Positions 1-64,000 of a stretch of 64,000 nt of DNA are shown here, piece after piece. The first letter of the stretch is position 1. Each line of letters opens with the position of its first letter. Below the pieces are notes generated by a model. It saw only the letters and a list, made by a program, of their open reading frames with translations, was not told the origin of the DNA and searched no databases. This DNA is from Dehalococcoidia bacterium (lineage in GTDB: Bacteria > Chloroflexota > Dehalococcoidia > Plut-88900): the NCBI GenBank assembly GCA_965197585.1, contig OZ240215.1, positions 1,024,001 to 1,088,000 of the forward strand. Direction: 5' to 3'. The translations under genes were made by a program, and so were the position numbers.

Positions 1-227
1 TCCACAGGAAGTGGCAGCTGTACAACGGGCTGCTGGTGGCAATCGAATACAAAGTCACCGAGCGCATCCTCTTCGGCTCCGACTTTCCCGTGATGACCAC
101 CATGGACGCGGTCAACGCCTTCAAGAACATCAACGACTGGGGCGAAGGCATAAACCTGCCCAAGATCCCTCCCGACCTGATCGATGAGATCATCTACAAC
201 CGCCCCTTCGACCTGCTGCGATTCTAA
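1..227 (+). CDS. Amidohydrolase (Amidohydro_2 family), C-terminal part; truncated by window edge
   Basis: ILFGSDFP motif; frame is open from the window start to TAA at 227. Confidence 0.75.
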   Translation, partial: HRKWQLYNGLLVAIEYKVTERILFGSDFPVMTTMDAVNAFKNINDWGEGINLPKIPPDLIDEIIYNRPFDLLRF

Positions 228-239
228 AGGAGACACCGG

Positions 240-1409
240 ATGACGAGTGGTAACCTGGAAGCGAAAGACTGGGCCTTTTCCGAAAGCGAGTACCGGGGCC
301 GCGTGGCCGGGGCCAAGGAAGCCCTTAAAGAAGCGGGCCTGGACTGCGCGGTGTGCGTCGGGCCGGAGCTTATCAACTACTACGCAGGCTACGACGCCCA
401 TACCTTCTTCCAGTTCCAGGGCCTGGTCTTCGGGCCTGGGGACGACGAGCCTACTTTCGTAATGCGGGACGTGGACATCGGGCGGGCGGAGGTCACGTCG
501 TGGGTATCGGATGTGCGGCTGTATCGGCACGGGGCTGAGGACCCGGTGGAAATGGTGGCCAAGGCGGTCAAAGAGCGCCTGGGCAGTGGCACGAGGGTCG
601 GGGCGGACCTGCAGGCCTACGCCTTCACGGGGATCCACGCCCTTCGCCTTAAGGACGCGCTCGGTTCTGCCAGCTTGGAAAACTTTTCCAACGGGCTCGA
701 TGGTGTGCGGCTTTCCAAGTCCGACGAGGAGATGAACTACGTCCGAAAGGCGGCGGCAATCGCGACGGCAGGGCTCGAGCGGGCCAACGCCACAGCGCGC
801 CCAGGCATCACCGAGATAGACCTCGCAGCGGAGATAGAATCAGCCATGCGCCAGGCCGGCAGCGAGTATCCGGGCATGCCGACGTGGATATCCTCCGGTG
901 CGAGGAGGATTGGGCACAAGACGGCGGACAGGAGAGTTATTGAGTCCGGGGATCTGATTTCGATGGAGTTTCCCGGCGTTTACCGCCGATATCACGCTGC
1001 CACGATGCAAACGATTTCTGTGGGAGAGCCGACGCCTGGGTGCCGAGAGGCCTACGGGATCGCGTTGAGGGCCTTGCGGGCCGGGAGCAAGGAGATCGCC
1101 ATTGCGAGACGGGTGTCGGATGCAGAGCAGGGTGCGGTCGACTCGCTTATCGCAGACGGGTTCGATGCCACGGTCAGGGCGAGGTTCGGGTACGGCGTAG
1201 GAATCGCATACCCGCCGACATGGCTAGAGACTCTCGACATAACGCTGGAGTCGGACCAGGTGTTTGAGCGCAACATGACCTTCGTCCTGCACACGAGCTC
1301 AAGCGACCCGGACACGGGTCAGCAGGTCCTGGTCGGCGGGGCGTACGCCGTCACGGACAATGGACTCGAAGTCCTTAGCGGGGGAGACTTGGAGCTAAAG
1401 GCCGTTTAA
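240..1409 (+). CDS. M24 Xaa-Pro peptidase fold, creatinase/ectoine hydrolase (DoeA)-like
   Basis: Creatinase-N-like start (SEYRGRV), LSKSDEEM and RPGITEIDLAAE motifs; RBS AAGGAG. Confidence 0.8.
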   Translation: MTSGNLEAKDWAFSESEYRGRVAGAKEALKEAGLDCAVCVGPELINYYAGYDAHTFFQFQGLVFGPGDDEPTFVMRDVDIGRAEVTSWVSDVRLYRHGAEDPVEMVAKAVKERLGSGTRVGADLQAYAFTGIHALRLKDALGSASLENFSNGLDGVRLSKSDEEMNYVRKAAAIATAGLERANATARPGITEIDLAAEIESAMRQAGSEYPGMPTWISSGARRIGHKTADRRVIESGDLISMEFPGVYRRYHAATMQTISVGEPTPGCREAYGIALRALRAGSKEIAIARRVSDAEQGAVDSLIADGFDATVRARFGYGVGIAYPPTWLETLDITLESDQVFERNMTFVLHTSSSDPDTGQQVLVGGAYAVTDNGLEVLSGGDLELKAV

Positions 1410-1501
1410 GGCCTTGTATCCAGCGGGGCTAATCCCCGCGCCCCTCTACCGTAGGTTCCTCTGCTTAAGCGGGAATTGCGGGAGAGAAAAGGAGCGGGAG
1501 G

Positions 1502-1873
1502 CTAGTTTTCCCACCGGTTGATTCCCGTGGAATCGGCAATTACCTGCCTGGCGGAGGTCAGCTTGGCCTCATCCGCACTGACGTCTGTCAGCCGATAGAC
1601 GAACAATGGCTTGCCGGGCATTCGGCATTGCATCTCGATGCATCTGTGGGCTTCTGTGCCAAACGCGGACATCCGGAATACAATGTGCTCGAAGAGATGG
1701 CTTCTCTTGGAACCCATGATGAAGAATTTCTTGTCGGCGATGGTTACGGTCTCACGGGCGCGGTCAAAGACATATTCGCGCCGGGACAATATGCCGTGAG
1801 GAGGTGTAACGGTGAGCTTGTCACCACTGGCGACGATAGTGCCGAAGGCCTCCTGAATGTGAGCATCAGCCAT
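1502..1873 (-). CDS. Hypothetical protein (123 aa)
   Basis: ATG with upstream AAGG, fills the gap between two genes; no motif recognised. Confidence 0.5.
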   Translation of the reverse strand: MADAHIQEAFGTIVASGDKLTVTPPHGILSRREYVFDRARETVTIADKKFFIMGSKRSHLFEHIVFRMSAFGTEAHRCIEMQCRMPGKPLFVYRLTDVSADEAKLTSARQVIADSTGINRWEN

Positions 1874-2004
1874 GTTGTGTTTGCCTTTCGCGAAAAAAAT
1901 GGTGTAGTCGGTGCGCGGGGATTTTATAGTAAGCAGGGGCGGTGGGCAAGGGTGGGGTAGAATAACTGCGCTGAAGCGACTTAAGGCAGGAAAAGAAGTA
2001 ATCG

Positions 2005-2484
2005 ATGAGCAACTCGGAACCCGGTGGCGTTGAGAAAGTTAGGGAGGCCCTTGTGGGGTTGGGGTATGGGTACTGCCCCATTGTACTTCCTAAGTCGGCG
2101 CGGACGTCTGTAGAGGCGGCAGAGGCCCTTGGCTGCGATGTTGCGCAGATCGCCAAGTCCCTGGTGTTTCGTGGCCGGGACTCGGGGCGGGGGGTCTTGG
2201 TGGTTGCGAGCGGGGCGAACCGGGTGGACGAAAAGAGGCTGGGTCGGACAATCGGGGAGAAGGTTGGGAAGCCGGACGCCGATTTCGTGAGGGAAGTTAC
2301 CGGGTTTACTATAGGCGGGGTGCCGCCCGTGGGACATACTAGCCCACTGGAAACGCTTATCGACGAGGACCTGCTCCAATACGAAGTGGTCTGGGCTGCC
2401 GCGGGCAATCCGAAGGCCGTGTTTTCGCTCGACCCGAAAGACCTGGAGTCAATGACCGGAGGTCGGGTGACCCAGATAAAGTAG
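2005..2484 (+). CDS. YbaK/EbsC aminoacyl-tRNA editing family protein
   Basis: QIAKSLVF, TGFTIGGVPPVGH and VWAAAG motifs. Confidence 0.9.
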   Translation: MSNSEPGGVEKVREALVGLGYGYCPIVLPKSARTSVEAAEALGCDVAQIAKSLVFRGRDSGRGVLVVASGANRVDEKRLGRTIGEKVGKPDADFVREVTGFTIGGVPPVGHTSPLETLIDEDLLQYEVVWAAAGNPKAVFSLDPKDLESMTGGRVTQIK

Positions 2485-2530
2485 GGACACGGGCTTCCGG
2501 GCCTTGCCACATGCAGCAGGGAGGCAACGT

Positions 2531-3511
2531 TTGAAAAGGCTAAAGGTCTTAGCGACCGGCGGCACAATAGCATACAGATGGGACGAGGCCAGTGGCGGAG
2601 CGATTCCCGCGGTGACCGGCGCCGACCTCATCGAGGCCGTGCCTCAACTTGCCGCATTAGCCCGGATAGACGTGCTTGAGGTGTCCAACGTAGCCAGCCA
2701 AGTCCTCGGGCCATCGGACTTTCTGGCCTTTGCCAAGGGATGTGAGAGAATCGCTGCCGCCGACGAAGCGGACGGGATAGTCGTAACCATGGGTACAGCG
2801 ACCTTGGCGGAGTGTGCGTACACGCTGCACCTGCTCCTGAAGCTGGAGATCCCGGTGGTCGTAACAGGCGCCATGCGGACCCATTCCCACCCCAGCCCCG
2901 ACGGGCCGGGTAACCTGCTCGATTCAGGGATAGCGGCGATTTCCGACGAGACTCGGGGGTGGGGGGTGTTGGTCTGCGCCAACGGGGAGATCCACGACCC
3001 ACGAGAAGTGGTGAAGAGCAATTCTACAGACTTGGCAACGTTCAAATCGCCGGAGTTCGGGCCGGTGGGAATGGTCAGGAATGGCATGGCAGTCCTCTTC
3101 CGGAGGCCAACCATACGGGAACACATCCCGGTGGAGGCTATTAACGCCAGGGTGTCGATAGTCCCTGCGATAGAGGGCGATGACGGCAAATTGGTGGATG
3201 CGGCAGCCGAGTTCTCGGACGGCATGGTTATCGTGGGATTTGCGCCTGGCTGCGTGCCTCCGGGGATGACCCCGGCTATAGAGCGTGCGGCGGCAAGGGG
3301 CAGGGCTATGGTCCTGGTCACCCGTTCTTACGGCGGGTCCCTCGGCACTGGGGTATACGCGAGGAGCCTTGGAGGTATAGAGCACCTGATGGAGATGGGC
3401 GTCCTGCCGGGCGGAAGTCTTCGTGCTTCGAAAGCGCAGATCAAGCTGACGCTGGCCCTCAGCGCCACCCGAGACCCCGCACGTATTAAAAATCTGTTCC
3501 CTAACATATAG
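2531..3511 (+). CDS. Asparaginase family amidohydrolase (divergent)
   Basis: ATGGTIA, PVVVTGAMR, DGPGNL and VVKSNS motifs; TTG start at 2531 chosen from the GGGAGG RBS. Confidence 0.85.
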   Translation: MKRLKVLATGGTIAYRWDEASGGAIPAVTGADLIEAVPQLAALARIDVLEVSNVASQVLGPSDFLAFAKGCERIAAADEADGIVVTMGTATLAECAYTLHLLLKLEIPVVVTGAMRTHSHPSPDGPGNLLDSGIAAISDETRGWGVLVCANGEIHDPREVVKSNSTDLATFKSPEFGPVGMVRNGMAVLFRRPTIREHIPVEAINARVSIVPAIEGDDGKLVDAAAEFSDGMVIVGFAPGCVPPGMTPAIERAAARGRAMVLVTRSYGGSLGTGVYARSLGGIEHLMEMGVLPGGSLRASKAQIKLTLALSATRDPARIKNLFPNI

Positions 3512-3535
3512 AGGCCTGAAATTCGGACACAGGAG

Positions 3536-4936
3536 ATGAGCATGGACCTGGTAATCAGAAGCGGGAACGTAATCACGGCTGAATCCAACTACACTGCGGA
3601 CATCGGGGTGCGGGGTGGGGTGATTGCACAGATCGGCGGGACGATGGACGCGCCAAGGGAGATCGACGCATCAGGTAAGCTTGTGATACCGGGAGGAGTG
3701 GACGTGCACGTCCACTTCGAGCCGGACGAGGGCCTGGGCCCCGATTGGGGAGGGATGGTGGACGGGTACTACTCGGGGTCCGCGGGTGCGGCTATCGGGG
3801 GCATCACCACCTTTGGAAACATGGTCGCGCCTCTGGGTGACGAAGGGGAGGGGGATGGAGGGGAGGGGTTGATGGAGATGCTGGAGCGCGCGGAAAAGTG
3901 CGCTCTAACCAACTCGGTGCTGGATTTCACCCTGCACCCGATCATCTATCACCCCACCCCCGACATCATTGCCGAGATGCCCAGGATGGCCGAGGCCGGC
4001 TACTACAGCATCAAGATATTCACCCTGTTCCAGTTCGACAGGAGGATCAAGCACTTCATAAACGCTATCGACGCTGCCCGACAGCACGGTATGATCACGA
4101 TGATGCACTGCGAAGACCAACCCATCAACGGCTATTTGGCCAGAAGGCTGATCGGCGAGGGTAAGTCCGGCATTCAATACTACAACGACAGCAGGCCCGA
4201 CTACGCAGAGGCCATAGCCACGGCCAGGGCCGTCGCCATTGGTCGGGCCACGGAGGCGAGCATCTACGTGGTGCATCTATCGTCGAAGGCAGCGCTGGAA
4301 GTCACCCGACGTAATCCCGTTGAGGGACAACGCGTGTACGTCGAGACCCGGCCCCTCTACCTCCACCTGGACGTCCGAAATTACGACGAGCCAAATGCGG
4401 AGAAGTATACGGGGTGGCCACCCTTGAGAGACCCGGAAGACGTCGAGGCCCTGTGGCACGGGGTAAATGCGGGGAACATCCACACGGTCTGCAGCGATCA
4501 TGCTCCTTGGAACTGGGACCAGAAGCTCAACCCCAAGCTGAACGTCAGCAATTTCCTTCCGGGAATGGCGAACCTGGAGACCATGCTGCCCATGCTCTAC
4601 GACGACGGCGTACGTACGGGTCGGATAACGGCTAACAAGTGGGTGGACCTGGTCGCTACCACCCCGGCCAAACTTTTCGGGATGTTCCCGCAGAAGGGAA
4701 CGATAGCCGTGGGATCGGATGCCGACATCGCGGTATGGGACCCGAATCGGAAGCGGACGATCAGGGGCGAGGAGATGGCGTCCAACGCGGGCTTCGATAT
4801 CTACGAAGGAAAAGTGGTCCGGGGCTGGCCCGAATACACGATCTCCCGCGGCGAAATCATCGTGGATAAGGGAGAACTGGTCGGGAGCCGGGGCCGAGGG
4901 CTGAGGGTGAAGCGTGGGCCGCACCAGCCGCTATGA
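3536..4936 (+). CDS. hydA: Dihydropyrimidinase / D-hydantoinase
   Basis: PGGVDVHVH, carbamylated-Lys region SIKIF, MHCE, VVHLSS, SDHAP and KGTIAVGSDAD motifs. Confidence 0.85.
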   Translation: MSMDLVIRSGNVITAESNYTADIGVRGGVIAQIGGTMDAPREIDASGKLVIPGGVDVHVHFEPDEGLGPDWGGMVDGYYSGSAGAAIGGITTFGNMVAPLGDEGEGDGGEGLMEMLERAEKCALTNSVLDFTLHPIIYHPTPDIIAEMPRMAEAGYYSIKIFTLFQFDRRIKHFINAIDAARQHGMITMMHCEDQPINGYLARRLIGEGKSGIQYYNDSRPDYAEAIATARAVAIGRATEASIYVVHLSSKAALEVTRRNPVEGQRVYVETRPLYLHLDVRNYDEPNAEKYTGWPPLRDPEDVEALWHGVNAGNIHTVCSDHAPWNWDQKLNPKLNVSNFLPGMANLETMLPMLYDDGVRTGRITANKWVDLVATTPAKLFGMFPQKGTIAVGSDADIAVWDPNRKRTIRGEEMASNAGFDIYEGKVVRGWPEYTISRGEIIVDKGELVGSRGRGLRVKRGPHQPL

Positions 4937-5758
4937 GACGAGGATTTCCAGTCGGCAATGGTCGCTGGGGCCCCACTCTTCGGGAGAGTTGAGAGCGCGC
5001 ACGCTTACGGAATCGGAGAATCCCTCAGAGGCGAACGCGTAATCCAATTGGAGGGTAGCGGTTGATGGACTCTGAGTGGAATGGTAGTAAGTAGGAACGT
5101 TCTTGCTATCGGACGGCATGTGGTCGGGCCAAGGGTCAGCCTGCCGCCCGTGGGGATCCTGAGGACCAACAAAGGAAAGTTTCAGCGATGCCATTCTGTC
5201 AAACACTGTCCGGTCACGAGCAGCCCAATACGGACTTCCCCCCAATCCGTAGCCGTGGAGGATGTTGAGGTCGCCCGCCGCTAATATGCGGTGTTTGTAT
5301 GGGTAAACATGACCGATGAACGTGGATAGGTCGGAAATGATACGGTGGGCGGAGGCGTCGGAGTATATCCAGCTGCTTTCCGCCGACGGATGAGGGTTCA
5401 ACCATCGGCCGTACATGGATACTGCTATGAAAGGATCCGCGCCATCCAGCGGTATGACCCTAGCCGCCGCCATGGTTCCGATATCAGAAACAACAATCTC
5501 GCCTTTTTTGGTTTCGTAAGCCGGAATGGTCGGAGTGAACCACTCGACCCGCACTCGATCCGATAATTTGACCACCAGGGGCCAACGGTCAAAATCCTTC
5601 CTCATCCAGGGTTCGCCTTGGCCGAATGCAACCGCTTCAGCTACTTCTGCTGGTGGTCGGCCCGCCTCCTGAAGTAGCGCGACATCCGCGTCCATTTTCA
5701 GGAGCTCGGGCCACGGGCTCTGCCGCCTGGCAATGTTCCAGCTGATGACCGTTATCAT
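4931..5758 (-). CDS. Endonuclease/exonuclease/phosphatase (EEP) family protein
   Basis: SWNI, LLQE, AGDLN, LDY and SDH motifs. Confidence 0.88.
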   Translation of the reverse strand: MITVISWNIARRQSPWPELLKMDADVALLQEAGRPPAEVAEAVAFGQGEPWMRKDFDRWPLVVKLSDRVRVEWFTPTIPAYETKKGEIVVSDIGTMAAARVIPLDGADPFIAVSMYGRWLNPHPSAESSWIYSDASAHRIISDLSTFIGHVYPYKHRILAAGDLNILHGYGLGGSPYWAARDRTVFDRMASLKLSFVGPQDPHGRQADPWPDHMPSDSKNVPTYYHSTQSPSTATLQLDYAFASEGFSDSVSVRALNSPEEWGPSDHCRLEILVS

Positions 5759-5777
5759 TTATGGGGGCCGGTCAAGA

Positions 5778-6395
5778 TCAGCTCTCGGAAATGTCTATGC
5801 TCTCGATGACGACTGGGTCAGCGGGTTTGTCCCGGGGCCCGGTGTTCACCTTGGAGATTGTTTCCACCACGTCATAGCCGTCTGTGACCTTGCCGAAGAT
5901 GGTGTGCTTGCCGGTGAGGTGCGGAGTCGGAGTGACGGTGATGAAGAACTGGCTGCCGTTGGTCCCGGGGCCCGAGTTGGCCATGGCCAGCAGGCCCGGC
6001 TCGGCGAAGGTTAGGGAAGGGACTATTTCGTCCTGGAACCTGTAGCCCGGGCCTCCGGTCCCCGTGCCGGTGGGGTCGCCGCCCTGGATCATGAAACCGT
6101 CTATCACCCGATGGAATATGACGCCATCGTAGAAGTTTTCTTTGGCGAGAAAGATGAAGTTGTTGACGGTAACTGGGGCATCGGAGGCGAAGAGCTCAAT
6201 TGTGACCTCGCCGTGATTGGTGTTGAGCTTGGCCGTATAAGACTTTCCGGCGTCTATGGACATTGCTGGGGGACTGCTGTATTGCGTGATGACTACTTCT
6301 CCTACTGTCGGGGTTGGGGGCTCGGAACCCGAGCAGGCGGAGAGGACGAACGCGGTCAAGGCCAGGGCAACAACTATCAGGGCCTTGATATTCAC
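5778..6395 (-). CDS. Cyclophilin-type peptidyl-prolyl isomerase, lipoprotein
   Basis: FHRVIDGFMIQGGDP, MANSGPGTNGSQFFIT and HTIFG motifs; GTG start with GGAGGA RBS gives a signal peptide ending in lipobox LSAC. Confidence 0.92.
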   Translation of the reverse strand: MNIKALIVVALALTAFVLSACSGSEPPTPTVGEVVITQYSSPPAMSIDAGKSYTAKLNTNHGEVTIELFASDAPVTVNNFIFLAKENFYDGVIFHRVIDGFMIQGGDPTGTGTGGPGYRFQDEIVPSLTFAEPGLLAMANSGPGTNGSQFFITVTPTPHLTGKHTIFGKVTDGYDVVETISKVNTGPRDKPADPVVIESIDISES

Positions 6396-6453
6396 GTTTC
6401 GTATCCTCCCTGGCGCTGGGGTCCGAACCAAATGCTGAAGGTATTCTCGAAAC

Positions 6454-6813
6454 TTAGTCCAGGATCTTGTTCTCGCCGGGGAGCAGGACGGAGATTTGCG
6501 AGAATGACGAGTCCTTGGTAGCGCCGTGCCAGTGAACCTCGCCCTGGGGGACGTGGACTACGTCGCCCAGAGAGACTTCATTCTCCTCCTCGTCAGTGGC
6601 GAGGATTCCGCGGCCGCCGGTGACCACGATCACCTGGTCGGACTCATGGGTGTGACGCTTGGTGCGGGCGCCGGGGCTGAAGACTACGTTGCCGATGATC
6701 AGGTGGTCGGACAATTCCTTGGTGACCATCCTCTGGGTCTCGACCGAGCCGACGAACATGGGGTTGGTCCCCTCGAGCTTCTTGTCCATCTTGTTCATGT
6801 TGAATACTTGCAC
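6454..6813 (-). CDS. Cupin domain protein
   Basis: HTHESDQ...GEVHWHGA motifs; GTG start with AAGGAGGA RBS. Confidence 0.85.
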   Translation of the reverse strand: MQVFNMNKMDKKLEGTNPMFVGSVETQRMVTKELSDHLIIGNVVFSPGARTKRHTHESDQVIVVTGGRGILATDEEENEVSLGDVVHVPQGEVHWHGATKDSSFSQISVLLPGENKILD

Positions 6814-6978
6814 GATTCCTCCTTCTTGGCGGGGCCTCGGTGATATGGATTCCGAGCGCCGGGGGTAATGTATTGACCTTTGCACCGGAATGCAAGACCC
6901 GCAACCCAAAAAAACCGAGCCGCGCCGGTCTCCATTCCGCGGCGGTCACTGCTGATACAATAGCCCGTGGAGGGCCCA

Positions 6979-8457
6979 ATGGAACCGGAATTAACAATAT
7001 ATGACGTGATAGTTGTCGGAGCGGGGAATGCAGCCCTGACTGCGGCTCTTTCGGCCAAGGAGGCCGGGGCCCGTGTCCTGGTCCTTGAGAAAGCACCCCA
7101 CGCAGAAAGGGGAGGAAACAGCCGATTCAGCGGCGGCCTCTTCCGCTTCGCCTATTCATCCGTCGAGGCGGTGAAGGGTCTATTGCCCGAAGGTGAACGG
7201 AAGGCGATGGTGGAAGTCGGCGAATACGGCGAAGACCGATTTTACGACGACCTGATGAAGGTGACCGAGGGAAAGGCTAACCCGGAGCTGTCCAGGAAGC
7301 TGGTGGAGGAGTCCCTGGGAACGATGAAATGGATGGCGCGACAGGGGATTGAGTGGGACTGGACGCACCTTTGGTCGGTAGAGGCGTCGGGAGGGGGTAG
7401 GAAATACAATCCCGGCAGCATTCTGGAGGCTAAGAATAAGGGAGTGGGGTTGGTGGCGGCGCTGTTTAAGGCAGTAGAGCGGGCGGGTATCGAGGTGCGG
7501 TACGGAACTGCGGTGATGGGGTTGGATGTCAGCCAAGCGGAAGGCTTAGTCAAACTTTGGGTGGAAGGAGAGAAGGGACAGAATGAATTGGTTGCCAAGG
7601 GCGTCGTATTAGGGAGTGGGGGCTTCGAGGCCAACGGAGCGATGCGGGCCCGACACCTGGGCCGCAAATGGGAAAACGTGAAGGTACGCGGCACGAGGCA
7701 CAATACTGGAGAAGTGCTCACGTTGGCTTTGGAAGCAGGAGCCTCGGAGGCGGGGCAGTGGGACGGGTGTCATGCCACCCCCATCGACGCCTTCGCTCCT
7801 GATGTCGGAGACCTGCGGCTCACGGACAGGACCAACCGGCTCTCTTACCCGTTTGGGATCATGGTCAACCGACGCGGGCGTCGGTTCTTCGACGAAGGAG
7901 AAGATCTGGGCGCCTATACTTATGCCAAGGCCGGAGGGCTGATCCTGGAGCAGCCGGGCGGAATAGCCTTCCAGATTTTCGATAGGAAAACTCTTCACCT
8001 GCTGGAGGCCCGCTACGAGACTGCTGAGCCCATAATGTCCAAGACCATCGACGAGTTGGCAGTGGATTTGGGGCTCGCGCCCCAGGGACTTCTCAAGACT
8101 GTCCGGGAATTCAACCTGGCAGTGGCCCGAGGCCCCTTCGACCCCTCGATCAAAGACGGCAACGGGACAAGGGGGATAGAACCGCGCAAGTCCAACTGGG
8201 CCCTCCCCATCGACTCTCAACCCTTCGCCGCATATCCCGTGACCGGGGGCATAACCTTCACCTTCGGTGGGTTGAAGATCGATACGGAGGCGAGGGTATT
8301 GGACACCGGCGGAAGCCCTATGCCCGGACTGTACGCTACCGGTGAGATAACGGGAGAGTTCTTCTATCACAACTACCCCGGCGGGTCGGGGTTGATGAGG
8401 GGGGCGGTCTTCGGGCGAATAGCGGGAAGCAACGCCGCCTACTACGCTCGAGGTTAA
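6979..8457 (+). CDS. tcuA: FAD-dependent tricarballylate dehydrogenase TcuA-like flavoprotein
   Basis: VGAGNAA, RGGNSRF, GGFEAN, GITFTFGGL and YHNYPGGSGLMRGAVFGR motifs. Confidence 0.8.
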   Translation: MEPELTIYDVIVVGAGNAALTAALSAKEAGARVLVLEKAPHAERGGNSRFSGGLFRFAYSSVEAVKGLLPEGERKAMVEVGEYGEDRFYDDLMKVTEGKANPELSRKLVEESLGTMKWMARQGIEWDWTHLWSVEASGGGRKYNPGSILEAKNKGVGLVAALFKAVERAGIEVRYGTAVMGLDVSQAEGLVKLWVEGEKGQNELVAKGVVLGSGGFEANGAMRARHLGRKWENVKVRGTRHNTGEVLTLALEAGASEAGQWDGCHATPIDAFAPDVGDLRLTDRTNRLSYPFGIMVNRRGRRFFDEGEDLGAYTYAKAGGLILEQPGGIAFQIFDRKTLHLLEARYETAEPIMSKTIDELAVDLGLAPQGLLKTVREFNLAVARGPFDPSIKDGNGTRGIEPRKSNWALPIDSQPFAAYPVTGGITFTFGGLKIDTEARVLDTGGSPMPGLYATGEITGEFFYHNYPGGSGLMRGAVFGRIAGSNAAYYARG

Positions 8458-8470
8458 GACCAGAGGCGCT

Positions 8471-9832
8471 ATGAACGAGACCCGGCAACTGGCCGAATTC
8501 GTGCACGACACCGGTTACGATGACTTGCCTAAGGATGTCGTAGACGCCTGCAAGGTCTTCCTGCTGGACAACCTGGCGAGCGCGTTGGTCGGGGCCCGGA
8601 CCCCGTGGGCCGGGATGGTGAGAGAGTTGGCGGGGGAGAGCGGTGGAAATGGCTCATGTTCGATACTCGGAACAGGAGAGACGGCCTCGGCCTCCTATGC
8701 GGCGCTGGCCAACGGCACGGCAATCGCCGGCTTCGAGACTGATCAGGCATTCTATCCGGGGTCGTGCCATCCTGGGGCGGTAGTCCTCCCTGCGCTCCTT
8801 GCCGTTGCTCAGAGCCAAGTTCTTGACGGCAGGCGTTTCATGGAAGCGTTTGCCGTGGGATACGAGGCGGTTTGCCGAATAGGACTGGCAGCAGGTCGGG
8901 CGGTGGAGGATAAGGCGGGCTTTCATGGGCCGGGGACCAATGGCCCCTTCGGCGGGGCGATGGGTGCGAGTAAAGCGATGGGGTTGGGGGTGGATGGGTT
9001 GGTGAATGCGCTGGGCATAGCGGGCTCGCACGGTGCGGGCTTGATGGAGTTCGCCAAGGAAGGGGCTATGACCAAGAGGCTCCACCTTGGGAGGGCGGCA
9101 CAGACGGGGCTCGAGAGCGCGCTGCTGGCCGAGAAGGGGTTCACGGGACCAAGCACCGTCCTTGAAGGCGAACGGGGATTCCTGAACGTCTACTCTCCGG
9201 CTCCGGACCCCTCACAGTTGACCAAGGACTTGGGCAACGAGTGGCTGCTATTCGACATAAGCTGCAAGAGCTATGCCTGCCATATGTCCTTTCATCCCAT
9301 TATCGATAGCGCGGTGGAATTCAAAGGGAAGTCGGGAGTCGGGGCCGGGGAGATAGAAGGCGTGAAGGTGGTCACGAACCCGACAGTGGTGAGGAAGCAC
9401 GGACAAAACGCCCCGACGACGATTCTCGGGGCGCAGTACAGCCTGCCCTTCTCCCTTGCAATAGCCCTTGTCGGAGACATCAAAGACCCCGCGACCTTCA
9501 ACGAGTCGACCCTCTGGGACGAAGAGGTCAGAGCATTGGCGGGGCGAGTGGAATTGGAAGCCCGAGAGATGAGGGATGGCCCGATGGCGGAAGTCACCAT
9601 CAAGTCGGTGGCGGGGGAGCACAGGCTGGAGGCGAGAGACTGGAAGGGCGCCCCAAGTAATCCCTACACATTAAGCGAAATGAACGAGAAGTTCAGGACC
9701 TATGCCTCGGGGTCGCTTTCGGAAGAGAGAATCGAAGAGGTGATTGGCACGGTGGAGAAACTGGAGGATGAGAGGGACGCGGGGAGGTTGGCCCTGCTGC
9801 TTACGCCTGATGTATCGGGTGAGACTTGCTGA
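8471..9832 (+). CDS. MmgE/PrpD family protein
   Basis: AALANG...HPGAVVLPALLA, GFHGPG, GFTGP..VLEG and K.YAC motifs. Confidence 0.9.
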   Translation: MNETRQLAEFVHDTGYDDLPKDVVDACKVFLLDNLASALVGARTPWAGMVRELAGESGGNGSCSILGTGETASASYAALANGTAIAGFETDQAFYPGSCHPGAVVLPALLAVAQSQVLDGRRFMEAFAVGYEAVCRIGLAAGRAVEDKAGFHGPGTNGPFGGAMGASKAMGLGVDGLVNALGIAGSHGAGLMEFAKEGAMTKRLHLGRAAQTGLESALLAEKGFTGPSTVLEGERGFLNVYSPAPDPSQLTKDLGNEWLLFDISCKSYACHMSFHPIIDSAVEFKGKSGVGAGEIEGVKVVTNPTVVRKHGQNAPTTILGAQYSLPFSLAIALVGDIKDPATFNESTLWDEEVRALAGRVELEAREMRDGPMAEVTIKSVAGEHRLEARDWKGAPSNPYTLSEMNEKFRTYASGSLSEERIEEVIGTVEKLEDERDAGRLALLLTPDVSGETC

Positions 9833-9841
9833 GGACGAGAC

Positions 9842-10756
9842 ATGAGTAAAGGCGGTGAGTTCCGGCGTCTGCTCAAAGAGAATGACTATGTGTACAGCAC
9901 GGGGGTGACCGGCGCGCTGGACGCGTCGATTGCCGAGAGGGTCGGGCTCAAGTTTGTCTATATGAGCGGGTACTCGACCTCCCTCGCCCTTCTAGCGAAG
10001 GCCGACCTCGGGTTTCTTTCTTCCACGGAGATGGTCTCCCATGCGGCACAGATCGCAGATGCGACGACACTGCCGGTGATCGCCGATGCGGATGACGGTT
10101 TCGGAAATGCGTTGACGGTTATGAGGACCGTGGAGAACTACGAAAAGGCCGGGGTGGCGGGAATCCACATCGAGGACCAAGTTGCGCCTAAACGGTGCGG
10201 TCACCTGGCGGGGAAGAGGGTGCTGCCGTTAAACGAGGCTGTCGGCAAGTTCAAGGCGGCGCTGGCCGCGCGCCAAGACTCCGACTTCGTGATCATTGCG
10301 CGGACCGACGCCCGTGACGCAGACGGTGGAACCTTCGAAGAGGCCGTACGCCGAGGCCGTACCTACGCGTCCCTTGGCGCGGACATGGTGTGGTCGGAGT
10401 TCAGGAACCCGGACGCCCTGGGCGAGTTTGAGAGGTTTGCCAGTGAGGTGCAAAGGGAACGACCCGGAATTCCCCTGGTCTTCAACTACTCGTCATCGCT
10501 CAAGTGGGGGAGGAGCAAGAACCGGGTGTCGTTCCAACAATTGGCCGACATGGGGTACAAGGTGATACTGGTGAGCATGGGCTGCGTCCACGCTGCCATG
10601 CACGCAGTATGGGACTTCATGGCCGACCTGAAGGACAACGGTGAAGAAGCCCAGTTCCGCCTCGAAGATACGGTACGCGGCCACCCCACCGAGGACCACC
10701 ACGCAATGGGCAACATCACCCTCTACGAGAAGCTGACACAGGACTACGTTAGATAG
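9842..10756 (+). CDS. Isocitrate lyase/PEP mutase superfamily lyase (methylisocitrate lyase-like)
   Basis: YMSGY, DADDGFG, HIEDQ..PKRCGH and IARTDA motifs. Confidence 0.9.
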   Translation: MSKGGEFRRLLKENDYVYSTGVTGALDASIAERVGLKFVYMSGYSTSLALLAKADLGFLSSTEMVSHAAQIADATTLPVIADADDGFGNALTVMRTVENYEKAGVAGIHIEDQVAPKRCGHLAGKRVLPLNEAVGKFKAALAARQDSDFVIIARTDARDADGGTFEEAVRRGRTYASLGADMVWSEFRNPDALGEFERFASEVQRERPGIPLVFNYSSSLKWGRSKNRVSFQQLADMGYKVILVSMGCVHAAMHAVWDFMADLKDNGEEAQFRLEDTVRGHPTEDHHAMGNITLYEKLTQDYVR

Positions 10757-10759
10757 TCG

Positions 10760-11572
10760 TCAGGCGGGTCTTGGGACGATGATAAAGTCGTCGTGGACTT
10801 CGCGCCGGGGCTCGGAGCCCATGCTCTTGACCCCTTCCCACAGCTCTCGCAGATGCTCAATGCCTAATTCCAGGCGGCGCTCGTTAGGGTGTGTGGGTGC
10901 CGACTGTTCGTAGTCGTCACGCGGCTTCGTAGTCATCTCTATGTGGCAACCCAGGACCCATGACACGGGCCGGGTGTCGGTGAACTCGATCATACGCTGG
11001 AGGCTGGCGCTGTAGGCCGGAAAGTCTCGGACGTATAACCTGCCGGGATAAAGGAAGTCGTTGGTTATGAGGATGGCCGTGGCCCGGTCGTAGGTTGCTA
11101 TGCCGGCAACGTCGTGGCCTGGGATGGGGATCAGGTCAACGACCCGGTTCCCGAGATCCACGGTTGCGGAAGTGACGGGCCAAGGTGTCATGCCGAAGAA
11201 GTCTGCGACCTCCTCAGGCGTGTGCCCGACTATCTTGGTGTTCTCCCGACCGTCGAACAGCCAGTCTCCTGCAATATGGTCGAAATGAGAATGAGTATGG
11301 GCGACAATAAGAGGGAAGTCCGTCCCTACCAGGTCGTCGACGGTCTCGCGCAAAGGAAATTTGCCGGGGGCGCCGGTGTCGAAGAGGATGGAGCGCTCTT
11401 CTCCGGCGAAGAGATATATGAACGGGCCCTCCCAGTGGTCAAGCAGCGACTGACGCATAATCCACGTGCCCTCGGCGTGATGATGGACCTGCAAGGCAGC
11501 CTCGTTGGGGTCAAGGCCGTCGACCCAGTGATTGGGGAAGGGGGCTTCCGGGGACGAATGTTCGGTAGGCAT
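10760..11572 (-). CDS. MBL-fold metallo-hydrolase
   Basis: HTHSHFDH, PGH, ND and GCH motifs; start reassigned to MPTEH. Confidence 0.85.
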   Translation of the reverse strand: MPTEHSSPEAPFPNHWVDGLDPNEAALQVHHHAEGTWIMRQSLLDHWEGPFIYLFAGEERSILFDTGAPGKFPLRETVDDLVGTDFPLIVAHTHSHFDHIAGDWLFDGRENTKIVGHTPEEVADFFGMTPWPVTSATVDLGNRVVDLIPIPGHDVAGIATYDRATAILITNDFLYPGRLYVRDFPAYSASLQRMIEFTDTRPVSWVLGCHIEMTTKPRDDYEQSAPTHPNERRLELGIEHLRELWEGVKSMGSEPRREVHDDFIIVPRPA

Positions 11573-11606
11573 TATCCGGCTCCTTTTTCTACCCAGCGAG
11601 ACTTGG

Positions 11607-12947
11607 CTACGGCCGGAGGGCCTCCAGGGACGCTTCCAGGGCCTCAATGTACAGGTCCAGCTCCTCCCGGCCCATAGGAGTCGACAGACATCCGAAGTCC
11701 CGGTTGATGCAGACTATGCCCCGGTCTAGCATGTGGTCGGCGAAGAAGTCGGAGCCTGGCCAGTCGTGCTGGGAGGCAACGAAGGACCTGTAGTCGGTCA
11801 ACTCTTTATCGGTAAGATGGACCCAGAAGAGGGACCCCTTGCCCGAGACCTGAGCGGGGAACTCTCTGCGATCGATAACCTCCTGAACACGGCTGCGAAG
11901 GTCGTCACCCATGCGTTCCAACCGCTCGAAGACCGGTGGTGTCAGCTGATTCATGGTGGCCAGTCCGGCGGTCATGGTTACCGGGTTGGCGTTGAAGGTG
12001 CCTGCGTGCAGCAGCCATTCTCCCCCGGCTCGGGTGTGGTCGAACACGTCCATCACCTCGTCGGTGCCCCCGATTGCGCCCACCGGAAACCCGCCGCCGA
12101 TTATCTTGGCCAGAGTAACCAGGTCGGGGTTGACGCCGAATTCTGCGCAGCCGCCGCGATAGGAGAGGCGGAAGCTCACCACTTCATCGGCGATGAGCAG
12201 TACGCCGTTGGCCCGAGTCACGTCCCGGAGGGTCTCGATGAAACCGGGTTTGGGCGCGACCAAGCCAAGGGAGGCGGGCAGAGGGTCGAATATCAGGGCG
12301 GCCAGTGCCTCCCTGTTGGCTTCTATCAAGTCGACGCAAGCTTGGACGTCGTTCCAGGGCAGGACTACGACATCATCGGTGGACTGGGGCGTCGAGCCTA
12401 AAGCCCCGATGCTGCGGGGAGAGTGTGGGTCTCCCCAGGACTCCGGGTCGGGGGTGAGGCTTACCTGAGCGTAGTCGTAAGTCCCGTGATAGGCCCCCTC
12501 GAACTTGGCAATCTTCGGCCTGCCTGTGAAGACTCGAGCGGCTTTTATGGCGTTCATCACTGCCTCGGTGCCCGAGTTGCAGAAGCGCACTTTGTCAATG
12601 TAATCGACCCTGTCCACTAGCAGGGAGGCAAGTTCAACCTCAGGTTCCGTCGGCATGGCGAAGGATGTGCCTAGTTCCAGTTGCCGGGCCACGGCCTCCA
12701 TGACCTGTGGATTAGCGTGACCCAGAATAGCCACAGTGGCGTTGTTTATGAAATCTACGCGCTCCTGGCCTTCAACGTCGGTAACCCGGCAGTCTTTACC
12801 GCTGCGAACGTATATGGGGTATGGAGAGAAGGCTATGGAATGGCGGGTGTTGCCGCCTGGCATCACCTGCCGGGCACTATCGTAGAGTCGCTTGGACTGG
12901 GAGGAGGTTGATTTGTAAGCAGTGGTCTGAATGGGTTTACGGGTCAT
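11607..12947 (-). CDS. Class III PLP aminotransferase (glutamate-1-semialdehyde aminomutase-like)
   Basis: FCNSGTEA, FEGAYHG, IADEV, LAKIIGGGFPVGA and HAGTFNANP motifs. Confidence 0.88.
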   Translation of the reverse strand: MTRKPIQTTAYKSTSSQSKRLYDSARQVMPGGNTRHSIAFSPYPIYVRSGKDCRVTDVEGQERVDFINNATVAILGHANPQVMEAVARQLELGTSFAMPTEPEVELASLLVDRVDYIDKVRFCNSGTEAVMNAIKAARVFTGRPKIAKFEGAYHGTYDYAQVSLTPDPESWGDPHSPRSIGALGSTPQSTDDVVVLPWNDVQACVDLIEANREALAALIFDPLPASLGLVAPKPGFIETLRDVTRANGVLLIADEVVSFRLSYRGGCAEFGVNPDLVTLAKIIGGGFPVGAIGGTDEVMDVFDHTRAGGEWLLHAGTFNANPVTMTAGLATMNQLTPPVFERLERMGDDLRSRVQEVIDRREFPAQVSGKGSLFWVHLTDKELTDYRSFVASQHDWPGSDFFADHMLDRGIVCINRDFGCLSTPMGREELDLYIEALEASLEALRP

Positions 12948-13078
12948 GGGGCTATCTTATCGGGGTGAGGGGCGGGGCGCTATAGGGAGTGCCGACTAAA
13001 GTCGGGACAGAGAGGCGGGTTTAGTGATAAAGTCGGGAAGCGAGGCCAGAGATGGGACTGCACGGCTAGGAGCGTTAC

Positions 13079-14263
13079 ATGCGTTTCGACAGTACGCCTT
13101 ACTACCACGTTGGGGAACCCTACTACGCCATAGGTTGGGACGCGCTGATGTCAGAGGTCCGGCAGGAAGCCCAACTGCTGGAAGAGGCGGGTTTCACCAC
13201 CATGTGGTTCGCCGAACACCACTTCGCCTGGGACGGCTACTACAACGCCGCCCCGAACCCCCTCCTGGTGGCCGGAGACCTGATTCCGCGCACGAAGACC
13301 TTGCGCCTCGGGGCCCTGGGCACGGCCCTTCCCGACAGGCACCCGATACACGTGGCGGAAGACGTCGCCATGCTGGACCGGATGAGTCAGGGCCGCATGG
13401 AGTTCGGGATAATGCGGGGCGCAAATAATAGAGCCGGCGTCCAGTTCCACCCGGCCGCCGACCGCCGGAACAAGGAACAGAACTATCGACTATTCGCCGA
13501 ATGCCTGGAGATCATCGTCAAAGCATGGACTCAGGAGGCTTTCACCCACGAGGGAGAGTTTTACAAGTTCCCCGTGCCCGGGTGGCGGGAGTCGGTCAAG
13601 GAGATAACGGACGCCAGTCCTCTCCACTTCGCAGATGACGGGGAGATGGTGGCGTTGGGCCTGCACCCGAAACCCTATCAAAAGCCCCACCCGCCCATAT
13701 GGCAGATGGCGGATGCGATGGACTCCCATATTTTCGCCGGTGAGCGGGGCATCAACGCGATGTGCTACTCACCCCCCGTGGCCTCGATCAAGGAGCGGTG
13801 GCAGGCATATCGGGAGGCGGCCAGGGCGTCGGGGTGTGAGTTGGAGTACGGGGAAAACCTGGCAGTGATGAAGCCGTGCTTCGTGGTGAGAAGCATGGAC
13901 GACGAGGCGCTGTCCGCGGCGCGAATCGGTACCAACTTCCTGTTCGACCGTTCGCCACTGGCCAAGGTCGGTCGGCACATATACATCGGCGAAGGAGAAA
14001 CGTTGACAGCGGACGACAAATCGGACGACTGGTTCGACTTTCTGCGCCGTAATGGACACCTGTGGGTCGGGACGCCTGATTTCGTCGAGGAGAAGCTCGC
14101 TGAGTTGGAGTCGGAGTTGAACTGCAGCCACGTCGGCTTGTTTCTGAACATTCCGGGGCTCAGTTTCCGGCAGGTGATGGACAGCCTGACCCTGTTCGGC
14201 GAGCAGGTGATGCCGAGGTTCGACAGGACGGCCCCGGCCATCGGGGCGCAGGCAGTCGGATAA
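13079..14263 (+). CDS. LLM-class (luciferase-like) flavin-dependent oxidoreductase
   Basis: WFAEHHF, AEDVAMLD and PKPYQKPHPPIW motifs. Confidence 0.92.
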   Translation: MRFDSTPYYHVGEPYYAIGWDALMSEVRQEAQLLEEAGFTTMWFAEHHFAWDGYYNAAPNPLLVAGDLIPRTKTLRLGALGTALPDRHPIHVAEDVAMLDRMSQGRMEFGIMRGANNRAGVQFHPAADRRNKEQNYRLFAECLEIIVKAWTQEAFTHEGEFYKFPVPGWRESVKEITDASPLHFADDGEMVALGLHPKPYQKPHPPIWQMADAMDSHIFAGERGINAMCYSPPVASIKERWQAYREAARASGCELEYGENLAVMKPCFVVRSMDDEALSAARIGTNFLFDRSPLAKVGRHIYIGEGETLTADDKSDDWFDFLRRNGHLWVGTPDFVEEKLAELESELNCSHVGLFLNIPGLSFRQVMDSLTLFGEQVMPRFDRTAPAIGAQAVG

Positions 14264-14295
14264 GCAAATTATTCGTTCACGGAGGACTCAGACTA

Positions 14296-14745
14296 GTGCA
14301 GAGCACATCCCAAACCGTAGAAGACTACCTGGCCGAGCTATCCCCAGAGCGACAACTTGTGTTGAGTGAGGTCCGCAAGGCCATCCTCGAAAACCTGCCC
14401 GATGGCTTCGAGGAGACGATGGATTTTGGGATGATCGGGTATGTAATTCCGCTGGAGACCTACCCCAAGACATATAACGGTCATCCCCTTCAATATGCAG
14501 CGCTAGCATCTCAGAAAAACCATATGTCGCTGTACCTCATGTGCATCTACTCGCACGAAGGGTCGAGGATGTGGTTCATGGACGAGCTTGAGAAGCGGGG
14601 CAAAAAGCTCAGCATCGGGAAGGCGTGCATACGGTTCAAGCGGCTGGAAGACCTTCCCCTTGACCTGGTGGGAGAGGCGATAGCCTACAGCTCGGTGGAG
14701 GGGTATATCGAGATTTACGAGACGGCCCGCAAGGGCCGGAAGTAG
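14296..14745 (+). CDS. DUF1801 (YdhG-like) protein
   Basis: GMIGYVIP..YP, LASQKNHMSLY and GKACIRFK motifs. Confidence 0.85.
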   Translation: MQSTSQTVEDYLAELSPERQLVLSEVRKAILENLPDGFEETMDFGMIGYVIPLETYPKTYNGHPLQYAALASQKNHMSLYLMCIYSHEGSRMWFMDELEKRGKKLSIGKACIRFKRLEDLPLDLVGEAIAYSSVEGYIEIYETARKGRK

Positions 14746-14778
14746 ACGCCCGCGCTCCGCGATTCTGGAGAACTTAAT

Positions 14779-16233
14779 ATGGCAGACATGCTCATAACTG
14801 GCGCCACCGTCATCACCATGGACCCCGAGAGACGGGTTATAGAGGACGGGGCGGTGGCCATCGATGGCGACCGGATTACCGCAGTCGGGAGCCGAGCCGA
14901 GATCGAGGCTGCCCACCCGGCTCCCACGGTCATAGACGCCAGCAGGATGGTCTGCCTGCCAGGTCTGGTCGACGTGCACGGCCATGCGGGCCACGCCCTG
15001 GTCAAGACCATGGACCACGACTCCTTTACCCGCTGGCGGGAAACCGTCGAGCTTATCTACGCCGAGGGTGTCGACGAAGAATTCTGGTACGCCGAGGCCT
15101 CGCTGGCCGCGCTGGAAAGGCTGAAGTTTGGGACCACCACCGGACTCAGCTACTTCGGCGGTGGCCGAATGCTCATACGCACCGACGACCCGGTCTACGC
15201 AGAGCGGCACTGCGAGGCCGTGGCCGCGGTCGGCATCCGAGAGTTTCTGGCCGTGGGCCCGTGCTCTCCCCCCTTCCCGCGACGCTTTGTCCGGTGGGAC
15301 GCCGACGGCAAGAACGAATATCTCGCTGACTTCGATCGTCAAATGGCAACGACTGAGGACATCGTCAACAGGTGGAACGGCGGGGCCGACGGTCGTATAA
15401 GCGTCTGTCTGACCTCGTCGACGATGAACATGTCGCGGCCACCGTACGCGGGCTTGCCTATGAATGAACTGAAGGCCGAGGCACGGGCCGTCCGAGACTT
15501 GGTGGACCGGCTTGGAGTTCTGTTGACTCAGGATGGTCACAGCACCGGAACAATAGCGTTCGCTCATAAGGAGTTGGGAATCCTCGGACCGAACGTGATT
15601 CTATCGCACAGCGTGGGTCTCACCGACGAGGAGATCGCCATCTGCGCCGAAACCGACACAAAAATAGCCCACAACCCCAGCTCTCCAAACTCCTATCCGG
15701 CACGCTGCCCCGTACCCCAGCTTCTCGACGCTGGTGTGACGGTCGCCTTGGGGTCGGATGCGGCCTCACCGGACATGAACTACGACATGTTCCGCCACAT
15801 GTACTCGTGCATGAGGCAGCACCGTGCGCAGTTCGGCGAAGGGGCATACATCCCACCCGGAAAGGCCCTGGAGATGGCGACTATAGACGGGGCACGGGCC
15901 TTGGGGATGGAATCTGAGATCGGGTCGCTGGAGCCGGGCAAGAAGGCAGACCTGATCCTGGTGGACATGGACAAGCCTCACCTTTACCCACTAAACATGC
16001 CCGTCCACAGGATCACCAACTTCGCCGGTGGGCAGGACGTAGACACCGTGATAGTGGACGGCAAGGTACTGATGCAGGGCCGAGTCGTGAGCACGGTGGA
16101 CGAGTCGGAGGTTTTGGCTCGTGCGCAACAGGCAACCGAGACCATGCTTGAACGCACAGGCCTGCAATCAAGCCTGGGGATGGGAGAGGGGTTCTGGGGC
16201 AAGAGTCGTTACCCGGGGGCCTGGGACGAGTAG
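14779..16233 (+). CDS. Amidohydrolase, MTA/SAH deaminase/AtzA-like
   Basis: PGLVDVHGH, HNPSS, LGSD and GSLEPGKKAD motifs. Confidence 0.88.
   Translation: MADMLITGATVITMDPERRVIEDGAVAIDGDRITAVGSRAEIEAAHPAPTVIDASRMVCLPGLVDVHGHAGHALVKTMDHDSFTRWRETVELIYAEGVDEEFWYAEASLAALERLKFGTTTGLSYFGGGRMLIRTDDPVYAERHCEAVAAVGIREFLAVGPCSPPFPRRFVRWDADGKNEYLADFDRQMATTEDIVNRWNGGADGRISVCLTSSTMNMSRPPYAGLPMNELKAEARAVRDLVDRLGVLLTQDGHSTGTIAFAHKELGILGPNVILSHSVGLTDEEIAICAETDTKIAHNPSSPNSYPARCPVPQLLDAGVTVALGSDAASPDMNYDMFRHMYSCMRQHRAQFGEGAYIPPGKALEMATIDGARALGMESEIGSLEPGKKADLILVDMDKPHLYPLNMPVHRITNFAGGQDVDTVIVDGKVLMQGRVVSTVDESEVLARAQQATETMLERTGLQSSLGMGEGFWGKSRYPGAWDE
16159..16233 (+). repeat. 75-bp direct repeat, copy 1 (last 75 nt of the amidohydrolase gene)
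   Basis: ggcctgcaatc...ctgggacgagtag matches 17570-17644 at 71/75 positions. Confidence 0.95.
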
Positions 16234-16241
16234 GGGATAAA

Positions 16242-16688
16242 TTGAGCGTGACACAGGAAGACTTTGACGCCCTTCTCGCCGACGATACAAAGTCGATATT
16301 GGGAGACATTACATGGCGGAATGATGTTGACCATTCGCCAGCACAGGAATTCAGTGCAAAGGTTAAGACGGATGCCGGATATCGGCTATCCATAGAAGGC
16401 TACTATAACCCTCTAGCCGGCAAGCTCTCTTATGCGATAATTGTTCGTGGCGAGGCTCGCTTATATGCCCTTGATCTAGGCGCGGATCATCGTAATCCCG
16501 ACGGGATACGAGTAGGTGAGAAACACAAGCACTACTGGCGAGAAGGCTACCGTGACAAATGGGCATACGTTCCAAGGGATATCACCGAGACCTGGGACAA
16601 ACCGGTAGGCGTGTGGCGTCAGTTCTGCGTTGAGGCAAAGCTGTCGCATTCGGGTAAGATGTTGCAACCTTCAGTGCAGGGGGAATGA
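16242..16688 (+). CDS. DUF6978-like protein
   Basis: LDLGADHRNPDG..VGEKHKH motif; overlaps/abuts a DUF1828-like gene. Confidence 0.65.
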   Translation: MSVTQEDFDALLADDTKSILGDITWRNDVDHSPAQEFSAKVKTDAGYRLSIEGYYNPLAGKLSYAIIVRGEARLYALDLGADHRNPDGIRVGEKHKHYWREGYRDKWAYVPRDITETWDKPVGVWRQFCVEAKLSHSGKMLQPSVQGE

Positions 16689-16692
16689 TGCT

Positions 16693-17538
16693 ATGAATGC
16701 CATTGAACTCTGTTCATCCATCGCTATGACTATGCCGCCCCTATTCGAATGTTCACCGGCCCCACAGGAGGGCATTCGTGTGCGCACCCCCCTAATGTAC
16801 CCTGACGGGGGGATGATAGATGTATTTGTCTTGGAGCGCGACAAAGAATACATCCTTACGGACTTCGGCGAGGCATTGGGTTGGCTCAGAATGCTATCTT
16901 CCAATGCTCGACGAACAGCAAAGCAACAGCTACTGGTAGAAGACATTTGCCAGACTCTAGGTATTGAACTGTCTCGTGGGCAGCTGACGTTGCGATGCAG
17001 AATGCGGGCGCTGCTGGCAGAACACGTCCTCCGTGTTGCTCAAGCGGTTGTGCGGGTTTCCGACCTGTGGTTTACCCTGCCCAATAGGTCCCTGCAGGTC
17101 CCCGCTGAAGTGGCGGCGTTGGCCTCCGGGCCGCAGACTGCCCTGCGCGGTATGTCCCAGCAGGACACCGCCAACGAGGTCGACAAATGGCTGTCCGCAA
17201 GGAATATACATTTTGAACGTGAAGTTACTCGAACCGGTAGGTCGGGACAAAGCTGGAGGGTTGACTTTGAGACCTACACTTATGAACGTACGGCCCTTAT
17301 CTTTCTTTTGAGTGCTGGAAACCGTAGAGCTACACGCAGGATAACTGAGCACACCTTGGCTGGATGCGTAGACTTGACTGACCTACAGAACAACCGGCCT
17401 TCTCTAGTATTAGTCTCCCTATTCGACGATAGAAAAAACATATGGAGCGCACAGGATTTCACCTTGATGGATCGTTTTGCTAAAGTCGCCCGATGGTCGC
17501 AACAGGATGAACTGGAGCGCATCCTCACCACGAGATGA
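16693..17538 (+). CDS. DUF1828 domain protein with C-terminal restriction-endonuclease-like region
   Basis: RTPLMYPDGGMIDVFV...LTDFGE (DUF1828-like); C-terminal GRSGQSWRVDF. Confidence 0.7.
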   Translation: MNAIELCSSIAMTMPPLFECSPAPQEGIRVRTPLMYPDGGMIDVFVLERDKEYILTDFGEALGWLRMLSSNARRTAKQQLLVEDICQTLGIELSRGQLTLRCRMRALLAEHVLRVAQAVVRVSDLWFTLPNRSLQVPAEVAALASGPQTALRGMSQQDTANEVDKWLSARNIHFEREVTRTGRSGQSWRVDFETYTYERTALIFLLSAGNRRATRRITEHTLAGCVDLTDLQNNRPSLVLVSLFDDRKNIWSAQDFTLMDRFAKVARWSQQDELERILTTR

Positions 17539-17569
17539 CCATCCTCACCGAAACCGGTGTCGAGTGGGG

Positions 17570-17644
17570 GGCCTGCAATCGAGCCTGGGGATGGGGGAGG
17601 GGTTCTGGGGCAAGAGTCGGTACCCGGGGGCCTGGGACGGGTAG
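17570..17644 (+). repeat. 75-bp direct repeat, copy 2 (orphan amidohydrolase 3' end)
   Basis: Encodes GLQSSLGMGEGFWGKSRYPGAWDG*; 4 mismatches versus 16159-16233. Confidence 0.95.
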
Positions 17645-17668
17645 TAACCAAGTTGTTTTTATTGCCGC

Positions 17669-17674
17669 TATAAT
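17669..17674 (+). promoter_or_regulatory. Putative sigma70 -10 box for the LLM cluster
   Basis: Perfect TATAAT about 100 nt upstream of the ATG at 17771 in an AT-rich patch; -35 not clear. Confidence 0.45.
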
Positions 17675-17770
17675 GCAAGCCACCCTCGTCGCTTTGCGCT
17701 AGAGGGGCAGGCTTGGCGGCAAGGAAACGGAAAGTGTCCTCGGTTTGCGATTTCACCAGGAGGTGTAGGG

Positions 17771-18952
17771 ATGATAGAAAGATTTAGTATTCTGTATGCA
17801 GGCCACGTCAATGTCGATAATCTCGGATATGCCGGGACCCCGGCCAACGAGCGTTTTCTTTCGGACGAGGACCTCGCCTCGGCCCTCACCATTACCGATG
17901 AATTAGCTCAGACCGCCGACCGGCTCGGGTATCACACCCTGTGGATGGCGGAACACCACTTCCAGCGGGAAGGGTACGAGTGTCTGCCCAACCTCCTGAT
18001 GCAGAGCGTGCACCTGGCGCACATCACCAAGAACCTGAAATTCGGGTGCGCATTCAATGTGCCGCCCATGTGGAATCCACTGCGTCTCGCCGAGGACTAC
18101 GCCCTGGCCGACCACCTGACCGACGGCAGGGTCATCTTCGGGGTGGGGCGCGGGTATCATACCCGGGAGGTGGAGTCCTTCGGCGCGCCCATGCTGGACA
18201 GAGACGCGAACAGGGACTATTTCGAAGAGCAGGTGGAGGTCATTTTCAAGGCCTTTAACAACCGCTCCTTCTCCCACCACGGCAAATACTTCGATATCCC
18301 TCCCAAGGTGCCTTACCGCGGCTACGAATTGGAGGAAATAACCCTGGTCCCCAGGCCCAAACACCTGCCCGTTGAGTGCTGGCAGCCTATAGTGAGCTCC
18401 AACCCGCGAGGCATTGATTTCATGATCAAGCACGGGATCAAGGCCATCTCGGGTGGGGGCGCAGCCCCCGGCGGCGCCTCCCGGAGGGTTGTGGAGCTTT
18501 GGAGAGACTCACTGGTCAAGGCGGGCCGAGACGCGGCGCTTGGAGAAGACTTGATCATCGGCGAAAAATTCCACATAGCCGACAGCAGAGAGAAAGCCAT
18601 TGAAGAGGCTAGGCCCTACTTCGAGGAAAACACGAAGATGTTCGGTCCCTTGGGATTCGTCGGAGGCCTGACCGACGAGCAGAAGAAGGGCTTGGAAAAT
18701 CCGACACAGGAGCTTTGGGCCAGCCTGCCCACCATCGAAGACGACGTCCGGTCGGGGAACTTCCTGTGCGGCACTCCGGAGCAGGTAATCGAACCTCTGA
18801 TGCTGCTTCAGGACCTCTATCCCGGTCTGCGGGAGATCAACATCCAACCCATGATATCAACACCCTCGAAGGTCATCCTCGAGCAGATCGAGTGGTTTGC
18901 CAAAGAAGTGATGCCGGCTTTTCAGGTGAAACAGCCCAGTGCGGCCGGCTGA
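17771..18952 (+). CDS. LLM-class flavin-dependent oxidoreductase
   Basis: WMAEHHFQ, PLRLAED and FAKEVMP motifs. Confidence 0.92.
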   Translation: MIERFSILYAGHVNVDNLGYAGTPANERFLSDEDLASALTITDELAQTADRLGYHTLWMAEHHFQREGYECLPNLLMQSVHLAHITKNLKFGCAFNVPPMWNPLRLAEDYALADHLTDGRVIFGVGRGYHTREVESFGAPMLDRDANRDYFEEQVEVIFKAFNNRSFSHHGKYFDIPPKVPYRGYELEEITLVPRPKHLPVECWQPIVSSNPRGIDFMIKHGIKAISGGGAAPGGASRRVVELWRDSLVKAGRDAALGEDLIIGEKFHIADSREKAIEEARPYFEENTKMFGPLGFVGGLTDEQKKGLENPTQELWASLPTIEDDVRSGNFLCGTPEQVIEPLMLLQDLYPGLREINIQPMISTPSKVILEQIEWFAKEVMPAFQVKQPSAAG

Positions 18953-19015
18953 ATGGACGTAGAGAGCAATGGGCCTAGATTCCATCTCGACTCAGACTCG
19001 TAGGAGCAAGCGAAC

Positions 19016-20239
19016 ATGAAGGTTTCCTATTTCCATTTGATGCCGTACCAGGACCTGCCCCGGGACTTCGAGTCCCGGTACCACAGCGCGTGGGTCGACC
19101 TGCCCAACGAGCACTTCGACTCGGCGAAGGGTGGACAGTACTACAAAGACTACTTAGCACAGCTCCAGCACGCAGACCAGCTGGGCTTCGACGGCATCTG
19201 CGTCAACGAGCACCACGGCAATGCCTATGGCCTGATGCCCTCACCGAACCTGATGGCGAGCATCCTGACCCAGACCACGTCCGACGCGGCGCTCATAGTG
19301 CTGGGCAACAGCCTCGCTCTCTACCAGCCACCGCTCAGGGTAGCGGAAGAGATGGCTATGCTCGACATAATGAGCGGTGGCAGGCTCGTAGCGGGGTTCC
19401 CGGTGGGAACCTCGATGGACACTACGTTCTCCTATGGACAGGTCCCGTTGCAACTGCGGGAACGCCACGCCGAGGCACACGACCTGATTATGAAGTCGTG
19501 GACGGAGAGAAAACCCTTCGCCTTCAACGGGAAGTACACCAAGCTGCGGTACGCGAACGTCTGGCCCCGACCCCTACAGAAGCCTCACCCACCGGTCTGG
19601 ATACCGGGAAGCGGGAGTTTGGAGACGTGGGACTGGGTGCTTAACCACAACTACGTCTACTGCTACCTGAGCTACTTCGGGTACCAGAGGGCCGAGAAAG
19701 TGGTGCAGGGCTACTGGAACACCGTCGCCGAGCGGGGCATCGACGACAACCCACACAGGTTTGGGTTCCTTCAGTTGGTGTGTGTCTCGGAGACGGATGA
19801 GCAGGCGGAAAAGGACTACGCGGAGCACGTGAAGTACTTCTACCAGAAGATGCTCTGGATACACCCGCCCTTTGCGGAGGCGCCCGGGTACCGGTCGATA
19901 AACTCGATGCGGAATTCGGCAAGAGCGCAGACGGGAAAGGAAGCGGCAAAAGCAGCGCTGGAGATGGGCTGGAAGGACTACGTGGAGAAGGGGCACATCA
20001 TCGCCGGGAGCCCGAGCACCGTGCGTGAACAGCTCACCGACGCCGTCAAGAGGCTCAGGATCGGCCACCTGATGTGCCTGCTGCACATTGGCAGTATGCC
20101 CGACGATATAGCCCGCAAGAACACGGAGCTCTTTGCCAAGGAAGTCATGCCGGGCCTCCAGGGATTGTTCAGCGAGTACGACGACCCGTGGTGGCCGCAA
20201 GCCGTGTCGAGACCCGTGGCGGCTCCTACGGTAGGCTAA
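19016..20239 (+). CDS. LLM-class flavin-dependent oxidoreductase
   Basis: VNEHH, RVAEEMAMLD and PRPLQKPHPPVW motifs. Confidence 0.92.
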   Translation: MKVSYFHLMPYQDLPRDFESRYHSAWVDLPNEHFDSAKGGQYYKDYLAQLQHADQLGFDGICVNEHHGNAYGLMPSPNLMASILTQTTSDAALIVLGNSLALYQPPLRVAEEMAMLDIMSGGRLVAGFPVGTSMDTTFSYGQVPLQLRERHAEAHDLIMKSWTERKPFAFNGKYTKLRYANVWPRPLQKPHPPVWIPGSGSLETWDWVLNHNYVYCYLSYFGYQRAEKVVQGYWNTVAERGIDDNPHRFGFLQLVCVSETDEQAEKDYAEHVKYFYQKMLWIHPPFAEAPGYRSINSMRNSARAQTGKEAAKAALEMGWKDYVEKGHIIAGSPSTVREQLTDAVKRLRIGHLMCLLHIGSMPDDIARKNTELFAKEVMPGLQGLFSEYDDPWWPQAVSRPVAAPTVG

Positions 20240-20258
20240 AAGATTTCGGAGAAGACAC

Positions 20259-21053
20259 TTGGTCGAATATAAAGAAACAACGCTCTCCTTGCGTGGAGGC
20301 AAGTTCGAGATTCAGCTCGTGGAAGGGGGCTCGGGGCCCGATTTGCTCTACCTGCACGGGGAGCATGGGTTCCCGGGGTGGGCCCCATTCATCGACGCCC
20401 TGGCCGAAAAGTTCCACGTCTATGCTCCGGCCCATCCGGGTGTCGCTGAATCCATTGGCCTGGAGGAATTGGACGACTTGTGGGACTTGGTCTTGTTCTA
20501 TGAAGAGCTGATGACGGGGCTGGGAATCGAGGGCGCTGGAGTCGTGGGCCATTCCTACGGCGGCATGGTGGCTGCCGAGCTGGCAGCGCACAGGAAGGAC
20601 CTCGTGTCCAGGTTGGCATTAGTGGCATCCCTCGGTCTTTGGCGGGATGAAGCCCCTACCTTGGACTTCTTCACTCTGACACCATCAGAAGAGGCGAATG
20701 CCTTTTGCTTTGACCCCGAAAGTAAAGCAGCAAAGTCGGCCTTCGCAGTGCCGTCAGACCCAGAGGCCAAGAAAGAGGCGATGATCGAGCGGGCCAAAAC
20801 CCTATCGTCTATCGGCAAGTTCATCTGGCCCATCCCCGACCGCGGGCTGCCGAAGAGAGCGCATCGTATCGGAGCGCCGACGCTGCTGGTGTGGGGCGAC
20901 TCGGACAGGATAGTGCCGCCGGAATACGGGAATGCGTTTCAGGACCTGATTGCCGGTGCAGAGCTGCAGGTGATCGAGAACTGTGGTCACCTGCCCCAAT
21001 ACGAGCGGCCTGAGGCATTCGTGTCGGCAGTGTCGGCATTCATGACTCGATAA
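20259..21053 (+). CDS. Alpha/beta fold hydrolase
   Basis: LHG, GHSYGG nucleophile elbow, WGDSD and CGH motifs. Confidence 0.9.
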   Translation: MVEYKETTLSLRGGKFEIQLVEGGSGPDLLYLHGEHGFPGWAPFIDALAEKFHVYAPAHPGVAESIGLEELDDLWDLVLFYEELMTGLGIEGAGVVGHSYGGMVAAELAAHRKDLVSRLALVASLGLWRDEAPTLDFFTLTPSEEANAFCFDPESKAAKSAFAVPSDPEAKKEAMIERAKTLSSIGKFIWPIPDRGLPKRAHRIGAPTLLVWGDSDRIVPPEYGNAFQDLIAGAELQVIENCGHLPQYERPEAFVSAVSAFMTR

Positions 21054-21072
21054 GGACAAAAGGAGAAATAAC

Positions 21073-22194
21073 ATGGCTGCGTACAGGGTGATCTCCTCCG
21101 ACTCCCACATAATCGAACCACCCGACCTGTGGACGGCGAGGGTCGAGGGCCGGTTCAAGGAAAAGGCCCCGAGAGTTGTCTCGGAAGAGAATGGGGACTG
21201 GTGGTACATAGACGGACATCGCACCAACTCCTTTCAGAGCGGCGCTTTCGCAGGCGTGCGTTTCGACAACCCGGAAGACCTGCGGATGAGCGCCAAGTGG
21301 GAGAACGTTCGGCCCGGCGGCTTCATGATCGACGACAGGATCAAGGACCTTGACGCCGATGGCGTGGACGGCGAGGTGATTTACCCGACAGAAGGGCTGC
21401 TGGCCTACAACACCGGAGACCCGGAGCTGCTAACAGCGATATGCGCCACCTACAACGAAGCGATGTCCGAGTTCTGTAGCCCCGCCCCCGACCGGCTCAA
21501 GGGCATCGCCATGATCAACGTCGACGATGTCGGGAGTGCGGTGAAGGAGATGAACAGGAGCCGGCAGTTGGGACTCGTTGGTGCGATGATTACAGTCTAT
21601 CCGACCGAAGACAAGTCCTACGACCGGCCCGAATACGAACCGTTCTGGGAGGCCGCCGAGGAACTGGGAATGCCGCTGAGCCTCCACGTCGCTACCGGCC
21701 GGCCGGGACCCGGGCAGGAGTTCCAGGACCCGACCAACGTGCGGCCCGCGTTCTTCGCCACCGCCGATTACTGGGTGCGTGTATCGTTGGCCCACATGAT
21801 CTTCTCGGGTGTTTTTGAACGGCACCCGGGGCTGAAGGTGATATCTGTGGAGCATGAGGTGGCGTGGGCGCCCTTCTTCATCGAGTTGCTGGACTACACC
21901 TACACCCAACGCGCCCACCGGGGCCCCGGATGGCGGCGCTTCAAGCCGGGCGTATTGCCCAGCCACTTCTTCCGGTCCAACATTCTGATCAGTTTCCAGG
22001 AGGACGGACGAGGTATCAATGACCGCGCTGCGATAGGCGTCGACAACCTGATGTGGGGATCAGACTACCCGCACACGGAGTCGACGTTCCCGAGGTCTCG
22101 GCAGATCCTGGACGAGATCCTGGCCGGCGTCCCCGAGTATGAGAAGGCGAAGATAGCCGGAGGCAACGCCGCCCGGCTGTACAACTTCAACTAG
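21073..22194 (+). CDS. Amidohydrolase (Amidohydro_2 family)
   Basis: SSDSHIIEP, LHV and MWGSDYPH motifs. Confidence 0.9.
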   Translation: MAAYRVISSDSHIIEPPDLWTARVEGRFKEKAPRVVSEENGDWWYIDGHRTNSFQSGAFAGVRFDNPEDLRMSAKWENVRPGGFMIDDRIKDLDADGVDGEVIYPTEGLLAYNTGDPELLTAICATYNEAMSEFCSPAPDRLKGIAMINVDDVGSAVKEMNRSRQLGLVGAMITVYPTEDKSYDRPEYEPFWEAAEELGMPLSLHVATGRPGPGQEFQDPTNVRPAFFATADYWVRVSLAHMIFSGVFERHPGLKVISVEHEVAWAPFFIELLDYTYTQRAHRGPGWRRFKPGVLPSHFFRSNILISFQEDGRGINDRAAIGVDNLMWGSDYPHTESTFPRSRQILDEILAGVPEYEKAKIAGGNAARLYNFN

Positions 22195-22210
22195 TCTTAC
22201 CCACCCCCCG

Positions 22211-22350
22211 CCGTCATTCCTGCGGAGGCAGGTCGCAGATGCGCCAAGGCGTGAAACCATCCCTCCTGAAGGCGCACCCCCCGCCGAGCCGGAATCCATC
22301 CCTGGGGCCGAGGGGCCGCTCACCCTGAGCTCCGTCGAAGGGTCGAGCGG
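22211..22350. repeat. Cluster of REP-like palindromic elements
   Basis: ccgtcattcctgcggaggcagg...ggaatccatccc (interrupted) and the hairpin ccgctcaccctgagctccgtcgaagggtcgagcgg, downstream of the operon. Confidence 0.55.
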
Positions 22351-22407
22351 GGGGGGGCCGCACTTGCCGACCCGTCGCGCCCGCCCCCCAAAAATGACAC
22401 GAACCCC

Positions 22408-22437
22408 TTGACCAAACTTGTACACATGTACTATATT
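22408..22437 (+). promoter_or_regulatory. Putative promoter overlapping a GTAC-N4-GTAC (LexA Cheo-box-like) site
   Basis: TTGACC-18nt-TATATT with gtacacatgtac inside the spacer. Confidence 0.4.
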
Positions 22438-23209
22438 CACCCCCGATAGGCCAATCACTCACCCTAAACCCAAAGGAGGAACCACAACCCAGGGGGAAGC
22501 CCACCCGACCCCACCCGAGGACTCAACGCCTAAGCCCATCCCAACGGCCCTCGCGCAGGCCCGCGGCACAAGCAAACGACGCCATCTCCTCTTACCGGGC
22601 CCCGTGCCCCCTTCCCTGACCACTAGGCGATGGAAGACGCCCTGGACCGTACTTGAAAGTCTCCTTACGGAGCAACCTTGTCCTATGGAGCGGAACGGGG
22701 CAGCCCGTAGCCGAGGCCCGCTCGGCTCTCCGTCCGCTTCCTCAAATAAACTGGGCTGCCGTCGTCTCCCGGCTCCGGGACATCGTCGGCTAACTGGATA
22801 CCCCGTACTCCTGCGAGGGGAACTGACCCTGGACTTTCCCCTTCCTGCACCCGCCTCCGGCGGACAGCGCAGCCAACCCTGTATCGGAGCCTATGACGGA
22901 TGACGGACCCGTACGTCCGACCATACTTCCAGGTCTAGGCGGCGGCGGAGCCCCGTCCCCACGTTCCCGGGATGCCTCCATGCCCGCATTATCTAAATAT
23001 AGGGAGCCGAATCCGGCAAGCGTCTTTCATCGCCTTCCCCCTACTACACCAAACCGAAACCCCAACACCCAATCGAAGATGGAACATCCGCCTCTGGAGG
23101 ACTGAATAACCCACCCCCCTCACCCGAGGGGAGCCTGTCCGCCTTAGGCGGATCATTCCCGACCCCGATCGTGACTCCCTGTGTTGGAAGACGCCTTGGA
23201 ACGTAGTGG

Positions 23210-23467
23210 CTACACCCCCTCTGGGCGGCGGGCCAGGGCCGACTCTATGGCGGTGACCAGGGCCATCGCCGACTCCGGCGTGAGTTCCACGGCCACCCTC
23301 GCGCTCAGACCCCTGTCCTCATTCACGAAGCTGATGTTGAGTGAATGGTCCATGGGGGCGTGATAGGGGTGGTCATAGGTGACGTTGGCCTGCTTTAGCG
23401 GGAACCAACCCTGGTGCCCCTTCCCACTCCCCGAGACTTCAACCTTTTCGACAATCATGGTGCACAT
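23210..23467 (-). CDS. DUF6295-like small protein
   Basis: MCTMI...GSGKG..GWF...YDHPYHAP...RVAVEL; start reassigned to the MCT codon. Confidence 0.7.
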   Translation of the reverse strand: MCTMIVEKVEVSGSGKGHQGWFPLKQANVTYDHPYHAPMDHSLNISFVNEDRGLSARVAVELTPESAMALVTAIESALARRPEGV

Positions 23468-23513
23468 GTTTTTCTCCAGCGTGATTAGACTCAACTCTGA
23501 GTAGGCATGAACG

Positions 23514-24269
23514 CTAGCTGAGGTGCCTCTCGAAGAAGTCCCAGATCCTGGCCCAGCCGTCGACAGCATGCTCTACGCGGTAGGCGGGGCGATGGTAGTA
23601 AAAGAAGCCGTGGCCCGCGTTGGGATACCTGTGGAACTCGTAGTTCTTCCCGTGCTTCTTCAGCTCGGCTTCATGAATGTCTACCTGCTCCGGCGTTGGA
23701 GATTGGTCATCCAAGCCGAAGAGCCCGAGGATGGGGCACGAGACGTTCGCAGTGTAGTCGATTGGAGCGACAGGGTTCTTGTCGTTTAGCTGGTCCTTGG
23801 ACATGACGACTCCCCCGCCCCAGCAGTCGACCCCGGCATCGAATCCCGACTCCCGGCCCACGGTTAACATGACGTGTCGGCCGCCGGAGCAAGTACCGAA
23901 CACGCCGACCTTGCGGTTGTGGTACGGCAGGACCCGGAGGTATCTCATAGCCCCTACGATGTCACCGACAGCCTGATCATCGGGGACACCACCGTCGGCC
24001 CAGACCCTGGCGCCAACGTCTTCAGGGTCGCCGTGACCCTCGCGATGATAGAGATTTGGTGAGATGGCCGCGAAGCCGTGGTGCGCGAACCGGCGCGCGG
24101 CCTCCCTGTACCACTCGTCCCAGCCGGGCAGGTGATGGATGAGCACCACGCCCGGGAAGGGGCCGCTGCCCAGCGGACGGGCGAAGTAGGCGTTGATAGA
24201 GTCTCCGTTGTGTCCATGCATGGTTATGGTCTCGGCCAGCATGCCTTCGTACATATTCGTCTGGTACAT
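23514..24269 (-). CDS. Dienelactone hydrolase family protein
   Basis: GTCSGG nucleophile, GLFGLDD and AGHGF motifs; GGAGG RBS. Confidence 0.9.
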   Translation of the reverse strand: MYQTNMYEGMLAETITMHGHNGDSINAYFARPLGSGPFPGVVLIHHLPGWDEWYREAARRFAHHGFAAISPNLYHREGHGDPEDVGARVWADGGVPDDQAVGDIVGAMRYLRVLPYHNRKVGVFGTCSGGRHVMLTVGRESGFDAGVDCWGGGVVMSKDQLNDKNPVAPIDYTANVSCPILGLFGLDDQSPTPEQVDIHEAELKKHGKNYEFHRYPNAGHGFFYYHRPAYRVEHAVDGWARIWDFFERHLS

Positions 24270-24321
24270 AAATCGCCTCCTTGAGTTCTGGGAGCTTTAC
24301 TTGGTCTGTGGCCGGGGTACG

Positions 24322-25311
24322 TTATGCCTTCTCGACGGCAGGAATGATCTCCTTGGCGAAAATCTCGGACTGGTCCAGCATGTCCTGGAAATCGTCTGTG
24401 GCGGTGTGCATCACGATGAAGTGGTCGACGCCCATCTTCTTTAGCCCGACCAATCTTTCGATGATCTCGTCCGTAGTCCCAATCCAGTGACCGCTCACCA
24501 GGTCCTCGGTGGGGGTGTTCCTACGGAAGTAGCCGAGAGTGCTGTCCTGGTAGCGCTTGACCGCCAGATCATGGTCTTTTTCGACCCGAAGGTCGGCCCA
24601 TACGCAGAAGTCGATGTCGGAAATGGTCCTACCGTTCTCTTCGAGCATGGGGGCAAGAGATTTGAGGACTGTCGGGGTCTCGGGGTCACGGACCATGGGC
24701 CCGAGACCGTACTTGGCGGTCCTCCTGAGAGAAGCCTCGCCGTGGGCTGCCAGGTACATGGGCAGCGGTCGTTGCACGGGTTTGGGACTGAGCTCCATAC
24801 TCCCGAACTCCACGTATTTACCGGAATAGGAGGCCGGGCCATCGCCGTTTAGGAGCAATGCCAGGGCGTCCAACTTCTCATCGAGCATGTTTCCCCGATG
24901 AGCGCCTCGGCTCCGCGGCCTTACGGTGACGAACTCCTCCCGAGAGCCGCCGAGGCCCAAACCCAACAGGAACCGCCCATTGCTGAATTGGTCAAGGGTC
25001 GCCGACTGCTTGGCCAGGATGACGGGGTCCCGTAGAGGGATGATTACCACACCGGCGCCCAGTTTAATGGTCTTCGTGACGCCGGAAAGGCTGGCGAGGC
25101 TGATCATAAGCTCGTACCAGTTGGGCTCAGTGTCGTCGGATGGACGGCCTCTGAGGTCGGAGACCGGGGCGGTGAAGTCGAACCCCCAAAGGGCGTAGTA
25201 GCCGAGCCGCTCGGCGTCCTGGGCGAAGTGCACAAGCTCCGCAGGCCCGGCAAAGTTGGCCGGGACCAGGAAACCCTCCATGCAATTGGGCAGGGCGATG
25301 TCGAACTTCAT
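24322..25311 (-). CDS. LLM-class (possibly F420-dependent) oxidoreductase
   Basis: AERLGY, RDPVILAKQSATLDQFSNGR and PKPVQRP motifs; start reassigned to MKFDI. Confidence 0.88.
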   Translation of the reverse strand: MKFDIALPNCMEGFLVPANFAGPAELVHFAQDAERLGYYALWGFDFTAPVSDLRGRPSDDTEPNWYELMISLASLSGVTKTIKLGAGVVIIPLRDPVILAKQSATLDQFSNGRFLLGLGLGGSREEFVTVRPRSRGAHRGNMLDEKLDALALLLNGDGPASYSGKYVEFGSMELSPKPVQRPLPMYLAAHGEASLRRTAKYGLGPMVRDPETPTVLKSLAPMLEENGRTISDIDFCVWADLRVEKDHDLAVKRYQDSTLGYFRRNTPTEDLVSGHWIGTTDEIIERLVGLKKMGVDHFIVMHTATDDFQDMLDQSEIFAKEIIPAVEKA

Positions 25312-25477
25312 TGTTGTTCTCCGTGTGAGGGGTGGGGGCGGGGATGAGGTTATTCTAATGGGAGGGGGGTGGGTGAGCAATGGAGTCGTTCATAGCTAGG
25401 GGAGTCCTGTGTCGGGGCACGGTGACGATGGAGAATAGAAGGAGTGGGAAGCTAATGGAGGAGCGCAGGTGAGCCGG

Positions 25478-25818
25478 CTATTCTTCTTGCAACAATGCAT
25501 CGACTTCCTTGGCTAGTGTTGGGAGATTCAATTCTACAACGCCCCAGACCAAACGATTGTCGACGTCCGCGTATCCATGAATCAAGACGTTGCGGAAGGC
25601 CTGATGCGCCTATACTGGGTGATCCTGCCGACCAACTCTTCGTCCACCCCGGCAAGGCGGGTCATGGCCTCGCCTATGATCTCGAACTCTCTCTCCACAG
25701 CAGCGCACAACATTGCGTCACTTTCGTAGTCCTCAAAAATCTTGTCCCTAGTGAAATCTTGGAGCAAGGTGACGGCACTCTTAATGTCGTGCAGGTATTT
25801 CTTCGCCTGGAGCGCCAT
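25478..25818 (-). pseudogene. hepT: HEPN (DUF86/HepT) toxin, frameshifted
   Basis: AAVEREFEIIGEA in one frame; after a 1-nt loss near 25601 the sequence continues FRNVLIHGYADVD..LVW to TAG at 25478; total length 341 nt. Confidence 0.85.
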
Positions 25819-26116
25819 ATACGGACATCCTTGTCTTCTGTACCACTTCGAGGAAGTACGGATTCCTGATAGCTGAGCCGACCACCAAGTCCACGGGCTT
25901 GTTGAAGAGGCTTTCCAAGGACTCCCAGAGGCCGAAATAGGCGTCCGCATAGGCCCCGAAGCCCGTGGGTCGGAATTCGACCACGAAATCCAAGTCGCTG
26001 CCCTTTGTATAGCCCTCACCGGTTGCAGCGGAGCCGAACAGACTGAGACATAGCACGTTATGCCGGCGACAAAGCCGTTTTATGTCTGCGTAACTTTCTG
26101 CCACTACTTCGATCAT
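25781..26116 (-). CDS. mntA: Minimal nucleotidyltransferase (MNT) antitoxin
   Basis: LFGSAA...SDLDFVV...VDLV...NPY motifs. Confidence 0.88.
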   Translation of the reverse strand: MIEVVAESYADIKRLCRRHNVLCLSLFGSAATGEGYTKGSDLDFVVEFRPTGFGAYADAYFGLWESLESLFNKPVDLVVGSAIRNPYFLEVVQKTRMSVYGAPGEEIPARH

Positions 26117-26332
26117 TGATGGTCTCCCGGTCTGAGGCCCCAGCCTTTGTGCTCGTCGTCAATATGTGCTTTGGCCTGTATGTGTCGTTCCGATATCCTG
26201 CTGCCCTCCTCCTAGGAGCCATTCTAACATGGACCCGGAGTCGTCTTGAGCCAATGCGGAACAGTGGCGATTGAGGTAGTAACGGGCTAAGATTGGGGGC
26301 CGAGTCCGACACGAGAGTAGAAAGGGACCGAT

Positions 26333-27250
26333 TTGAAATTAGGCATGGTAGGCCTCGGGCGGATGGGCGCAAACATGGCCCTGCGTCTGATGAGGGGCGG
26401 CCACGAAGTCGTGGCCTATGACCCGCAACTCGAGGCAGTACGGGCCATCGAGAGTGAAGGCGCTTCGGGTGCAAACTCCCTTGAGGAGTTGGTTGAAACA
26501 CTGACCTCCCCCAAAGCGGTATGGGTGATGGCCCCTGCAGGAGACCCTACCGAAACCACGATTCACGCTCTTAGTAATCTCCTATTTACCGGCGACGTCG
26601 TAGTGGATGGAGGCAATGCGTTCTACAAGGACAGTATGCGCCGCGCCGAGATGCTTAAGGAGAAGGGAATCGGATATCTGGATGCCGGCACCAGTGGAGG
26701 CGTCTGGGGTCTGGAGGAGGGCTATTGCCTGATGGTCGGCGGGGATGAGTGGGCCTATGAATTCATGCTGCCCGCGCTGGAGACCCTGGCCCCGAGCGGA
26801 GGAGTGGGTCTCGGAAGAGTGGGAGCGGCGGGCGCGGGCCACTTCGTAAAGATGGTTCACAACGCGGTCGAATACGGACTAATGCAGGCCTACGCCGAGG
26901 GTTTCGAATTGATGTCGGCAAGCGATAAATTTGACATAAACCTAGAGCAGGTGGCCGAGACTTGGCGTCACGGCAGTGTCGTTCGCTCATGGCTGCTGGA
27001 CCTGACCGCCCGAGCCCTGAAGGATGACCCGGGTTTGGCAGGCATACGTGCGTACGTGGAAGACACGGGTGAAGGGCGGTGGGCTGTGCAAGAGTCGGTT
27101 GATCTGTCGGTGCCCGTGCCAGTGATCGCGGCATCGCTGCAGGCCCGGTTCCGGTCTCGGCAGGAAGAGCCCTTGGGCGCGAGGCTGCTGGCCGCGCTTC
27201 GCAAGGAGTTCGGTGGACACCAGGTTATGAAATCGGACGATGGAAGATAA
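26333..27250 (+). CDS. gnd: 6-phosphogluconate dehydrogenase, decarboxylating (short-chain type)
   Basis: GLGRMG, DGGN, GTSGG, KMVHNAVEY and DTGEGRW motifs. Confidence 0.93.
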   Translation: MKLGMVGLGRMGANMALRLMRGGHEVVAYDPQLEAVRAIESEGASGANSLEELVETLTSPKAVWVMAPAGDPTETTIHALSNLLFTGDVVVDGGNAFYKDSMRRAEMLKEKGIGYLDAGTSGGVWGLEEGYCLMVGGDEWAYEFMLPALETLAPSGGVGLGRVGAAGAGHFVKMVHNAVEYGLMQAYAEGFELMSASDKFDINLEQVAETWRHGSVVRSWLLDLTARALKDDPGLAGIRAYVEDTGEGRWAVQESVDLSVPVPVIAASLQARFRSRQEEPLGARLLAALRKEFGGHQVMKSDDGR

Positions 27251-27252
27251 AT

Positions 27253-28671
27253 ATGAAAGATTTGTATAAGCAGACAGCCCGGCAGATGGTAGAGCTTCTG
27301 CGAACGCGACAGGTCAGTCCCCTGGAGGCGATTGACGCTTCCGTGGCCCGTATCGAGGAGACGGACGGCCATCTTAACGCCCTCCCGACCCTCTGCGTGG
27401 AGCGGGCAAGGGAGAATGCGAAGAAACTGATGGCGGAGCCGCCTCGGGAACCGGGGCGAGGGAATCTCTACGGCTTGCCCATAGCCGTGAAGGACTTGGT
27501 AGACGTGGCCGGGGTGCGATCCACCAAGGGTTCGCCTATCTACGCGAACCGGGTTCCGAGGGAGTCCTCCTACTCGGTGGGGATTCTGGAGGCCAACGGG
27601 GCGGTGGTGATCGGCAAATCGAATACACCGGAGTTTGGGGCGGGCGCCAACACTTTCAACGAGGTGTTCGGGAAGACCCGGAACCCGTGGGACACCCGTA
27701 CCACTTGTGGAGGCTCTTCGGGTGGCTCGGCGACGGCTTTGGCCTCGGGTCAGCTCTGGCTGGCCACGGGGAGCGACCTTGGCGGGAGCCTGAGAATTCC
27801 TGCGAGCTTTTGCTCGGTGGTGGGCCTGCGCCCGAGCCCCGGCCGCGTGCCGGAAGGGCCCAAGGCATTGCCGTTCGAGACACTGTCGGTAGACGGGCCG
27901 ATGGGCCGTACCGTCGGGGACACGGCCCTTATGCTCGACGCGGAGGCAGGGCATCATCCCGGTGACCCCTTGAGCTACCCCGCCCCCGAGTCCTCATACG
28001 TGGAAGCTGTGAACAACCCCAATCCCCCTACCCGGATCGCCTACACACCCGATCTCGGCATCGCTCCCGTGGTGTCAGAGGTGAAGGATCTCTGCGCCAA
28101 GGCAGTAAAGCTCTTCGATGGGATAGCCGAGGTGGAAGAGGACACCATCGACCTGCACGACGCCCGGGACACCTTTCAAACTCTGCGTGCATCCCAGTTC
28201 GCGGCGAACATGAAACCGCTGCTCGGAACACATAGAGACCAGCTGAAGCCGGAAGTCATCTGGAACATCGAAAAGGGGTTGGCTTTAAGTCGGCGGGATG
28301 TAGAGAAGGCACAGGCGGCTCGCGGTGCGTTGTTTCACCGAGTCACAGCCTTCTTCCAGAAGTACGACTTGCTGGTCTGTCCAACAGTCTCGGTCCCTCC
28401 ATTCGACGTGGATATCCGCTACCTGACGGAGATTGAAGGCGTGGAGCTGGACAACTACGTCGATTGGCTGCTGCTGACCTTCGCTCTGACACTGACGGCT
28501 TGCCCGGCGATATCCGTGCCGTGCGGCTTTACGGAGTCGGGGTTGCCGGTCGGGCTGCAGATCGTAGGTCCGCCGAGGGGCGAAGCCCCGATGCTCTCAG
28601 CGGCGGCCCTGTTCGAGCAGGCTGCGGGTCTGGCGTCGAAGGTGCCGATTCATCCGGTCGTAAGGCACTAG
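27253..28671 (+). CDS. Amidase signature family protein
   Basis: VKD, GGSSGGS and GSDLGGSLRIPA motifs. Confidence 0.93.
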   Translation: MKDLYKQTARQMVELLRTRQVSPLEAIDASVARIEETDGHLNALPTLCVERARENAKKLMAEPPREPGRGNLYGLPIAVKDLVDVAGVRSTKGSPIYANRVPRESSYSVGILEANGAVVIGKSNTPEFGAGANTFNEVFGKTRNPWDTRTTCGGSSGGSATALASGQLWLATGSDLGGSLRIPASFCSVVGLRPSPGRVPEGPKALPFETLSVDGPMGRTVGDTALMLDAEAGHHPGDPLSYPAPESSYVEAVNNPNPPTRIAYTPDLGIAPVVSEVKDLCAKAVKLFDGIAEVEEDTIDLHDARDTFQTLRASQFAANMKPLLGTHRDQLKPEVIWNIEKGLALSRRDVEKAQAARGALFHRVTAFFQKYDLLVCPTVSVPPFDVDIRYLTEIEGVELDNYVDWLLLTFALTLTACPAISVPCGFTESGLPVGLQIVGPPRGEAPMLSAAALFEQAAGLASKVPIHPVVRH

Positions 28672-28763
28672 GCAACTGGGCTAGGGGAAGACCTGCTCAT
28701 ATCGGCGGAGGAAGTGGCGCCCATGATGGGCTTGACCTCTCTAGCGTAGAGTCATAGCCGCTC

Positions 28764-29915
28764 CTAGGAAATGATCGCTAACTCCTCGCTGCCTGGTGTG
28801 AGTTGCTCCAGTCCCTCGTTGGTGAGCAGATAGCTGGCCCCGACCAACGCCCCGATGCCCTCGTCTGGAATCTGGATGGACGTGTGGAGATAGAAGGACA
28901 TCCCCGACCGGAATACCTCCTTTGACTCCTTTATGATGCTCATGGTGTCAACCCAGCTGGGCGGAAACGCTGCCGAGATTCCAATTCCGAAGCGCATGTT
29001 GGAGAACTGGGAGAACCCACTGCGTTCCATGGGCGCGATGGAAGCCTCTTCAGCGGCGGCTACCCTCTCGCCGACGGCTATGGCCTTAGCCCCGGTCAAC
29101 AGCGAGTCCCGACCCGCCTTGTGCATCGCCCGGACCCGCGTGCTCGGGCCTCCGAGGGAGAAGGTCTTCATGGTGACGCACTGGTAGCGCCGGGCGATAC
29201 CGGCAAACTCGATGCACACGACGTCGCCATTCTCCATAATGCGGCCCGTGGCCTGGCTGTGAGCGTTGGGGGACCGAGGCCCGCTTCTCACCCACGTGGG
29301 CATTGCGGCGTAGTCGCAGCCACGGGAGCGCATGGCGTACTCGATCTCGGCGGCCAATTGGATCTCGGAGATTCCGGGTCGGATCGCGGCCACGGCCGTG
29401 TCCATGCCGATATTGGCATATGATGCGGCCTCTCGAATATAGCCAATCTCATCGGTAGACTTGACGAGCCTCAGGCTGTTGATAAGCTCGGTGGCATCAA
29501 CTATCTGGGAGGGCGCAAGGGCGTCTCTGAGGCGCTGGACATAACCCGCGGATGCTGAAAAGGAGCCGAGGTCCACTCCAATTTTCTTGCCTACCAACCC
29601 CTTCTCCTTGACCGCCTCCCCGACCAGGTCCGCCGGGTCATCCTTGCCGTAGTGGAAGGTGCGGAAGTCGCTGATCCAGGCCGTCTCTCGAGACACGGGC
29701 TCGTCAACCTCACGGATGACGAGGCTGGGCTCGTCATCACCGGTAGTGAAGATCAAGGCTTGGTCGCTGAAGAAGGTGTAGGCCTCGTGGCCGGCGAAAT
29801 AGTAGAGGAGCTCAGGTGCGATGCAAATACATCCGTCCAGGCCCTGGTCTCGGAGAAAGTCTCGGGCGCGGGCGAGGCGGTCTCGGTACTCGGATTCAGG
29901 GAAGGCGGGTGGCAT
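28764..29915 (-). CDS. M24 creatinase/DoeA-like hydrolase (paralog of 240-1409)
   Basis: FPESEYRDRL, LVKSTDEI and RPGISE motifs; start reassigned to MPPAF. Confidence 0.8.
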   Translation of the reverse strand: MPPAFPESEYRDRLARARDFLRDQGLDGCICIAPELLYYFAGHEAYTFFSDQALIFTTGDDEPSLVIREVDEPVSRETAWISDFRTFHYGKDDPADLVGEAVKEKGLVGKKIGVDLGSFSASAGYVQRLRDALAPSQIVDATELINSLRLVKSTDEIGYIREAASYANIGMDTAVAAIRPGISEIQLAAEIEYAMRSRGCDYAAMPTWVRSGPRSPNAHSQATGRIMENGDVVCIEFAGIARRYQCVTMKTFSLGGPSTRVRAMHKAGRDSLLTGAKAIAVGERVAAAEEASIAPMERSGFSQFSNMRFGIGISAAFPPSWVDTMSIIKESKEVFRSGMSFYLHTSIQIPDEGIGALVGASYLLTNEGLEQLTPGSEELAIIS

Positions 29916-29985
29916 GGTTTGTCTCCGTGACAGGGAAAGTTTGGGTTGAGGCATGGTACTGAATCGGCAATGAAGATTCAATGAA

Positions 29986-30021
29986 GCATCTTGACATCAA
30001 CTTGTTGTGACACTAAGATGC
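29986..30021 (+). promoter_or_regulatory. sigma70 promoter with flanking inverted repeat (TA operator)
   Basis: TTGACA(29991)-17nt-TAAGAT(30014); gcatctt/aagatgc inverted repeat overlaps both boxes. Confidence 0.7.
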
Positions 30022-30025
30022 CTGC

Positions 30026-30286
30026 ATGAGAACTACCTTGACTTTGGACAATGATCTGGCCGAGGCGCTCAAAGAGCGATCCCGTCTCCTGGACGTGCCT
30101 TTCAAGCAAGTCGTGAACGACGTACTGCGTCGAGGGCTTTCGCTTGGCACAATTAAGGAAGCCCCGGCGAAATACAGGGTGAAGCCCAATCGGAGTGGCT
30201 TCCTTCCCGGTGTAGATCCATTGAAACTGAACCAACTCAACGACGAGCTTGAGGTCCAAGACTTCCTCGAATCGGAGCGCCGGTGA
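30026..30286 (+). CDS. vapB: VapB-like RHH antitoxin (DUF2191-like)
   Basis: MRTTLTLDND...FKQVVN..LRRGL; overlaps the PIN gene by 4 nt. Confidence 0.8.
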   Translation: MRTTLTLDNDLAEALKERSRLLDVPFKQVVNDVLRRGLSLGTIKEAPAKYRVKPNRSGFLPGVDPLKLNQLNDELEVQDFLESERR

Positions 30287-30708
30287 TTGTCCCCGACCTC
30301 AACCTGCTAGTCTACGCCCACAATGATTCCACTCCCTTCCATGACCCTGCGCTAGTATGGTGGGAAGGGCTGATTAACGGCTCTGAGAGGGTGGGGGTGC
30401 CGTGGATTGTTTTAGCAGGATTTGTGAGGTTGATGACGCATCGTCGGATGCTGGCGAATCCTGTTACGACCACCCAGGCAATAGACTACATTCGCGAGTG
30501 GTTCCGGTTTCCACACGTTATGCCGATCAATCCTGGAGTCGGTCACCTGGACCACTTTCAGAGGAACCTGAAGGCTGCCGGAGTGGGCGGAAACCTTGTT
30601 ACCGACGCCCATATCGCTGCCCTCGCCATGGAATACCAGGCTGAAGTACATTCCAACGACACTGATTTCAGCCGCTTCCCCGGCCTCCGTTGGCGTAATC
30701 CCCTTTAG
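30283..30708 (+). CDS. vapC: VapC PIN-domain toxin
   Basis: PDLNLLVYA, DAHIAALA and SNDTDF.RF motifs. Confidence 0.9.
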   Translation: MIVPDLNLLVYAHNDSTPFHDPALVWWEGLINGSERVGVPWIVLAGFVRLMTHRRMLANPVTTTQAIDYIREWFRFPHVMPINPGVGHLDHFQRNLKAAGVGGNLVTDAHIAALAMEYQAEVHSNDTDFSRFPGLRWRNPL

Positions 30709-30728
30709 TCCCAATAGGAGCAAAGGCA

Positions 30729-31946
30729 ATGTCTCAGGTGCTAAAAGGGATAAAAGTCCTGGAACTCGGCAGCTTCGTGGCTGTGCCGGCGGCAGGGACG
30801 ATTCTGTCCGACCTCGGGGCTGAGGTGGTGAAGGTCGAGCACCCCGTGACCGGAGACCCGGGCCGGGGGTTCGACGTGAACACGAAGGGTGTGATCACTC
30901 ATGAGGGGGGACTCAACGTCTCCTTCGAATTGTTGAACCGAGGCAAGAAGAGCATCGCCCTGGACCTGGCGAGTCCGGCAGGGCAGGAGGTCGTCCACCG
31001 GCTGACCGCGCATTTCGACGTGGTTGTCACCAATCTGACGCCTCACCGGCAGGAACGCTACCGCATGCGGTACGAAGACCTGGCGGCAGTTAACGAGAAG
31101 CTGATATACGTCGTGCTCACGGGTTACGGGATGGAGGGTCCGGAGCGAAATCGTTCGGGCTTCGACTATGCGGCTTTCTGGGCCCGGTCGGGGCTGATGG
31201 GTATGTTGGGACAGCGGGGCGGCCCCCCTGTGCAGGAACGCCCCGCTATGGGCGACCTGACGACTGCGCTGGGTTTGACGACCGCCGTCGGGATGGCCCT
31301 GTTTGAGCGTGAGAGGTCGGGCAAGGGGCAGCGGATCGACACCTCGCTTCTGCACACGGGGATGTGGGTCATGGGTACCGACCTGATAGTAGCCCTCAAA
31401 GACCGGGTCCCGGTGCAGCGTAACCTCCGAACCGACGTCATTAACCCGATCTTCAACTTCTATGAGGCCAAGGACGGGAAGTGGATGCAGTTGGTGATGG
31501 TGCACGGGTACAAGTATTGGCCCAACTTTTGCCGTGCCCTGGAGATCGAGGAGCTTATTGACGATCCGAGGTTCGATTCGCTGGACAAACGCTATGAGAA
31601 CAACAGCGAGCTGATCAATATTCTCGATGACAGGTTCGCCGAAAGGACTCGGGACGAGTGGGCCGAGCGGCTGGAGGCCGAGGGCTGCATGTGGGGCCCG
31701 GTGCAGAGCCTGGATGAGGTGATAGCCGACCCCCAGGCCGAGGCCAACGGCTACTTCCTGGACATGACCCATCCGTCAGAAGGCGATTTCACTCTGGTCT
31801 CGCCACCGCTGAAATTCACCCGTACTCCTGCCCGGACACCCGACGTGGCCCCCGAGTTCGGCCAGCACACGGAAGAGCAGCTCCTCTCCGTGGGCTACAC
31901 CTGGGACGAGATATCCCGGCTCAGGGACGAAGGGGCAATAGTCTAA
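30729..31946 (+). CDS. CaiB/BaiF family CoA-transferase
   Basis: LSDLGAEVVKVE, NRGKKSIALDL, catalytic GD and APEFGQHT motifs. Confidence 0.92.
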   Translation: MSQVLKGIKVLELGSFVAVPAAGTILSDLGAEVVKVEHPVTGDPGRGFDVNTKGVITHEGGLNVSFELLNRGKKSIALDLASPAGQEVVHRLTAHFDVVVTNLTPHRQERYRMRYEDLAAVNEKLIYVVLTGYGMEGPERNRSGFDYAAFWARSGLMGMLGQRGGPPVQERPAMGDLTTALGLTTAVGMALFERERSGKGQRIDTSLLHTGMWVMGTDLIVALKDRVPVQRNLRTDVINPIFNFYEAKDGKWMQLVMVHGYKYWPNFCRALEIEELIDDPRFDSLDKRYENNSELINILDDRFAERTRDEWAERLEAEGCMWGPVQSLDEVIADPQAEANGYFLDMTHPSEGDFTLVSPPLKFTRTPARTPDVAPEFGQHTEEQLLSVGYTWDEISRLRDEGAIV

Positions 31947-31950
31947 CCGC

Positions 31951-31990
31951 AAAAAGAAAGGGGAGGACGCCTGAGCGTCCTCCCCTTTTA
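31951..31990. terminator. Bidirectional intrinsic terminator
   Basis: aaaggggaggacgc-ctga-gcgtcctcccctttt between convergent genes. Confidence 0.85.
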
Positions 31991-32044
31991 CTTTCCTCAG
32001 AGGTGCTATAAAGCGGCTACTTGAGCCCCTTATAGTACGGTTTC

Positions 32045-34339
32045 TTAGGAACTGCCGTTCCCACCGTTCTTCTTCTGAAGGGCATCCGTGATCGCCCCCG
32101 GGTTCATGGGTGTCGAATTGAATCGTATCCCTGTGGCCTTGTGTATTGCGTTGGCAATTACCGCAATCGGAGGAACGATGCTTGCCTCGCCGACTCCCCT
32201 GACTCCGAAAGGATGCCCAGGGTTGGGGCACTCCACGATGACCGTGTCGATCATCGGGAGATCGAGGGAGGTGGGCATCCTGTAGTCCAGGAAGCTGCTG
32301 TTGGTGAAGTCTCCGCTGTCGTTGTAGTAGTACTCTTCGTTGAGTGTCCAGCCGATACCCTGGACTGCCCCACCCTGCATCTGTCCTTCGACATAGCTGG
32401 GGTGTACAGCCTTTCCGGCGTCCTGGAATGCGGTGTATCGGAGCAGTTCAACCTTGCCCGTCTCGGGGTCCACTTCCACGTCGGCAATGGCGCCGGCATA
32501 GGAGCCGCCGATACCGGAGGGATTAACCGTGGCGCTGCCCACTACGGCTCCACCCACTTCCCGGGCTCGACCGGCCAGCTCTTTGAAGGTCAGCTTCAGT
32601 TCGGAGTCAGACGTAGAGCTGATGACGCCATTTTCGTACTGTACGCTGCTCTCATCGGCTTCCCATATGCGGGCTGCCCGCGCGATCATCTGCTTTTTCA
32701 CGCTCTCGGCGGCCTCGCAGGCGGCCAGTCCGGTGGCGAAGGTGGTCCGACTGCCGTCCGATTGGGCGGTATAGCCTATGGAGTCTGTGTCCACTACGGC
32801 TGGGTTCACGTCTTCCGCCTGGATACCGAGGACCTCGGCGGCCTGCATGGCGATGGAAGCCCTGGTCCCACCGATGTCAGCGGAGCCTTCCAGGAGGTTT
32901 ACGGTACCGTCGTCGTTGACGCTGATCGTGCAGGCCGAGGGCTCACCAATGTTGAACCAGAAGCCAAGTCCCACCCCGCGGCCCCGGTTGGGTCCTTCCA
33001 GGGGAGCCGAGTAATGGGGGTGGCTCTTTATTGCCTCCATGATTTCCATAGAACCAATTTGCGGGTTGATGGGACCGTCTATCCGACGGGTACCCTCCTT
33101 GGCGGCGTTGGCCAGGCGCAACTCAATGGGCTCCATGCCGAGCTTTTCAGCCAGCTGGTCCACAAGTTGTTCACTGGCGAAGGTCGCGTTGGGCGCCCCC
33201 GGGGCCCGGTAGGCCGCCGACTTGGGCTTGTTGACCACAACGTCGTAACCTTCGGACATCTGGTTCGGGATGTCGTAGGCGGCGAAAATGCACATGGTGC
33301 CGCAGATAACCAGGGCGCCGGGGTAGGCGCCTGCATCGTAGGCCAAGTAGGACTCGCAGGCGACCATCTTTCCGTCTTTGGTTGCGCCGAGCCTCGCCTT
33401 TACATAAGAGGCGCAAGTCGGGCCCGTTGCCTCGAATACCTCTCGGCGAGACATCACTATCTTGACCGACTGACCAGACTTCTTCGACAACAGGGCGGCT
33501 ACCGGCTCAATGTAGATCTCGGTCTTTCCTCCGAAGCCGCCACCGATCTCCTGGGTCATTACTTTGACCTGGGATACGGGAATGCCAAGGATGTCTGCGG
33601 TGCGGTCTCTTACCAGGAATCCGCCCTGGGTGCTGCACCATACATGGACACGTCCGTCTTCGTTCCAGAGGGCAGTGCAGGGGTGAGGCTCAATGTAACC
33701 CTGGTGGACGGTCTGGCAGGAGTATTCGCCTTCGACAATGACGTCGGCTTCGGCGAAGCCCTTCTCTATGTCTCCCTGGTCCAGTTTGTAGTAGCTGGCG
33801 ATATTGCCCGGCTTTTCGGCCGGCGCACCACCGATGTCAGCGTACATGTCCTCGTGGAGAAGAGGCGCACCCTCTTTCATGGCCTCTCGGGCGCTGAACA
33901 CGCCCGGCAGGACTTCGTAGTCGACTTCTATGAGCTCAACCGCTTCCTCGGCGACGTGGGCGCTCGTGGCGGCCACGGCTGCTATAGCATGGCCCTGGTA
34001 GAGGGCCTTGTCTCCGGCGAGTATGTTGTTCCTTCGCCACCGCAGTCCCCGGTCGTCTCCCGGATCGGGAAAGTCTTTTCCGGTCACGACGGCCTGCACC
34101 CCTTCCAGGGCTTCGGCTTTACTGGTGTCAATAGACTTGATCCGGGCATGGGCGTGGGGGCTGCGCAGGATCTTCCCTTGCAACGGCGAGGTCTTCGGGA
34201 AGTCGGCGCCGTAATTGGCCCTTCCCGTCACCTTGTCGGCCCCGTCGTGTCGAATGGGCCTTGAGCCTATCACGTCGAATTGCGTGTTCGACAATACGAC
34301 GTTAGGCTCATAGTCCTGCTGCGGTTTCGTTGTGGTCAT
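32045..34339 (-). CDS. Xanthine dehydrogenase/aldehyde oxidase family molybdopterin-binding subunit
   Basis: RSPHAHARI, GGGFGGK, AYRAPG, EGQMQGG and GVRGVGE motifs. Confidence 0.92.
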   Translation of the reverse strand: MTTTKPQQDYEPNVVLSNTQFDVIGSRPIRHDGADKVTGRANYGADFPKTSPLQGKILRSPHAHARIKSIDTSKAEALEGVQAVVTGKDFPDPGDDRGLRWRRNNILAGDKALYQGHAIAAVAATSAHVAEEAVELIEVDYEVLPGVFSAREAMKEGAPLLHEDMYADIGGAPAEKPGNIASYYKLDQGDIEKGFAEADVIVEGEYSCQTVHQGYIEPHPCTALWNEDGRVHVWCSTQGGFLVRDRTADILGIPVSQVKVMTQEIGGGFGGKTEIYIEPVAALLSKKSGQSVKIVMSRREVFEATGPTCASYVKARLGATKDGKMVACESYLAYDAGAYPGALVICGTMCIFAAYDIPNQMSEGYDVVVNKPKSAAYRAPGAPNATFASEQLVDQLAEKLGMEPIELRLANAAKEGTRRIDGPINPQIGSMEIMEAIKSHPHYSAPLEGPNRGRGVGLGFWFNIGEPSACTISVNDDGTVNLLEGSADIGGTRASIAMQAAEVLGIQAEDVNPAVVDTDSIGYTAQSDGSRTTFATGLAACEAAESVKKQMIARAARIWEADESSVQYENGVISSTSDSELKLTFKELAGRAREVGGAVVGSATVNPSGIGGSYAGAIADVEVDPETGKVELLRYTAFQDAGKAVHPSYVEGQMQGGAVQGIGWTLNEEYYYNDSGDFTNSSFLDYRMPTSLDLPMIDTVIVECPNPGHPFGVRGVGEASIVPPIAVIANAIHKATGIRFNSTPMNPGAITDALQKKNGGNGSS

Positions 34340-34365
34340 AGGTCCAACTCCTTATCAGTGTGGGA

Positions 34366-36054
34366 TCAGGATACCATGTCACAACTGCGGAGGAGCTTAC
34401 CCGGAAGGGCGCCCGTGCAGTCGTTTCCTTCGAATGTAACTGCGCCGTTCACTAGTGTGTAGCGCAGACCCGTTGGTTTCTGGATGATGCGGCGTTCGCC
34501 GCCGGGGAAGTCGTGGGCGTAGATCATTTTGTCGTGCTGGAACCCGAGTTCGTCCAGATTATAGACCATCACGTCAGCCCAGTCTCCGACCCTGAGGGTG
34601 CCCCGGTCCTTAAAGTCGGCAAACCAGCCGGGAAGAGCGCTCATCTTGTAGTGGCCCTGTTCCAGGCTCATGATCTGTCTGTCCCTGATCCAGTAGGTCA
34701 GGAACTCTACGGGCCAGGTGCTCGTGGTGAGGTATCGGGTGTGGGCGCCGCCGTCGGACACGGAGACGTGACCGTAGGGGCTCAGGATGTTCTCGTCGAG
34801 AGGCCGGGGGTCGACGGGGTGGGCGAAGACGGTTTCAAGACCTTCGTCCAGGGCGAGGTCCAGGAAGGCGTCGACCGGGTGCTTGCCCTGGGCGGCGGCA
34901 ATCTCGGCTATGGTGCTGCCGTCGTACTTGTAGTTGCGCTCGTGCATGGTCTCCAGGACGGTGACCCGGGACCAGTCTGTGCGAAGGAGCTGCCGGGCGT
35001 CGGCGTCCCTCTTCATTTCGTCACGAATGTCGGGGTCCTTCAGCTTTAGGGTGCGCTCCTCTATGGAGCCAACAAGCGGGTTGACCCAGCCGGGCAGCGA
35101 GTCGAAGAGGTTGTACTCGGAGAGCTGGAACTCGGCGTTGACTTCCATCACCAGTTCCTGGGTGAAGAGGGGAAGGCCCTCAGCCCGCATCTGGGCGACC
35201 CACTCGTCCCGAGCAGACTCCTGCTCCAGGAGGACGTGAAGGGGCCGGCCACTGGTCCGCATCATCTGACTCAGGAGTTCACGCTGTTTGGCCGGGCTCT
35301 TTTCGGGGGGAAGGCCGCCGGACTGGGCTATGGTCCAGCCGATGTGGCCCACGCCGAACTCGCTGAGAACCTCGGACAGGCCGAGGTATTCCTCGTTGGA
35401 GGCTACGTGGCTGGGGAGCCAGGATCCGTCCTCGGGGCGGTCGCCGGTGTTCATGTCGGCGGAAAAGCCGAAGGCGCCGGCCTGCATGGCTTCGTAGAAG
35501 ATACGCTTCATCTCGTTCAGTTCGACGTCGGTGACGGAGGTGCGCTCCCTGGAGGCCATCATACCGATGACGTAGGCCCTCAGCGGCGAGAAGGGAAATA
35601 CGGAGCCGACGTTAACGCCGAGCCCCTGGTTGTCCAGGCTGTCCAGGTACTCGGGAAAAGTCTCCCAGTCCCAGCGCATCCCGAGCCGCATAGATTCCAG
35701 CGGAATCGCCTCGATGCGATTCATCATGCGCATGTTGAGTTCCCGGTCCTCGGGACGGGTGGGTGCGAAGCCGAAGCCGCACTGCCCGATGGTCAGGGAA
35801 GTGACCCCGAACCAGCCGGAAAGAGTGGCGTAGGGGTCCCAGTTAAGCTGGGCGTCGTAGTGGGTGTGGAGGTCGATGGCCCCTGGAGCGACGATACACC
35901 CCGAGGCGTCGATCTCCTTGGCGGCGCCTACAGGGATACGCCCGCTTATGCGGGCCACGCGCCCGTCCTTAATGGCAAGGTCTCCCCGGTACCGAGGGAT
36001 GCCGGTCCCGTCCACGATGGTCCCGCCTCTAATGACAACGTCGAACTCATTCAT
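34366..36054 (-). CDS. N-acyl-D-amino-acid deacylase family amidohydrolase
   Basis: GTIVDGTG, PGAIDLHTHYD, GQCG and SDGGAH motifs; ATG at 36054 with GGAGGA RBS. Confidence 0.88.
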   Translation of the reverse strand: MNEFDVVIRGGTIVDGTGIPRYRGDLAIKDGRVARISGRIPVGAAKEIDASGCIVAPGAIDLHTHYDAQLNWDPYATLSGWFGVTSLTIGQCGFGFAPTRPEDRELNMRMMNRIEAIPLESMRLGMRWDWETFPEYLDSLDNQGLGVNVGSVFPFSPLRAYVIGMMASRERTSVTDVELNEMKRIFYEAMQAGAFGFSADMNTGDRPEDGSWLPSHVASNEEYLGLSEVLSEFGVGHIGWTIAQSGGLPPEKSPAKQRELLSQMMRTSGRPLHVLLEQESARDEWVAQMRAEGLPLFTQELVMEVNAEFQLSEYNLFDSLPGWVNPLVGSIEERTLKLKDPDIRDEMKRDADARQLLRTDWSRVTVLETMHERNYKYDGSTIAEIAAAQGKHPVDAFLDLALDEGLETVFAHPVDPRPLDENILSPYGHVSVSDGGAHTRYLTTSTWPVEFLTYWIRDRQIMSLEQGHYKMSALPGWFADFKDRGTLRVGDWADVMVYNLDELGFQHDKMIYAHDFPGGERRIIQKPTGLRYTLVNGAVTFEGNDCTGALPGKLLRSCDMVS

Positions 36055-36143
36055 CTCTAATCCTCCACTACATGCACTTCGGCTAGGCTGGGGACTCCTC
36101 GGCATTATACAGAGGTTTGCGCTTCTCTGCCTTTATTTTCTGC

Positions 36144-38165
36144 TCAACCCCAGACCTTCCACCAGGGACGTTCGGGGCTGAGGCGCGTGCCTAAGAATTC
36201 CTCCAAGCTTTTGCGGTTCAGTACCGTGCGTCCTCCGCTGCTGGCATCTTCGTCTATAAGAGTCGAGGGGACGTCATCCCAGTCAAAGCCTCGCCTGCCA
36301 AACGCATCCCGAGGCTCCCAAACGATAATTCTGTCGCCATCCGCGGTCCAACCGTTAGGCGCCTCTCCCTCACCTTTAGCGTAGGCTGATTTTCTTAGTA
36401 GGTTTTTTAGGCGTGCCTTGACCCGGTCGTACCGTTTTTCCGCATAGGAGAGCCAAGTTACTGAGTTAAGCCATTTGGGAGGGGTACCGGTGATGGATTC
36501 TGCGAGGATGGCGCTTATAACGCCCGAAGATAGGGCGAGCCAGTCCGGCGGGAGTCGGTCTTTCTCCAACAGGTCCATAACCTCCGCCAGGTAACGGCGG
36601 TACAAATGGCCCGTGAGTGCTCTGCGCATCTCTTGTATCCGACCCTGCAGCTTTTGGCGTAACTCCTCGTTGTGGGCAGGCAAAGCCGTTGTTGTGTATA
36701 TCATCAAACTGCGCTTGACGACTTCATCGGGAAAGGACTGCGGCTCTGCGTTCATGGAGAGAATGAAACCCGGATGCTCCTCGGTGTCGGGATGGAGCTC
36801 ATTCTTGATCATGTCTCGGCCGTGACGGTTGAAGGCGTTTCGTCCGATATCGTCGAATACGACGGGAAATCGCTTGTATCCGTATTGGAGCCCGCGTAGC
36901 TGTGAAGTGGTAAAGCTCCGCTTGTCCAGCGTATGAGCTATGCCGAACATGGACGTCATAAGGGTATCCACCAAGGTAGTCTTTCCGCAGTTGGATTTAC
37001 CAAAAACGATGGCAAACGATGGATAGCGGATTACGTCACTGTCCTGTAGCAGCGCAAGAGAGCGCATGTCGCAAATGAACGGCGAGAAGTAGAGCCACGA
37101 GGCCAGTATGAAGTAGTCTCGTTGCAGGCGTGACACGTCGCCTTCAAATGCTCCTTCATAATTCTGGAAGTACTCCAATATCAACTTTGCGTCGCGTTCA
37201 ACTAGTCGAGTGTCCCATTCCAGGGGGAAGAGTTCGCCTGACAGCGAGGCGGTGCGGTTGGCCCTGTCGATGGAGAAGTAGCGGTTGTCGGCCTCCTCCG
37301 CGGACTTGACCAGCTTGATGCGGCTTATCTCCCGCTTCACCTCGGGGGTGATTCTTTGGATGCCGTTGCTGATGGCGGGAGCCGCCGCGGACAAGCGCGG
37401 GGCCAGGACGGCTGCTACTTTTTCTACCCGTTGAATCTGCACCGGCATCGTTGTATGAGACTCGGCGGGCTTGGGCGCTTCTATTATGAGGGTTCCTGAT
37501 ATATCGGACAGTACGGGAGTGTCCGGCACCTCGATTTCTGCCTTGGTTATGTGATCCTCGGGCAGCTTGATTTCGTCGGACGCCGAGTCCCTGATTGCCT
37601 CGTACATTCGGTTGTAATGAGCCCACGCGGCTTCGTCATCATCGAAGATGACCAAGGTCTCGGGCTGCCTGCCTGAGAAGGCTTGCTCGGAGAGGTTGGC
37701 AGACCCGACGATTACGCGGTTGTGGCCTTCAGCGTTGGAAAGCAGGTAAATCTTGGCGTGAGCGATGGCCTTTCGAAGGACCCGGAATCGGGCCTGTCCA
37801 GCGTGCACCTTTTCGAGAATGTGAACGTGCCTGTCATCCTTCAGGCCCATGATGGCGGCACGCGTATCACCTACCACCACCTTCTGAAAAGCGAGGATAT
37901 TCTTGATGTCCCTCAGCGTCCCTTCATAGCCAAATACGCACTCGAAAGAGTTGAAGGAATAGTTATCCAGCATCCGCACGATTGCATTGACGCTTGCGGA
38001 GTAGGTGAGGACCCGCAGCTGGTCATAACTTTCAAAGAGGGACCAATCGAACTGCCGCTCGCTCAGGAATCGGGCGTTGACGACACGCAAACCGGAACCG
38101 TCGTCCAACTTAAGTATGGACTGGCTCGCGTTATCGCCGTTGGGTTCAGGCGTGAACATGTCCAT
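36144..38165 (-). CDS. PLD (HKD-type) nuclease domain fused to a P-loop ATPase
   Basis: HAKIY...VGSANLS..A...E (PLD); GKSNCGKT Walker A, VVFDD Walker B, ILSMN sensor-like, VVKR. Confidence 0.8.
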   Translation of the reverse strand: MDMFTPEPNGDNASQSILKLDDGSGLRVVNARFLSERQFDWSLFESYDQLRVLTYSASVNAIVRMLDNYSFNSFECVFGYEGTLRDIKNILAFQKVVVGDTRAAIMGLKDDRHVHILEKVHAGQARFRVLRKAIAHAKIYLLSNAEGHNRVIVGSANLSEQAFSGRQPETLVIFDDDEAAWAHYNRMYEAIRDSASDEIKLPEDHITKAEIEVPDTPVLSDISGTLIIEAPKPAESHTTMPVQIQRVEKVAAVLAPRLSAAAPAISNGIQRITPEVKREISRIKLVKSAEEADNRYFSIDRANRTASLSGELFPLEWDTRLVERDAKLILEYFQNYEGAFEGDVSRLQRDYFILASWLYFSPFICDMRSLALLQDSDVIRYPSFAIVFGKSNCGKTTLVDTLMTSMFGIAHTLDKRSFTTSQLRGLQYGYKRFPVVFDDIGRNAFNRHGRDMIKNELHPDTEEHPGFILSMNAEPQSFPDEVVKRSLMIYTTTALPAHNEELRQKLQGRIQEMRRALTGHLYRRYLAEVMDLLEKDRLPPDWLALSSGVISAILAESITGTPPKWLNSVTWLSYAEKRYDRVKARLKNLLRKSAYAKGEGEAPNGWTADGDRIIVWEPRDAFGRRGFDWDDVPSTLIDEDASSGGRTVLNRKSLEEFLGTRLSPERPWWKVWG

Positions 38166-38444
38166 GAGGCAACTTTACGGATCGCTCGCAGACATGTCCA
38201 CCCTGAATGTGGTCGATCAGTTGTAGGCGAGTCGACTCAATGGCTGATGTCTCGTGAGCATGGAACTACGCCCCCTTGTACAGCAAGTGCAGGTCGAAGG
38301 GCGGAATCCCAATCTCCAAGTAGTGGAGGGGCATCAGGCGCTGTCTCGACATTCTGTCCACCAGGGCTCGGCTAGCCTGACACCTCATGCACTCAACTTA
38401 ATGTAGATAAGTTCCAGGGCAGGCGGCTCCTGGACACTCCGAGG

Positions 38445-39617
38445 CTAAGCCCCCTTCACGTTGACGAACTGGCTGAAGCGATGGACAACCGACACCAGCT
38501 CGGCTGATTGCTCCATGACGAGGTCTATGTCCTTGTAGGCGCCGGGCAGCTCATCCAGGAATGCCTCCGACCTCTTCACTTCGATTCCCTCCATCAGCCG
38601 GTCAAAGTCATCCATGCTGAATAACTCTCGGGCCCGCCTCCGGCTGAACCGGCGTCCCGCTCCATGTGGAGAGGTCGACATCGCCGGAACACAACCCTTG
38701 CCCTTCACGACGTACGACGCCGTTCCCATTGACCCGGGTATCAGGCCCATCTGCCCCTCCTTCGCCATGATGGCGCCCTTCCGGCTGACCCACAGGTCTC
38801 GCCCAAAGTGCTGCTCCTTCTGGGTGAAGTTGTGATGGCACTGAATCGTATCGACGACCTGCATCTGCGGAACCCGGTGACCCAACAGCCCGATGAGCCG
38901 GTCCATCATTTCTTGCCGGTTGAGCAATGCAAAATGTTGTGCCCACATCAAGTCCTGATGGTACGCGTCGAACTGCGGCGTCCCCTCCGTCAGATAGGCC
39001 AGGTCGAGGTCTTCAAGCTGAATGTGGGATTCGGTCATCAGGTCGCGCGCCACTCGGATGTGGAACATCGCCAACTTGTTGCCGATGCCCCGAGACCCGC
39101 TATGAAGGAACAGCCACACGCTTTCGTGCTCGTCCGTCACCAGCTCGATGAAGTGGTTGCCTGAGCCGAGCGACCCTAGCTGGGGACGCCATCTGGGCGC
39201 TATCTTTGTGTACTCCGCCAGACGCTCACCGGCCAGACGTTCCAGCTCCAACACCTTCGAGACGGCCGTCCGCTTGATGGACCGATTGTACTTTCCGGCG
39301 CTTAACGGAATCTGATGTTCGATGGCCTCACGGATTTCGACCAGGTCGTCAGGCACGTCGCCGCGTACCAGCGACGTCTTGACGGCAATCATACCGCATC
39401 CGATGTCCACCCCTATCGCCGCCGGAATCAGCGCCCGTTCGGTCGGGATGCAGCTTCCAACCGCCGCACCCTTACCCAGATGGCAGTCGGGCATCACGGC
39501 AACATGCGGCTGAACGAACGGCAGCCTGCTGATGCGCTTAACCTGCTCGACGACATCGGGCTCCAGCTGGGCTTCCGGCACCCAGCTCAATACTTTGTCC
39601 GCTATCTTTTCCGGCAT
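38445..39617 (-). CDS. rtcB: RtcB RNA ligase
   Basis: MPDCH.G.G, GVDIGCG, LGSLGSGNHFIE, HSGSRG, HN, SRKGA, PGSMG, HGAGR and DE.P.AYK motifs. Confidence 0.95.
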   Translation of the reverse strand: MPEKIADKVLSWVPEAQLEPDVVEQVKRISRLPFVQPHVAVMPDCHLGKGAAVGSCIPTERALIPAAIGVDIGCGMIAVKTSLVRGDVPDDLVEIREAIEHQIPLSAGKYNRSIKRTAVSKVLELERLAGERLAEYTKIAPRWRPQLGSLGSGNHFIELVTDEHESVWLFLHSGSRGIGNKLAMFHIRVARDLMTESHIQLEDLDLAYLTEGTPQFDAYHQDLMWAQHFALLNRQEMMDRLIGLLGHRVPQMQVVDTIQCHHNFTQKEQHFGRDLWVSRKGAIMAKEGQMGLIPGSMGTASYVVKGKGCVPAMSTSPHGAGRRFSRRRARELFSMDDFDRLMEGIEVKRSEAFLDELPGAYKDIDLVMEQSAELVSVVHRFSQFVNVKGA

Positions 39618-39646
39618 ATCTTCCTCTTAATGGGTGGACCTAATCT

Positions 39647-40384
39647 CTAAGGCAAGGCCGCGGGCCCTGACAGCAACCTTCCGAAACCCTCGATTGGGTT
39701 GGTTAGTCCCAACTTGCCGAATATGGCCCAGATGTTGGCCTGGTTCGACGTGACTGCAGATTTGCCCGTCTTCCGCTCCAGCCGGTCGACCATCTCCAGG
39801 GCTCGCCACGCGGTGCAGGAGCAAAAGATGCCGTCGGCCTCGCGGCTGAGGGACTGGGCGGCGAACTCCAGGATGTCTTCGGGTTCCCGGTCGTTGATCA
39901 TCCGGTCGGGGCCTTCCCGTGTCCAGTTATCGGCTTCCAGGTTCAACACCTCGAACCCCGACTTCTCCATGTAGTCCCATAGCCTGTCGTTGTTCCATTT
40001 CGGGTACGGCGTGGCGATGGACAACTTACGAATGCCCAGCGAGCGAAGGGCCATTGCCACCGAGTGTGTGGTCACAGCCGCCGGCAGCCCCGACTCCCCC
40101 TCGATCATGCGAATCAACTCTTCATCCCAGCCCGGGCCTTTGTAGAAGCTGGACGTTGTGCCTCCGTAGGCAATGGCATCCATACCGGCGGTACAGAGAT
40201 ATCGGACGGCATTTAGGACTTCCGAGTTCATGCGGTCCATCTGGTCCTGCCCGAGATCATTTTCCGGAAGCCACATGCGGTGACTGTGGAGCGTGACGTT
40301 GGAAGGGGCAGCCATGTAGAAGTCCGGCTCATATGTCGCGTCGGATGACGGGACAATCAGGCCTATTCTTATTCGACGTGACAT
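39647..40384 (-). CDS. Asp/Glu racemase superfamily (maleate isomerase/arylmalonate decarboxylase-like)
   Basis: IGLIVPSSD, ATPY, FCSCT and VTSNQA motifs. Confidence 0.85.
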   Translation of the reverse strand: MSRRIRIGLIVPSSDATYEPDFYMAAPSNVTLHSHRMWLPENDLGQDQMDRMNSEVLNAVRYLCTAGMDAIAYGGTTSSFYKGPGWDEELIRMIEGESGLPAAVTTHSVAMALRSLGIRKLSIATPYPKWNNDRLWDYMEKSGFEVLNLEADNWTREGPDRMINDREPEDILEFAAQSLSREADGIFCSCTAWRALEMVDRLERKTGKSAVTSNQANIWAIFGKLGLTNPIEGFGRLLSGPAALP

Positions 40385-40632
40385 CGCACACTCCCTTCGA
40401 GCCTAGACAAGCGAATACCGGGAAACCCAGGTCTACGTGGCTGTCCACCAGAACGCCAGACTCAATTGTGTTCGGCAGCGAACACGTGAGTCGCCCCAAC
40501 CTTATAGGCGGCGGCTGGATAAGTCTATCGTAGAGATGCCTCTGCATCTATGCGGAACTGTGAGAGGGGAGAACCAGTGAATGTTAAGATAGGCTATGCT
40601 GCAAGCGTCGTAAGTCGTGTTGATGGGGAAAT

Positions 40633-40863
40633 GTGATGCAGAGGACTATAAGGGCGAAATACAAAAATGGACATATTGTCCCCGTAGAACCGTTGGACAT
40701 GGAGGAGGGTAGAGAACTCCTGGTGACTGTGGAAGAACCGACTCATGAGAATGCAGATGCAGAGGACGCGGCCTTGGCTCGGGCGATAACCGAGGGCCTT
40801 GAAAGCGCGCCTGTCGACAAGGCGGAGGTAATAGGAATCTTGCAAAGCCCGGGTGAGGCTTGA
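40633..40863 (+). CDS. DUF104/AF2212-like antitoxin
   Basis: TIRAKYKNGHIVPVEPLDMEEG motif; overlaps a RelE-like start. Confidence 0.7.
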   Translation: MMQRTIRAKYKNGHIVPVEPLDMEEGRELLVTVEEPTHENADAEDAALARAITEGLESAPVDKAEVIGILQSPGEA

Positions 40864-41010
40864 GTTCCGAAGCGGTTTCAGCCGGGACTTAAGGCGCATA
40901 CGCAACGCTGAGGTACTGGACAGAGTCCTGTCAGTAACCGAGGAAATGGAAGCGGTGTCGATGTCACCGAGATTCTGGGTGCCGGCAAGTTTGCTACTAG
41001 TGACCGCTAA
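40853..41010 (+). pseudogene. Truncated RelE/ParE-family toxin
   Basis: GTG start, MRLEFRSGFSRDLRRIRNAEVLDRV..., then frameshift and stop; the C-terminal half is absent. Confidence 0.65.
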
Positions 41011-41105
41011 TTAACCCCTAGCGTAAATCTAGGACATTTGATCTTTAAAAGGCGTGCCAAGATTAATTTCCCGCAAGCGGAGGATGGTCTGGCTTGGGTA
41101 GCCTT

Positions 41106-41837
41106 TCATCCTGAGGGAATGATGGGGGAGTAGCTACACCGGCACCAACCGCCATTTTCGTTGCGGTCGGCCCACGTCTGGCAGGTGTGCACAGGAATCG
41201 GCATGAGTTCCAAGGCTTGGTCGATTTTAAACACTCTTCCCTCTAGCTGCACGCATTCGGGGCAAGAGGCTTCTCCGCTTGTCATGATCGTAACTTCGGT
41301 TACCCCCATGCGCTGATAGCTTTCCATGAGCTGGTAATAGCGAAGTTCAGATTTCCGAGATTCGTACGCTAGCTGTTGATGATCACGGCCCTTTTTAAAC
41401 AGCATAAGGGCTTGTTTGAAGTGTGCCATTTTCACCTGGTGCCAATCCCCGGAACGGATGCCACCAAGTACTTGCGAGTTAAGGAAGGTCCATTCAGTGT
41501 CCCATTCCTTCCGCATGATACGGGTGTGGTCTTTGTTGGTCACCAGGTACTTTAGGCGAGCTTCCTTGTCGGTCCACGTGTAGATTGTCTCCTTGCAATC
41601 CTGACATTTCTTGCGTCTCGTGGGTGCTGGATCTTGGACTGTGCCGCAATAGGGGCAGGCAGCACTGTCAAGAACTATTGGTGGTAGTGGTTCGGGATTA
41701 GAAAAGTCAGGATACGTTAGAGAAACGGACAAATTGACTCCCGGACCCTTAACAGACACTTGGCCCGGTGCTTTTTCCTCGATTACTATTTCTGTGGTGG
41801 GTTTACCACTCAATTTTTGACGTAACTTTCTAAACAT
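41106..41837 (-). CDS. Hypothetical Zn-binding protein with MuF-like C-terminal Cys motif
   Basis: CPYC, CQDC, SCPEC..LEG.VF...P..C...CRC motifs; AT-richer than neighbours. Confidence 0.6.
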   Translation of the reverse strand: MFRKLRQKLSGKPTTEIVIEEKAPGQVSVKGPGVNLSVSLTYPDFSNPEPLPPIVLDSAACPYCGTVQDPAPTRRKKCQDCKETIYTWTDKEARLKYLVTNKDHTRIMRKEWDTEWTFLNSQVLGGIRSGDWHQVKMAHFKQALMLFKKGRDHQQLAYESRKSELRYYQLMESYQRMGVTEVTIMTSGEASCPECVQLEGRVFKIDQALELMPIPVHTCQTWADRNENGGWCRCSYSPIIPSG

Positions 41838-41999
41838 TTCAGCCTCAACGCGGTTATGAAGTATCAGTGGACGCCTTACACTTCTTTGATGCTTAGAGTA
41901 CCCCTACACAAAAAGAGGGCTACTATAAATGAGCCCGAATACGCTTAGGACACTGTAATATTGACGTCCCCTTTCATTGCACTTGGGATTGATAGTTGC

Positions 42000-43031
42000 T
42001 TACACCCCCGACGGCAGCCTATACACCTTCGCTGCTGTGTCGTGGAACATGGCCTGCCTCTCCGTTGGAGAGTATTCCTTCGATAGCCGTTTGAAAGTGT
42101 TGAAGACAACATTGTAAGAAAATGACCATTTGTCCACGGGGAAGTTGCTTTCGAACATGCAGCGCTCGGGTCCAAACTTCTCGATGCAGTAATGCATGAA
42201 CGGGGCCATCTCCTTGGCTGCCTCCTCGGACCCGACCGGTTTGTCGCGGGTGTGCCAGTCAAAACCGTTGTTGATCATCCCCATCCCCCCAAGCTTCATG
42301 TAGACGTTCGGACACTCGGCCACGGTGGCGATGTCACGCTTCCACGCCGACACTACCTCTTCGGACCGGGCAGCATATGGCCCGATTCGCATGAGGCCTC
42401 CTATATGGTCCGAAATTATCGTTAGATCGGGTACGGCCCGCGCCAGTGAGGCGAGTTCCGGCAGCTGGGCTGAATACATCCAGGACTCCATGGTTAGCCC
42501 GCGGCTGGCCAGCACCCGGGCCCCGGCCCTATAGCTGTCGCTCATCATCTGATGGGGAATCTTATAGAGCGCAGAGTTGGGTACGCTGGGATCGTCGTCC
42601 CACGTCACTGAGTGCCGGATTCCACGAAATCGATTTGGACTGGCCGCTTCCAGCCGGTCCAGCACCCTGCCTACGTCATCTCCCAGGTTCAGGTTGGCGT
42701 GCCCGACAATGCCATCCGCCATTCGGCAGAGTCCATATAGCCCACTGGCGCTGGCCGCGGCGAGACCCTGGGCAAACTCAATTTCTCCAACGGGCCGCAT
42801 CTCTTCGGGTACGTTGGCCCGGTACATGGCCCGGGCCTCGACGAAGACTGTTGCCACTATGTTGTGCCCGGAGCTTATATCGTCCAACAGCTCGGGAAGG
42901 AGATAGCGCTGGTAAGGCATCCTTTCCATCTTGTAGTCCCAGAAGTGATGGTGGGGGTCGATGATGGGGAGGTCGGGTTCCAGGGTGGGTTCCGGGGTAA
43001 GGGCGAGCCAGTCGTTGCTTCCAAAGGGCAT
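42000..43031 (-). CDS. Amidohydrolase (lactonase/LigI-like Amidohydro_2)
   Basis: IDPHHHFW, DHIG and MFESNFPVD motifs. Confidence 0.9.
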   Translation of the reverse strand: MPFGSNDWLALTPEPTLEPDLPIIDPHHHFWDYKMERMPYQRYLLPELLDDISSGHNIVATVFVEARAMYRANVPEEMRPVGEIEFAQGLAAASASGLYGLCRMADGIVGHANLNLGDDVGRVLDRLEAASPNRFRGIRHSVTWDDDPSVPNSALYKIPHQMMSDSYRAGARVLASRGLTMESWMYSAQLPELASLARAVPDLTIISDHIGGLMRIGPYAARSEEVVSAWKRDIATVAECPNVYMKLGGMGMINNGFDWHTRDKPVGSEEAAKEMAPFMHYCIEKFGPERCMFESNFPVDKWSFSYNVVFNTFKRLSKEYSPTERQAMFHDTAAKVYRLPSGV

Positions 43032-43094
43032 GGGTTATCCTCCGAGGTGGGGTGCGGTCGGGACTCATGATACCAGACCCGCCGAAGGTCTCGA

Positions 43095-44342
43095 TCAGGT
43101 GTCTCGAGTCTCTCTGACCATGAGAACGATGGGTACCAGGAGAGCGGCGACGGCTGCCGTCATCAGGAAGCCCGGCCCGAGGGATGCGTAGGAATCTCGC
43201 AGCTCACCCATGATGTAGGGTCCGAAGAATCCGCCCACCTCCGCCGCGGCGAAGAACATTCCCGCCGCCACCCCCATCTTCGCCGCCCCGACACCCCGCG
43301 TCTCCATCAGCAGCAGTGAACACATTGGCAGCATCGGCTGTGCCGCAAAGGTAAGCGCCATCAACGCGGCCACCGCACCTGTGCCGGGAAGGTATACCAT
43401 TGCCGTGGCTGCGACCGCGCAGACCACGAGCTGCAGGCTCGTCACCGGGACCCGGTAACCTCGCTTTACGAAACCCGGTATGGCCAGCAGGCCAATGAGC
43501 CCCACACCGGTCGCGAGCGCCGCCCACAACCCTCCCGCATCCAGCGACATGCCTTTCTCCTCCAGGAGGGCGGGCGCCCAGCTGGAGTTGCCCACGTGAA
43601 CCACGAAAGTTCCCGCCGCCAGAATCAAGATGATCTTCACGTTCCGAAGCCGGAGCATGGACGTGAACTCGCTGATGGCGAGGGACCGGGTGGCGAGGGG
43701 AGCGCTGGCAGGCCGGGTCTCCGGTTCGCGTGCGAAAAGGACCCAGGCCACGGCGATGAGAGCCACGAGGATGCCGTAGACAAGGGAGATGCCTCGCCAC
43801 GACCCGGTTAGAGGTTCGACCACAGTGTTTGCGGTGGCGAAGGCCAGGGCTATCCCCGATGCAGGACCCGTCGAGTAGATCCCCGTTGCTATACCCCGCT
43901 CTCGGCCCTCGAACCAGACCGACACCAGCTTGGGAGAGCCCACGGAGATCAGCGGTCCACCAAAACCGAACAGGCCCACGGTCAAGAACAGCTGTAGGAA
44001 GTTCTGGGAGAGGCCACGGGTAACCAGGGAAGCCAAGATTATCAGAACACCCAGGCCCAGCGACTTTCGCAACCCCAGGCGGTCCACCAAGAGGCCCACG
44101 ACTGGCGCGAAAAAGATGTAGACCACGTGCCAGCTCCCGTGCACCAGGCCCATCTGCGCCGAGGTCATGTTCAGATCTTCCTGGATAGGCGTGACCAGGG
44201 GTGAGATGGTGCCAAAAGTCAGGCCGAAGGAGAAGTAGAGGGACCAGCACAGGCCGACCATGAGCCATCGGGCTCTGGGTTTTGACTTAGGGATGGGATA
44301 GAGCGGAGCTGTCGCGACGGGGGTGGGGGGCGATGGAGGCAT
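43095..44342 (-). CDS. MFS transporter (CynX-like)
   Basis: About 12 hydrophobic segments; GLLVDRLGLR motif A; WF...ERG.ATG. Confidence 0.9.
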   Translation of the reverse strand: MPPSPPTPVATAPLYPIPKSKPRARWLMVGLCWSLYFSFGLTFGTISPLVTPIQEDLNMTSAQMGLVHGSWHVVYIFFAPVVGLLVDRLGLRKSLGLGVLIILASLVTRGLSQNFLQLFLTVGLFGFGGPLISVGSPKLVSVWFEGRERGIATGIYSTGPASGIALAFATANTVVEPLTGSWRGISLVYGILVALIAVAWVLFAREPETRPASAPLATRSLAISEFTSMLRLRNVKIILILAAGTFVVHVGNSSWAPALLEEKGMSLDAGGLWAALATGVGLIGLLAIPGFVKRGYRVPVTSLQLVVCAVAATAMVYLPGTGAVAALMALTFAAQPMLPMCSLLLMETRGVGAAKMGVAAGMFFAAAEVGGFFGPYIMGELRDSYASLGPGFLMTAAVAALLVPIVLMVRETRDT

Positions 44343-44500
44343 GGGAACATGATAGTAACAGGGGAGACATTGCTAGTCTATGAATGGGAGCGTGGTAGAG
44401 GGTTGGGTGGAGCCATATCTGATATGATGCGCGCTGCCCACTGGAGAACGTGAGAAATGACGCGAACAAACACGCTAGTCATGCCTGAGGAGGTTACATA

Positions 44501-45181
44501 ATGCTTACGTACAAGGGTCGGGAGATACCCGAGACCTTCGCCGAGATAGTCGACCCGAAGCACACCGTTTTGATAGTCCACGAGATGCTAAACGACTTCC
44601 TTAACCCGAACGGCGAGTTCGCCAAGACCATCCCCGACAACGGGCTGGTGAAGTGCCTTCCCGAACAGATTGGCCCGACAGTTAACCTGCTCAACGAGGC
44701 CCGGGCCGCCGGTGTGAAGGTTATATACGTCGGCTGGACGAACTACCCCGACAACAGCACCCGTGCGGACCCCGAGATCCGGCTCGCCTACGATCAGATC
44801 ATGGACGGGACCTACGTCATGCAGCGGTGCCTGATGGAAAACACCTGGGGCCACGACGTGATAGACGAACTCAAGCCCGCGCCCGGAGACCTTGTCATCA
44901 ACAAATACAAGAGAGACGCATTTGCAGGCACCAGCCTCGAAGCGATATTGCAGTGGAACCGGATCAAGACCTTCATAATCGTGGGGATAGGCGTGCACGT
45001 CGGAATCATCCCGACGGTTAGCAATGGGATGAACAAGGGCTACTTCACGGTTGCACCTGAGGACTGCATGATCTCCCACGAGCCGGAGTGGATTGAAGCC
45101 TCGATGAAGTTCTTCAACATGTGGGGCTTCACAAACCCTTCTACGGACCTGATCGCTGCTTGGAAGGGTGAGGGGAGCTAG
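44501..45181 (+). CDS. Isochorismatase/cysteine hydrolase family protein (divergent)
   Basis: HEMLNDF, TWG...IDELKP..GD.VI.K...DAF.GT.L motifs. Confidence 0.82.
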   Translation: MLTYKGREIPETFAEIVDPKHTVLIVHEMLNDFLNPNGEFAKTIPDNGLVKCLPEQIGPTVNLLNEARAAGVKVIYVGWTNYPDNSTRADPEIRLAYDQIMDGTYVMQRCLMENTWGHDVIDELKPAPGDLVINKYKRDAFAGTSLEAILQWNRIKTFIIVGIGVHVGIIPTVSNGMNKGYFTVAPEDCMISHEPEWIEASMKFFNMWGFTNPSTDLIAAWKGEGS

Positions 45182-46785
45182 GCGGAACGCGAGGCCTCTC
45201 CCTGGAGCATAGTCTCCAGGACGTCGTTGGGGCCTACGGAGCCGAGGAGAGCCCCGGACTCGCGGTCTACCACCGGGAATACCGAGATGGCGTGCTCTGC
45301 CATCTGCTCCAGGAAGTCGTCGAGGGGTTCGTCGGGGTAGGTGAGGACAGGACTGCGGTTCAGCAGGCTGCCGATACGGATGTTCGGCCAGGTATCTTGC
45401 GGCAACCGGCGCACCCTGCGAAGCGAGAGGGTCCCGGCCAACTTCCCCTGACCCTCGGTGATTACGTAGTCCTGGCGTTCATGTCCTGCCCACAGCTCCA
45501 TGAACTGCTGCACCGTCAGGTTGGCATTGGCGAAGCGCCGCCCCTTTTCCAGGATGTTGTTGACGGTGAGTCCCTGGAGAGAGAATCGGGCGAAGGAAGG
45601 CACGATTGAGGTCGGGAGGGTTGCCCGTTGGGTTTCGTCTGTTCTCCTAATGGTAAGTCCCATGAGTGGAGGCACTACAAATATGAAGGCGATCATGAGG
45701 AGCGTTAGCAGGGAGAACATCTCCCGCGAAATCACTTCGTGTTCCAGGAGAATGTGAAGGAAAGCTATTTCGATCACTCCTTTCCCCATGATGCCGGAAG
45801 CCACCGCGAGTCGACGCGACAATCGGGCCACCGTGACTCCCATCAAAGACCCTGCGGCTTTGGCAAATATCACCACTGGGATGACGGTTGCAAGGGTCGA
45901 GGCGGGCAAATTGGTGAAGGAAAGGTCCACGTGAGTCCCGGCCGAAGCGAAGAACAAGGGAATGAATACGCCTTGGGACAGGCCGCGAATCGAGGGTAGG
46001 ATTTCGTTACGGAGTCGGCGGGGAAGGCCCGAGTTGACCATGCCGAATACCAGGGCGGCCAAGGCCTCGTCCATCCCGATCTCGTGGGCGCCCCAGACCA
46101 CTATGAACAGGCTGCCTACCATAAGTGCAGAGGCAAGCTGGGGCGCTCCGATAATCCTTCTCAAGGAGACAAGGACCCGCGGTACAACCTTCGCTGATAG
46201 CACCCATGACGCAACTACAAACAGAATGATCTCTCCGAGCAGGACCGCTATTTTCCAGCCCCCCAGCCCGCCGGGATGCGACGATTCCTCTAGCGCGAAA
46301 CCCGCAACCAATAGGCCGACAATCTCGACAATTACCACGGTGGTGAAGATTTCCAGGCCAACTGAGTCTTTCAACTTGCCGAGGTCTCCCAGCACGCGGG
46401 CCGCAATGCCCAGGCTCGAGAGTCCCATCAGGGAGGCCAGGGTGACGGCGTTGGGTGCGGAGAGGTCTATCAGGTAGAGGAAGACCAGCAGGTTGGCGGT
46501 AAATGGGACGGCGAAGCTGATGAGAGCAGCGACGAAGAAGCGGCCACGCAGGGTCCCGACGAAACCGGATATGTCAATCTCATCGATTCCGATGAGGAAG
46601 AAAAGAAAGAGGACCCCAACCTCGAAGAAGAGCTTGGCTTCCTCGCCGGGCTCAAACCAGATGCCCAATATGATGCCCACGACGAGGTAGGCCAAGAGGG
46701 AGCTCTGTTTGAAGCGGACAGCCGCGCCCTCCAGCAGTTTGGCGCATACCAGGACGAGGCCAATGATCAGGAAATCGCTGGTCAT
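45178..46785 (-). CDS. Cation:proton antiporter with C-terminal CBS pair
   Basis: Multi-TM region, FIPLFF and GKG.I motifs; CBS-like YPDEPL...FPVVD. Confidence 0.85.
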   Translation of the reverse strand: MTSDFLIIGLVLVCAKLLEGAAVRFKQSSLLAYLVVGIILGIWFEPGEEAKLFFEVGVLFLFFLIGIDEIDISGFVGTLRGRFFVAALISFAVPFTANLLVFLYLIDLSAPNAVTLASLMGLSSLGIAARVLGDLGKLKDSVGLEIFTTVVIVEIVGLLVAGFALEESSHPGGLGGWKIAVLLGEIILFVVASWVLSAKVVPRVLVSLRRIIGAPQLASALMVGSLFIVVWGAHEIGMDEALAALVFGMVNSGLPRRLRNEILPSIRGLSQGVFIPLFFASAGTHVDLSFTNLPASTLATVIPVVIFAKAAGSLMGVTVARLSRRLAVASGIMGKGVIEIAFLHILLEHEVISREMFSLLTLLMIAFIFVVPPLMGLTIRRTDETQRATLPTSIVPSFARFSLQGLTVNNILEKGRRFANANLTVQQFMELWAGHERQDYVITEGQGKLAGTLSLRRVRRLPQDTWPNIRIGSLLNRSPVLTYPDEPLDDFLEQMAEHAISVFPVVDRESGALLGSVGPNDVLETMLQGEASRSA

Positions 46786-47696
46786 GCTGCGAGGCAGGGC
46801 AATGCAGCAGCCAGGGCATTAATGTGGTCGGGCGTGGTGCCGCAGCACCCACCTATGGCCCGCGCTCCGAGCCCACTCCACTCCTTGGCGTAATCCAGAT
46901 ATTCCTCGGGGGACATCGACTCTTCAAAGTCCCATCCCACGCCTTGATACACGGCGCCCTGTGCGTAGGCGCCTATTGGCATATTGTGGTGTCCGGCCAG
47001 CTGATTGAGGGCAGCCGTGACGTACGGGGCCTGGCAGCAGTTGAGGAATAGCACCGACGCGCCCGCATCTCTAACCGCGGCCTGAGCGTCCAGGATGCTT
47101 TCCCCTGACTTGACCCGGCCCTCCTCGTCGACCACGAATCCGGCCCAGGCAGGCATCCCGGCCTCAACGGCGGCCTTAACCCCCGCGACAGCCTCGTGGA
47201 TTTTGGTGCATGTCTCGACGAGGATTACGTCGACACCCGCTTGAGCCAGGACACGGACCTGCTCCCGATAGGCGGACAAGCATTCATCGTAAGACAGTAC
47301 GGCGTCGGGATTGTAGGACTGGCTGAGGGGGCCCAGGGAGCCGGCGACGATTACTTCACGGTCGGGGGCTGCGGCCCGGGCCTCTAGGGCGGCCTTTGCG
47401 GCCAGCTCGTTGATCCGTACCATCTCCGCCTCTGCCTTCGCCTTGGATATCCAGCCGATGTGGGTCAACTTGCCGGTGTTGCAGTTATAAGTGTTGGTAA
47501 TTGTTACTTCAGCCCCGGCACGGATAAAGTCTTCGTGGATCTCCCGAATGCCTTCCGGGGACTCCAGCATCGCCGCTACCGAGAGCTCCGACGACCCTGC
47601 AGCGATGCCATGCCTTTTGATTTCGGTGCCCATGCCGCCGTCGAGGATGACGGCGTCGCCCCGGGCCAGTTTGGCGGTCAACGTAGCGAGGCTCAT
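46782..47696 (-). CDS. Homocysteine S-methyltransferase family protein
   Basis: ILDGGMGTE, AGSLGP, LNCC and IGGCCGTTP motifs. Confidence 0.92.
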   Translation of the reverse strand: MSLATLTAKLARGDAVILDGGMGTEIKRHGIAAGSSELSVAAMLESPEGIREIHEDFIRAGAEVTITNTYNCNTGKLTHIGWISKAKAEAEMVRINELAAKAALEARAAAPDREVIVAGSLGPLSQSYNPDAVLSYDECLSAYREQVRVLAQAGVDVILVETCTKIHEAVAGVKAAVEAGMPAWAGFVVDEEGRVKSGESILDAQAAVRDAGASVLFLNCCQAPYVTAALNQLAGHHNMPIGAYAQGAVYQGVGWDFEESMSPEEYLDYAKEWSGLGARAIGGCCGTTPDHINALAAALPCLAA

Positions 47697-47714
47697 TGCG
47701 GCACCCCCTATGTG

Positions 47715-48416
47715 CTAGTCTCTCATCCCTTCCAGTACGGTCGCGATACCCTTCTGCAGGTCCTCGAACACCTCGCGGACGCTGCGCCGTGCGTCGATGG
47801 TCTCAAAATCGTACTGTTTGGAGAGGCTGCGAAATTCCTCGATGAGCGACCCCTGGTAGCGGACGAAGCTGGCGTAACGATCGGGCTCCCGAAGGAAGTC
47901 GTGCCCCGACTCCCAGTGATCGAGCTCTCGATTAGCCATGACGCGGGGAATCAGGTGCACCAAGTCCACGTCCAGGAAATAGATTTTATCCGGTACCATT
48001 GCGAACTCCAGCACGTCGTCGAGCCATCTGGCGGGGACGCCTCGAACCCTGGCACGCGCCATTATGGAGAAGATGTAACGGTCGCCCAGGATGACCATTC
48101 CGGCCTCCAGCGCTGGCATAATGCTCCTCTCCATTCGGTCCCAGAAATCGGTGGCGTAAAAGAGGTTAAGGGTAAGGTAGTCAAGGATATGTCCCCGCTT
48201 GGCGCGGTCTATCCCGCTGCCCGTCAGCGAGGAACGCCTGAATCCCGTGTCGGAAACGGCAAAACCTTCTGTCTCCAGCCATTCCTTGAGCAGCGCTATC
48301 TGGGTGGACCGCCCGACACCGTCGGTCCCTTCGATCACGATGAGGCGGCCCGGCAGCGGTTTCTCCGCCAGCTTGAGGGGGGTGTGACCGTAGAATGTTG
48401 GAATCTTCATCAGCAT
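47715..48416 (-). CDS. Thymidylate kinase-like protein B (P-loop GVGRST)
   Basis: LIVIEGTDGVGRSTQI and LGDRY motifs; lacks the Tmk REP motif. Confidence 0.8.
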   Translation of the reverse strand: MLMKIPTFYGHTPLKLAEKPLPGRLIVIEGTDGVGRSTQIALLKEWLETEGFAVSDTGFRRSSLTGSGIDRAKRGHILDYLTLNLFYATDFWDRMERSIMPALEAGMVILGDRYIFSIMARARVRGVPARWLDDVLEFAMVPDKIYFLDVDLVHLIPRVMANRELDHWESGHDFLREPDRYASFVRYQGSLIEEFRSLSKQYDFETIDARRSVREVFEDLQKGIATVLEGMRD

Positions 48417-48459
48417 ATCCTCATAGCGGTATGATCGCGCAAGTGGCTGTAGTGGGAGG

Positions 48460-49284
48460 CTACCCCTCGGTAAGAATGGGATCGGTCAGGCGCTGATATC
48501 CAGTGGGGGGCAAATAGCGGCCTGTTAACCCGGTGCTGGACAGAGCGTCAGGTACGCTGTGGCTGTCGAACTGCATAATTCCCGGGAGCAGGGGCTCGAC
48601 GTACTTTCTGACCTTTTGTTGCTGCGCGGCTATCGTCTGAGTGGCGTCTATGGTTACTAGGCCGTACTCATCCGTGAGCCTGCCGTATTCCTCCAGGAGG
48701 CGGCCCTGAAACTTGCGGAAAGACTCCTCTCGGCTGGAGGAGAGCCCTAGGTCCTGCCCCGACTCATAGAAGCCAAGCTGGTCGCGGCCTGTGACTATCC
48801 GGCGGATCGATTCGTCCAGGGGAACTTTGAAATAGAAGGCCAGGGAGGGCCGGATAGCGAAAGAATAGACGCGGCGCAGCCATTCTCCGTTGACCCCGCG
48901 GGCTGTGTCCCTGGCAAGGGCGGTGTAGACATAACGGTCGGCTAGAACTATGGTACCCGACTTCAGGGCGGGTATAACCTGCGTGTAGACGCGGTTGGCG
49001 AAGTCAGCGGCGTGGATCAAGCTGAAGGACATGGGAGTCAGCATTCTCTCCTGCTTGCCCCGTTTGGTAGTCCGCTTGACGATTGGTGAGGAGTTCCACT
49101 CCGTGAAAATAGTGACGTAACCAAGCCGCTTCAGCCATTTGCCCAGCAGATCAATCTGGGTGCTCTTGCCGGAGCCGTCTATGCCCTCGACGATGATCAG
49201 GCGGCCAGGGTACTTGCCATCTTGTGGATGATTCCCGTACCTCTGGCCCATTTGGAAGTTCGCGCTCAGGTCGTTATCCGTCAT
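48460..49284 (-). CDS. Thymidylate kinase-like protein A (P-loop GSGKST)
   Basis: LIIVEGIDGSGKSTQI and LADRY motifs; start reassigned to MTDND, 2 nt after the ppx stop. Confidence 0.8.
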   Translation of the reverse strand: MTDNDLSANFQMGQRYGNHPQDGKYPGRLIIVEGIDGSGKSTQIDLLGKWLKRLGYVTIFTEWNSSPIVKRTTKRGKQERMLTPMSFSLIHAADFANRVYTQVIPALKSGTIVLADRYVYTALARDTARGVNGEWLRRVYSFAIRPSLAFYFKVPLDESIRRIVTGRDQLGFYESGQDLGLSSSREESFRKFQGRLLEEYGRLTDEYGLVTIDATQTIAAQQQKVRKYVEPLLPGIMQFDSHSVPDALSSTGLTGRYLPPTGYQRLTDPILTEG

Positions 49285-49286
49285 CT

Positions 49287-50909
49287 CTACCCTCGTACGA
49301 TGTGCAAAGGTTGGTTGAACTCTGCATTCCAGCGTTCCTGAAGATGCGGGGCTGAGGCCCGGGCCCAAGCCGGGGTGACTATAGTGACTAATTCCTCCCC
49401 GGAAGCGTTTGGAGTCTCACTTTTCTCCGGCGAAATGGTAACACATTCCGGCGAAACATCAGGCGGCAAACGGCGCTCGATTTCGTCGGTAACCAGCAGG
49501 ATGGCAGCTGCCTGTCCTACAAACCGCTTGTCGGTTGGTGTCAACGCATCCGAACGTAGGAAGGGCCTTATAAGAATCTTGTCCTCGGCAGCTAGCAGTA
49601 TTGCGGCTATCTGGGCGCATTCCCTGTGGGTAAACCCTGGCAGATCAGACCGGGTGACCAGGGCGGCGGCCCTGTCGTACCGGTTATAGAAATCAATTGA
49701 GCTGCCTACGTCCAGAAGAAGGGCAGCGCATCGGAGAGACGAGGTTAGACGGCGGTGGCGGCCCTGCCATACGGCCTCTGCGATACGGCCACTGATGTTG
49801 GCCCTCCGTGCCCCGCGCCGGGAGAACCGAGGAGCGAAGCGCTGGGTCAGGTCGCGTAGGCCCTCGGATCGGATCTTGGAGCGTTTCGGCAGAGAGATAG
49901 TCTTGCCCGTTGGTATAGGGCTTGGATGCCGAGCCAGACCCTCCCGCAACCCCTGCCCCGATACGATTATCCCCTTGGCTCCTGTGTGGGATATAAGAGT
50001 TTGTGCTATCAACGCACCCCCGACAATAGAGTGGATCCGCCTGCGGTTCATGCCGGAGATGAGCGCTCGCTCCTCTCTCGTTGAAGAGGCCATCATATCC
50101 ATGAGAATTGCGAGCCCGTTGGCGCTGATGTAGTAGCCGTGCATTTTGGGAACAGGATGGGCAGTCCGGCGGCGGTCCAGCTTCGCCAGGAGTCTCATAG
50201 AGCCTCCGGACCCGACCAGCGCTCCTCCCTTGGAGAGAGGCGGGATTTTGGCCTCGGAGAAAAGGTCTGCGGCGTGTTGGGCGGCAGCGGCCAGGTCTTC
50301 CGGCGAGGGTTTGTCGGTCAGCCGGAACAGGTTGGCAAAACGCAAGCTGCCGAGCCGCAGGGAATCGAGAGTCTTCAGAGAACGGCGGGCGAATTGCACT
50401 ATCTCGGTGCTGCCGCCGCCCAGGTCCGCGAGGAGACCCCGGGCCACGGGCAGCCCGTGAATGGCACCGATGAAGCAGTAAGCGGCCTCCTCATATCCCT
50501 CGATTATTCGAAATGCGACGCCGTGCTTTTTGGTCGCGGCCTCTGTCACTTGGAAGGAATTGAGAGACTCCCGTAAGGCCGCCGTGCCCACACCATGCAC
50601 TTCCGTGATGCCGTATCCCGAACAGACTTGGGCAAAGTCCTCGATTGCGTCTATGACCCCTGAAACACCTTCTGAGTCCAGAGTCCCGTCGGCGTCGACG
50701 TGAGACATCAGGTTCAGGTTCAGTACTTGCTGGGCTATTGGTTCTATGCCCCCGCCGGGATTCAGGCGAATGATCTCGGCCCTGGCCGAGCCCGACCCTA
50801 TGTCGATAACAGCGGTCAGGGAGTCGTTGGATAGAGGGGTCGGGCCATGCGCCTCGGCGTGGAGGTCATGACGCGGCCGAGTTTGGAAGGAGCGAAGTTC
50901 AGGAACCAA
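49287..50909 (-). CDS. ppx: Ppx/GppA exopolyphosphatase family protein
   Basis: IDIGSGS, GTAALRE, EEA, DLGGGSTE and GLREG motifs; degenerate C-terminal HD region; start uncertain. Confidence 0.88.
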   Translation of the reverse strand: MVPELRSFQTRPRHDLHAEAHGPTPLSNDSLTAVIDIGSGSARAEIIRLNPGGGIEPIAQQVLNLNLMSHVDADGTLDSEGVSGVIDAIEDFAQVCSGYGITEVHGVGTAALRESLNSFQVTEAATKKHGVAFRIIEGYEEAAYCFIGAIHGLPVARGLLADLGGGSTEIVQFARRSLKTLDSLRLGSLRFANLFRLTDKPSPEDLAAAAQHAADLFSEAKIPPLSKGGALVGSGGSMRLLAKLDRRRTAHPVPKMHGYYISANGLAILMDMMASSTREERALISGMNRRRIHSIVGGALIAQTLISHTGAKGIIVSGQGLREGLARHPSPIPTGKTISLPKRSKIRSEGLRDLTQRFAPRFSRRGARRANISGRIAEAVWQGRHRRLTSSLRCAALLLDVGSSIDFYNRYDRAAALVTRSDLPGFTHRECAQIAAILLAAEDKILIRPFLRSDALTPTDKRFVGQAAAILLVTDEIERRLPPDVSPECVTISPEKSETPNASGEELVTIVTPAWARASAPHLQERWNAEFNQPLHIVRG

Positions 50910-51178
50910 GACGCTGTAGTTTTCTCAGAAGACTTGATCCTTGTCGTACACAGAATGGCGGGCTTGCGAGCATGGCTCAGATAAAGGGTGCGTGTTTCAG
51001 TTCCGATGATAATACAGGCCTTCAAAGGGGCGCAATGTGTCGGGACGCCCCCCGGCTTTCGAATCATCGCCTTGCCCTTGATTCCTATACACACGACTGA
51101 CAATGTCATTCATATACGCTAATTCAGTACAATGCCCATAAATGCATTAGTTCAAACATGGCATAGGCATATGACTCT

Positions 51179-54100
51179 TTGACTCCTTCATACAATCCCC
51201 GAATCGGAGCAGCGCTGGCCGTTCTCGTCATTGCGGCGAGTGTTTTCCTGGGATGGCCGGGATTACCCCTGCCCGCATGGGCGAATGGGGATGACTGGGG
51301 GATGGTCAAAATAAGTGAGGTCACCAAGACCGAGGCCAAGGTCACGATCACCTTCGTCGACGAAACCGCAACCGGTCTTGTTCATTGGCGATACCGCAAC
51401 ACCATGCCCGAGGGACAATGGCTCGGACTTGACGGGGTCTCGGTCATCGGCGGTATCTCCGTATTCGATATTGCTATGCTGAGCCCCGGGACCGATTATG
51501 AGTTACAAGTGTCTCTCGACGGGGATTTTTTGCAGACTGACATCCTATCTAAGAATTTCACAACCCTACCCCCCGACCCATCCGTTTCTGAAGTGATTGT
51601 TGAGAACGTCACCCTGACGGAGGCGACCGTCGTTATAACCATTGCCAACCCAGGTACTTCTTCCAAGACGGTACACATCCAATACCGCACCGACGACACC
51701 CAGCCCTGGAGCGATCCGCCAATCACCATAACCACCTCTACCGATACAGCAACGAAAACGCTGCTCAGCCTAAATCCCGGTACCCGCTACGAAGTGGAGG
51801 CCTCCCTGGGAGTCGGTTTCCTGTCCACCGAGACTGAATCCACGACTTTCACCACCCTCCTCCCAAGGGTCTCGGGTGTGAGCCTAGAAAATGTCACCAC
51901 TTCCAAAGCTACAGTCACGGTAACCATCGCCGAACCGGGGCCCGGTGAAAACAAGGTCTACTTGCGTTACAGCATCGTGCCTTCAACACAGATCTCTTGG
52001 ATTATCCCTTCTCCGAAGTCGGTGGTCGGAGATACAACAACCTTCGCGCTGACAGGTCTGGCCCCGTACTCCGAATACGAAGTGCAGGTGTCTCTGGATG
52101 GCTCATTCACCTCAGAGGTCGAGTCCGCCACCTTTACAACGGCAGCTCCCCCGAGCATCGGTTCGGTGAACATGGCAGATGTCGAGCAGAATTCAGCCAG
52201 TGCTATTGTGAGCATCTTCGACTCGGATGGGACCGCCGTAACCGTCCACCTGCGCTACCGCGAGACACCCTCTGGAGCTTGGATTGCGATCCAACACGAG
52301 ATAACTACGACTGAAGCTGCGGAATTCTCATTGTCGGGCCTGATGCCGGACACAGAATACGAGGTGGAAGTGTCGCTGGATAACGGCTTCTCTCTGGGTC
52401 GGTCCGCCACTTTTACTACCGAAGCAATGACGTCCAGGCCATCCTCACCAGTGGTTCGGGTCTCCGGGCTCTTCACAGAAGACATAACGCCTGGCTCGGT
52501 GACCGTGGTTGTATTGATCGCAGGCCCGGAAAACCGAGTAACGGTGAATTTGCGGTATGGGATCGAAGGCACGAATACGTGGAGCCGTACACTTCGCCGA
52601 ACCACCGCTACGGACACCGCTCCATTCGAGCTTGGAGGGCTGACGGCCGCCACGACTTACGATATAGAAGCGTCCCTATCCCCTGACTTTCCGGTCCACG
52701 AATCCGCGTACGATATCTTTACAACTGCCGCAATTAGTGTTTCGCGGCTCAGGCTGGTAGACATAACCGACACAGAGGCGACCGCGATTGCAGAGATTGA
52801 AGATCCCCAAGGCCAGACTACGGTCTTCGTGCGCTACATAGCCTTGGGAACGGGGGCTTGGAGCGAACCTCAAAGCCGAATTACTAGCTCCAATACGGTG
52901 CGTCTTTTCCTAGCGGGCCTCCTGCCGGATACTCAATACGAGGTGGAGGCCTCTTCAGAGGAGAGCTTCCCCGGTGATAACTCGGCACTCGAGACATTTA
53001 TCACCGAGCCCGCGCCCAGGGTCTCTGAGGCAAATGTGGAGGGCATCACCAATGTGTCCGCCACAATTGCAGTGGACATTGACAGCCCACAGGCTCAGAT
53101 GAAGGTATATCTGCGGTTCCGTGTCGAGGGTACAGGGACCTGGAGTACGACCAGAACCCGTACTACCTCCATACCCAGCGCTCGGTTTTCCTTAGCGGAC
53201 CTGAAGTCTGATACGGGATATGAAGTCGAGACGTCCCTTGACAAGGACTTCCCAGCAGACAGCACTGTATCTGTGGTCTTTTCTACGCAACCGAATCCCA
53301 AGGTCTCAGACGTGACAGTCGAGGACATAACGGAAAAGAGCGGGACTGCAATTGTGAAGATTAACGGGCCACAACCCCGGACAACGGTCTATCTGCGCCA
53401 CCAAGCCCATGGAGACTCGGCTTGGAGCGTGCCTCAAACCCGAACAACCTCTTTGGACACTGCGCGATTTACTTTGTCGGGTCTGATGCCGGACACCGAG
53501 TACGAAGTAGAGGTTTCACTGAATCACGACTTTGAGGAGCTTATTTCTGAGACCTTCCTTACGGCTGCAAAAAGGCCGAAGCCATCCTCCGTAACAGGAG
53601 GGCCTATTACGCAGACCACGGCCTCTATCATTGTGCATATAGACGACCCTCAAGGCAGTTTGACAATCCATCTGCGTATCCGAATTTGGGGCTCAAATAC
53701 TTGGAACAATCCTGAAACCCTCGTAACGTCGGCCTCCGCCGCTCCCTTCGACCTGAAACGCCTTACAGGAGGCACAACCTACGAAGTCGAGGTGTCCCTT
53801 GAATCAGCCTTCCCTCCTGCGGATACTGTTTCGGCCATCTTCACGACCACCCCTGCGACTAAGGTGTCGGGGGTGAATGTCGGAAGTGTTGCTGCAATAG
53901 AAGCCACCGTCACGGTCACAATTTCTCACTCTGAAGGGAATATCCGGACGGTCTATATGCGCTACCGCGGGCTGCCTGAGGGGGACTGGAGTGCAAGCCA
54001 AACGGAAACGGATGCGTCAACAGTGGATGCCCTGTTACCGGGCTTGATTCCCGATACTGAATACGAGGTACAGGCTTCGTTGTATGAGACTTTTCCGGCT

Positions 54101-54589
54101 ACCGACACCCAAGTACAGAGGTTCAATACTCTTTCCGCACAGCCCACGGAAATGCCAACCCCCGTGCCCGCAGCAACACCCACTCATACGCCTACCCCCG
54201 AACCCACATCAACACCCGAGCCCATATTTACCCCCGAACCAACCCCCACATCCACACCCAAGGCCGAGCCCACCATGACCCCCACTCCTCCACCCTCCCC
54301 AACACCCACGCCTCCACCGTCTCTCACCCCCACTCCCACGGCAACTCCCAGCCATACCTCCACCCCGACCAATACGCCCAAACCCGCCGAGACGCCTGCT
54401 CCCACGCCTACCACAATCCTAACTGCACCTGCACTATTTTCACCCACCTCTGCCCCTACCTCGACATCTCAGGCGGAGGAAGAAGAGACCGGGACAGACT
54501 TAGCCCTCGTGATCACCATAGTTACATTGGTCATTGCCTTTGCTATGGTGCTCGGCTTCTTCGTATACCGTCCGAGAACGGCGAGTTAG
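51179..54589 (+). CDS. Large surface protein: signal peptide, 10 FN3-like repeats, Pro/Thr stalk, C-terminal TM anchor
   Basis: Ten L.P.T.YEVE.SL motifs about 95 aa apart; PT repeats at about 54140-54470; hydrophobic C-terminus followed by YRPR. Confidence 0.85.
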   Translation: MTPSYNPRIGAALAVLVIAASVFLGWPGLPLPAWANGDDWGMVKISEVTKTEAKVTITFVDETATGLVHWRYRNTMPEGQWLGLDGVSVIGGISVFDIAMLSPGTDYELQVSLDGDFLQTDILSKNFTTLPPDPSVSEVIVENVTLTEATVVITIANPGTSSKTVHIQYRTDDTQPWSDPPITITTSTDTATKTLLSLNPGTRYEVEASLGVGFLSTETESTTFTTLLPRVSGVSLENVTTSKATVTVTIAEPGPGENKVYLRYSIVPSTQISWIIPSPKSVVGDTTTFALTGLAPYSEYEVQVSLDGSFTSEVESATFTTAAPPSIGSVNMADVEQNSASAIVSIFDSDGTAVTVHLRYRETPSGAWIAIQHEITTTEAAEFSLSGLMPDTEYEVEVSLDNGFSLGRSATFTTEAMTSRPSSPVVRVSGLFTEDITPGSVTVVVLIAGPENRVTVNLRYGIEGTNTWSRTLRRTTATDTAPFELGGLTAATTYDIEASLSPDFPVHESAYDIFTTAAISVSRLRLVDITDTEATAIAEIEDPQGQTTVFVRYIALGTGAWSEPQSRITSSNTVRLFLAGLLPDTQYEVEASSEESFPGDNSALETFITEPAPRVSEANVEGITNVSATIAVDIDSPQAQMKVYLRFRVEGTGTWSTTRTRTTSIPSARFSLADLKSDTGYEVETSLDKDFPADSTVSVVFSTQPNPKVSDVTVEDITEKSGTAIVKINGPQPRTTVYLRHQAHGDSAWSVPQTRTTSLDTARFTLSGLMPDTEYEVEVSLNHDFEELISETFLTAAKRPKPSSVTGGPITQTTASIIVHIDDPQGSLTIHLRIRIWGSNTWNNPETLVTSASAAPFDLKRLTGGTTYEVEVSLESAFPPADTVSAIFTTTPATKVSGVNVGSVAAIEATVTVTISHSEGNIRTVYMRYRGLPEGDWSASQTETDASTVDALLPGLIPDTEYEVQASLYETFPATDTQVQRFNTLSAQPTEMPTPVPAATPTHTPTPEPTSTPEPIFTPEPTPTSTPKAEPTMTPTPPPSPTPTPPPSLTPTPTATPSHTSTPTNTPKPAETPAPTPTTILTAPALFSPTSAPTSTSQAEEEETGTDLALVITIVTLVIAFAMVLGFFVYRPRTAS

Positions 54590-54611
54590 GGGGAAGGCGT
54601 AGGCGTGAGTG

Positions 54612-54641
54612 TATAATGTGACCACAAGAGTTCTTGTGGTC
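54612..54641 (+). promoter_or_regulatory. -10 box and perfect 10-bp palindromic operator of a vapBC operon
   Basis: TATAAT at 54612, then gaccacaaga-gt-tcttgtggtc, then GGAGG RBS. Confidence 0.75.
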
Positions 54642-54652
54642 GGGAGGCTGCA

Positions 54653-54928
54653 ATGCCGAGGATACAACTGATACTCTCCGACGAAGAGCGAGAGCTGTTC
54701 AAGGCTCAAGCACATCGAGAGGGCAAGCCCCTTGATGAATGGCTGAAGGCTGCCGCTCGCCAGCGTCTCGGGTGGGCACCCCCTGCAACCAGGCCTGGCA
54801 GAATTGAAGACCTTGACGCGTTCTTCCGTAAGTGCGATGAGATTCCAGGACCCGAACGTGAACCCGACTGGGAGGAGTACAAGAAGCTGATTAATGAGGT
54901 GCGTCCGTCAGTAGCGGACGCCTCGTGA
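54653..54928 (+). CDS. RHH-type antitoxin
   Basis: MPRIQLILSDEER..F..QA.REG..L..WL..AA; overlaps the PIN gene. Confidence 0.75.
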   Translation: MPRIQLILSDEERELFKAQAHREGKPLDEWLKAAARQRLGWAPPATRPGRIEDLDAFFRKCDEIPGPEREPDWEEYKKLINEVRPSVADAS

Positions 54929-55308
54929 TTTTCGTCGACACCAACGTCTTCATTTATGCTGTGGGAAGCAGTCATCCGTTGAAGAGTCCAGCGGAGGAGT
55001 TTTTCCGTAGCGCTCGGGACAGCGGCACGTCCCTAGTTACCTCTGTGGAAGTACTCCAAGAGTTGCTCCACGTCTATCGACGCACTGGTAGACTTCAACA
55101 ATTGGATGATGCGATGTCACTGGTCACAAGTGACATCGCACAAGTGTGGCCTTTGGAGTGGGCGGATGTGGACAAGGCCCGACAACTCCACGATAGCTAT
55201 CCTGGACTGGCGACTCGAGACCTCTGCCACCTGGCAAGTTGTAGGAATCGGGGCGTTGAGACGATTATGACCTTCGACCAGCCTCTGCTTTCGGCGGCTA
55301 GCGCCTGA
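54925..55308 (+). CDS. vapC: VapC PIN-domain toxin
   Basis: FVDTNVFIYA, EVLQE, RDLCHLA and TFD motifs. Confidence 0.9.
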   Translation: MIFVDTNVFIYAVGSSHPLKSPAEEFFRSARDSGTSLVTSVEVLQELLHVYRRTGRLQQLDDAMSLVTSDIAQVWPLEWADVDKARQLHDSYPGLATRDLCHLASCRNRGVETIMTFDQPLLSAASA

Positions 55309-55370
55309 TTATGCTAATCTGCGTCCAATAGCGCCACCTTGTTCTCCAACGTTCAATAAGGCTAACGCGA

Positions 55371-56486
55371 ATGGACGACGTCGAGACCCTCACCCGTAAG
55401 CTGATCGCAAACGATTCCCAGAGCCACGTTAGCAACGCACCCCTGGCCGAGTTCGTCTCCGATATCCTCACACCCTTCGCCGACGAGATTGAGCGAATCG
55501 AGTACACAGACCCCGGTGGCCGTCATAAGGTCTCGGTTGTAGCGCGGGTAGGCAAGGGGAGCGGAGGCTTGGCCCTCTCCGGGCACATGGACACGGTGCC
55601 AGGTCTGGGCTGGGATGCCGATCCCTTCGAGGCGAGAGTTGAAGACGGGAAAATGTACGGGCTGGGGGCGGTGGACATGAAGGGTGCCATTGCCGGAACA
55701 CTGGTTGCCGCCGAGACATACGCCAGACTTGGGACTCAGGCGCCGTTGACCCTCATCTACACTACCGACGAGGAAACCGACACTCAAGGCGCTCGCAGCA
55801 TAGTCGATGAATCGGAAATCCTACGGTATGTCGCGCCTCGGTACTGCATAGTCGCCGAGCCCACAAATCTGCAAGTGGTCAACGCACACAAGGCGGCTAT
55901 CACATTCAGCGCGACGGCTCGGGGCAGGGCGGCCCACAGCTCCAGTGGTAAGGGACTGAATGCCAACATAGCCATGATCCCATTCATCCACGAGATGGGC
56001 CAACTCTACGCCGAATTGGTGGAAAACGAGGCTTACTGGGACCCGAGCTTCGAGCCGCCTTTCCCAGACTGGAACATCACCATCGACAATCATGGAACGG
56101 TGGCCAACGTAACCGTTCCGCTCAGCATCTGCCGGGTGAATTTCCGTTATACACCCACCCTGGACCCGGGCCCCGTGCTGGCTCGAGTGCAGGAGTCGGC
56201 GGATAGGGCGGGGCTGGAGTTGGAATCGTGGAGCAGCGGACCGCCCCTCTACATTGCGCCCGACTCTGAATTGGTCCAGCTGGCACTGGAAATTACCGGC
56301 GAGCAGGCGCCAATCTCGGTCCCGTATCGCACCGACGCATGCATCCTTAGCGAGGCTGTTCCGTGCATAGTGGTCGGGCCGGGAGACCTGCGGCAGGCCC
56401 ACACCATTAACGAATGGGTTAGCGTTGAGCAGCTTCACCAGAGCGTCGACCTATACTTGAAGTTCATACAGGCCGTCTGCAGTTAG
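55371..56486 (+). CDS. argE: M20 metallopeptidase, acetylornithine deacetylase-like
   Basis: SGHMDTV, GAVDMKG, DEE, VAEPT, AAHSS and QAHT.NE motifs. Confidence 0.8.
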   Translation: MDDVETLTRKLIANDSQSHVSNAPLAEFVSDILTPFADEIERIEYTDPGGRHKVSVVARVGKGSGGLALSGHMDTVPGLGWDADPFEARVEDGKMYGLGAVDMKGAIAGTLVAAETYARLGTQAPLTLIYTTDEETDTQGARSIVDESEILRYVAPRYCIVAEPTNLQVVNAHKAAITFSATARGRAAHSSSGKGLNANIAMIPFIHEMGQLYAELVENEAYWDPSFEPPFPDWNITIDNHGTVANVTVPLSICRVNFRYTPTLDPGPVLARVQESADRAGLELESWSSGPPLYIAPDSELVQLALEITGEQAPISVPYRTDACILSEAVPCIVVGPGDLRQAHTINEWVSVEQLHQSVDLYLKFIQAVCS

Positions 56487-56515
56487 TCCAGGCCCGAGCC
56501 TTAAGGAGGCCCACA

Positions 56516-57619
56516 GTGTGCGCTATGCGATACCCGACCTGGGAAGAGTTTATGGGGGATTGGGAGGAGTTCATCAAGGGTAGCTTCGGGGACAGGCCTA
56601 TGTTCCCCACCCTCGCCCCCGAGACTCCAACCTTCATGGGATTGCCCGAGGCCAAGACGCCGGAAGACTTGAAGGGCGTTGACGCGGCGATAATCGGCGC
56701 GCCCTACGTGGCCACAACCCACGATACCTACGCGGGTGTGGACCGAAACGAGTGGCTTTCGGCGCCGAAGAGGGTCAGGCAGCAGTCGGCGCGATACCAG
56801 TCGGGGTACATCCAGGAGTTCCGGATGGACGTGTTTGATCACCTGAAGGTCGTTGACTACGGTGACGCTCCCATACCCGCCGAGGTTATGAGAGACCAGT
56901 CCCCCGAGAACATACTAAAGGCCCAGGCGGCCGTAGAGATGAAGGTGGGACAGGTGTTGGATGCAGGGGCCATTCCGGTGGTTATCGGGCAGAATTCTCC
57001 GTGCGGGTCCTATGCCATTGCCAAGCCGATAGCCGAACGTACCGACGGCTCCGTGGGATGCGTCAGCCTCGACACGCACTGGGACATCCAACCGATAGAC
57101 TTTCTGTCCCAGGACCCGAGAATCGCCGGCTCTGCAAGCTGGAAGCACAAGATGTACGAGTTCCACGAAAACATGCATCCCCAGCATCTGGTCGAGATTG
57201 GGGAGCGGGGGATGCTGGAGAGAAAGGATCTCGTCGAATCATATACCGACCGTGGGGCTCGGTTCATCTCCTCTTGGGAGGTGCGCGACGAGCTCGGCAT
57301 GAAGGGCGTGGCCCACGAGCTGGACCGGGCTTACAACGGCACGAAAGCCGTTTACGTACACTTCGACATGGACGTGATGGGCGGCGCGGGGCCCGCGCCC
57401 GGGGACATCCTCGGAGAGGCGGTGGAGCCCATAGGCCTATCCGACTTCGAGATCATCAAGATAGCCCATGAGGTGGGGAAGCGGGGGGTGTCGGGATTTT
57501 CCTTCATCTGCATCCCGCCCGGGTCCGCAGTGGTCTATCGGGTGATCGTCTACGTCATCATGTACATGCTCGCCGGGGTGGCGATGGCCAAGAGAGACGG
57601 GACTTACTTACTGAAGTAA
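56516..57619 (+). CDS. Ureohydrolase (arginase/agmatinase family), divergent
   Basis: PTFMGLP, VVDYGD, LDTHWD and VHFDMD motifs; AAGGAGG RBS. Confidence 0.85.
   Translation: MCAMRYPTWEEFMGDWEEFIKGSFGDRPMFPTLAPETPTFMGLPEAKTPEDLKGVDAAIIGAPYVATTHDTYAGVDRNEWLSAPKRVRQQSARYQSGYIQEFRMDVFDHLKVVDYGDAPIPAEVMRDQSPENILKAQAAVEMKVGQVLDAGAIPVVIGQNSPCGSYAIAKPIAERTDGSVGCVSLDTHWDIQPIDFLSQDPRIAGSASWKHKMYEFHENMHPQHLVEIGERGMLERKDLVESYTDRGARFISSWEVRDELGMKGVAHELDRAYNGTKAVYVHFDMDVMGGAGPAPGDILGEAVEPIGLSDFEIIKIAHEVGKRGVSGFSFICIPPGSAVVYRVIVYVIMYMLAGVAMAKRDGTYLLK
57582..57618 (+). repeat. 37-bp direct repeat, copy 1 (ureohydrolase 3' end)
   Basis: cgatggccaagagagacgggacttacttactgaagta matches 58841-58877 at 34/37 positions. 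Confidence 0.9.
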
Positions 57620-57645
57620 GATATGGAAATGCCGCGCCCGGCCTC

Positions 57646-58461
57646 TCACCGACCCGGCGGCCGCTGATCGGCTGGCAGTTCGCTTCCGCCGGTCCCGTGG
57701 GTGAAATCTTCACCCCATTCGTAGGGCAGGTCGGTGATCCGGCCCGGCTCATCGAGCGTGTTCAGAGTGCCGAGAGCGTCCTTGATGATGTTCATCTGGA
57801 GCTCTCTGTCGAACGGCTTGCCACATTGATGTCCCAAGGGGAAGTTGACGAACACCGGCCGGGGTGGCTTCACCTGAGCCATCATATCCCTGACCGAGCC
57901 TACGTACACGGTGCTAACGCCTACCTCTTCAACTACCCTCGCTAGCAGTCCAACGGACTGGTGGTCCAGCGGTCAGGCAGGTACACAGAAGAGGACGTCA
58001 ACCTTGGCCTCCTTGAGTTTTCTGGCGATCTCGGCCGCCAACTGTGTCTGGAGAGCTGTACGCTTGTACATTCTCCCCATTCCGAGTCCGTAGTTGATTT
58101 CGGCCAGTTCCCCTATATAGCCCTCCTGCTCCAACTCCCGGAATCTGTCTAAAGGCAAGATGACGTTGGGGTCCCGGTCGGCGTCACGGTGGTCATAATA
58201 GTTGTAGTTGATTATCAGGTCTTCGGTCGGGGTGTCTTTGGGGATCTCCCGGTAGCTTAGCTCGCTTCTGGCCAAGGGGTCGAAAGGCTCCTGGTCCCTG
58301 CGGGACATCCCGGAGGAGCAGAGCAGCGCCACCTTCGCCTGGTCGAGCGGCTTCTCGAACGGGCTCCAGGTCGTGGTGCGGAACACTGACCACTTGTAGG
58401 GTGGAAACCCGTGGCCTTGATAATAGGCGTTGAGGTTGGCTACGTAGTCTATGGGCTTCAT
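57646..58461 (-). CDS. GrdB/PrdB-like selenoprotein (271 aa, in-frame UGA = Sec at 57973-57975)
   Basis: Two predicted ORFs lie in one frame joined across TGA: ...VLFCVPA-U-PLDHQSVGLLARVVEEVGVSTV...PPR..FVNFPLGH.CGKP; D.DPNV..PLDR..EL..EG.IG; AAGGAGG RBS. Confidence 0.88.
57940..57971 (-). promoter_or_regulatory. Bacterial SECIS element
   Basis: After UGA: CGCUGG/CUAGCG lower stem, CAGUCC/GGACUG upper stem, GUU apical loop with G at +19. Confidence 0.8.
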
Positions 58462-58646
58462 CCATGACCTCCTTGTTATAGGGGCAATCCCCGCTCCGGC
58501 CTTTGCAGCCGTTTCAGCTTCTCTGGGGCCACCTCGACTGCTCCGGGGCTCCGTCAGCCTCACATTGACGACCATTTGCCGCCCGAGGCATCCCGGAACC
58601 GTTTGAGGGTCTACTCACTGAGGTTGTCGGGTCGATGTTAGCGACG

Positions 58647-58675
58647 AGTGTATCATTCGGAGTACCCTGCTTCAA
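58647..58675 (-). promoter_or_regulatory. Putative promoter of the selenoprotein gene
   Basis: TTGAAG-17nt-TACACT with extended -10 TG; implies a leader of about 180 nt. Confidence 0.5.
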
Positions 58676-58754
58676 ACAATCCGGACACGGGCAACGTCCA
58701 TCTTCAACTACAGACGTAGCGCCTACTGTTCCGTCTAGCTCACCCCACCAGGGA

Positions 58755-58844
58755 CTAGACTGTCATGTCGTAGCTGCGGCGCACCTTGTCGGGCAAGGCT
58801 CCAGAGCATTCCTGGCCCTCGAACGTGATGGTCTCGTTCACGAT
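58755..58844 (-). pseudogene. Orphan 3' fragment of an N-acyl-D-amino-acid deacylase gene
   Basis: Translates IVNETITFEGQECSGALPDKVRRSYDMTV*, aligning with LVNGAVTFEGNDCTGALPGKLLRSCDMVS* of 34366-36054. Confidence 0.8.
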
Positions 58845-58877
58845 GGCTAAGAAACACGGGACTTACTTACTGAAGTA
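58841..58877 (+). repeat. 37-bp direct repeat, copy 2 (orphan ureohydrolase tail)
   Basis: Encodes MAKKHGTYLLK* versus MAKRDGTYLLK* in the intact gene. Confidence 0.9.
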
Positions 58878-58901
58878 GGGCGTCCTGGCAGAGCAAAAGA
58901 T

Positions 58902-58940
58902 TCGGGCGGTTGGCTTAGCCAACCGCCCGAGTGTCTTCTT
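58902..58940. terminator. Intrinsic terminator hairpin downstream of tmRNA (possibly bidirectional)
   Basis: tcgggcggttggc-tta-gccaaccgcccga with A/T-rich flanks. Confidence 0.8.
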
Positions 58941-58943
58941 ACT

Positions 58944-59296
58944 TGGTGGAGACGGGGGAGGGTCGAACTCCCCGTCCAGAAGGTGGCCCCAGAGCGTCTA
59001 CAGGCTTAGACGGCACTTAAATTTCGCCCGCCGTATCGCAGCCGACGACGACAACGGAAGGCTAGCTGAATAGTCTTAACCTGTCCCTCACAGCATTAGG
59101 GCAGGAGCACCTCGATTTGCGTCGCCCTGAGACGGCCTTCGAGGAGAGGCCGAACAGGACGGGTTACCTAGTGTCTAGGCAGCCAGTGCGTACTGACGTT
59201 TGCCAGTTATGTTTTTGCCGCTGGTTTTACGAGTCCCACGGCGCCTCGGCCTGCAACCCTGGGTTACCGTGACTCCTGTCGAGCCCACGCGTCCCC
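58944..59296 (-). ncRNA. ssrA: tmRNA; tag peptide (A)GKRQYALAA* at 59175-59204
   Basis: 5' GGGGACGCG.GG.TCGAC; 3' T-arm GTTCGAC...TCTCCACCA; resume context ATAACT-GGC; adjacent to smpB. Confidence 0.95.
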
Positions 59297-59355
59297 AAGC
59301 TGTAGGACTTTATTTTAACATAACGTCTTGCTTGGGGCTCGGGACCCGAAGAGCG

Positions 59356-59817
59356 TCAGCTCCGTCTTATGCCGATTTCTTTGAGGACCGCCCGCTGCAT
59401 CTGCCTATCGGCCTCCCGACGTGCGATGGCCGCTCGCTTGTCATAAAGTTTGCGGCCGCGTGCCACCCCGATCTCTATCTTCGCCTTATGGTTCTTGATG
59501 TAGAGCCTGAGCGGAACCAGGGTTAATCCCTTTTCCTGCACCTTGGATGAGAGGTAGTCGATCTGGCCGCGGTGCATAAGCACCTTTCTAGGGCGCATGG
59601 GCTCGTGGTTCGAACGATTGCCGTTGGAGTAAGGCGAAATGTGGGCGCCGTGGAGCCAAAGCTCGTCGTCTTCGGGGCGTGCGAATGCATCCCGGATATT
59701 GACCTTGCCGTCCCGGATCGACTTGATCTCCGTTCCCGTAAGCACGAGTCCTCCTTCGAACGACTCCAGGATGTCGTACTCAAAACGGGCCTTGCGGTTG
59801 ACGCTGATGGTTTTCAT
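59356..59817 (-). CDS. smpB: SsrA-binding protein
   Basis: NRKARFEY, GLVLTGTEIKSIR, GLTLVPL and GRKLYDKR motifs. Confidence 0.97.
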   Translation of the reverse strand: MKTISVNRKARFEYDILESFEGGLVLTGTEIKSIRDGKVNIRDAFARPEDDELWLHGAHISPYSNGNRSNHEPMRPRKVLMHRGQIDYLSSKVQEKGLTLVPLRLYIKNHKAKIEIGVARGRKLYDKRAAIARREADRQMQRAVLKEIGIRRS

Positions 59818-59831
59818 GAGAGGTACAAACG

Positions 59832-61286
59832 TTATCCCGATATCGAAAGCACGTGCTCGATGGCGGCTTCCAGCTGGACGTCCTTCTGGGCCGCGAGATC
59901 AGCTTCGGTGAAAGACACCAGGATGTCAGGTTCGATGCCGAACCCCTCGATTACGTCGCCGTCGGGGGTGAGCCAGCGGGCAAAGGTGACATTCAGCCCC
60001 GACCCGTCCGACAGGTTGTATAGCCGGGTGACGCTTCCCTTGCCGAAGGTCGGGAGCCCGATAAGCTGGGCCCGGCCCCGGTCCTGCAGTGCGCCCGCCA
60101 GCACCTCTGCGCCGCTGGCGCTGTGCGCGTCAACCAGGACGGCAAGGGGCACGTCCAGGGCTACGCCGCCGCCGTCAGCATCCCAGTCGGTCCTGCTGCC
60201 GTTACCTTCCATCTCGATTAGCACCAGGCCGCCGTCCAGGAAGAGGTCGGCGACCTGGACGGTCTCCCGCAGCAGCCCACCCGGATTCTGGCGCACGTCC
60301 AGGATGATTCCCTTAGCTCCTTGGGACAGAGCTTCTTCCAGGAACGCCTCTGTCTCACCGGGGGTGCGGCGGGTAAACAGGTGGATCCTGATTCGATATA
60401 TGTCGTCGTCGAGAGATTCCATACTGACACTGTCGATTGGAATATTGCCGCGCACGATGACCACTCGCTCAGGGTCATGGTCCAGAAGGTGCTGGATCAG
60501 GAGCTCTACAGGCGTGCCTTCCGGCCCCCGGATGCGCAGTATCGACTCCCGCAGGGTGATGGAGTTCGCCTCGATTCCGTCGATCTCCAGGATGATGTCG
60601 CCGGCCAGGATTCCGGCGGCCTCGGCGGGAGAGTTTTCCATCGGGGATATGATTATTGGGTACCCCTCGCTATTGGTGCCCACGTAGGCCCCGATCCCGT
60701 GGAACGAACCCTCCAGGTCCGCCTGGTCCAACCTCAGGTCTTCCCGGGACAGGTAGGCTGTATACGGATCGGCCAGGGCCCCCACCATGCCTCGGATGGC
60801 GGCGGTGTTCAGGTCTTCCAGTCCCAACGCGGTATTGGAGGGTTGGGTGTATGCGTACGCGAGGACCTCGTAGGCCTCCTCCAGTTCGTCCCCTCCCGGC
60901 ACCGAGAAATAGTTCTCCTCCAGCTCCAGGTCGTATTCCAGGGCCCGAGCCTCGGCTATGGAGAGGGACGTGTCTTCGGTAGCTTCCAGGATGCCGAATA
61001 TGGCCCCGTCGCTCAGCACGCGCGCGTCTACGTTGTCGATATCCACGTACTCCCGCTGGACTATGCGCCAAACTTCGTAGAGGGCGCGGGCTTCGTCTGG
61101 CAGGCTTATGGTGAGCGGCTCCTCATTAGGTTCCGCAGTAGTCGTGGATTGGGGGCTGGCATCGGAGGTGGACTCATTGGGGGTCGAGTCCACGGGGGTT
61201 ATGTCCCCGCCGCCCCGGCAGGCGAACACGAGGGCGATAACGGAGATGAGAAGAATGACTGTAGCGAGCCGTTTGCAAATGGGCAA
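59832..61286 (-). CDS. ctpA: S41 carboxy-terminal processing protease, lipoprotein
   Basis: DPYT, PDZ GIGA, DVRQNPGG, SASGAE and TFGKGSV motifs; lipobox VFAC. Confidence 0.9.
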   Translation of the reverse strand: MPICKRLATVILLISVIALVFACRGGGDITPVDSTPNESTSDASPQSTTTAEPNEEPLTISLPDEARALYEVWRIVQREYVDIDNVDARVLSDGAIFGILEATEDTSLSIAEARALEYDLELEENYFSVPGGDELEEAYEVLAYAYTQPSNTALGLEDLNTAAIRGMVGALADPYTAYLSREDLRLDQADLEGSFHGIGAYVGTNSEGYPIIISPMENSPAEAAGILAGDIILEIDGIEANSITLRESILRIRGPEGTPVELLIQHLLDHDPERVVIVRGNIPIDSVSMESLDDDIYRIRIHLFTRRTPGETEAFLEEALSQGAKGIILDVRQNPGGLLRETVQVADLFLDGGLVLIEMEGNGSRTDWDADGGGVALDVPLAVLVDAHSASGAEVLAGALQDRGRAQLIGLPTFGKGSVTRLYNLSDGSGLNVTFARWLTPDGDVIEGFGIEPDILVSFTEADLAAQKDVQLEAAIEHVLSISG

Positions 61287-61391
61287 TGTACTCTAGCCTC
61301 AATGGCGGAACGAAGATAGTAACATTTGTTTCCAGAGCTTAAGGAAATTTTATCATAGCCATAGGGCGCCTCCAATTCGGAATCGGAGACG

Positions 61392-61421
61392 TTGACACAT
61401 CGGAAGGCGTGTCCATAGAAT
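61392..61421 (+). promoter_or_regulatory. Putative sigma70 promoter
   Basis: TTGACA-18nt-TAGAAT, 50 nt upstream of the ATG at 61472. Confidence 0.6.
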
Positions 61422-61471
61422 CGTAGTCCCCGCGCCCCGGAACCCGAGTTGATCCCATTAGTGAGGCTGGT

Positions 61472-62173
61472 ATGGCGGTCGGAAGGCAAATTTACGAACT
61501 GCATCAGCTGGATGCTTCAATCCTCGATACGGACGCCGCCCTGGCTCTCGTCAACCGCAAATTGACGGACGATTCAGAGCTCCGGAAAGCCGAGGCAGTC
61601 CTTAGTCGAGCCCAGGAAAAGCTCGCGGGTGTGGAGCGGCGTCAGCGTGAAGCAGAGGCCCTTATGAGCGACATCCAGGCGCGCCTCGGGCCACTGGAGA
61701 CAAAGACCTACGACGGCTCCGTCGGCAATCCCCGCGAACTCCAGAGTATGGAACGGGAAGTGGAAAACCTCAAAAAGCGGCTTTCCGAAGCGGAAGACAG
61801 CTTTCTCAATATTCTTGACGAGCACGATGCTGCATCAAAAGTTGCTGCTGAAAAAGAAGCCCAGCGTTCCGCCGCCAAGAAAAATAGGAAGACCGAGCTA
61901 AAGGACCTGTCTAACGAGAAGGACAAGCTGGAGTTCGATCTTCTGGAGCTTTCCGAAAAGCGTGACGGTAGGGCCTCTGCGTTAGACGCGGACCCGAAGA
62001 ACCTGTACGAAACTCTTCGACAGTCGCTGGGAGGGTTGGCCTTAGCGACCATTGGGCGCGGAATGTGCAACATTTGCCGCATATCCTTGCCAATGAACGT
62101 GGTCCAAAAAGCGAAGGCCGGCAGAGAACTGTCCCAATGCCCTACCTGCTCAAGGATCCTGTGGGTCGAGTAG
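61472..62173 (+). CDS. Coiled-coil C4 zinc-ribbon protein (DUF164 family)
   Basis: Long coiled coil; CNIC...CPTCSRIL. Confidence 0.9.
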   Translation: MAVGRQIYELHQLDASILDTDAALALVNRKLTDDSELRKAEAVLSRAQEKLAGVERRQREAEALMSDIQARLGPLETKTYDGSVGNPRELQSMEREVENLKKRLSEAEDSFLNILDEHDAASKVAAEKEAQRSAAKKNRKTELKDLSNEKDKLEFDLLELSEKRDGRASALDADPKNLYETLRQSLGGLALATIGRGMCNICRISLPMNVVQKAKAGRELSQCPTCSRILWVE

Positions 62174-62225
62174 TTCACGTCCACCCCACCTCCCCCAGCC
62201 TCACTTTGAAAGGAGTGACGGCGTG

Positions 62226-62627
62226 ATGAGCAAAGCTATCATCCAGACTGACGGCGCTTCCCGCGGAAACCCGGGGCCCGCGTCCATCGGCGGCGTGATA
62301 TGGGACTACGAAGGCCAGGTCATCGCCGAGGTCAGCAAGGCCATAGGCATTGCCACCAGCAACGTGGCGGAGTACAGGGCACTGGTTGAGACACTGGCCA
62401 AGGCCCTGGAATTGGGTGTCGAGTTTGTCGACATCCGTCTTGACTCGGAACTGATAGTCAGGCAAGTCAACGGCAGTTACCGGACCAGGAAACCCAAGTT
62501 GAAAAAACTCCTCTCCCAGGTCCAGGGACTACTGCGATCATTCGATGGGTACGTTATCCAGCACGTGCCTCGATGGGACAACCGCCACGCCGACGCCCTC
62601 GCCAACCGGGCTTTGGACGCTCGCTGA
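62226..62627 (+). CDS. rnhA: Ribonuclease HI family protein
   Basis: TDGASRGNPG, NVAEY, DSELIVRQ and N..AD.LAN motifs. Confidence 0.92.
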   Translation: MSKAIIQTDGASRGNPGPASIGGVIWDYEGQVIAEVSKAIGIATSNVAEYRALVETLAKALELGVEFVDIRLDSELIVRQVNGSYRTRKPKLKKLLSQVQGLLRSFDGYVIQHVPRWDNRHADALANRALDAR

Positions 62628-62663
62628 ATTTGACCTCCCCGTTAGGGTGGCATAGTCTTGAAT

Positions 62664-63014
62664 GGGACTTGGAGACCGGGTGGCCGCCCGCCTCGGCGGG
62701 AGGAAAGTCCGAGCTCCACCGGGAAGGATGCTGGGTAACTCCCAGGAGGGGAAACCCTACGGAAAGTGCCACAGAAACATACCGCCCGCCCATGGCGGGT
62801 AAGGGTGAAATGGCGAGGTAAGAGCTCACCAGTAGTCGGGAGACCGGCTAGCTGGGCAAACCCCATCCGGAGCAAGGCCAAATAGGAGGACAATGGGACC
62901 CGGCCCGTCCTCGGGTTGGCTGCTCGAGCCCGGCGGTAACGCCGGGCCCAGATAGATGGCCACCGTCCGCCTCAGGCGGATACAGAACTCGGCTTATAGG
63001 TCTCCGCAGGTCTC
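62664..63014 (+). ncRNA. rnpB: RNase P RNA (type A)
   Basis: GAGGAAAGTCCGAGCTC, AGTGCCACAGAAA, GGGCAAACCCC..GGAGCAAG and ACAGAACTCGGCTTA; P1 ggagacc/ggtctcc; TTGACC-17nt-TAGTCT upstream. Confidence 0.95.
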
Positions 63015-63016
63015 GG

Positions 63017-63055
63017 TGGGGCGGCGGCGCGTGCGTCGCCGCCCCATTCTTTGTT
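63017..63055 (+). terminator. Intrinsic terminator after rnpB
   Basis: tggggcggcggcgc-gt-gcgtcgccgcccca followed by ttctttgtt. Confidence 0.85.
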
Positions 63056-63120
63056 GAAGGCATCGTGTGCCGACATATATACTGGGCTATCGCCCTCGTT
63101 TAGCCTTGCCGGAGGTATCT

Positions 63121-64000
63121 ATGACCACCTTGAAGAAGGCCCCCGAAGCCGCCGAGACTCGGTCCCCGACCGCCCATCCCCTCGACCCCCTCACCCCTGG
63201 TGAAATAGTCCGCGCCGTGGAAATACTGAATCGGGACCAGGACATCGGGCCGCGAGTGAGGTACGAGACCGTCGTCCTCAACGAACCGCCCAAGGACGAC
63301 GTCCTGGCCTACGACGGTACGAAAGCGCTACCTCGTGAGGCTTTCATCTGTATCCTGGACAACGACTCCCGCCGCACTTACGAGGCCGTCGTCTCTCTCT
63401 CCGAGGACCGCGTGAAGTCATGGAATCACATCCCCGGAGTCCAGCCCAAGATCATGCTGGACGAGTTCTACGAGTGCGAGCAGGCCGTCAAGGCCGACCC
63501 GGCATTCCGAGAGGCCCTCGCCCGACGGGGAATCACCAACGTGGACCTCGTGATGGTTGATCCTTGGGCTGCAGGCAATTACGGGTATGAGGGCGACAAC
63601 GGAATGCGGTTGTCCTACTCGCTCTGTTGGCTTCGCTCCAGCCCCAAGGACAACGGCTATGCCCGACCCATTGAGGGCGTAGTCCCAGTGGTCGACCTTA
63701 ATGAGATGAAGGTACTTCGGGTTATCGACCACGGCGTTGTGCCCCTCCCTCCGACCGACGGCAACTACTCCCAGAATTTCATTCACGAGTTCCGGGAAGA
63801 CCTTAAGCCCATAGAAATCACCCAGCCCGAGGGCCCCAGTTTCACGGTGGACGGGTGGCACGTTGCCTGGCAGAAGTGGGACATGCGTCTCGGGTTCACT
63901 CCCAGGGAGGGCCTGGTCCTCTATGACATCGCTTACACAGACCAGGGGCGTCGACGCCCGATTATCTACCGGACCTGTCTTTCCGAGATGGTTGTCCCCT
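63121..64000 (+). CDS. Copper-containing primary amine oxidase, N-terminal part (runs off window; absent from ORF track)
   Basis: GGAGG RBS; HPLDPLT..EI, NGYARPIEG, I.QPEGPSF.V.G..V.WQKW..R.GF..REGLVL and SEMVVP motifs. Confidence 0.92.
   Translation, partial: MTTLKKAPEAAETRSPTAHPLDPLTPGEIVRAVEILNRDQDIGPRVRYETVVLNEPPKDDVLAYDGTKALPREAFICILDNDSRRTYEAVVSLSEDRVKSWNHIPGVQPKIMLDEFYECEQAVKADPAFREALARRGITNVDLVMVDPWAAGNYGYEGDNGMRLSYSLCWLRSSPKDNGYARPIEGVVPVVDLNEMKVLRVIDHGVVPLPPTDGNYSQNFIHEFREDLKPIEITQPEGPSFTVDGWHVAWQKWDMRLGFTPREGLVLYDIAYTDQGRRRPIIYRTCLSEMVVP

Follow-up and report, generated by a model that had tools for sequence, protein, structure and literature searches.

In the ssrA islands described from Dehalococcoides, a 20-bp direct repeat of the ssrA 3' end marks the boundaries and the insertion point is in the T-loop; some of these islands have no integration genes and have been suggested to be cis-mobilizable elements (PMC3146451). 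CIMEs are described as elements that lack integration genes but keep attL and attR; they are considered to be decayed ICEs or IMEs in which both att sites persist at the target gene's 3' end, and to be mobilised by accretion with an incoming element (PMC5704250). Tycheposons are islands adjoining tRNA or tmRNA genes in marine Prochlorococcus (bioRxiv 10.1101/2020.12.28.424599). In experiments with E. coli, a single crossover of a re-circularised molecule produced duplications of 109-950 bp in 56/60 clones; homology-facilitated illegitimate recombination (HFIR), as described from the same experiments, coupled insertion with deletion at 3-10 bp of microhomology (PMC3240628).

Here we analyse two small inserts in a 64,000-nt stretch of DNA from a Dehalococcoidia bacterium (the window), each of which lies between a gene and a diverged copy of the end of that gene. 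We conclude that they represent a known kind of event and not a new route of gene acquisition.

Repeats and cargo at the two sites

The features of both sites, together with one rejected match, are as follows.

14779..16233, + strand: host gene 1, intact amidohydrolase (TRZ/ATZ-like), 484 aa; Pfam Amidohydro_1/3
16159..16233, + strand: tail repeat 1, proximal copy, the last 24 codons and stop of host gene 1
16242..16688, + strand: cargo 1a, PDC-M24A (DUF6978); PADLOC PDC-M24A E 8e-61, Pfam DUF6978
16693..17538, + strand: cargo 1b, PDC-M24B (DUF1828), 281 aa; PADLOC PDC-M24B E 3.3e-77, Pfam DUF1828
17570..17644, + strand: tail repeat 1, distal orphan copy; 4 differing positions, stop codon kept
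38266..38277, - strand: RtcB "echo", 11/12 nt; chance-level match outside the feature
56516..57619, + strand: host gene 2, arginase/agmatinase family, 367 aa; Pfam Arginase
57582..57619, + strand: tail repeat 2, proximal copy, the last 12 codons and stop of host gene 2
57646..58464, - strand: cargo 2, PrdB/GrdB-like putative selenoprotein gene; Pfam GRDB, read-through translation
58577..58840, no strand: 264-nt segment present in the window and L002 only, from sequence comparison
58841..58877, + strand: tail repeat 2, distal orphan copy, the trimmed end of an old pseudo-tail
58902..58930, no strand: G+C-rich hairpin terminator between distal tail copy 2 and the tmRNA 3' end
58944..59296, - strand: tmRNA gene (ssrA); Rfam RF00023 144 bits, ARAGORN
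59356..59817, - strand: smpB, adjoining ssrA; Pfam SmpB E 7.7e-58

The predicted order of host gene, cargo and diverged gene-tail copy is real at both sites. Repeat pair 1 (16159-16233 and 17570-17644) is 75 nt long with 71/75 positions identical (95%) at a spacing of 1411, and repeat pair 2 (57582-57618 and 58841-58877) is 37 nt long with 34/37 identical (92%) at a spacing of 1259. Self-BLAST inside the window gave E-values of 8.7e-27 and 3.0e-7, respectively. In both pairs the proximal copy ends at the stop of a gene that has Pfam support. As had also been predicted, the sequences of the two pairs are unrelated to each other. Each tail sequence occurs exactly twice within the window, and that of tail 1 is absent from all 80 related loci searched (loci fetched for comparison are labelled L001, L002 and so on).

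A scan for recurring gene ends, proposed with the original prediction, was run within the window by comparing the last 30 nt of 57 chosen CDS to the 5 kb downstream, with upstream stretches as controls. Two of the 57 tails recurred downstream, with 28/30 and 27/30 matches, and these are the two insert sites. The remaining 55 reached at most 20/30, and no upstream control exceeded 21/30. A third candidate, the end of the RtcB gene, had been put forward on the basis of an 11/12-nt match, which lies at offset 167. About 0.6 matches of this quality are expected under a uniform model over 57 x 5000 positions, and the 20-nt and 30-nt RtcB tails have no match at this location, their best matches (13/20 and 18/30) both lying elsewhere. 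This candidate was therefore rejected. Pfam searches detected integrase, recombinase or transposase domains in 0/90 scanned window ORFs, including the interval between the arginase-family gene and ssrA. Thus, of the original observation, the two main repeats and the lack of a recombinase gene in or near either insert stand, and the RtcB echo falls.

Both inserts have direct repeats, and at each site one copy overlaps the target gene's 3' end, as in integrative islands. Both are also very small and tightly packed with intact genes, and insert 1 is free of pseudogene debris. Host gene 1 has chlorohydrolase/deaminase-type NCBIfam matches, all below cutoffs, and belongs to a 99%-identical protein cluster of 149 member sequences. 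Cargo 1a starts 8 nt past the host gene stop, and the PDC-M24A and PDC-M24B genes are adjacent (4 nt apart) and match both PADLOC profiles. By these matches, the cargo of insert 1 is a complete PADLOC candidate defence pair, PDC-M24A/B; a literature search on the term PDC-M24 found no paper. The GC content of this cargo is 0.528, compared to 0.621 for host gene 1, and the cluster of cargo 1b consists of a single member, present on 3 contigs, while homologues outside it reach at most 76%. Low GC and rarity in the protein database, the latter a comparison of cluster sizes (149 and 1) rather than of genomes, suggest that insert 1 is probably recent. Downstream of the distal copy, the native intergenic region resumes and is followed by the next gene (17771-18952).

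Host gene 2 has orthologues in L001-L008 with 96-99% aa identity. Its neighbour, cargo 2, contains an in-frame TGA (57973-57975) with a hairpin shortly downstream; the TGA and flanking residues are conserved in 5/5 genomes, and the hairpin is predicted 13-30 nt downstream. The C-terminal part of the product matches Pfam GRDB at 44 bits (cutoff 22). Scores for the NCBIfam models are below cutoff (TIGR04483, 166 bits vs 300; TIGR01918, 46 vs 65.45), and judging from these scores cargo 2 is a PrdB/GrdB relative and not an equivalog. The antisense strand at 58758-58841 carries 28 codons from the end of a gene, related to the C-terminal end of the Amidohydro_3 gene at 34366-36105. The tmRNA 3' end faces insert 2, the end of which is 66 nt away. 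No second copy of the ssrA 3' end (at up to 6 mismatches) was found beyond chance within the window.

Site 2 and tail duplications in related genomes

Cargo 2 is present in four of the eight close relatives (L001, L002, L003 and L008), with 92-97% aa identity, and these four form one clade with the window (98/98 support). The four other relatives, a sister clade, have an amine oxidase in place of the PrdB-like gene, and L002 has one extra ORF at the site. An empty site 2 was not seen in the window or the 8 relatives. At site 1, variable occupancy can be gauged indirectly, from the cluster sizes of 149 and 1.

In L001 and L003, a pseudo-tail of about 140 nt is kept with an identical left boundary. 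These orphan tails are decaying (78-80% identity), and the stop codon has been lost in L001. A second copy of the terminator lies behind the arginase-family gene in L003 (31 nt, 94%) and L008. The duplicated block in L003 is thus about 235 nt long, consisting of about 140 nt of gene tail followed by a spacer, the terminator and a final stretch of about 23 nt from the tmRNA 3' end, near the T-loop. The match of this last part to the tmRNA 3' end is in register past the duplicated terminator (21/28) and was equalled by 1/500 shuffles. In L008 the tmRNA 3' copy is too decayed, its score being equalled by 331/500 shuffles, and the evidence for a duplicated tmRNA fragment is that from L003.

Site 2 is an old event at the arginase-gene/tmRNA junction. 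Compared with the relatives, the 37 nt in the window are a trimmed remnant of the block of about 235 nt. The original prediction described two accessory inserts of about 1.3 kb. Insert 2 is common to four related species and so is, by this comparison, evidently old, a longer duplication since trimmed and not a recent 1.3-kb accessory insert. The window is sister to L001, yet it has a 264-nt segment in common with L002, showing that homologous exchange does occur at site 2. This gain (58577-58840) compares to about 152 nt at the same place in L001, including about 110 nt of pseudo-tail, and stands in for most of the older pseudo-tail.

The same signature was found at other loci. L009 has an M20-peptidase and arginase-family gene pair flanked by a 55-nt alanine-dehydrogenase tail (91%), and L035 has a znu-like ABC operon flanked by a tail of 34 nt (91%). 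With insert 1, site 2 (counted as one case, though seen in the window, L001, L002 and L003) and L013, this gives five independent tail-duplication cases. No integrase domain was detected by Pfam in the scanned cargo ORFs of L002, L004, L009, L013 and L035. Since the repeat search covered pairs at most 10 kb apart in loci of at most 21 kb, full-size elements bearing an integrase would be missed. Among nine related genomes, nine further gene-sized presence/absence events had no junction repeat above background, and the scars in L035 and L013 are in alphaproteobacterial loci. Hence, contrary to what had been proposed, the signature is neither a general route of acquisition nor specific to this lineage. 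The original interpretation is partly supported.

Origin of the inserts

We consider it somewhat better than an even chance that both inserts are scars of insertion-duplication (Campbell-type), formed by one crossover with circular DNA. The incoming circle would have carried the cargo and its own, slightly diverged copy of the target gene 3' end. A single reciprocal crossover inside the shared stretch would integrate the circle, so that the cargo would have a rebuilt, intact host gene at one end and the displaced tail at the other, with a recombinase that may have been lost or may have acted in trans. Selection would preserve the host gene through its stop codon and leave the sequence beyond open to trimming, which could explain the apparent coincidence of the repeat ends with the stop. 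The arrangement observed is the one expected of Campbell-type events: the insert lies between direct duplications, the host gene is intact, and the full form of about 235 nt is present in L003. A reciprocal-hybrid test of the copies offers one informative residue: the representative of the 149-member cluster ends ...WDG, as does orphan copy 1, and the working host gene 1 ends ...WDE, as expected for a displaced resident tail, this contrast being a single residue at a variable position, where homologues have G, D or A.

For site 2, we infer an ssrA-directed island of the Dehalococcoides type, the integration genes of which would since have gone. Site 1 is probably a recent gain of a two-gene candidate defence system with the same topology; its tail copy would come from a relative about 5% diverged. 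The recombinase at site 1 may have been a site-specific enzyme whose gene is located elsewhere or has been lost (a CIME-like state); alternatively, RecA may have acted on the 75 nt of homology. Several findings stand against the insertion-duplication reading. Integration at ssrA alone would duplicate about 20 nt of ssrA and not about 235 nt, which calls for an extra assumption, either that the element had captured DNA from its flanks or that it integrated by homologous recombination. The tmRNA-fragment evidence comes from L003, with no second ssrA 3' copy beyond chance in the window. At 37 and 75 nt, the repeats fall short of the duplication lengths obtained experimentally in E. coli. Finally, neither insert has a recombinase gene in or near it, no circular form was seen, and no empty site was seen for insert 1, the genome scan having addressed site 2.

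A tentative alternative, to which we give perhaps one chance in four, dispenses with an integrase altogether: re-circularised chromosomal fragments of relatives would enter by RecA single crossover at short gene-end homology, and the repeats would then permit RecA-mediated excision and re-entry into other relatives, a self-sustaining cassette cycle. This is the "sequence-independent route" of the original prediction with single crossover replacing HFIR. Single crossovers of re-circularised DNA predominated in E. coli (PMC3240628), and homologous exchange has taken place at site 2, as the 264-nt segment attests. The five independent cases, with no Pfam integrase in the tested cargo ORFs, are consistent with such a cycle, as is the plain metabolic cargo in L009 and L035, and block lengths of 34, 55, 75 and about 235 nt would fit random fragment ends. 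However, the right end of the site 2 block lies in the tmRNA T-loop or close to it, where recombinases classically act, the limits of the repeat search would hide integrase-bearing elements, and the model leaves the origin of the first cargo-tail junction unexplained. In addition, recombination on 34-75 nt of homology is expected to be inefficient.

HFIR after transformation, the mechanism first suggested, is unlikely. A linear donor with one homologous end would be joined illegitimately at the other, upstream of the anchor end, giving a duplication. The gene-end repeat is on just one flank of each insert, as this would predict, and the later exchange of pseudo-tail for the 264-nt segment, which the window and L002 have at site 2, resembles the described insertion-plus-deletion product. 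However, the products described for HFIR have a deletion of a size like that of the insert and no duplication (PMC3240628), whereas both inserts here are flanked by duplication.

Slightly less likely still is an origin in situ, either by tandem duplication of a gene tail plus its neighbour followed by loss of the neighbour's second copy, or by a replication template switch that brought in a copy of the cargo and then restarted upstream, with the orphan decaying afterwards. Variable block lengths, like those of long target-site duplications, and the visible decay of the L001 and L003 orphans would fit. On the other hand, cargo 1 is foreign in composition and rare relative to host gene 1, the cargo at site 2 differs between sister clades, and decay alone would hardly account for a divergence of 5% if insert 1 is recent, as is probable. 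An assembly artefact or chance similarity is very improbable: the window comes from a metagenome-assembled genome, but the two copies differ, their E-values are far from chance, the cargo 1 protein is on 3 contigs, and an artefact is already contradicted for site 2, the architecture of which recurs in four assemblies made independently from other species, several being single chromosome-scale contigs.

Comparison with known systems

As in the Campbell-type insertion-duplication of PMC3240628, a homologous segment of variable length is directly duplicated around the insert; that work used plasmids in E. coli under laboratory conditions and its duplications measured 109-950 bp, whereas the events here are natural and involve 34-235 nt. 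The sites resemble tycheposons, as described (bioRxiv 10.1101/2020.12.28.424599), in the tmRNA-adjacent hot spot, the partial gene copies that mark old integrations and the degenerated leftovers. They differ in that tycheposons have tyrosine recombinases and tRNA/tmRNA copies, and here a protein-gene tail is duplicated with no recombinase. The likeness to CIMEs, as described in PMC5704250, lies in the lack of integration and transfer genes and the keeping of both repeats; it is structural only, with a putative att role and a putative ICE/IME ancestry, for which no parent element was found. The inserts differ in being very small, with intact genes tightly packed.

Site 2 differs from the ssrA islands described in Dehalococcoides, where the DsiB gene of the integration module adjoins attL, in having no DsiB/DsiA serine recombinase or other integration-module gene (no recombinase domain was found at site 2 in the window or in the scanned L002 and L004 ORFs). 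Its cargo is about 1 kb compared to several kb, its block of about 235 nt includes a terminator and a neighbouring gene tail in place of 20 bp of ssrA, and the window itself has lost the ssrA repeat. Nevertheless, these islands are from the same taxonomic class, insert 2 is directly downstream of a single-copy tmRNA gene, and the 3' end of this gene matches the repeat-targeting primer of PMC3146451 (McMurdie et al. 2011). L003 keeps what appears to be a directly repeated but degraded ssrA 3' end, which extends to about the T-loop, the att position of the islands described there (PMC3146451). Therefore the location of site 2 and the extent of the L003 block point to an att-type site in at least one of the two cases.

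Gene-tail duplications in the window

Two non-tandem direct repeats exceed all others in the window (59% GC). Each consists of the tail of a working gene (the proximal copy) and a spare, orphan tail beyond the cargo (the distal copy). The features at the two sites are as follows.

14779-16233: host gene 1, amidohydrolase, Pfam-supported; its stop codon is the end of the proximal copy of repeat 1
16159-16233 and 17570-17644: repeat 1, 75 nt, 95% identical, self-BLAST E 8.7e-27
16234-17569: insert 1, filled by two co-directional genes, the first beginning 8 nt past the host stop codon
Gene A of insert 1: PADLOC PDC-M24A, E 8e-61; Pfam DUF6978
Gene B of insert 1: PADLOC PDC-M24B, E 3.3e-77; Pfam DUF1828
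56516-57619: host gene 2, arginase family, Pfam-supported; its stop codon is the end of the proximal copy of repeat 2
57582-57618 and 58841-58877: repeat 2, 37 nt, 92% identical, self-BLAST E 3.0e-7
57646-58464, minus strand: cargo of insert 2; Pfam GRDB, a relative of the glycine/D-proline reductase selenoprotein B family
58944-59296, minus strand: tmRNA gene (ssrA), its 3' end facing insert 2, with smpB behind

The last 30 nt of each of 57 chosen CDS in the window were compared with the 5 kb downstream of that CDS, the upstream stretch serving as control. Matches of 28/30 and 27/30 were found for host genes 1 and 2 only; the remaining 55 tails reached at most 20/30 downstream, and the upstream controls at most 21/30. 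The original prediction had described two inserts running from host gene through cargo to a diverged tail copy, with no integrase, and a weaker third at the end of rtcB. The two inserts are borne out, and no integrase, resolvase or transposase domain was found by Pfam among 90 window ORFs (25 + 39 + 26 ORFs scanned). The rtcB echo matches at 11 of 12 nt, yet the 20-nt and 30-nt tails of the gene have no match at that position. About 0.6 12-mers with an 11/12 match are expected by arithmetic across the positions searched, and the echo was dropped as a chance-level match.

Directly downstream of rtcB, a 673-aa protein (36144-38165, minus strand) combines a PLD-type nuclease domain (NgoFVII-like) with a P-loop region. 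Its PADLOC matches are weak only (mad8, ZacB), and the gene is possibly of a stand-alone defence type. Four clustered luciferase-like monooxygenase paralogues and several amidohydrolases (13079-20239 and 24322-25380) fit the paralogue-rich catabolic content expected of SAR202-type Chloroflexota.

Insert 1 shows, cleanly and in nature, a small candidate defence system (PDC-M24) carried whole on a 1.3-kb cassette. Its flanks contain no terminal inverted repeats or transposon ends (matches of 10-13 nt only, which is chance size), no terminator-like site, and a single promoter-like match, equal to the shuffle expectation. Neither PDC-M24A nor PDC-M24B occurs in any of 80 loci fetched from other genomes (0/80), and PDC-M24B has no match in plasmid and phage collections. 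No mention of the term PDC-M24 was found in the literature, and publications naming DUF1828 or DUF6978 appear unrelated.

The cluster nearest to the host 1 protein (99% identity) holds 149 member sequences. The PDC-M24B cluster has one member, on three contigs (the longest 3,429,519 nt), and its next homologues stand at 76%, 74% and 71% identity. Together with the low GC of insert 1 (0.528, compared to 0.621 in the host gene), these cluster sizes and identities suggest a recent, strain-level gain. If the gain is recent, incoming DNA is a likelier source than decay for the differences between the two tail copies (4 of 75 nt). The orphan copy and the representative of the 149-member cluster both end in ...WDG, and the working gene ends in ...WDE; this is the direction that would be expected from displacement of the resident tail, as read from a single residue at a variable position. 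Three of the four differences are synonymous third-position changes, a pattern that by our own count has a probability of about 0.11 under a random-position model; it was set aside as too weak an argument.

Site 2 in related genomes

A genome scan queried with the arginase-family gene provided the 80 loci. Eight of these (L001-L008) are closely related Dehalococcoidia assemblies with gene order as in the window, several of them single chromosome-scale contigs. In a tree built on M20-peptidase and arginase-family DNA, the window and L001 (98/98 support) group with L002, L003 and L008, and L004-L007 form the other clade. The cargo gene of insert 2 is present in all five members of the window clade (92-97% amino acid identity), while L004-L007 carry a flavin amine oxidase of 452-464 aa at the equivalent place, with no repeats. 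Hence insert 2 is old and has been inherited vertically, at a site that is a hot spot of several events; in L002 an additional ORF of 338 aa separates the tail copy from the tmRNA gene.

The cargo gene scores 166 bits against the NCBIfam PrdB model, under its cutoff of 300. It contains an in-frame TGA at 57973-57975, and a hairpin begins ~13 nt downstream; all five genomes conserve the hairpin and the TGA with its flanking residues. The gene is likely to encode a stand-alone selenoprotein of Dehalococcoidia, and no prdA/grdA-type partner gene is found near it.

In the window, only a spacer and a hairpin terminator lie between the distal tail copy and the tmRNA 3' end. Related genomes show that more was once duplicated. 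Where the window has 37 nt, L001 and L003 have a decayed ~140-nt gene-tail copy, or pseudo-tail (127-138 nt at 78-80% in L001), with an identical left boundary in both. A second copy of the terminator follows the stop codon of the working gene in L003 (31 nt, 94%) and L008. Beyond that terminator copy, L003 remains similar, still in register, over ~23 nt of the tmRNA 3' end, at or close to the T-loop; this fragment scores 21/28, which 1 of 500 shuffles reached. The corresponding L008 score was reached by 331 of 500 shuffles, the copy there being heavily decayed. An ungapped search for a second tmRNA 3' end with at most 6 mismatches, covering the window and L001-L008, gave chance-level matches only; the window match (position 40691) carries 6 mismatches, against 0-2 matches in shuffled windows.

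The most complete form is that of L003, in which a ~235-nt block is duplicated, one copy on each side of the cargo. Its order is working gene, spacer, terminator, tmRNA 3' fragment, cargo, pseudo-tail, spacer, terminator and tmRNA gene. The left terminator and tmRNA fragment are gone from the window, L001 and L002, down to 26 nt past the stop codon, and L008 has lost the right pseudo-tail and terminator. Given the longer block in relatives, the 37 nt of the window are what a secondary truncation has left. Selection guards the gene while deletions strip the remainder, which is why the repeat ends at the stop codon; the apparent precision of the tail echo there reflects selection and later trimming, not the insertion mechanism.

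Most of the pseudo-tail has been replaced by a 264-nt segment in the window and L002. On its antisense strand this segment carries a 28-codon orphan gene end (58758-58841, minus strand), upstream of the PrdB-like gene, that resembles the C-terminus of an Amidohydro_3 gene at 34366-36105 (match at 34375-34452, minus strand; 16/26 residues, E 6e-7). It is a second gene-tail scrap at site 2, unrelated to the arginase-family tail and found in the window and L002 only. Since the sister of the window is L001, the shared segment points to inter-lineage recombination at the locus.

Several other genes of the window were noted. Just upstream of the M20/arginase-family pair lies a PIN-domain toxin gene (54925-55308), preceded by a small partner gene (together 54653-55308); a second PIN-domain gene (30283-30708, within 29978-30708) has a small, unannotated neighbour ORF on the other strand. 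A 1136-aa protein (51179-54589) has fibronectin-III-like repeats with a 282-nt period and a C-terminal proline/threonine-rich tract; its repeat number varies among relatives, and L003 is without the region 52390-53597. A 161-aa ORF with no Pfam family (22418-22903) has non-syntenic DNA relatives at 72-80% in L002 (14500-14765) and L005 (15570-16046), the former within a 1.1-kb insert that separates the tmRNA gene from smpB.

Frequency of tail duplication among gene gains

The repeat scan covered the window and the 80 loci, 1,360,442 nt in total (~545 kb Chloroflexota and ~815 kb other phyla, our own sum from titles). Repeat pairs were visible up to 10 kb apart, so the sample is biased against full-size elements. 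Clean tail duplications comprise the two in the window, site 2 in L002 (decayed in L001 and L003), and the following.

L009, a Chloroflexota MAG, 564-618 and 2966-3020: 55 nt, 91%, end of an alanine-dehydrogenase gene, to 23 nt past the stop codon
L035, Alphaproteobacteria: 34 nt, 91%, on both sides of a 3.6-kb znu-like ABC operon
L013, Alphaproteobacteria: 147 nt, 80%

The 2.35-kb cargo of L009 is an M20-peptidase and arginase-family pair, that is, the genes that act as hosts of insert 2 in the window. No integrase domain was found among the cargo ORFs scanned, those of L002, L004, L009, L013 and L035 included. Weaker pairs, including L025 (28 nt, 96%), L043 and L050, have host ORFs lacking Pfam support or confirmation and were not counted. 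The repeats of L019, another Dehalococcoidia genome, were rejected as tail duplications, being a multi-copy intergenic family: between 3490 and 17350, intergenic repeats of 25-135 nt, 80-100% identical, occur in at least 6 copies in 14 kb.

Gene presence and absence were compared in two alignments, one of nine genomes (main locus) and one of eight (a paralogous locus), the absent state being a gap of at most 150 nt. Nine gene-sized events were found.

L002: two events
L008: loss of the right pseudo-tail
L016/L025: one event
L026: one event
62223-62627: RNase H-like (RVT_3) gene, present in the window, L001, L002 and L008, absent from L003, L004, L006 and L007
L020, L021 and L023, ~11059-12240: three events, each with a cargo of its own (1.0-1.2 kb), inside the same pair of convergent stop codons

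The small RNase H-like gene, whose neighbours are a CT398-like zinc-ribbon gene and the RNase P RNA, has no junction repeat. The three cargos at the convergent stop codons, which encode a double-NUDIX protein and, in two cases, unknown proteins with regions rich in proline and threonine, have no flanking repeats; five species (L016, L018, L022, L025 and L026) have the empty site, with the stop codons 6-12 nt apart. Junction-repeat scores at the nine events were 6-10, compared to 25-63 for the known cases and 6-11 for random position pairs (one at 15). Tail duplication is therefore an exception among gene gains in this lineage, not the general route that the original prediction had proposed. 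Neither is it specific to the lineage, as shown by the alphaproteobacterial cases.

Mechanism and comparison with known systems

Both sites are most economically explained by a circular DNA that brought its own copy of the target's end and joined the chromosome through a single reciprocal crossover, which would leave an insert flanked by tail copies. The gene-tail echo would then read as a single-crossover integration mark. For site 2 we link this event to the site classically used for integration at ssrA; decay followed, and the event would have originated with an ssrA recombinase.

A broader reading is that short gene-end repeats act as portable homology, with cassettes of 1-4 kb looping out as circles via their tail copies and re-entering relatives through one RecA crossover at that same gene end, in an integrase-free cycle spanning Dehalococcoidia and marine Alphaproteobacteria. 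We consider this unlikely; if true, such cycling would help explain gene flow where classical mobile elements are few. Candidate cassettes are the defence pair, the selenoprotein gene, the M20-peptidase/arginase-family pair and the zinc-uptake operon.

Homology-facilitated illegitimate recombination, the originally suggested route, couples insertion with deletion at 3-10 bp of microhomology, as described in PMC3240628, whereas the topology here is a duplication, the product of a single crossover. In the same E. coli experiments, 56 of 60 recombinants had duplicated the homologous segment; the 14 of these that were sequenced showed duplications of 109-950 bp, ascribed there to a re-circularised molecule entering by a single crossover.

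Site 2 has counterparts in known systems. According to PMC3146451, Dehalococcoides islands enter ssrA at the T-loop via a serine recombinase module, and a 20-bp direct repeat of the ssrA 3' end marks their boundaries; the repeat primer given there matches the tmRNA 3' end of the window. Some of these islands are without the recombinase module and were proposed to be cis-mobilizable elements, defined in PMC5704250 as elements that have lost their integration genes and kept attL and attR. In marine Prochlorococcus, degenerated elements and partial tRNA/tmRNA copies beside island hot spots are described in bioRxiv 10.1101/2020.12.28.424599. As a recombinase-less relic island beside tmRNA, site 2 would extend the pattern of cultured Dehalococcoides to a Dehalococcoidia group known here from metagenome assemblies only.

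Follow-up and report, generated by a model that had tools for sequence, protein, structure and literature searches.

A ppx-linked pair of thymidylate kinase-like genes in a Dehalococcoidia bacterium predicted to encode the two subunits of a PPK3-type polyphosphate kinase

The window analyzed here is a stretch of 64,000 nucleotides from a Dehalococcoidia bacterium (GCA_965197585.1 OZ240215.1:1024001-1088000). Within it, the initial annotation had described a tight run of a ppx gene and two genes resembling thymidylate kinase (tmk), which we refer to as A and B. Three minus-strand ORFs were indeed present, followed by two further genes downstream of B:

49287..50909, minus strand: ppx, Ppx/GppA-family exopolyphosphatase, 540 aa from a putative TTG start
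48460..49284, minus strand: A (tmk-like), predicted catalytic subunit, cPPK3-like, 274 aa from ATG
47715..48410, minus strand: B (tmk-like), predicted regulatory-type, rPPK3-like subunit, 231 aa (233 aa from the ATG at 48416)
46782-47696, downstream of B: homocysteine S-methyltransferase gene
45178-46785, downstream of B: Na+/H+ exchanger-CBS gene

The 2-nt spacing claimed between the ppx stop and A could be read directly, since just the letters AG separate the stop codon TAG from the ATG of A; a GAGGG is located within the 3' end of ppx. Between A and B the gap is 43-49 nt, the range reflecting two candidate starts of B. The second ATG, at 48410, is the more likely start over that at 48416, because GAGGA lies 7 nt ahead of it and because near relatives most frequently have a length of 231 aa. 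Across positions 45000-51300, a single promoter-like site was detected, but on the wrong strand, and the four terminator-like sites did not exceed what shuffled sequence gives.

The ppx product matched the Pfam model Ppx-GppA (PF02541) at 6.2e-46, and a match of its domain III (2.5e-05) stayed under the cut-off of that model. The best NCBIfam model was TIGR03706, which covers exopolyphosphatases only, with 225.8 bits against a cut-off of 307 that was not reached. Orthologues scoring 500-585 bits lie directly before the A-type gene at three Dehalococcoidia loci (L001-L003). The Ppx/GppA family also contains pppGpp phosphohydrolases, and the protein matched the GppA model NF008260 with 99.8 bits, far under its cut-off of 624. 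These two points could be taken to favor an alarmone module, that is, a GppA-type phosphatase together with kinases acting on (p)ppGpp-like nucleotides, although the exopolyphosphatase-only model remained the best match; we return to this reading below with the gene neighborhoods.

In the translations, A carries the P-loop GIDGSGKST (with Lys40) and LADRYV, whose DRY occupies residues 116-118, and B carries GTDGVGRST, with Arg34 in place of the lysine, and LGDRYI, with DRY at 110-112. The P-loops, canonical in A and altered from Lys to Arg in B, and the DRY of both proteins were thus as the initial annotation had given them. The two proteins were 35% identical across 224 columns, and the stretch proposed as their common motif (YESGQD/WESGHD...SF..[FY]Q..L) lined up in this alignment. 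The claimed loss of the Tmk motif REP was borne out as well. Aligned to Thermus Tmk, A has T-E-W-N-S-S opposite T-R-E-P-G-G, and Arg125 opposite the Gln of AYQ; the comparison covered these two sites of the dTMP pocket, with the dTMP-binding residues taken from PMC12995831 and from background on Tmk. The letters REP do occur in B ('FLREPDRY'), far from the position of the Tmk motif.

At E <= 0.01, the only Pfam match of either protein was Thymidylate_kin (PF02223; 3.8e-22 and 79.3 bits for A, 1.1e-20 and 74.5 bits for B), and the PPK2 model PF03976 was not matched. Both fell under the cut-off of 83.25 bits of the dTMP-kinase equivalog TIGR00041, A with 82.9 bits and B with 71.6 bits. Among proteins of solved structure, the best relative of both was ST1543 (STK_15430), at 3.5e-52 for A and 2.2e-32 for B, against 2.9e-14 and 3.1e-10, respectively, for the best true Tmk. 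The predicted structures agreed with this. The model of A (pLDDT 86.3) matched ST1543 best, with TM 0.88-0.93 and 42-44% identity, and that of B (pLDDT 87.6) matched it with TM 0.89-0.93; all top fold matches of A and B were Tmk-fold proteins, with ST1543 again first. According to its PDB titles, STK_15430 entered both the database and the literature under the name of dTMP kinase, and the source databases label close relatives of A and B in the same way.

A close precedent is provided by SaPPK3 of Sulfolobus acidocaldarius, a reversible polyphosphate:ADP kinase described in a preprint of 2024 and a paper of 2026 (PMC12995831). The enzyme consists of Saci_2019 (cPPK3, catalytic) and Saci_2020 (rPPK3, regulatory), which were formerly annotated as thymidylate kinases and are encoded beside ppx, in an operon that includes SixA and CHAD genes besides PPX. 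Saci_2019 makes polyphosphate (polyP) from ATP and is activated by Saci_2020 at 1:1, and the assembly is given as alpha2beta2. In that paper, dTMP kinase activity is reported as absent from Saci_2019 and Saci_2020 and present in Saci_0893, GTP is reported as not used by SaPPK3 as phosphoryl donor, the DRX arginine as missing from Saci_2020 and STK_15420, and the basic polyP cleft as conserved in the catalytic subunit and missing from the regulatory one. The family description further expects a distinct canonical dTMP kinase in the genome and, as a rule, neither PPK1 nor PPK2. A module of this kind can therefore no longer be called unrecognized, as the initial annotation had it.

The locus studied here resembles this system in that two paralogous Tmk-fold genes lie adjacent to each other and beside ppx, and in that A combines the P-loop Lys and DRY with the absence of the dTMP-site motif. 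Moreover, A shares its 42-44% identity with a homologue of cPPK3, namely ST1543 (PDB 2plr, 4nzy, 4rzx, 5h70), and relatives of A and B have SixA-like, CHAD and PPX neighbors. There are differences too. The host is a bacterium and presumably no thermoacidophile; Pfam searches found neither SixA nor CHAD among the 59 ORF translations of the 64-kb window; A carries roughly 25 additional residues at its N terminus and a tail of roughly 40 at its C terminus; and B keeps DRY and has changed the P-loop Lys to Arg, whereas Saci_2020 and STK_15420 have lost the DRX arginine. Two-domain class II PPK2 (P. aeruginosa PA3455) offers a further parallel: this P-loop nucleotide kinase depends on polyP, and in it, as PMC12995831 describes, an inactive paralogous module supports the oligomerization of the active one. 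However, it belongs to another family (PF03976), it phosphorylates AMP, and its modules are fused in one chain, while A and B are separate genes here and fused elsewhere.

We then compared 80 related loci, representing at least 80 species-level bacterial genomes from about a dozen named phyla (14 going by their labels), with neighboring genes called as stop-to-stop ORFs with domain coordinates. The counts in this paragraph refer to the loci among the matches listed, where the closest relatives were Dehalococcoidia MAGs. An A-type gene was found at 80/80 loci and an adjacent B-type gene at 79/80, the one exception being L062, where the contig ends. The order PPX, A-type, B-type recurred at 21 of the 80; given this and the near-constant pairing, the layout seen here is not due to chance. 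PPX lay within about 8 kb at 50 loci, a SixA-like His_Phos_1 gene was nearby at 35, CHAD at 31, PhoU at 10, a PstS-like gene at seven and PPK2 at four. Altogether, 58/80 loci had at least one of PPX, SixA-like, CHAD, PhoU or PstS-like near the pair, so that the neighborhood check proposed earlier (ppx, CHAD, SixA, phoU) revealed a linkage to phosphate genes. The remaining 22 had no polyP or phosphate gene nearby; six of these were contigs of less than 7 kb, and full-length cases include L004 and L006-L009. In contrast, no near counterpart of either gene downstream of B stood beside the pair at any of the 80 loci, with three distant S-methyltransferase matches at 25-26% identity, and we therefore rejected the S-methyltransferase and Na+/H+ exchanger-CBS genes as parts of the module. 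Natural fusions were also observed, with two Tmk-like domains per chain and in some cases an added Ppx domain III or HD domain, and the domain of the family was found fused to SPX, MFS, pyrophosphatase and Ppx domains.

These neighborhoods bear on the alarmone reading, which we consider highly improbable. The neighbors that recur among the matches listed are CHAD, SixA-like, PhoU and Pst genes, along with the few cases of PPK2, whereas a RelA/SpoT-type gene was found in none of the 24 annotated recurring neighbor clusters; the inability of SaPPK3 to take GTP as donor, as reported in PMC12995831, points the same way. We thus found nothing at these loci in support of the (p)ppGpp-like substrates that had been offered as an alternative. 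A role as an anti-phage defense pair acting on nucleotide pools could be suspected because PDC-M51B, a candidate model of PADLOC, matched both proteins (33.3 and 32.9 bits), but these matches were weak and generic, the general Tmk model scored higher on the same proteins (79.3 and 74.5 bits), nothing defense-like was seen in the conserved neighborhoods among the matches listed, and the 63-91% identity among the listed single-domain near relatives looks housekeeping-like. The defense assignment was rejected, and we give this reading next to no credence.

It is also very unlikely that A, alone or together with B, is a genuine thymidylate kinase, a tmk paralogue whose place next to ppx would be without functional significance. 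Such a reading could appeal to the Pfam match of both proteins, to the score of A close to the TIGR00041 cut-off, and to the names of the relatives and of ST1543 in the PDB. With canonical Tmk (TIGR00041, E. coli b1098), the proteins do share the fold, the P-loop GxDGxGK[ST]T in the case of A, DRY and the lid region. Both nevertheless score under the equivalog cut-off, A has EWN for REP and Arg for the Gln of AYQ, and its similarity in the PDB is 1e-14 or weaker to true Tmk and 1e-52 to ST1543. In addition, the pairing and the polyP neighborhood are kept across many phyla, the fusions involve phosphate-related domains, and the Sulfolobus counterparts are without dTMP kinase activity in the assays of PMC12995831, where Saci_0893 was active. 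Pfam searches of the 59 ORFs of the window, which is 64 kb of the genome, yielded no canonical tmk, ppk1 or ppk2.

Modeling of the A/B complex, proposed as a check, predicted contact between the two proteins. The 1:1 model scored a median of 0.76 (runs of 0.80, 0.76 and 0.75) against 0.01 for the best control; this mark was attained by 116/157 solved complexes and 2/215 mismatched pairs, counts that hold only roughly here because the A-B model used its own alignments. The runs shared at least 96% of contacts, with a partner pLDDT of at least 83. These results support a predicted 1:1 contact of A with B. We take the modeled interface to be the pseudo-twofold interface of thymidylate kinase homodimers, and this high score may therefore partly reflect a resemblance to solved dimers.

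In the trees, A was placed in a bacterial clade with Lys and DRY, beside L001_c, and B in a bacterial clade with Arg and DRY (SH-aLRT 99), beside L001_r and L003_r. The A-type and B-type subtrees grouped the loci alike (L011 with L017, L013 with L043, L018 with L032, L075 with L076, and L056 with L063), which fits a pair that is co-inherited. P0358, included as the representative of Sulfolobaceae cPPK3 (2.1e-87 to ST1543), lay in a grade next to the bacterial A-type clade in the unrooted FastTree; the rooted tree, in which the E. coli Tmk branch measured 3.55 changes per column, did not resolve it as sister of that clade. Four proteins that have the P-loop Lys but in which DRY is replaced by NKY, DQY or EQY (P0280, P0344, P0354 and P0350) branched near the B-type clade.

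Residue conservation differed between the two types. Lys40, Asp116, Arg117 and Tyr118 were each present in 80/80 A-type rows, as was Arg167, and Lys or Arg was found at position 70 in 72/80, at position 74 in 72/80 and at position 79 in 58/80. The P-loop residue was Lys in all 80 A-type rows versus Arg in all 74 B-type rows. The B-type rows otherwise kept Arg92 (71/74), Asp110 (74/74), Arg111 (73/74), Tyr112 (74/74), Arg119 (74/74), Arg123 (72/74), Arg156 (73/74), and Glu167, Gly169 and Gln186 (74/74 each), and the A-type Ser66 was retained as Ser60 in 68/74. In a wider set of near relatives of B type, GTDGVGR[ST]T was found in 119/120 and DRY in 120/120. Missing from B were the A-type residues Glu62, Trp63, Asn64, Ser65, His91, Asp126 and Arg167, and the B-type rows were without basic residues at 70, 74 and 79 and without the arginine at 167, as counted by residue.

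This pattern bears on the role of B. B is altered at the P-loop but has retained DRY and almost every other active-site residue, and its role may therefore differ from that of Saci_2020. We entertain, tentatively, the possibility that B provides a functional site of its own. It could be a sensor that binds ATP/ADP or a polyP end and determines which way the reaction runs, or it could be a slow second kinase with another acceptor; either way, the bacterial enzyme would work otherwise than the Sulfolobus one. A decayed site would not be expected to be so conserved, with its P-loop Arg invariant and its other active-site residues held in 71-74 of 74 rows. On the other hand, a Lys to Arg change in Walker A usually abolishes phosphoryl transfer, and the seven A-type residues and the three basic positions are missing from B. 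The Sulfolobus regulatory subunit, as published, is different in having neither the DRX arginine nor the basic cleft (PMC12995831). This possibility concerns the role of B alone and does not conflict with an assignment to PPK3.

Collectively, gene order, motifs, folds, family relations, neighborhoods and the predicted A-B interface, all observed or computed here, together with the Sulfolobus precedent, suggested that ppx-A-B is with high probability a PPK3-type polyphosphate operon with A and B as its predicted subunits. A and B are very probably bacterial, Dehalococcoidia-like members of the PPK3 family already described. The earlier proposal of a catalytic and a regulatory protein forming a heteromer in place of PPK thus finds support, on sequence, modeling and analogy, in the SaPPK3 precedent, in ST1543 as nearest relative, in the pairing and the neighbors, and in the predicted interface. 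A would be the catalytic P-loop kinase with a Tmk fold, whose second-substrate site would take the end of polyP and not dTMP. We rely on the Sulfolobus work for the type of reaction and the way it runs, for activation by B, and for the stoichiometry. Accepting this parallel, A would transfer phosphate reversibly between polyP and ADP/ATP, at a low ATP/ADP ratio making mostly ATP from polyP and at a high ratio building polyP; B, its paralogous partner, would bind A via the helices used in Tmk dimers and raise its activity through oligomer assembly; and PPX, from the same transcript, would degrade polyP to phosphate.

The published account gives PPK3 for 0/38 Dehalococcoidia assemblies, 4/83 Chloroflexota assemblies and 'a few bacteria' (PMC12995831), against the at least 80 species-level bacterial genomes with the pair found here, in Chloroflexota, Acidobacteriota, Nitrospirota, Planctomycetota, Armatimonadota and others among the matches listed. 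Automatic annotation still calls such genes 'dTMP kinase', A being within 0.4 bits of the NCBI cut-off, and as a consequence polyphosphate metabolism is overlooked in lineages possibly without PPK1 and PPK2. How a second subunit controls which way a reversible polyP/ATP kinase runs could be studied conveniently in a PPK3 from a mesophilic bacterium, and such an enzyme might also be of use in ATP regeneration. It is conceivable, if doubtful at present, that the second subunit of bacterial PPK3 is a sensor of a new type or a slow, direction-setting site, and that the family is a major and widespread bacterial polyP kinase. If this were true, the bacterial second subunit, with an invariant Walker A Arg in an otherwise fully conserved site, would be unlike the decayed regulatory subunit of Sulfolobus.

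The pair of interest lies in three minus-strand ORFs arranged head to tail:

50909 to 49287, minus strand: ppx, 540 aa from a TTG start (Pfam Ppx-GppA, 6.2e-46)
49284 (ATG) to 48460, minus strand: A, thymidylate-kinase-like, 274 aa (Pfam Thymidylate_kin PF02223, 3.8e-22)
In-frame ATGs at 48416 and 48410, end at 47715, minus strand: B, thymidylate-kinase-like (PF02223, 1.1e-20)

The ATG of A stands 2 bases past the ppx stop TAG, with GAGGG within the ppx end. For B, the start at 48410 is likelier: GAGGA lies 7 nt before this second ATG, and near relatives are most often 231 aa long. A and B are 35% identical, carry the P-loops GIDGSGKST and GTDGVGRST, respectively, and both have DRY. In A, TEWNSS aligns with TREPGG of Thermus Tmk and Arg125 with the Gln of its AYQ. 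Both proteins score below the 83.25-bit cut-off of TIGR00041, the NCBI dTMP-kinase equivalog (A 82.9, B 71.6). The initial annotation had read the tight run, the 2-nt gap, both P-loops, the shared DRY and the lack of the REP motif from the DNA, and its observation was correct in every detail checked.

The best solved relative by sequence was ST1543 for both A (3.5e-52) and B (2.2e-32), and true Tmk sequences came only next (2.9e-14 and 3.1e-10). The ST1543 structure was reportedly studied by Biswas et al. in 2017. ST1543 was also the best fold match of the AlphaFold models (pLDDT 86.3 for A, 87.6 for B), with target-normalised TM of 0.88–0.93 at 42–44% identity for A and 0.89–0.93 at 33–34% for B. 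Protein searches placed 7646 of 8000 scored candidates at E ≤ 1e-10 for A and 7452 of 8000 for B, the matches listed being 63–91% (single-domain) and 67–99% identical, respectively; in a library clustered at 50% identity, A found 309 representatives at E ≤ 1e-30, a number that rises to 1853 at E ≤ 1e-10. Judged by sequence, A and B each belong to a large, well-conserved protein family. The C-terminal tail of A (48460–48570, residues about 240–274) was modelled with low confidence, pLDDT falling below 50 from residue 254, and near relatives share a conserved stretch in it, SVPEAL...GL.GRY (consensus of protein alignment A2). The N-terminal segment 11–20 of A was modelled at pLDDT 94 (residues 10–27 were also flagged), and B has a comparable conserved N-terminal stretch, FYGHTP, which touches A in the predicted complex.

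The initial annotation regarded the module as unrecognised. This did not hold, as the operon kind has been described for family-3 polyphosphate kinase, PPK3, in a 2024 preprint (10.1101/2024.08.28.610084) and a 2026 paper (PMC12995831). According to the text of the latter, the ppx operon of Sulfolobus acidocaldarius carries a pair of genes with thymidylate-kinase annotations. Saci_2019 (cPPK3) synthesises polyphosphate (polyP) from ATP and is not a dTMP kinase, the true dTMP kinase being a third gene, Saci_0893; Saci_2020 (rPPK3) has no activity alone and boosts Saci_2019, with an optimum at a 1:1 ratio, and the complex behaves as alpha2beta2. The reaction is reversible, ATP formation from ADP and polyP being strongly favoured. 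The cPPK3 homologue is STK_15430 (ST1543; PDB 5h70), and rPPK3 conserves neither the DRX arginine nor the basic cleft. The same text places PPK3 mainly in the Sulfolobaceae and the Nitrososphaeraceae, and otherwise "in a few bacteria", with both subunits encoded in all predicted operons. The kind is known, and bacterial operons with both subunits are already predicted there; in Data S1, 4 of 83 Chloroflexota and 0 of 38 Dehalococcoidia assemblies carry a PPK3 mark.

A profile search of one genome per species with protein alignment A1 (28 A-type proteins) matched at least 600 stretches, at least 456 of which encode a relative. From these the best 80 loci (L001–L080) were kept, and their gene content was taken from stop-to-stop ORFs and domain coordinates. 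The best locus match was from Dehalococcoidia (74% identity). The others came from other Chloroflexota, Acidobacteriota, Nitrospirota, Planctomycetota, Armatimonadota, Thermodesulfobacteriota, Binatota, Bacteroidota, Actinomycetota, Myxococcota and others, so that the best 80 cover roughly a dozen named phyla (14 among the labels listed), mostly as uncultured lineages. On these sequence matches, the bacterial range of the pair goes far beyond the "few bacteria" in the text of PMC12995831. All 80 loci have the A-type gene (c) and 79 an adjacent B-type gene (r), the exception, L062, ending at a contig edge; PPX lies within the stretch in 50.

Gene order in the best 80 loci
c-r: 29
PPX-c-r: 21
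c-r-PPX: 12
PPX (opposite strand)-c-r: 8
c-r-PPX (opposite strand): 4
r-PPX-c: 3, all Planctomycetota (L013, L043, L061)
Genes split, or truncated at a contig end: 3

The PPX ORFs of the three Planctomycetota loci are unusually long, 856–1076 aa by ORF calls. The remaining ORFs within about 7 kb were clustered, and 24 of the 45 listed clusters were annotated with Pfam through one representative each.

Neighbours of the pair, by number of loci among the 80
SixA-like His_Phos_1: 35
CHAD: 31
OmpR-type response regulator: 18
ABC ATPase: 17
PhoU: 10
ABC permease: 8
PstS-like: 7
PPK2: 4

Linkage to phosphate genes, a point raised in the initial annotation, was found in 58 of the 80 loci (PPX 50, SixA-like 35, CHAD 31, PhoU 10), each with at least one of PPX, SixA-like, CHAD, PhoU, PstS-like, PPK2 or a free Ppx domain III. 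The other 22 had none of these; six are contigs shorter than 7 kb, and L004, L006–L009 and others are full-length stretches. The neighbour genes correspond to the PPK3 neighbourhood as the text of PMC12995831 describes it.

The P-loop separates the two subunits. Among 120 listed relatives of A, all have the P-loop Lys (114 as GIDGSGKST, 6 as other Lys-containing variants), and of the 120 listed for B, 119 have GTDGVGR[ST]T, one gave no pattern match, and all keep DRY. In the loci, Lys was found in 80/80 A-type rows and Arg in 74/74 B-type rows, after exclusion of five B-type pieces under 540 nt; 13 B-type pieces fell outside the first pattern, and the 11 in which the P-loop was covered all have Arg, as GxD[ASCH]VGR[ST]T. 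B-type rows further keep Asp110, Tyr112, Arg119, Glu167, Gly169 and Gln186 (74/74 each), Arg111 and Arg156 (73/74 each), Arg123 (72/74) and Arg92 (71/74), and retain Ser66 of the A-type as Ser60 (68/74). Specific to the A-type and absent from B-type rows are Glu62 (79/80), Trp63, Asn64, Ser65, Asp126 and Arg167 (80/80 each), His91 (78/80), and Lys/Arg at positions 70, 74 and 79 (72, 72 and 58 of 80). Because it keeps active-site residues and DRY, the bacterial B-type is not the decayed form described in the text of PMC12995831; in contrast to that rPPK3 it has not lost the DRX arginine, and its own hallmark is the P-loop Arg. Word searches of the main text of that paper and of the text of its supplements found no mention of a P-loop Lys-to-Arg change. 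Cluster representatives P0280, P0344, P0354 and P0350, which have the P-loop Lys with NKY, DQY or EQY replacing DRY, fit the rPPK3 description in that text.

We built a FastTree phylogeny of 243 rows (A and B, every c or r piece of the 80 loci that reached 540 nt, and the 50%-cluster representatives of 195–300 aa). It contained a bacterial A-type clade of 119 leaves including A (support 89) and a B-type clade of 88 leaves including B (support 99). An IQ-TREE quick search (LG+G4, SH-aLRT) used 88 rows, drawn from 26 of the 80 loci and from 33 representatives, all hand-picked for spread, with E. coli Tmk alone, on a very long branch, as outgroup. Here A adjoined the A-type protein of L001 (98) within a 28-row Lys/DRY clade (91), B grouped with the B-type proteins of L001 and L003 (99) within a 34-row Arg/DRY clade (99), and the A-type and B-type subtrees showed the same locus groupings. 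The DRX-less forms fell beside the B-type clade, with P0350 as sister (94) and a poorly resolved wider group (89). P0358, the Sulfolobaceae cPPK3 representative (2.1e-87 to ST1543), was not sister to the bacterial A-type clade in these 88 rows and sat in an unresolved grade. The deep order of the tree is therefore tentative, and B is accordingly a possible orthologue of Saci_2020.

The initial annotation further proposed that A and B form a heteromer, and a predicted contact speaks for it. Modelling A residues 20–240 (alignment A2, 68 rows) with B (alignment A3, 69 rows) gave scores of 0.80, 0.76 and 0.75 (median 0.76), with the best control at 0.01; of 157 solved complexes 116 reach the mark for such scores, and of 215 mismatched pairs 2 do, a guide that is rough here because our own alignments were used. 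The runs shared at least 96% of predicted contacts, with partner pLDDT of at least 83. In the predicted interface the long helix 81–101 and residues 130–142 of A pack against the B equivalents, 76–94 and 129–136, and B residues 9–12 are also taken in. This is a pseudo-twofold arrangement of the kind seen in thymidylate-kinase homodimers, and for this reason the score may partly reflect likeness to solved dimers. Natural fusions speak independently for a joint function: P0241, P0019, P0058 and P0293 hold two Tmk-like domains in one chain, and P0246, P0250 and P0254 add a Ppx domain III/HD domain to the two.

A cPPK3-like domain was also found fused to SPX and DUF2252 (P0296), to an MFS transporter and DUF2252 (P0317 and P0323, with APH in P0323 only) and to an InPase-type pyrophosphatase (P0300, P0332, P0334); P0268 is listed among such fusions as well. 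All fusion partners are phosphate-themed, and the main text of PMC12995831 names neither SPX nor DUF2252 and does not use the word "fused".

Beyond the run, the window holds:

47696 to 46782, same strand as B, 18 nt after B: homocysteine S-methyltransferase
46785 to 45178, same strand as B: Na+/H+ exchanger with CBS domain (Pfam)
58944 to 59296 (minus), 59356 to 59817 (minus) and 62668 to 63013 (plus): tmRNA (144 bits) directly beside smpB; RNase P RNA, bacterial class A (290 bits)

Related genomes show no close counterpart of the first two next to the pair, and these were therefore not counted in the module. With its SmpB, tmRNA and bacterial RNase P RNA, the window is bacterial. A Pfam scan of 59 window ORF translations showed no SixA, CHAD, PPK1, PPK2 or further Tmk-like gene. 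Luciferase-like monooxygenases and amidohydrolases are abundant in the window. At 13079–25380, four luciferase-like monooxygenase genes cluster with several amidohydrolase and hydrolase genes, a content that agrees with the Dehalococcoidia-like affiliation suggested by the nearest loci and presumably fits a SAR202-like one. Divergent from ppx, 51179–54589 (plus) encodes a 1136-aa protein that has about a dozen fibronectin-III-like repeats and a Pro/Thr-rich stretch; its N-terminus is signal-like and its C-terminal segment hydrophobic. At 54653–55308 (plus) a small ORF overlaps the PIN-domain gene that follows it by 4 nt, and the two resemble a toxin-antitoxin pair of the VapBC type; another PIN-domain gene is at 30283–30708 (plus). 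A 673-aa protein at 36144–38165 (minus) has an N-terminal PLD-like/NgoFVII-type restriction endonuclease domain. The GrdB-like ORF at 57622–58575 (minus; Pfam GRDB 2.4e-11) has an in-frame TGA at 57973–57975 right after '...FCVPA', and its frame stays open for 108 more residues if TGA is read as selenocysteine, making it a candidate selenoprotein; Rfam reported no SECIS family at gathering score.

Collectively, the nearest solved relative ST1543, the pair conserved in 79/80 loci, PPX in 50/80 and the predicted A–B contact favour the reading, made in the initial annotation, of a probable polyphosphate kinase. The anatomy of the run, its family relations, conserved context and predicted contact were observed or computed here; for the mechanism we look to the Sulfolobus enzyme. 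By this analogy, A would transfer phosphate reversibly between ATP/ADP and the polyP end, B would raise the activity of A by complex assembly, the ATP/ADP ratio would set the net direction, and PPX would balance the polyP pool. The weakest step is the role given to B, as the sequence signature of this protein is unlike that of the regulatory subunit already characterised. What is new is an uncharacterised bacterial PPK3-type member in a Dehalococcoidia-like lineage and, beyond the text of PMC12995831, the wide spread of the family in uncultured bacteria, the bacterial second subunit's invariant P-loop arginine and the fusions with phosphate-related domains.

Follow-up and report, generated by a model that had tools for sequence, protein, structure and literature searches.

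The minus strand of the Dehalococcoidia stretch analysed here (64,000 nucleotides; hereafter the window) carries two adjacent open reading frames, 57973-58575 and 57646-57909, which raise the question whether they are two small genes, the remains of one, or a single gene in which a TGA is read as selenocysteine (Sec). Both lie in the same frame, whose sole break is the TGA at 57975-57973; read-through translation confirmed the proposal of a preliminary description of this DNA that they are one frame split only by this codon. The joined coding sequence (57646..58461, minus strand, as are all features below) comprises 271 codons plus a stop, with the in-frame UGA, the putative Sec163 codon, at 57973..57975. 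It starts at ATG 58461-58459, which is backed by an N-terminus (M/V-K-P-I-D-Y-V) common to the aligned relatives and preceded, 6 nt upstream, by a Shine-Dalgarno-like AAGGAGG read directly from the sequence (58468..58474). The true stop, a TGA at 57646..57648, was assigned from the read-through translation and the ends of relatives: five close relatives stop at this codon and two run 6 codons longer. In the 271-residue product U163 stands in the context F-C-V-P-A-U-P-L-D-H-Q, and translation and family alignment place the codons of the active-site motif U163-P-L-D166-H167-Q168 at 57958..57975. A 13-bp terminator-like hairpin (58902..58930), just after the tmRNA gene (58944-59296), sets the selenoprotein gene apart from the transcript upstream of it.

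The fate of the site in relatives was evaluated in 77 related genome loci, from many phyla, in which the codon aligned with the UGA can be read. This codon is TGA in 68 loci, TGC in 8 and TGT in 1; joining homologues across the UGA, a check that the preliminary description had recommended, thus revealed Sec or Cys in all 77. The Cys forms of the clade read C-P-L-D-H-Q. Within the window's own clade, at synonymous divergence of up to 0.6, comparison with seven Dehalococcoidia relatives gave pN/pS values of 0.09-0.16 for codons 164-271 and 0.04-0.22 upstream of the UGA. At about 0.1 on either side, purifying selection is equal on both halves of the gene in the window's Dehalococcoidia lineage. 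The AlphaFold2 model of the joined 271-residue protein (pLDDT 90.2, pTM 0.90) sets Sec163 between a strand (156-160) and a helix (164-179), which is where a reactive residue of the C-x-x-C type usually lies. A sequence search of the PDB revealed no solved relative and Foldseek against the PDB gave 0 matches at E <= 0.001.

Immediately after the TGA the preliminary description had noted a two-tier hairpin with a GUU loop and a G at +19, and both fold and covariation bear this out. The SECIS-type hairpin (57940..57971), assigned from fold, covariation and loop conservation, begins 4 nt downstream of the UGA and folds into a lower tier of 6 bp (57971-57966 with 57945-57940) and an upper tier of 6 bp (57960-57955 with 57951-57946; CAGUCC/GGACUG), separated by a 5-nt bulge and closed by the GUU loop (57954-57952), the G of which lies 19 nt 3' of the UGA. 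Taken alone, the stability of this hairpin is only mildly better than chance: the 40-nt fold reaches -15.2 kcal/mol (z = -1.8), with 11 of 200 shuffles folding as well, and a 71-nt stretch is unexceptional (z = -0.71; 48 of 200 shuffles as good). As the 71-nt fold is not better than shuffles, the case for the hairpin rests on covariation instead. The stem conserved across the family by this measure spans 57962-57944 (columns 14-21/25-32). Pair 15-31 occurs as UA (30 sequences) or CG (23), pair 19-27 as UA (33) or AU (24), and pair 18-28 as GC (56) or AU (5). Double changes occur at three stem pairs, and the observed covariation was reached by 0 of 500 shuffles; the conservation of the element among relatives, on which the preliminary description had made its case depend, is thus present. 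Some of the compensatory changes go together with synonymous or conservative codon changes: His CAU/CAC pairs with Ile AUN/Val GUN, Ser UCN/Thr ACN pairs with Gly GGA/GGU, and Gln CAG/CAA pairs with Leu CUG/UUG. Sec forms have a GUN loop in 68 of 68 cases and Cys forms a GCN loop in 9 of 9, position 23 being U in all of the former and C in all of the latter. For comparison with this conserved G-U, the loop of the E. coli fdhF SECIS carries G23/U24. An Rfam scan of 57600-59400 (E-value mode) matched tmRNA only and no SECIS family. Together, the comparative sequence evidence indicates that the hairpin is real.

These data bear on the alternative that the TGA is a nonsense mutation, leaving a pseudogene or two small proteins, or that it is read as a residue other than Sec. 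Standard annotation does end the protein at residue 162, and one database entry (P0012) has W at the site. However, the TGA is kept across phyla with Cys in all remaining loci, purifying selection acts on an intact downstream frame, and the hairpin covaries. The gene itself moreover stops at a TGA, so TGA is also a stop signal in this organism. The nonsense or pseudogene reading is already contradicted by the comparative data, and we regard this alternative as a whole as highly improbable. Sequence comparison instead indicates that UGA163 is read as Sec, and that a real selenoprotein gene is cut in two by ordinary annotation. Decoding would follow the bacterial SelB/SECIS route, its probable signal being a hairpin of the 8-bp class, about 10 nt downstream of the UGA at its start, with G-U exposed in the apical loop. 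No selA, selB, selC or selD gene was found within the 64-kb window. In another family-bearing genome (L019), a selD gene with its own Sec codon (355 bits versus a cut-off of 125) lies 5 kb upstream of the family gene, and msrB is also near this member. PMC13326102 places metagenome-assembled genomes (MAGs) of Dehalococcoidia among the most selenoprotein-rich bacteria.

The membership in the GrdB/PrdB family that had been recognised from the sequence was upheld by profile searches. The protein matches Pfam GRDB (PF07355) with 42.9 bits (gathering cut-off 22; E = 5e-11) and NCBIfam PrdB (TIGR04483) with 166.5 bits, below the cut-off of 300, with model positions 17-235 of 238 aligned; a true PrdB representative (P0163, motif C-G-T-C-H-R) reaches 453.2 bits on the latter. 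The protein B models TIGR01917, NF040794 and NF040795 gave 41-47 bits versus cut-offs of 602-800 and matched only at positions of about 204-426. Among 65 aligned clade members U/C163, P164 and H167 are invariant, Q168 is present in 64 and D166 in 62, so that the Asp described at the resolving-Cys (+3) site of the window protein is a property of the clade. By comparison, C-x-x-C occurs in 49 and C-x-x-D in 3 of 86 full-length superfamily representatives. Invariant polar residues are also found away from the Sec site (D97, D155, R175, E178, R201, Q222). The Cys located four residues before U, likewise described earlier, is present in the window protein but is not a family feature, as it occurs in 4 of the 65 members, all in the window's own clade. 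In the tree, the UPLDHQ sequences fall into a clade of 76 rows (SH-like support 91), which extends over Dehalococcoidia, Desulfobacterota, Binataceae, Proteobacteria and others and neighbours a group of 18 rows with mainly C-P-x-C-H-x. In the ESM Atlas, a natural Cys homologue (P0123) matched only GRDB/PrdB clusters. A search for extended, fused versions of the window protein found none, which is weak evidence; one superfamily member (P0149) is a fusion with an HTH DNA-binding domain. Judged by alignment and tree, the protein has a short PrdB-type GRDB fold and belongs to a distinct, widespread and uncharacterised clade marked by U/C-P-L-D-H-Q.

How this clade relates to characterised and catalogued systems can be stated more closely. 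Like PrdB of the Clostridium sticklandii / Clostridioides difficile type, the window protein is a short GRDB-fold protein (about 240-270 aa) that aligns end to end, with Sec likewise placed directly ahead of a helix, His at +4 and a D-x-N...F-P loop motif; the Cys at -4 is common to the window's lineage and P0163. Unlike PrdB, it scores below the family cut-off, has Asp for Cys at +3 and is without prd genes such as prdA and prdC in its vicinity, and its clade is found in Dehalococcoidia, Proteobacteria, Binataceae and others, not in Stickland-fermenting Bacillota. With GrdB, GrdF and GrdH (about 430 aa) it has PF07355 in common, the match covering their Sec-bearing C-terminal half (model about 204-422), but it lacks their entire N-terminal half, has no grdA, grdE or grdC neighbours, and carries U-x-x-D where a review (PMC13188914) gives U-x-x-C-x-x-C. 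Cys-type GRDB proteins with C-P-x-C-H-Q have the same fold, form the adjoining tree group, and are likewise uncharacterised and without PrdA beside them. They differ in keeping the C-x-x-C pair, mostly with Cys rather than Sec, and some are fused to an AMP-binding (adenylating) domain (P0189, 805 aa), a fusion not seen in the UPLDHQ clade. Finally, some marine sequences named 'Proline reductase PrdB' (Sargasso Sea, GOS) carry the identical motif A-P-A-U-P-L-D-H-Q-T-V-G. Within the clade they correspond to the marine gammaproteobacterial branch (L067, L070, L071), to which the window member, from Dehalococcoidia, is 42-44% identical.

These marine sequences also decide how far the gene may be called hidden, as the preliminary description had done in predicting that pipelines would split it. 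The split is confirmed, since 101 of 120 among the matches listed are exactly 162 aa long, ending at the TGA, and C-terminal fragments of relatives are present as separate database entries. A new family it is not: UPLDHQ appears 2 times in the supplement of Zhang et al. 2005 (PMC1088965) and 6 times in that of Zhang and Gladyshev 2008 (PMC2398784), in selenoproteins entered there under the name 'Proline reductase PrdB', and both catalogues count 'PrdB' among the most abundant marine selenoprotein families. Given the identical motif, the clade was already recognised as Sec-containing; it is neither newly uncovered nor wholly hidden. The tables of both papers give the family motif as UxxC, and the available parts of the two contain no remark on Asp, on a missing partner or on a separate clade. 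We found no description of a U-x-x-D or UPLD motif in the open-access literature, including a 2026 review.

Partner genes were sought among 59 window ORFs and, with Pfam, among a subset of the 872 neighbour ORFs of related loci. As had been stated from the sequence, no PrdA, GrdA or thioredoxin family member occurs among the 59 window ORFs, nor does GrdE, and no such partner was found among 20 cluster representatives, 73 immediate neighbours and 31 further neighbours. The term 'stand-alone' used earlier therefore holds for the gene neighbourhoods examined and is overstated beyond them. In the window the neighbours are an arginase-family gene, an M20 deacylase, tmRNA and SmpB, common only to L001, L002 and L007, and the wider gene content includes many luciferase-like monooxygenases and amidohydrolases and one copper amine oxidase. 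An order of two acyl-CoA dehydrogenase (ACAD) genes, the family gene, an O-methyltransferase and a FabK-like gene was rejected as a conserved operon, as it was detected in only about 14-18 of 80 neighbourhoods, mostly in MAGs labelled Desulfobacterota or Deltaproteobacteria. These Desulfobacterota neighbourhoods point loosely to acyl-CoA and methyl-transfer metabolism. Rhodanese-domain genes adjoin two members (L056 and L058). With no neighbour conserved across the family, context gives no firm function.

The reading that we favour, with a probability of roughly three in four, is that of a single intact and probably monocistronic gene for a 271-residue selenoprotein, in which UGA163 is recoded by SelB and the SECIS element, and which belongs to a distinct PrdB-type clade. 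The protein presumably does not act as B subunit to a pyruvoyl reductase of the PrdA type encoded next to it. Sec163 may serve as catalytic nucleophile or redox centre together with His167, which is invariant, and Asp166, which is nearly so. With no Cys at +3, Sec163 would be unable to form an internal Se-S bond there, and recycling would fall to a distal Cys or an external thiol. Candidates for such a Cys are position 100 in most members and 48, 159 or 213 in the window's lineage; the window's own clade is without Cys100 in the alignment. Cys100 alone is found in 67 rows, the +3 Cys alone in 28, neither in 13 and both in 5, a strong association in raw counts. As a relocated resolving Cys, Cys100 failed a test on phylogenetically independent pairs (4 pairs, median p = 1); with so few independent contrasts its replacement role is kept as a lead only.

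The Asp at +3 led the preliminary description to propose a different chemistry, which can only be put forward as an inference. Spelled out, and with somewhat less than even odds, the UPLDHQ clade may be a PrdA-independent selenoenzyme family of many phyla, marine and Dehalococcoidia lineages included, whose chemistry was changed by the replacement of Cys by Asp, so that Sec would serve, with His167 and Asp166, as nucleophile in a reaction other than a simple selenol-thiol redox cycle, and an external reductant would recycle it. Genes for acyl-CoA dehydrogenases, methyltransferases and corrinoid proteins recur as neighbours and hint at one such reaction, cleavage of, or transfer on, an acyl- or methyl-linked substrate. 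The protein could instead be an ordinary B subunit of a D-proline or other amino-acid reductase, with a PrdA/GrdE-type pyruvoyl partner and electron-transfer proteins encoded elsewhere. PrdB is indeed the best NCBIfam match over nearly the whole model, published catalogues file such sequences under this name, and the partner search in this genome covered the 64-kb window only. We nevertheless consider this unlikely in view of the sub-threshold score beside that of true PrdB, the loss of the +3 Cys in nearly all members, the lack of PrdA-like genes in the neighbourhoods examined, and a window gene content unlike that of a Stickland fermenter. A role in selenium or sulfur handling or in redox sensing, as a carrier, chaperone or thiol-selenol switch that turns over no carbon substrate, would fit the lack of a conserved operon partner, the rhodanese-domain genes beside L056 and L058, selD and msrB near L019, and the HTH fusion of P0149. 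These associations are, however, confined to a few loci, the relatives are enzymes, and the many invariant polar residues away from Sec suggest a substrate pocket, which makes such a role quite unlikely.

For the selenoprotein clade as favoured here, several consequences follow. Since public protein sets break the gene at the UGA, whole-genome annotations under-count selenoproteins in Dehalococcoidia and other lineages. The SECIS element lies inside the coding sequence, and what its loop requires also dictates one residue of the protein, Val in Sec forms and Ala in Cys forms, so that a clade with both forms is a natural experiment on an RNA signal constraining protein sequence. The label 'PrdB' covers, at least in part, proteins without the +3 Cys and without a nearby PrdA, and for these the name 'proline reductase' probably misleads. 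If the PrdA-independent chemistry proposed above is true, it would provide a function for a selenoprotein group that ranks with the most abundant ones of marine metagenomes and is now mislabelled 'proline reductase'.

The two ORFs at 57973-58575 and 57646-57909 on the minus strand form one reading frame that is separated only by a TGA codon (57975-57973), as the preliminary description had read it. The ATG at 58461-58459 is the real start: AAGGAGG is found six bases before it, and all relatives share the same N-terminus (M/V-K-P-I-D-Y-V). Read-through translation to the stop codon TGA at 57648-57646 yields a product of 271 residues, with selenocysteine 163 (Sec163) located within F-C-V-P-A-U-P-L-D-H-Q. 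Compared with seven relatives of the same lineage (synonymous divergence up to 0.5), pN/pS was 0.04-0.22 for codons 1-162 and 0.09-0.16 for codons 164-271, the low values in the latter indicating that the half downstream of the UGA is translated in frame.

A genome-collection scan gave 111 pattern matches, of which 81 were confirmed as relatives and 80 kept; 79 related loci (L001-L079) were returned. The site was readable in 77 of these, L075 being damaged at the site and L079 cut short. The aligned codon was TGA in 68 loci (Sec forms), TGC in 8 and TGT in 1 (Cys forms), i.e. homologues carry either Sec or Cys at this position. By record title, Sec forms derive from Dehalococcoidia, Deltaproteobacteria/Desulfobacterota, Binataceae, Gamma- and Alphaproteobacteria, Myxococcales, Nitrospinota and others. 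No sel genes were detected within the 64-kb window. The related locus L019 carries selD (4176-5171, plus strand; TIGR00476, 355 bits, cut-off 125) 5 kb upstream of its PrdB-like selenoprotein gene and followed by an msrB (SelR-domain) gene; this selD itself contains an in-frame UGA, within a G-S-G-U-A-A-K motif close to the N-terminus. A 2026 database paper (PMC13326102) lists 49 and 46 selenoproteins for Dehalococcoidia MAGs.

Four bases after the UGA lies a hairpin of two tiers (6 bp, a 5-nt bulge and 6 bp) with a GUU loop, the loop G being 19 nt past the UGA as originally described. The 40-nt fold reached -15.2 kcal/mol (z = -1.8; equally good folding in 11 of 200 shuffles), and a 71-nt stretch was unexceptional (z = -0.71), so that folding energy alone is insufficient to claim a SECIS element; no SECIS family was retrieved from Rfam. 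We therefore give more weight to an ungapped alignment of 48 nt from the UGA for 68 Sec forms (the window and 67 loci, L076 being too short), which supported an 8-pair stem (columns 14-21 with 25-32). Pair 15-31 was U-A in 30 and C-G in 23 sequences, pair 19-27 was U-A in 33, A-U in 24 and U-G in 6, and pair 18-28 was G-C in 56 and A-U in 5, while four other pairs showed no variation. The observed covariation was matched by none of 500 shuffles, and for the whole 18-pair structure examined 73% of cells were paired versus 21-38% when it was slid by 1-3 columns; the outer lower helix was poorly supported. The double changes link codons across the stem: His CAU/CAC is coupled to Ile/Val, Ser/Thr to the third Gly base, and Gln CAG/CAA to Leu CUG/UUG.

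The apical loop read G-U-N in 68/68 Sec forms versus G-C-N in 9/9 Cys forms, and residue +7 is accordingly Val in the former and Ala in the latter, indicating that this Val is dictated by the RNA signal. The loop G-U resembles the G23/U24 bound by SelB in E. coli fdhF. The Cys forms (L037, L039, L042, L047, L054, L056, L064, L066 and L072; site at ~10487-10534 in most) retain 5-7 of the 8 stem pairs, apparently a remnant of a SECIS that they once had. The SECIS is conserved among the Sec forms, and the gene at 58461-57646 is a genuine selenoprotein gene, as was correctly spotted at the outset.

Assignment to the GrdB/PrdB family was borne out by Pfam GRDB (PF07355; 42.9 bits, cut-off 22) and by PrdB (TIGR04483) as the top NCBIfam match, scoring 166.5 bits (cut-off 300) over model positions 17-235 of 238; the GrdB, GrdF and GrdH models matched with their C-terminal halves alone (41-47 bits). 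A whole-library search retrieved 1664 representatives at E <= 0.001. Among the best 150 of these, 86 were >= 230 aa long, and the aligned site was C-x-x-C in 49/86 and C-x-x-D in 3/86; one of these 86, the true PrdB P0163 (453 bits), has C-G-T-C-H-R plus a Cys at -4. The U/C-x-x-C-H-Q previously given as the usual family motif is hence a fair description. For the window and 77 readable loci, the motif was U-P-L-D-H-Q in 64 of 78, C-P-L-D-H-Q in 9, U-P-L-C-H-Q in 2, and U-P-L-D-H-H, U-P-R-D-H-Q and U-P-V-C-H-Q in 1 each.

A FastTree tree was built from 139 rows, comprising the window, 72 loci and 66 representatives 230-330 aa long, with L073 excluded for its short length. In it, the UPLDHQ sequences fell into one 76-row clade (SH-like support 91), within which the window protein belongs to an 8-row Dehalococcoidia clade (support 100). 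Cys forms were nested within Sec forms at least twice. An adjacent 18-row group is mostly C-P-x-C-H-x and includes L078 (U-P-V-C-H-Q) and the representative P0174 (C-P-L-D-H-Q). Conservation was evaluated in 65 rows (the window and 64 of 73 usable loci, after removal of nine rows that were short or near-duplicate): invariant residues include U/C163, P164, H167, D97, D155, R175, E178, R201 and Q222, and D166 is present in 62/65. The AlphaFold2 model of the window protein (pLDDT 90.2, pTM 0.90) places Sec163 after strand 156-160 and just before helix 164-179; no resembling solved structure was found.

The Cys four residues before U, pointed out in the preliminary description, is present in the window protein and in all 8 members of its Dehalococcoidia clade, but is not general (4/65 rows, all from this clade). 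Cys100 occurs in 59/65 rows and is Val in the window's clade; it belongs to a D-x-N-C-x-F-P loop, the D-x-N...F-P frame of which is conserved superfamily-wide. Cys213 occurs in 37/65, the window included. Of 113 rows that carry Sec or Cys at this site, 67 had Cys100 without a +3 Cys, 28 a +3 Cys without Cys100, 13 neither and 5 both. Cys100 may represent a relocated resolving Cys, which we regard as a lead rather than a result, since these rows comprise just four well-supported independent contrasts and a sign test is uninformative at n = 4.

On the minus strand, the tmRNA gene (58944-59296; Rfam 144 bits; tag peptide GKRQYALAA) is directly upstream of the selenoprotein gene; it is adjoined by smpB (59356-59817) and followed by a strong 13-bp terminator-like hairpin (58930-58902). 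An arginase-family gene is convergent with the selenoprotein gene at 26 nt, and an M20 ArgE/DapE-type deacylase gene is located nearby. PrdA/GrdE, GrdA and thioredoxin genes were absent among the 59 window ORFs scanned, in line with the initial claim. The window is rich in luciferase-like monooxygenase (13079-14260, 17771-18949, 19016-20236 and 24322-25377), amidohydrolase, amidase and M24 peptidase genes; such gene content characterises a heterotroph rather than an amino-acid fermenter. Elsewhere, tandem thymidylate-kinase-family genes (47715-48416 and 48460-49368, minus strand) adjoin Ppx/GppA phosphatase and homocysteine S-methyltransferase genes, and a 1136-aa protein (51179-54589, plus strand) is probably surface-located or secreted because of its repeated fibronectin-III-like and Ig-like domains. 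Two PIN-domain ORFs are present on the plus strand (30283-30705 and 54653-55308), the latter overlapping by 4 nt an upstream 91-aa ORF without Pfam match, which is a VapBC-type toxin-antitoxin layout.

Clustering of 872 neighbour ORFs from the 79 loci revealed no universal partner, and PrdA/GrdE, GrdA and thioredoxin families were not found among 20 + 73 + 31 neighbour proteins scanned, a subset of these ORFs. The gene has two acyl-CoA dehydrogenases on one side and an O-methyltransferase-family gene on the other in 14-18 neighbourhoods, which come mostly from Desulfobacterota- or Deltaproteobacteria-labelled MAGs and often also contain a FabK-like NMO-family reductase, enoyl-CoA hydratase or acyl-CoA ligase. 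This arrangement occurs within ±3 kb in L008, L017, L018, L019, L025, L027, L031, L034, L079 and others, its dehydrogenases being weakly PimC/PimD-like. An Rv2258c-like methyltransferase gene adjoins the gene in 5/6 gammaproteobacterial Cys-form loci and is two genes off in L039; corrinoid (B12-binding domain) protein and MtaA/CmuA-type methyltransferase genes adjoin it in L022 (4059-5856) and L075 (1273-4899). Together, these corrinoid/MtaA and SAM-methyltransferase neighbours make methyl transfer a recurring theme. Further recurrent neighbours were DUF1847 (three loci), rhodanese (two) and CoA-transferase III (two). In the neighbouring C-P-V-C-H-Q group, P0189 (805 aa) and P0188 (514 aa) carry a fused AMP-binding (adenylating) enzyme, hinting that PrdB-like domains can act on activated acyl substrates; a search for longer forms of the window protein, itself weak evidence, found none.

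In classical PrdB, Sec attacks the substrate bound to the pyruvoyl group of PrdA, and Cys then resolves the selenoether. The window protein fails as a true D-proline reductase PrdB on score (166.5 versus 300), on the U-x-x-C motif and on a prdA neighbour, and this name is thus unsuitable for it. Sec163 would act as nucleophile or redox centre at the helix N-terminus, together with His167 and Asp166, and the enzyme would be recycled by a route other than a +3 Cys.

The Sargasso Sea (PMC1088965) and GOS (PMC2398784) surveys place 'proline reductase PrdB' among the marine selenoproteins of highest abundance, with UxxC as its motif. UPLDHQ occurs twice in the supplementary sequences of the former and 6 times in those of the latter, both Sargasso sequences being explicitly labelled 'Proline reductase PrdB'; further PrdB-like motifs, e.g. 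U-G-L-C-N-Q and U-P-V-C-H-Q, are found there too. The Sec status of the clade is thus already on record, and the family is not newly uncovered. In a 2026 review (PMC13188914), D-proline reductase is given as UxxC and UxxD is absent; open full-text literature, as distinct from subscription journals, yielded nothing relevant on UxxD or the PrdB-like/GrdB-like family. As far as these searches reach, the Asp, the separateness of the clade and the lack of partners have not been discussed. The window gene adds a Dehalococcoidia member to a PrdB-like clade that had already been catalogued computationally as PrdB. In this clade, the loop contrast between Sec and Cys forms shows an RNA signal fixing an amino acid in the Sec forms; the gene itself is a clear case for re-annotation and points to an enzyme that is abundant yet uncharacterised, but it is not a new kind of system.
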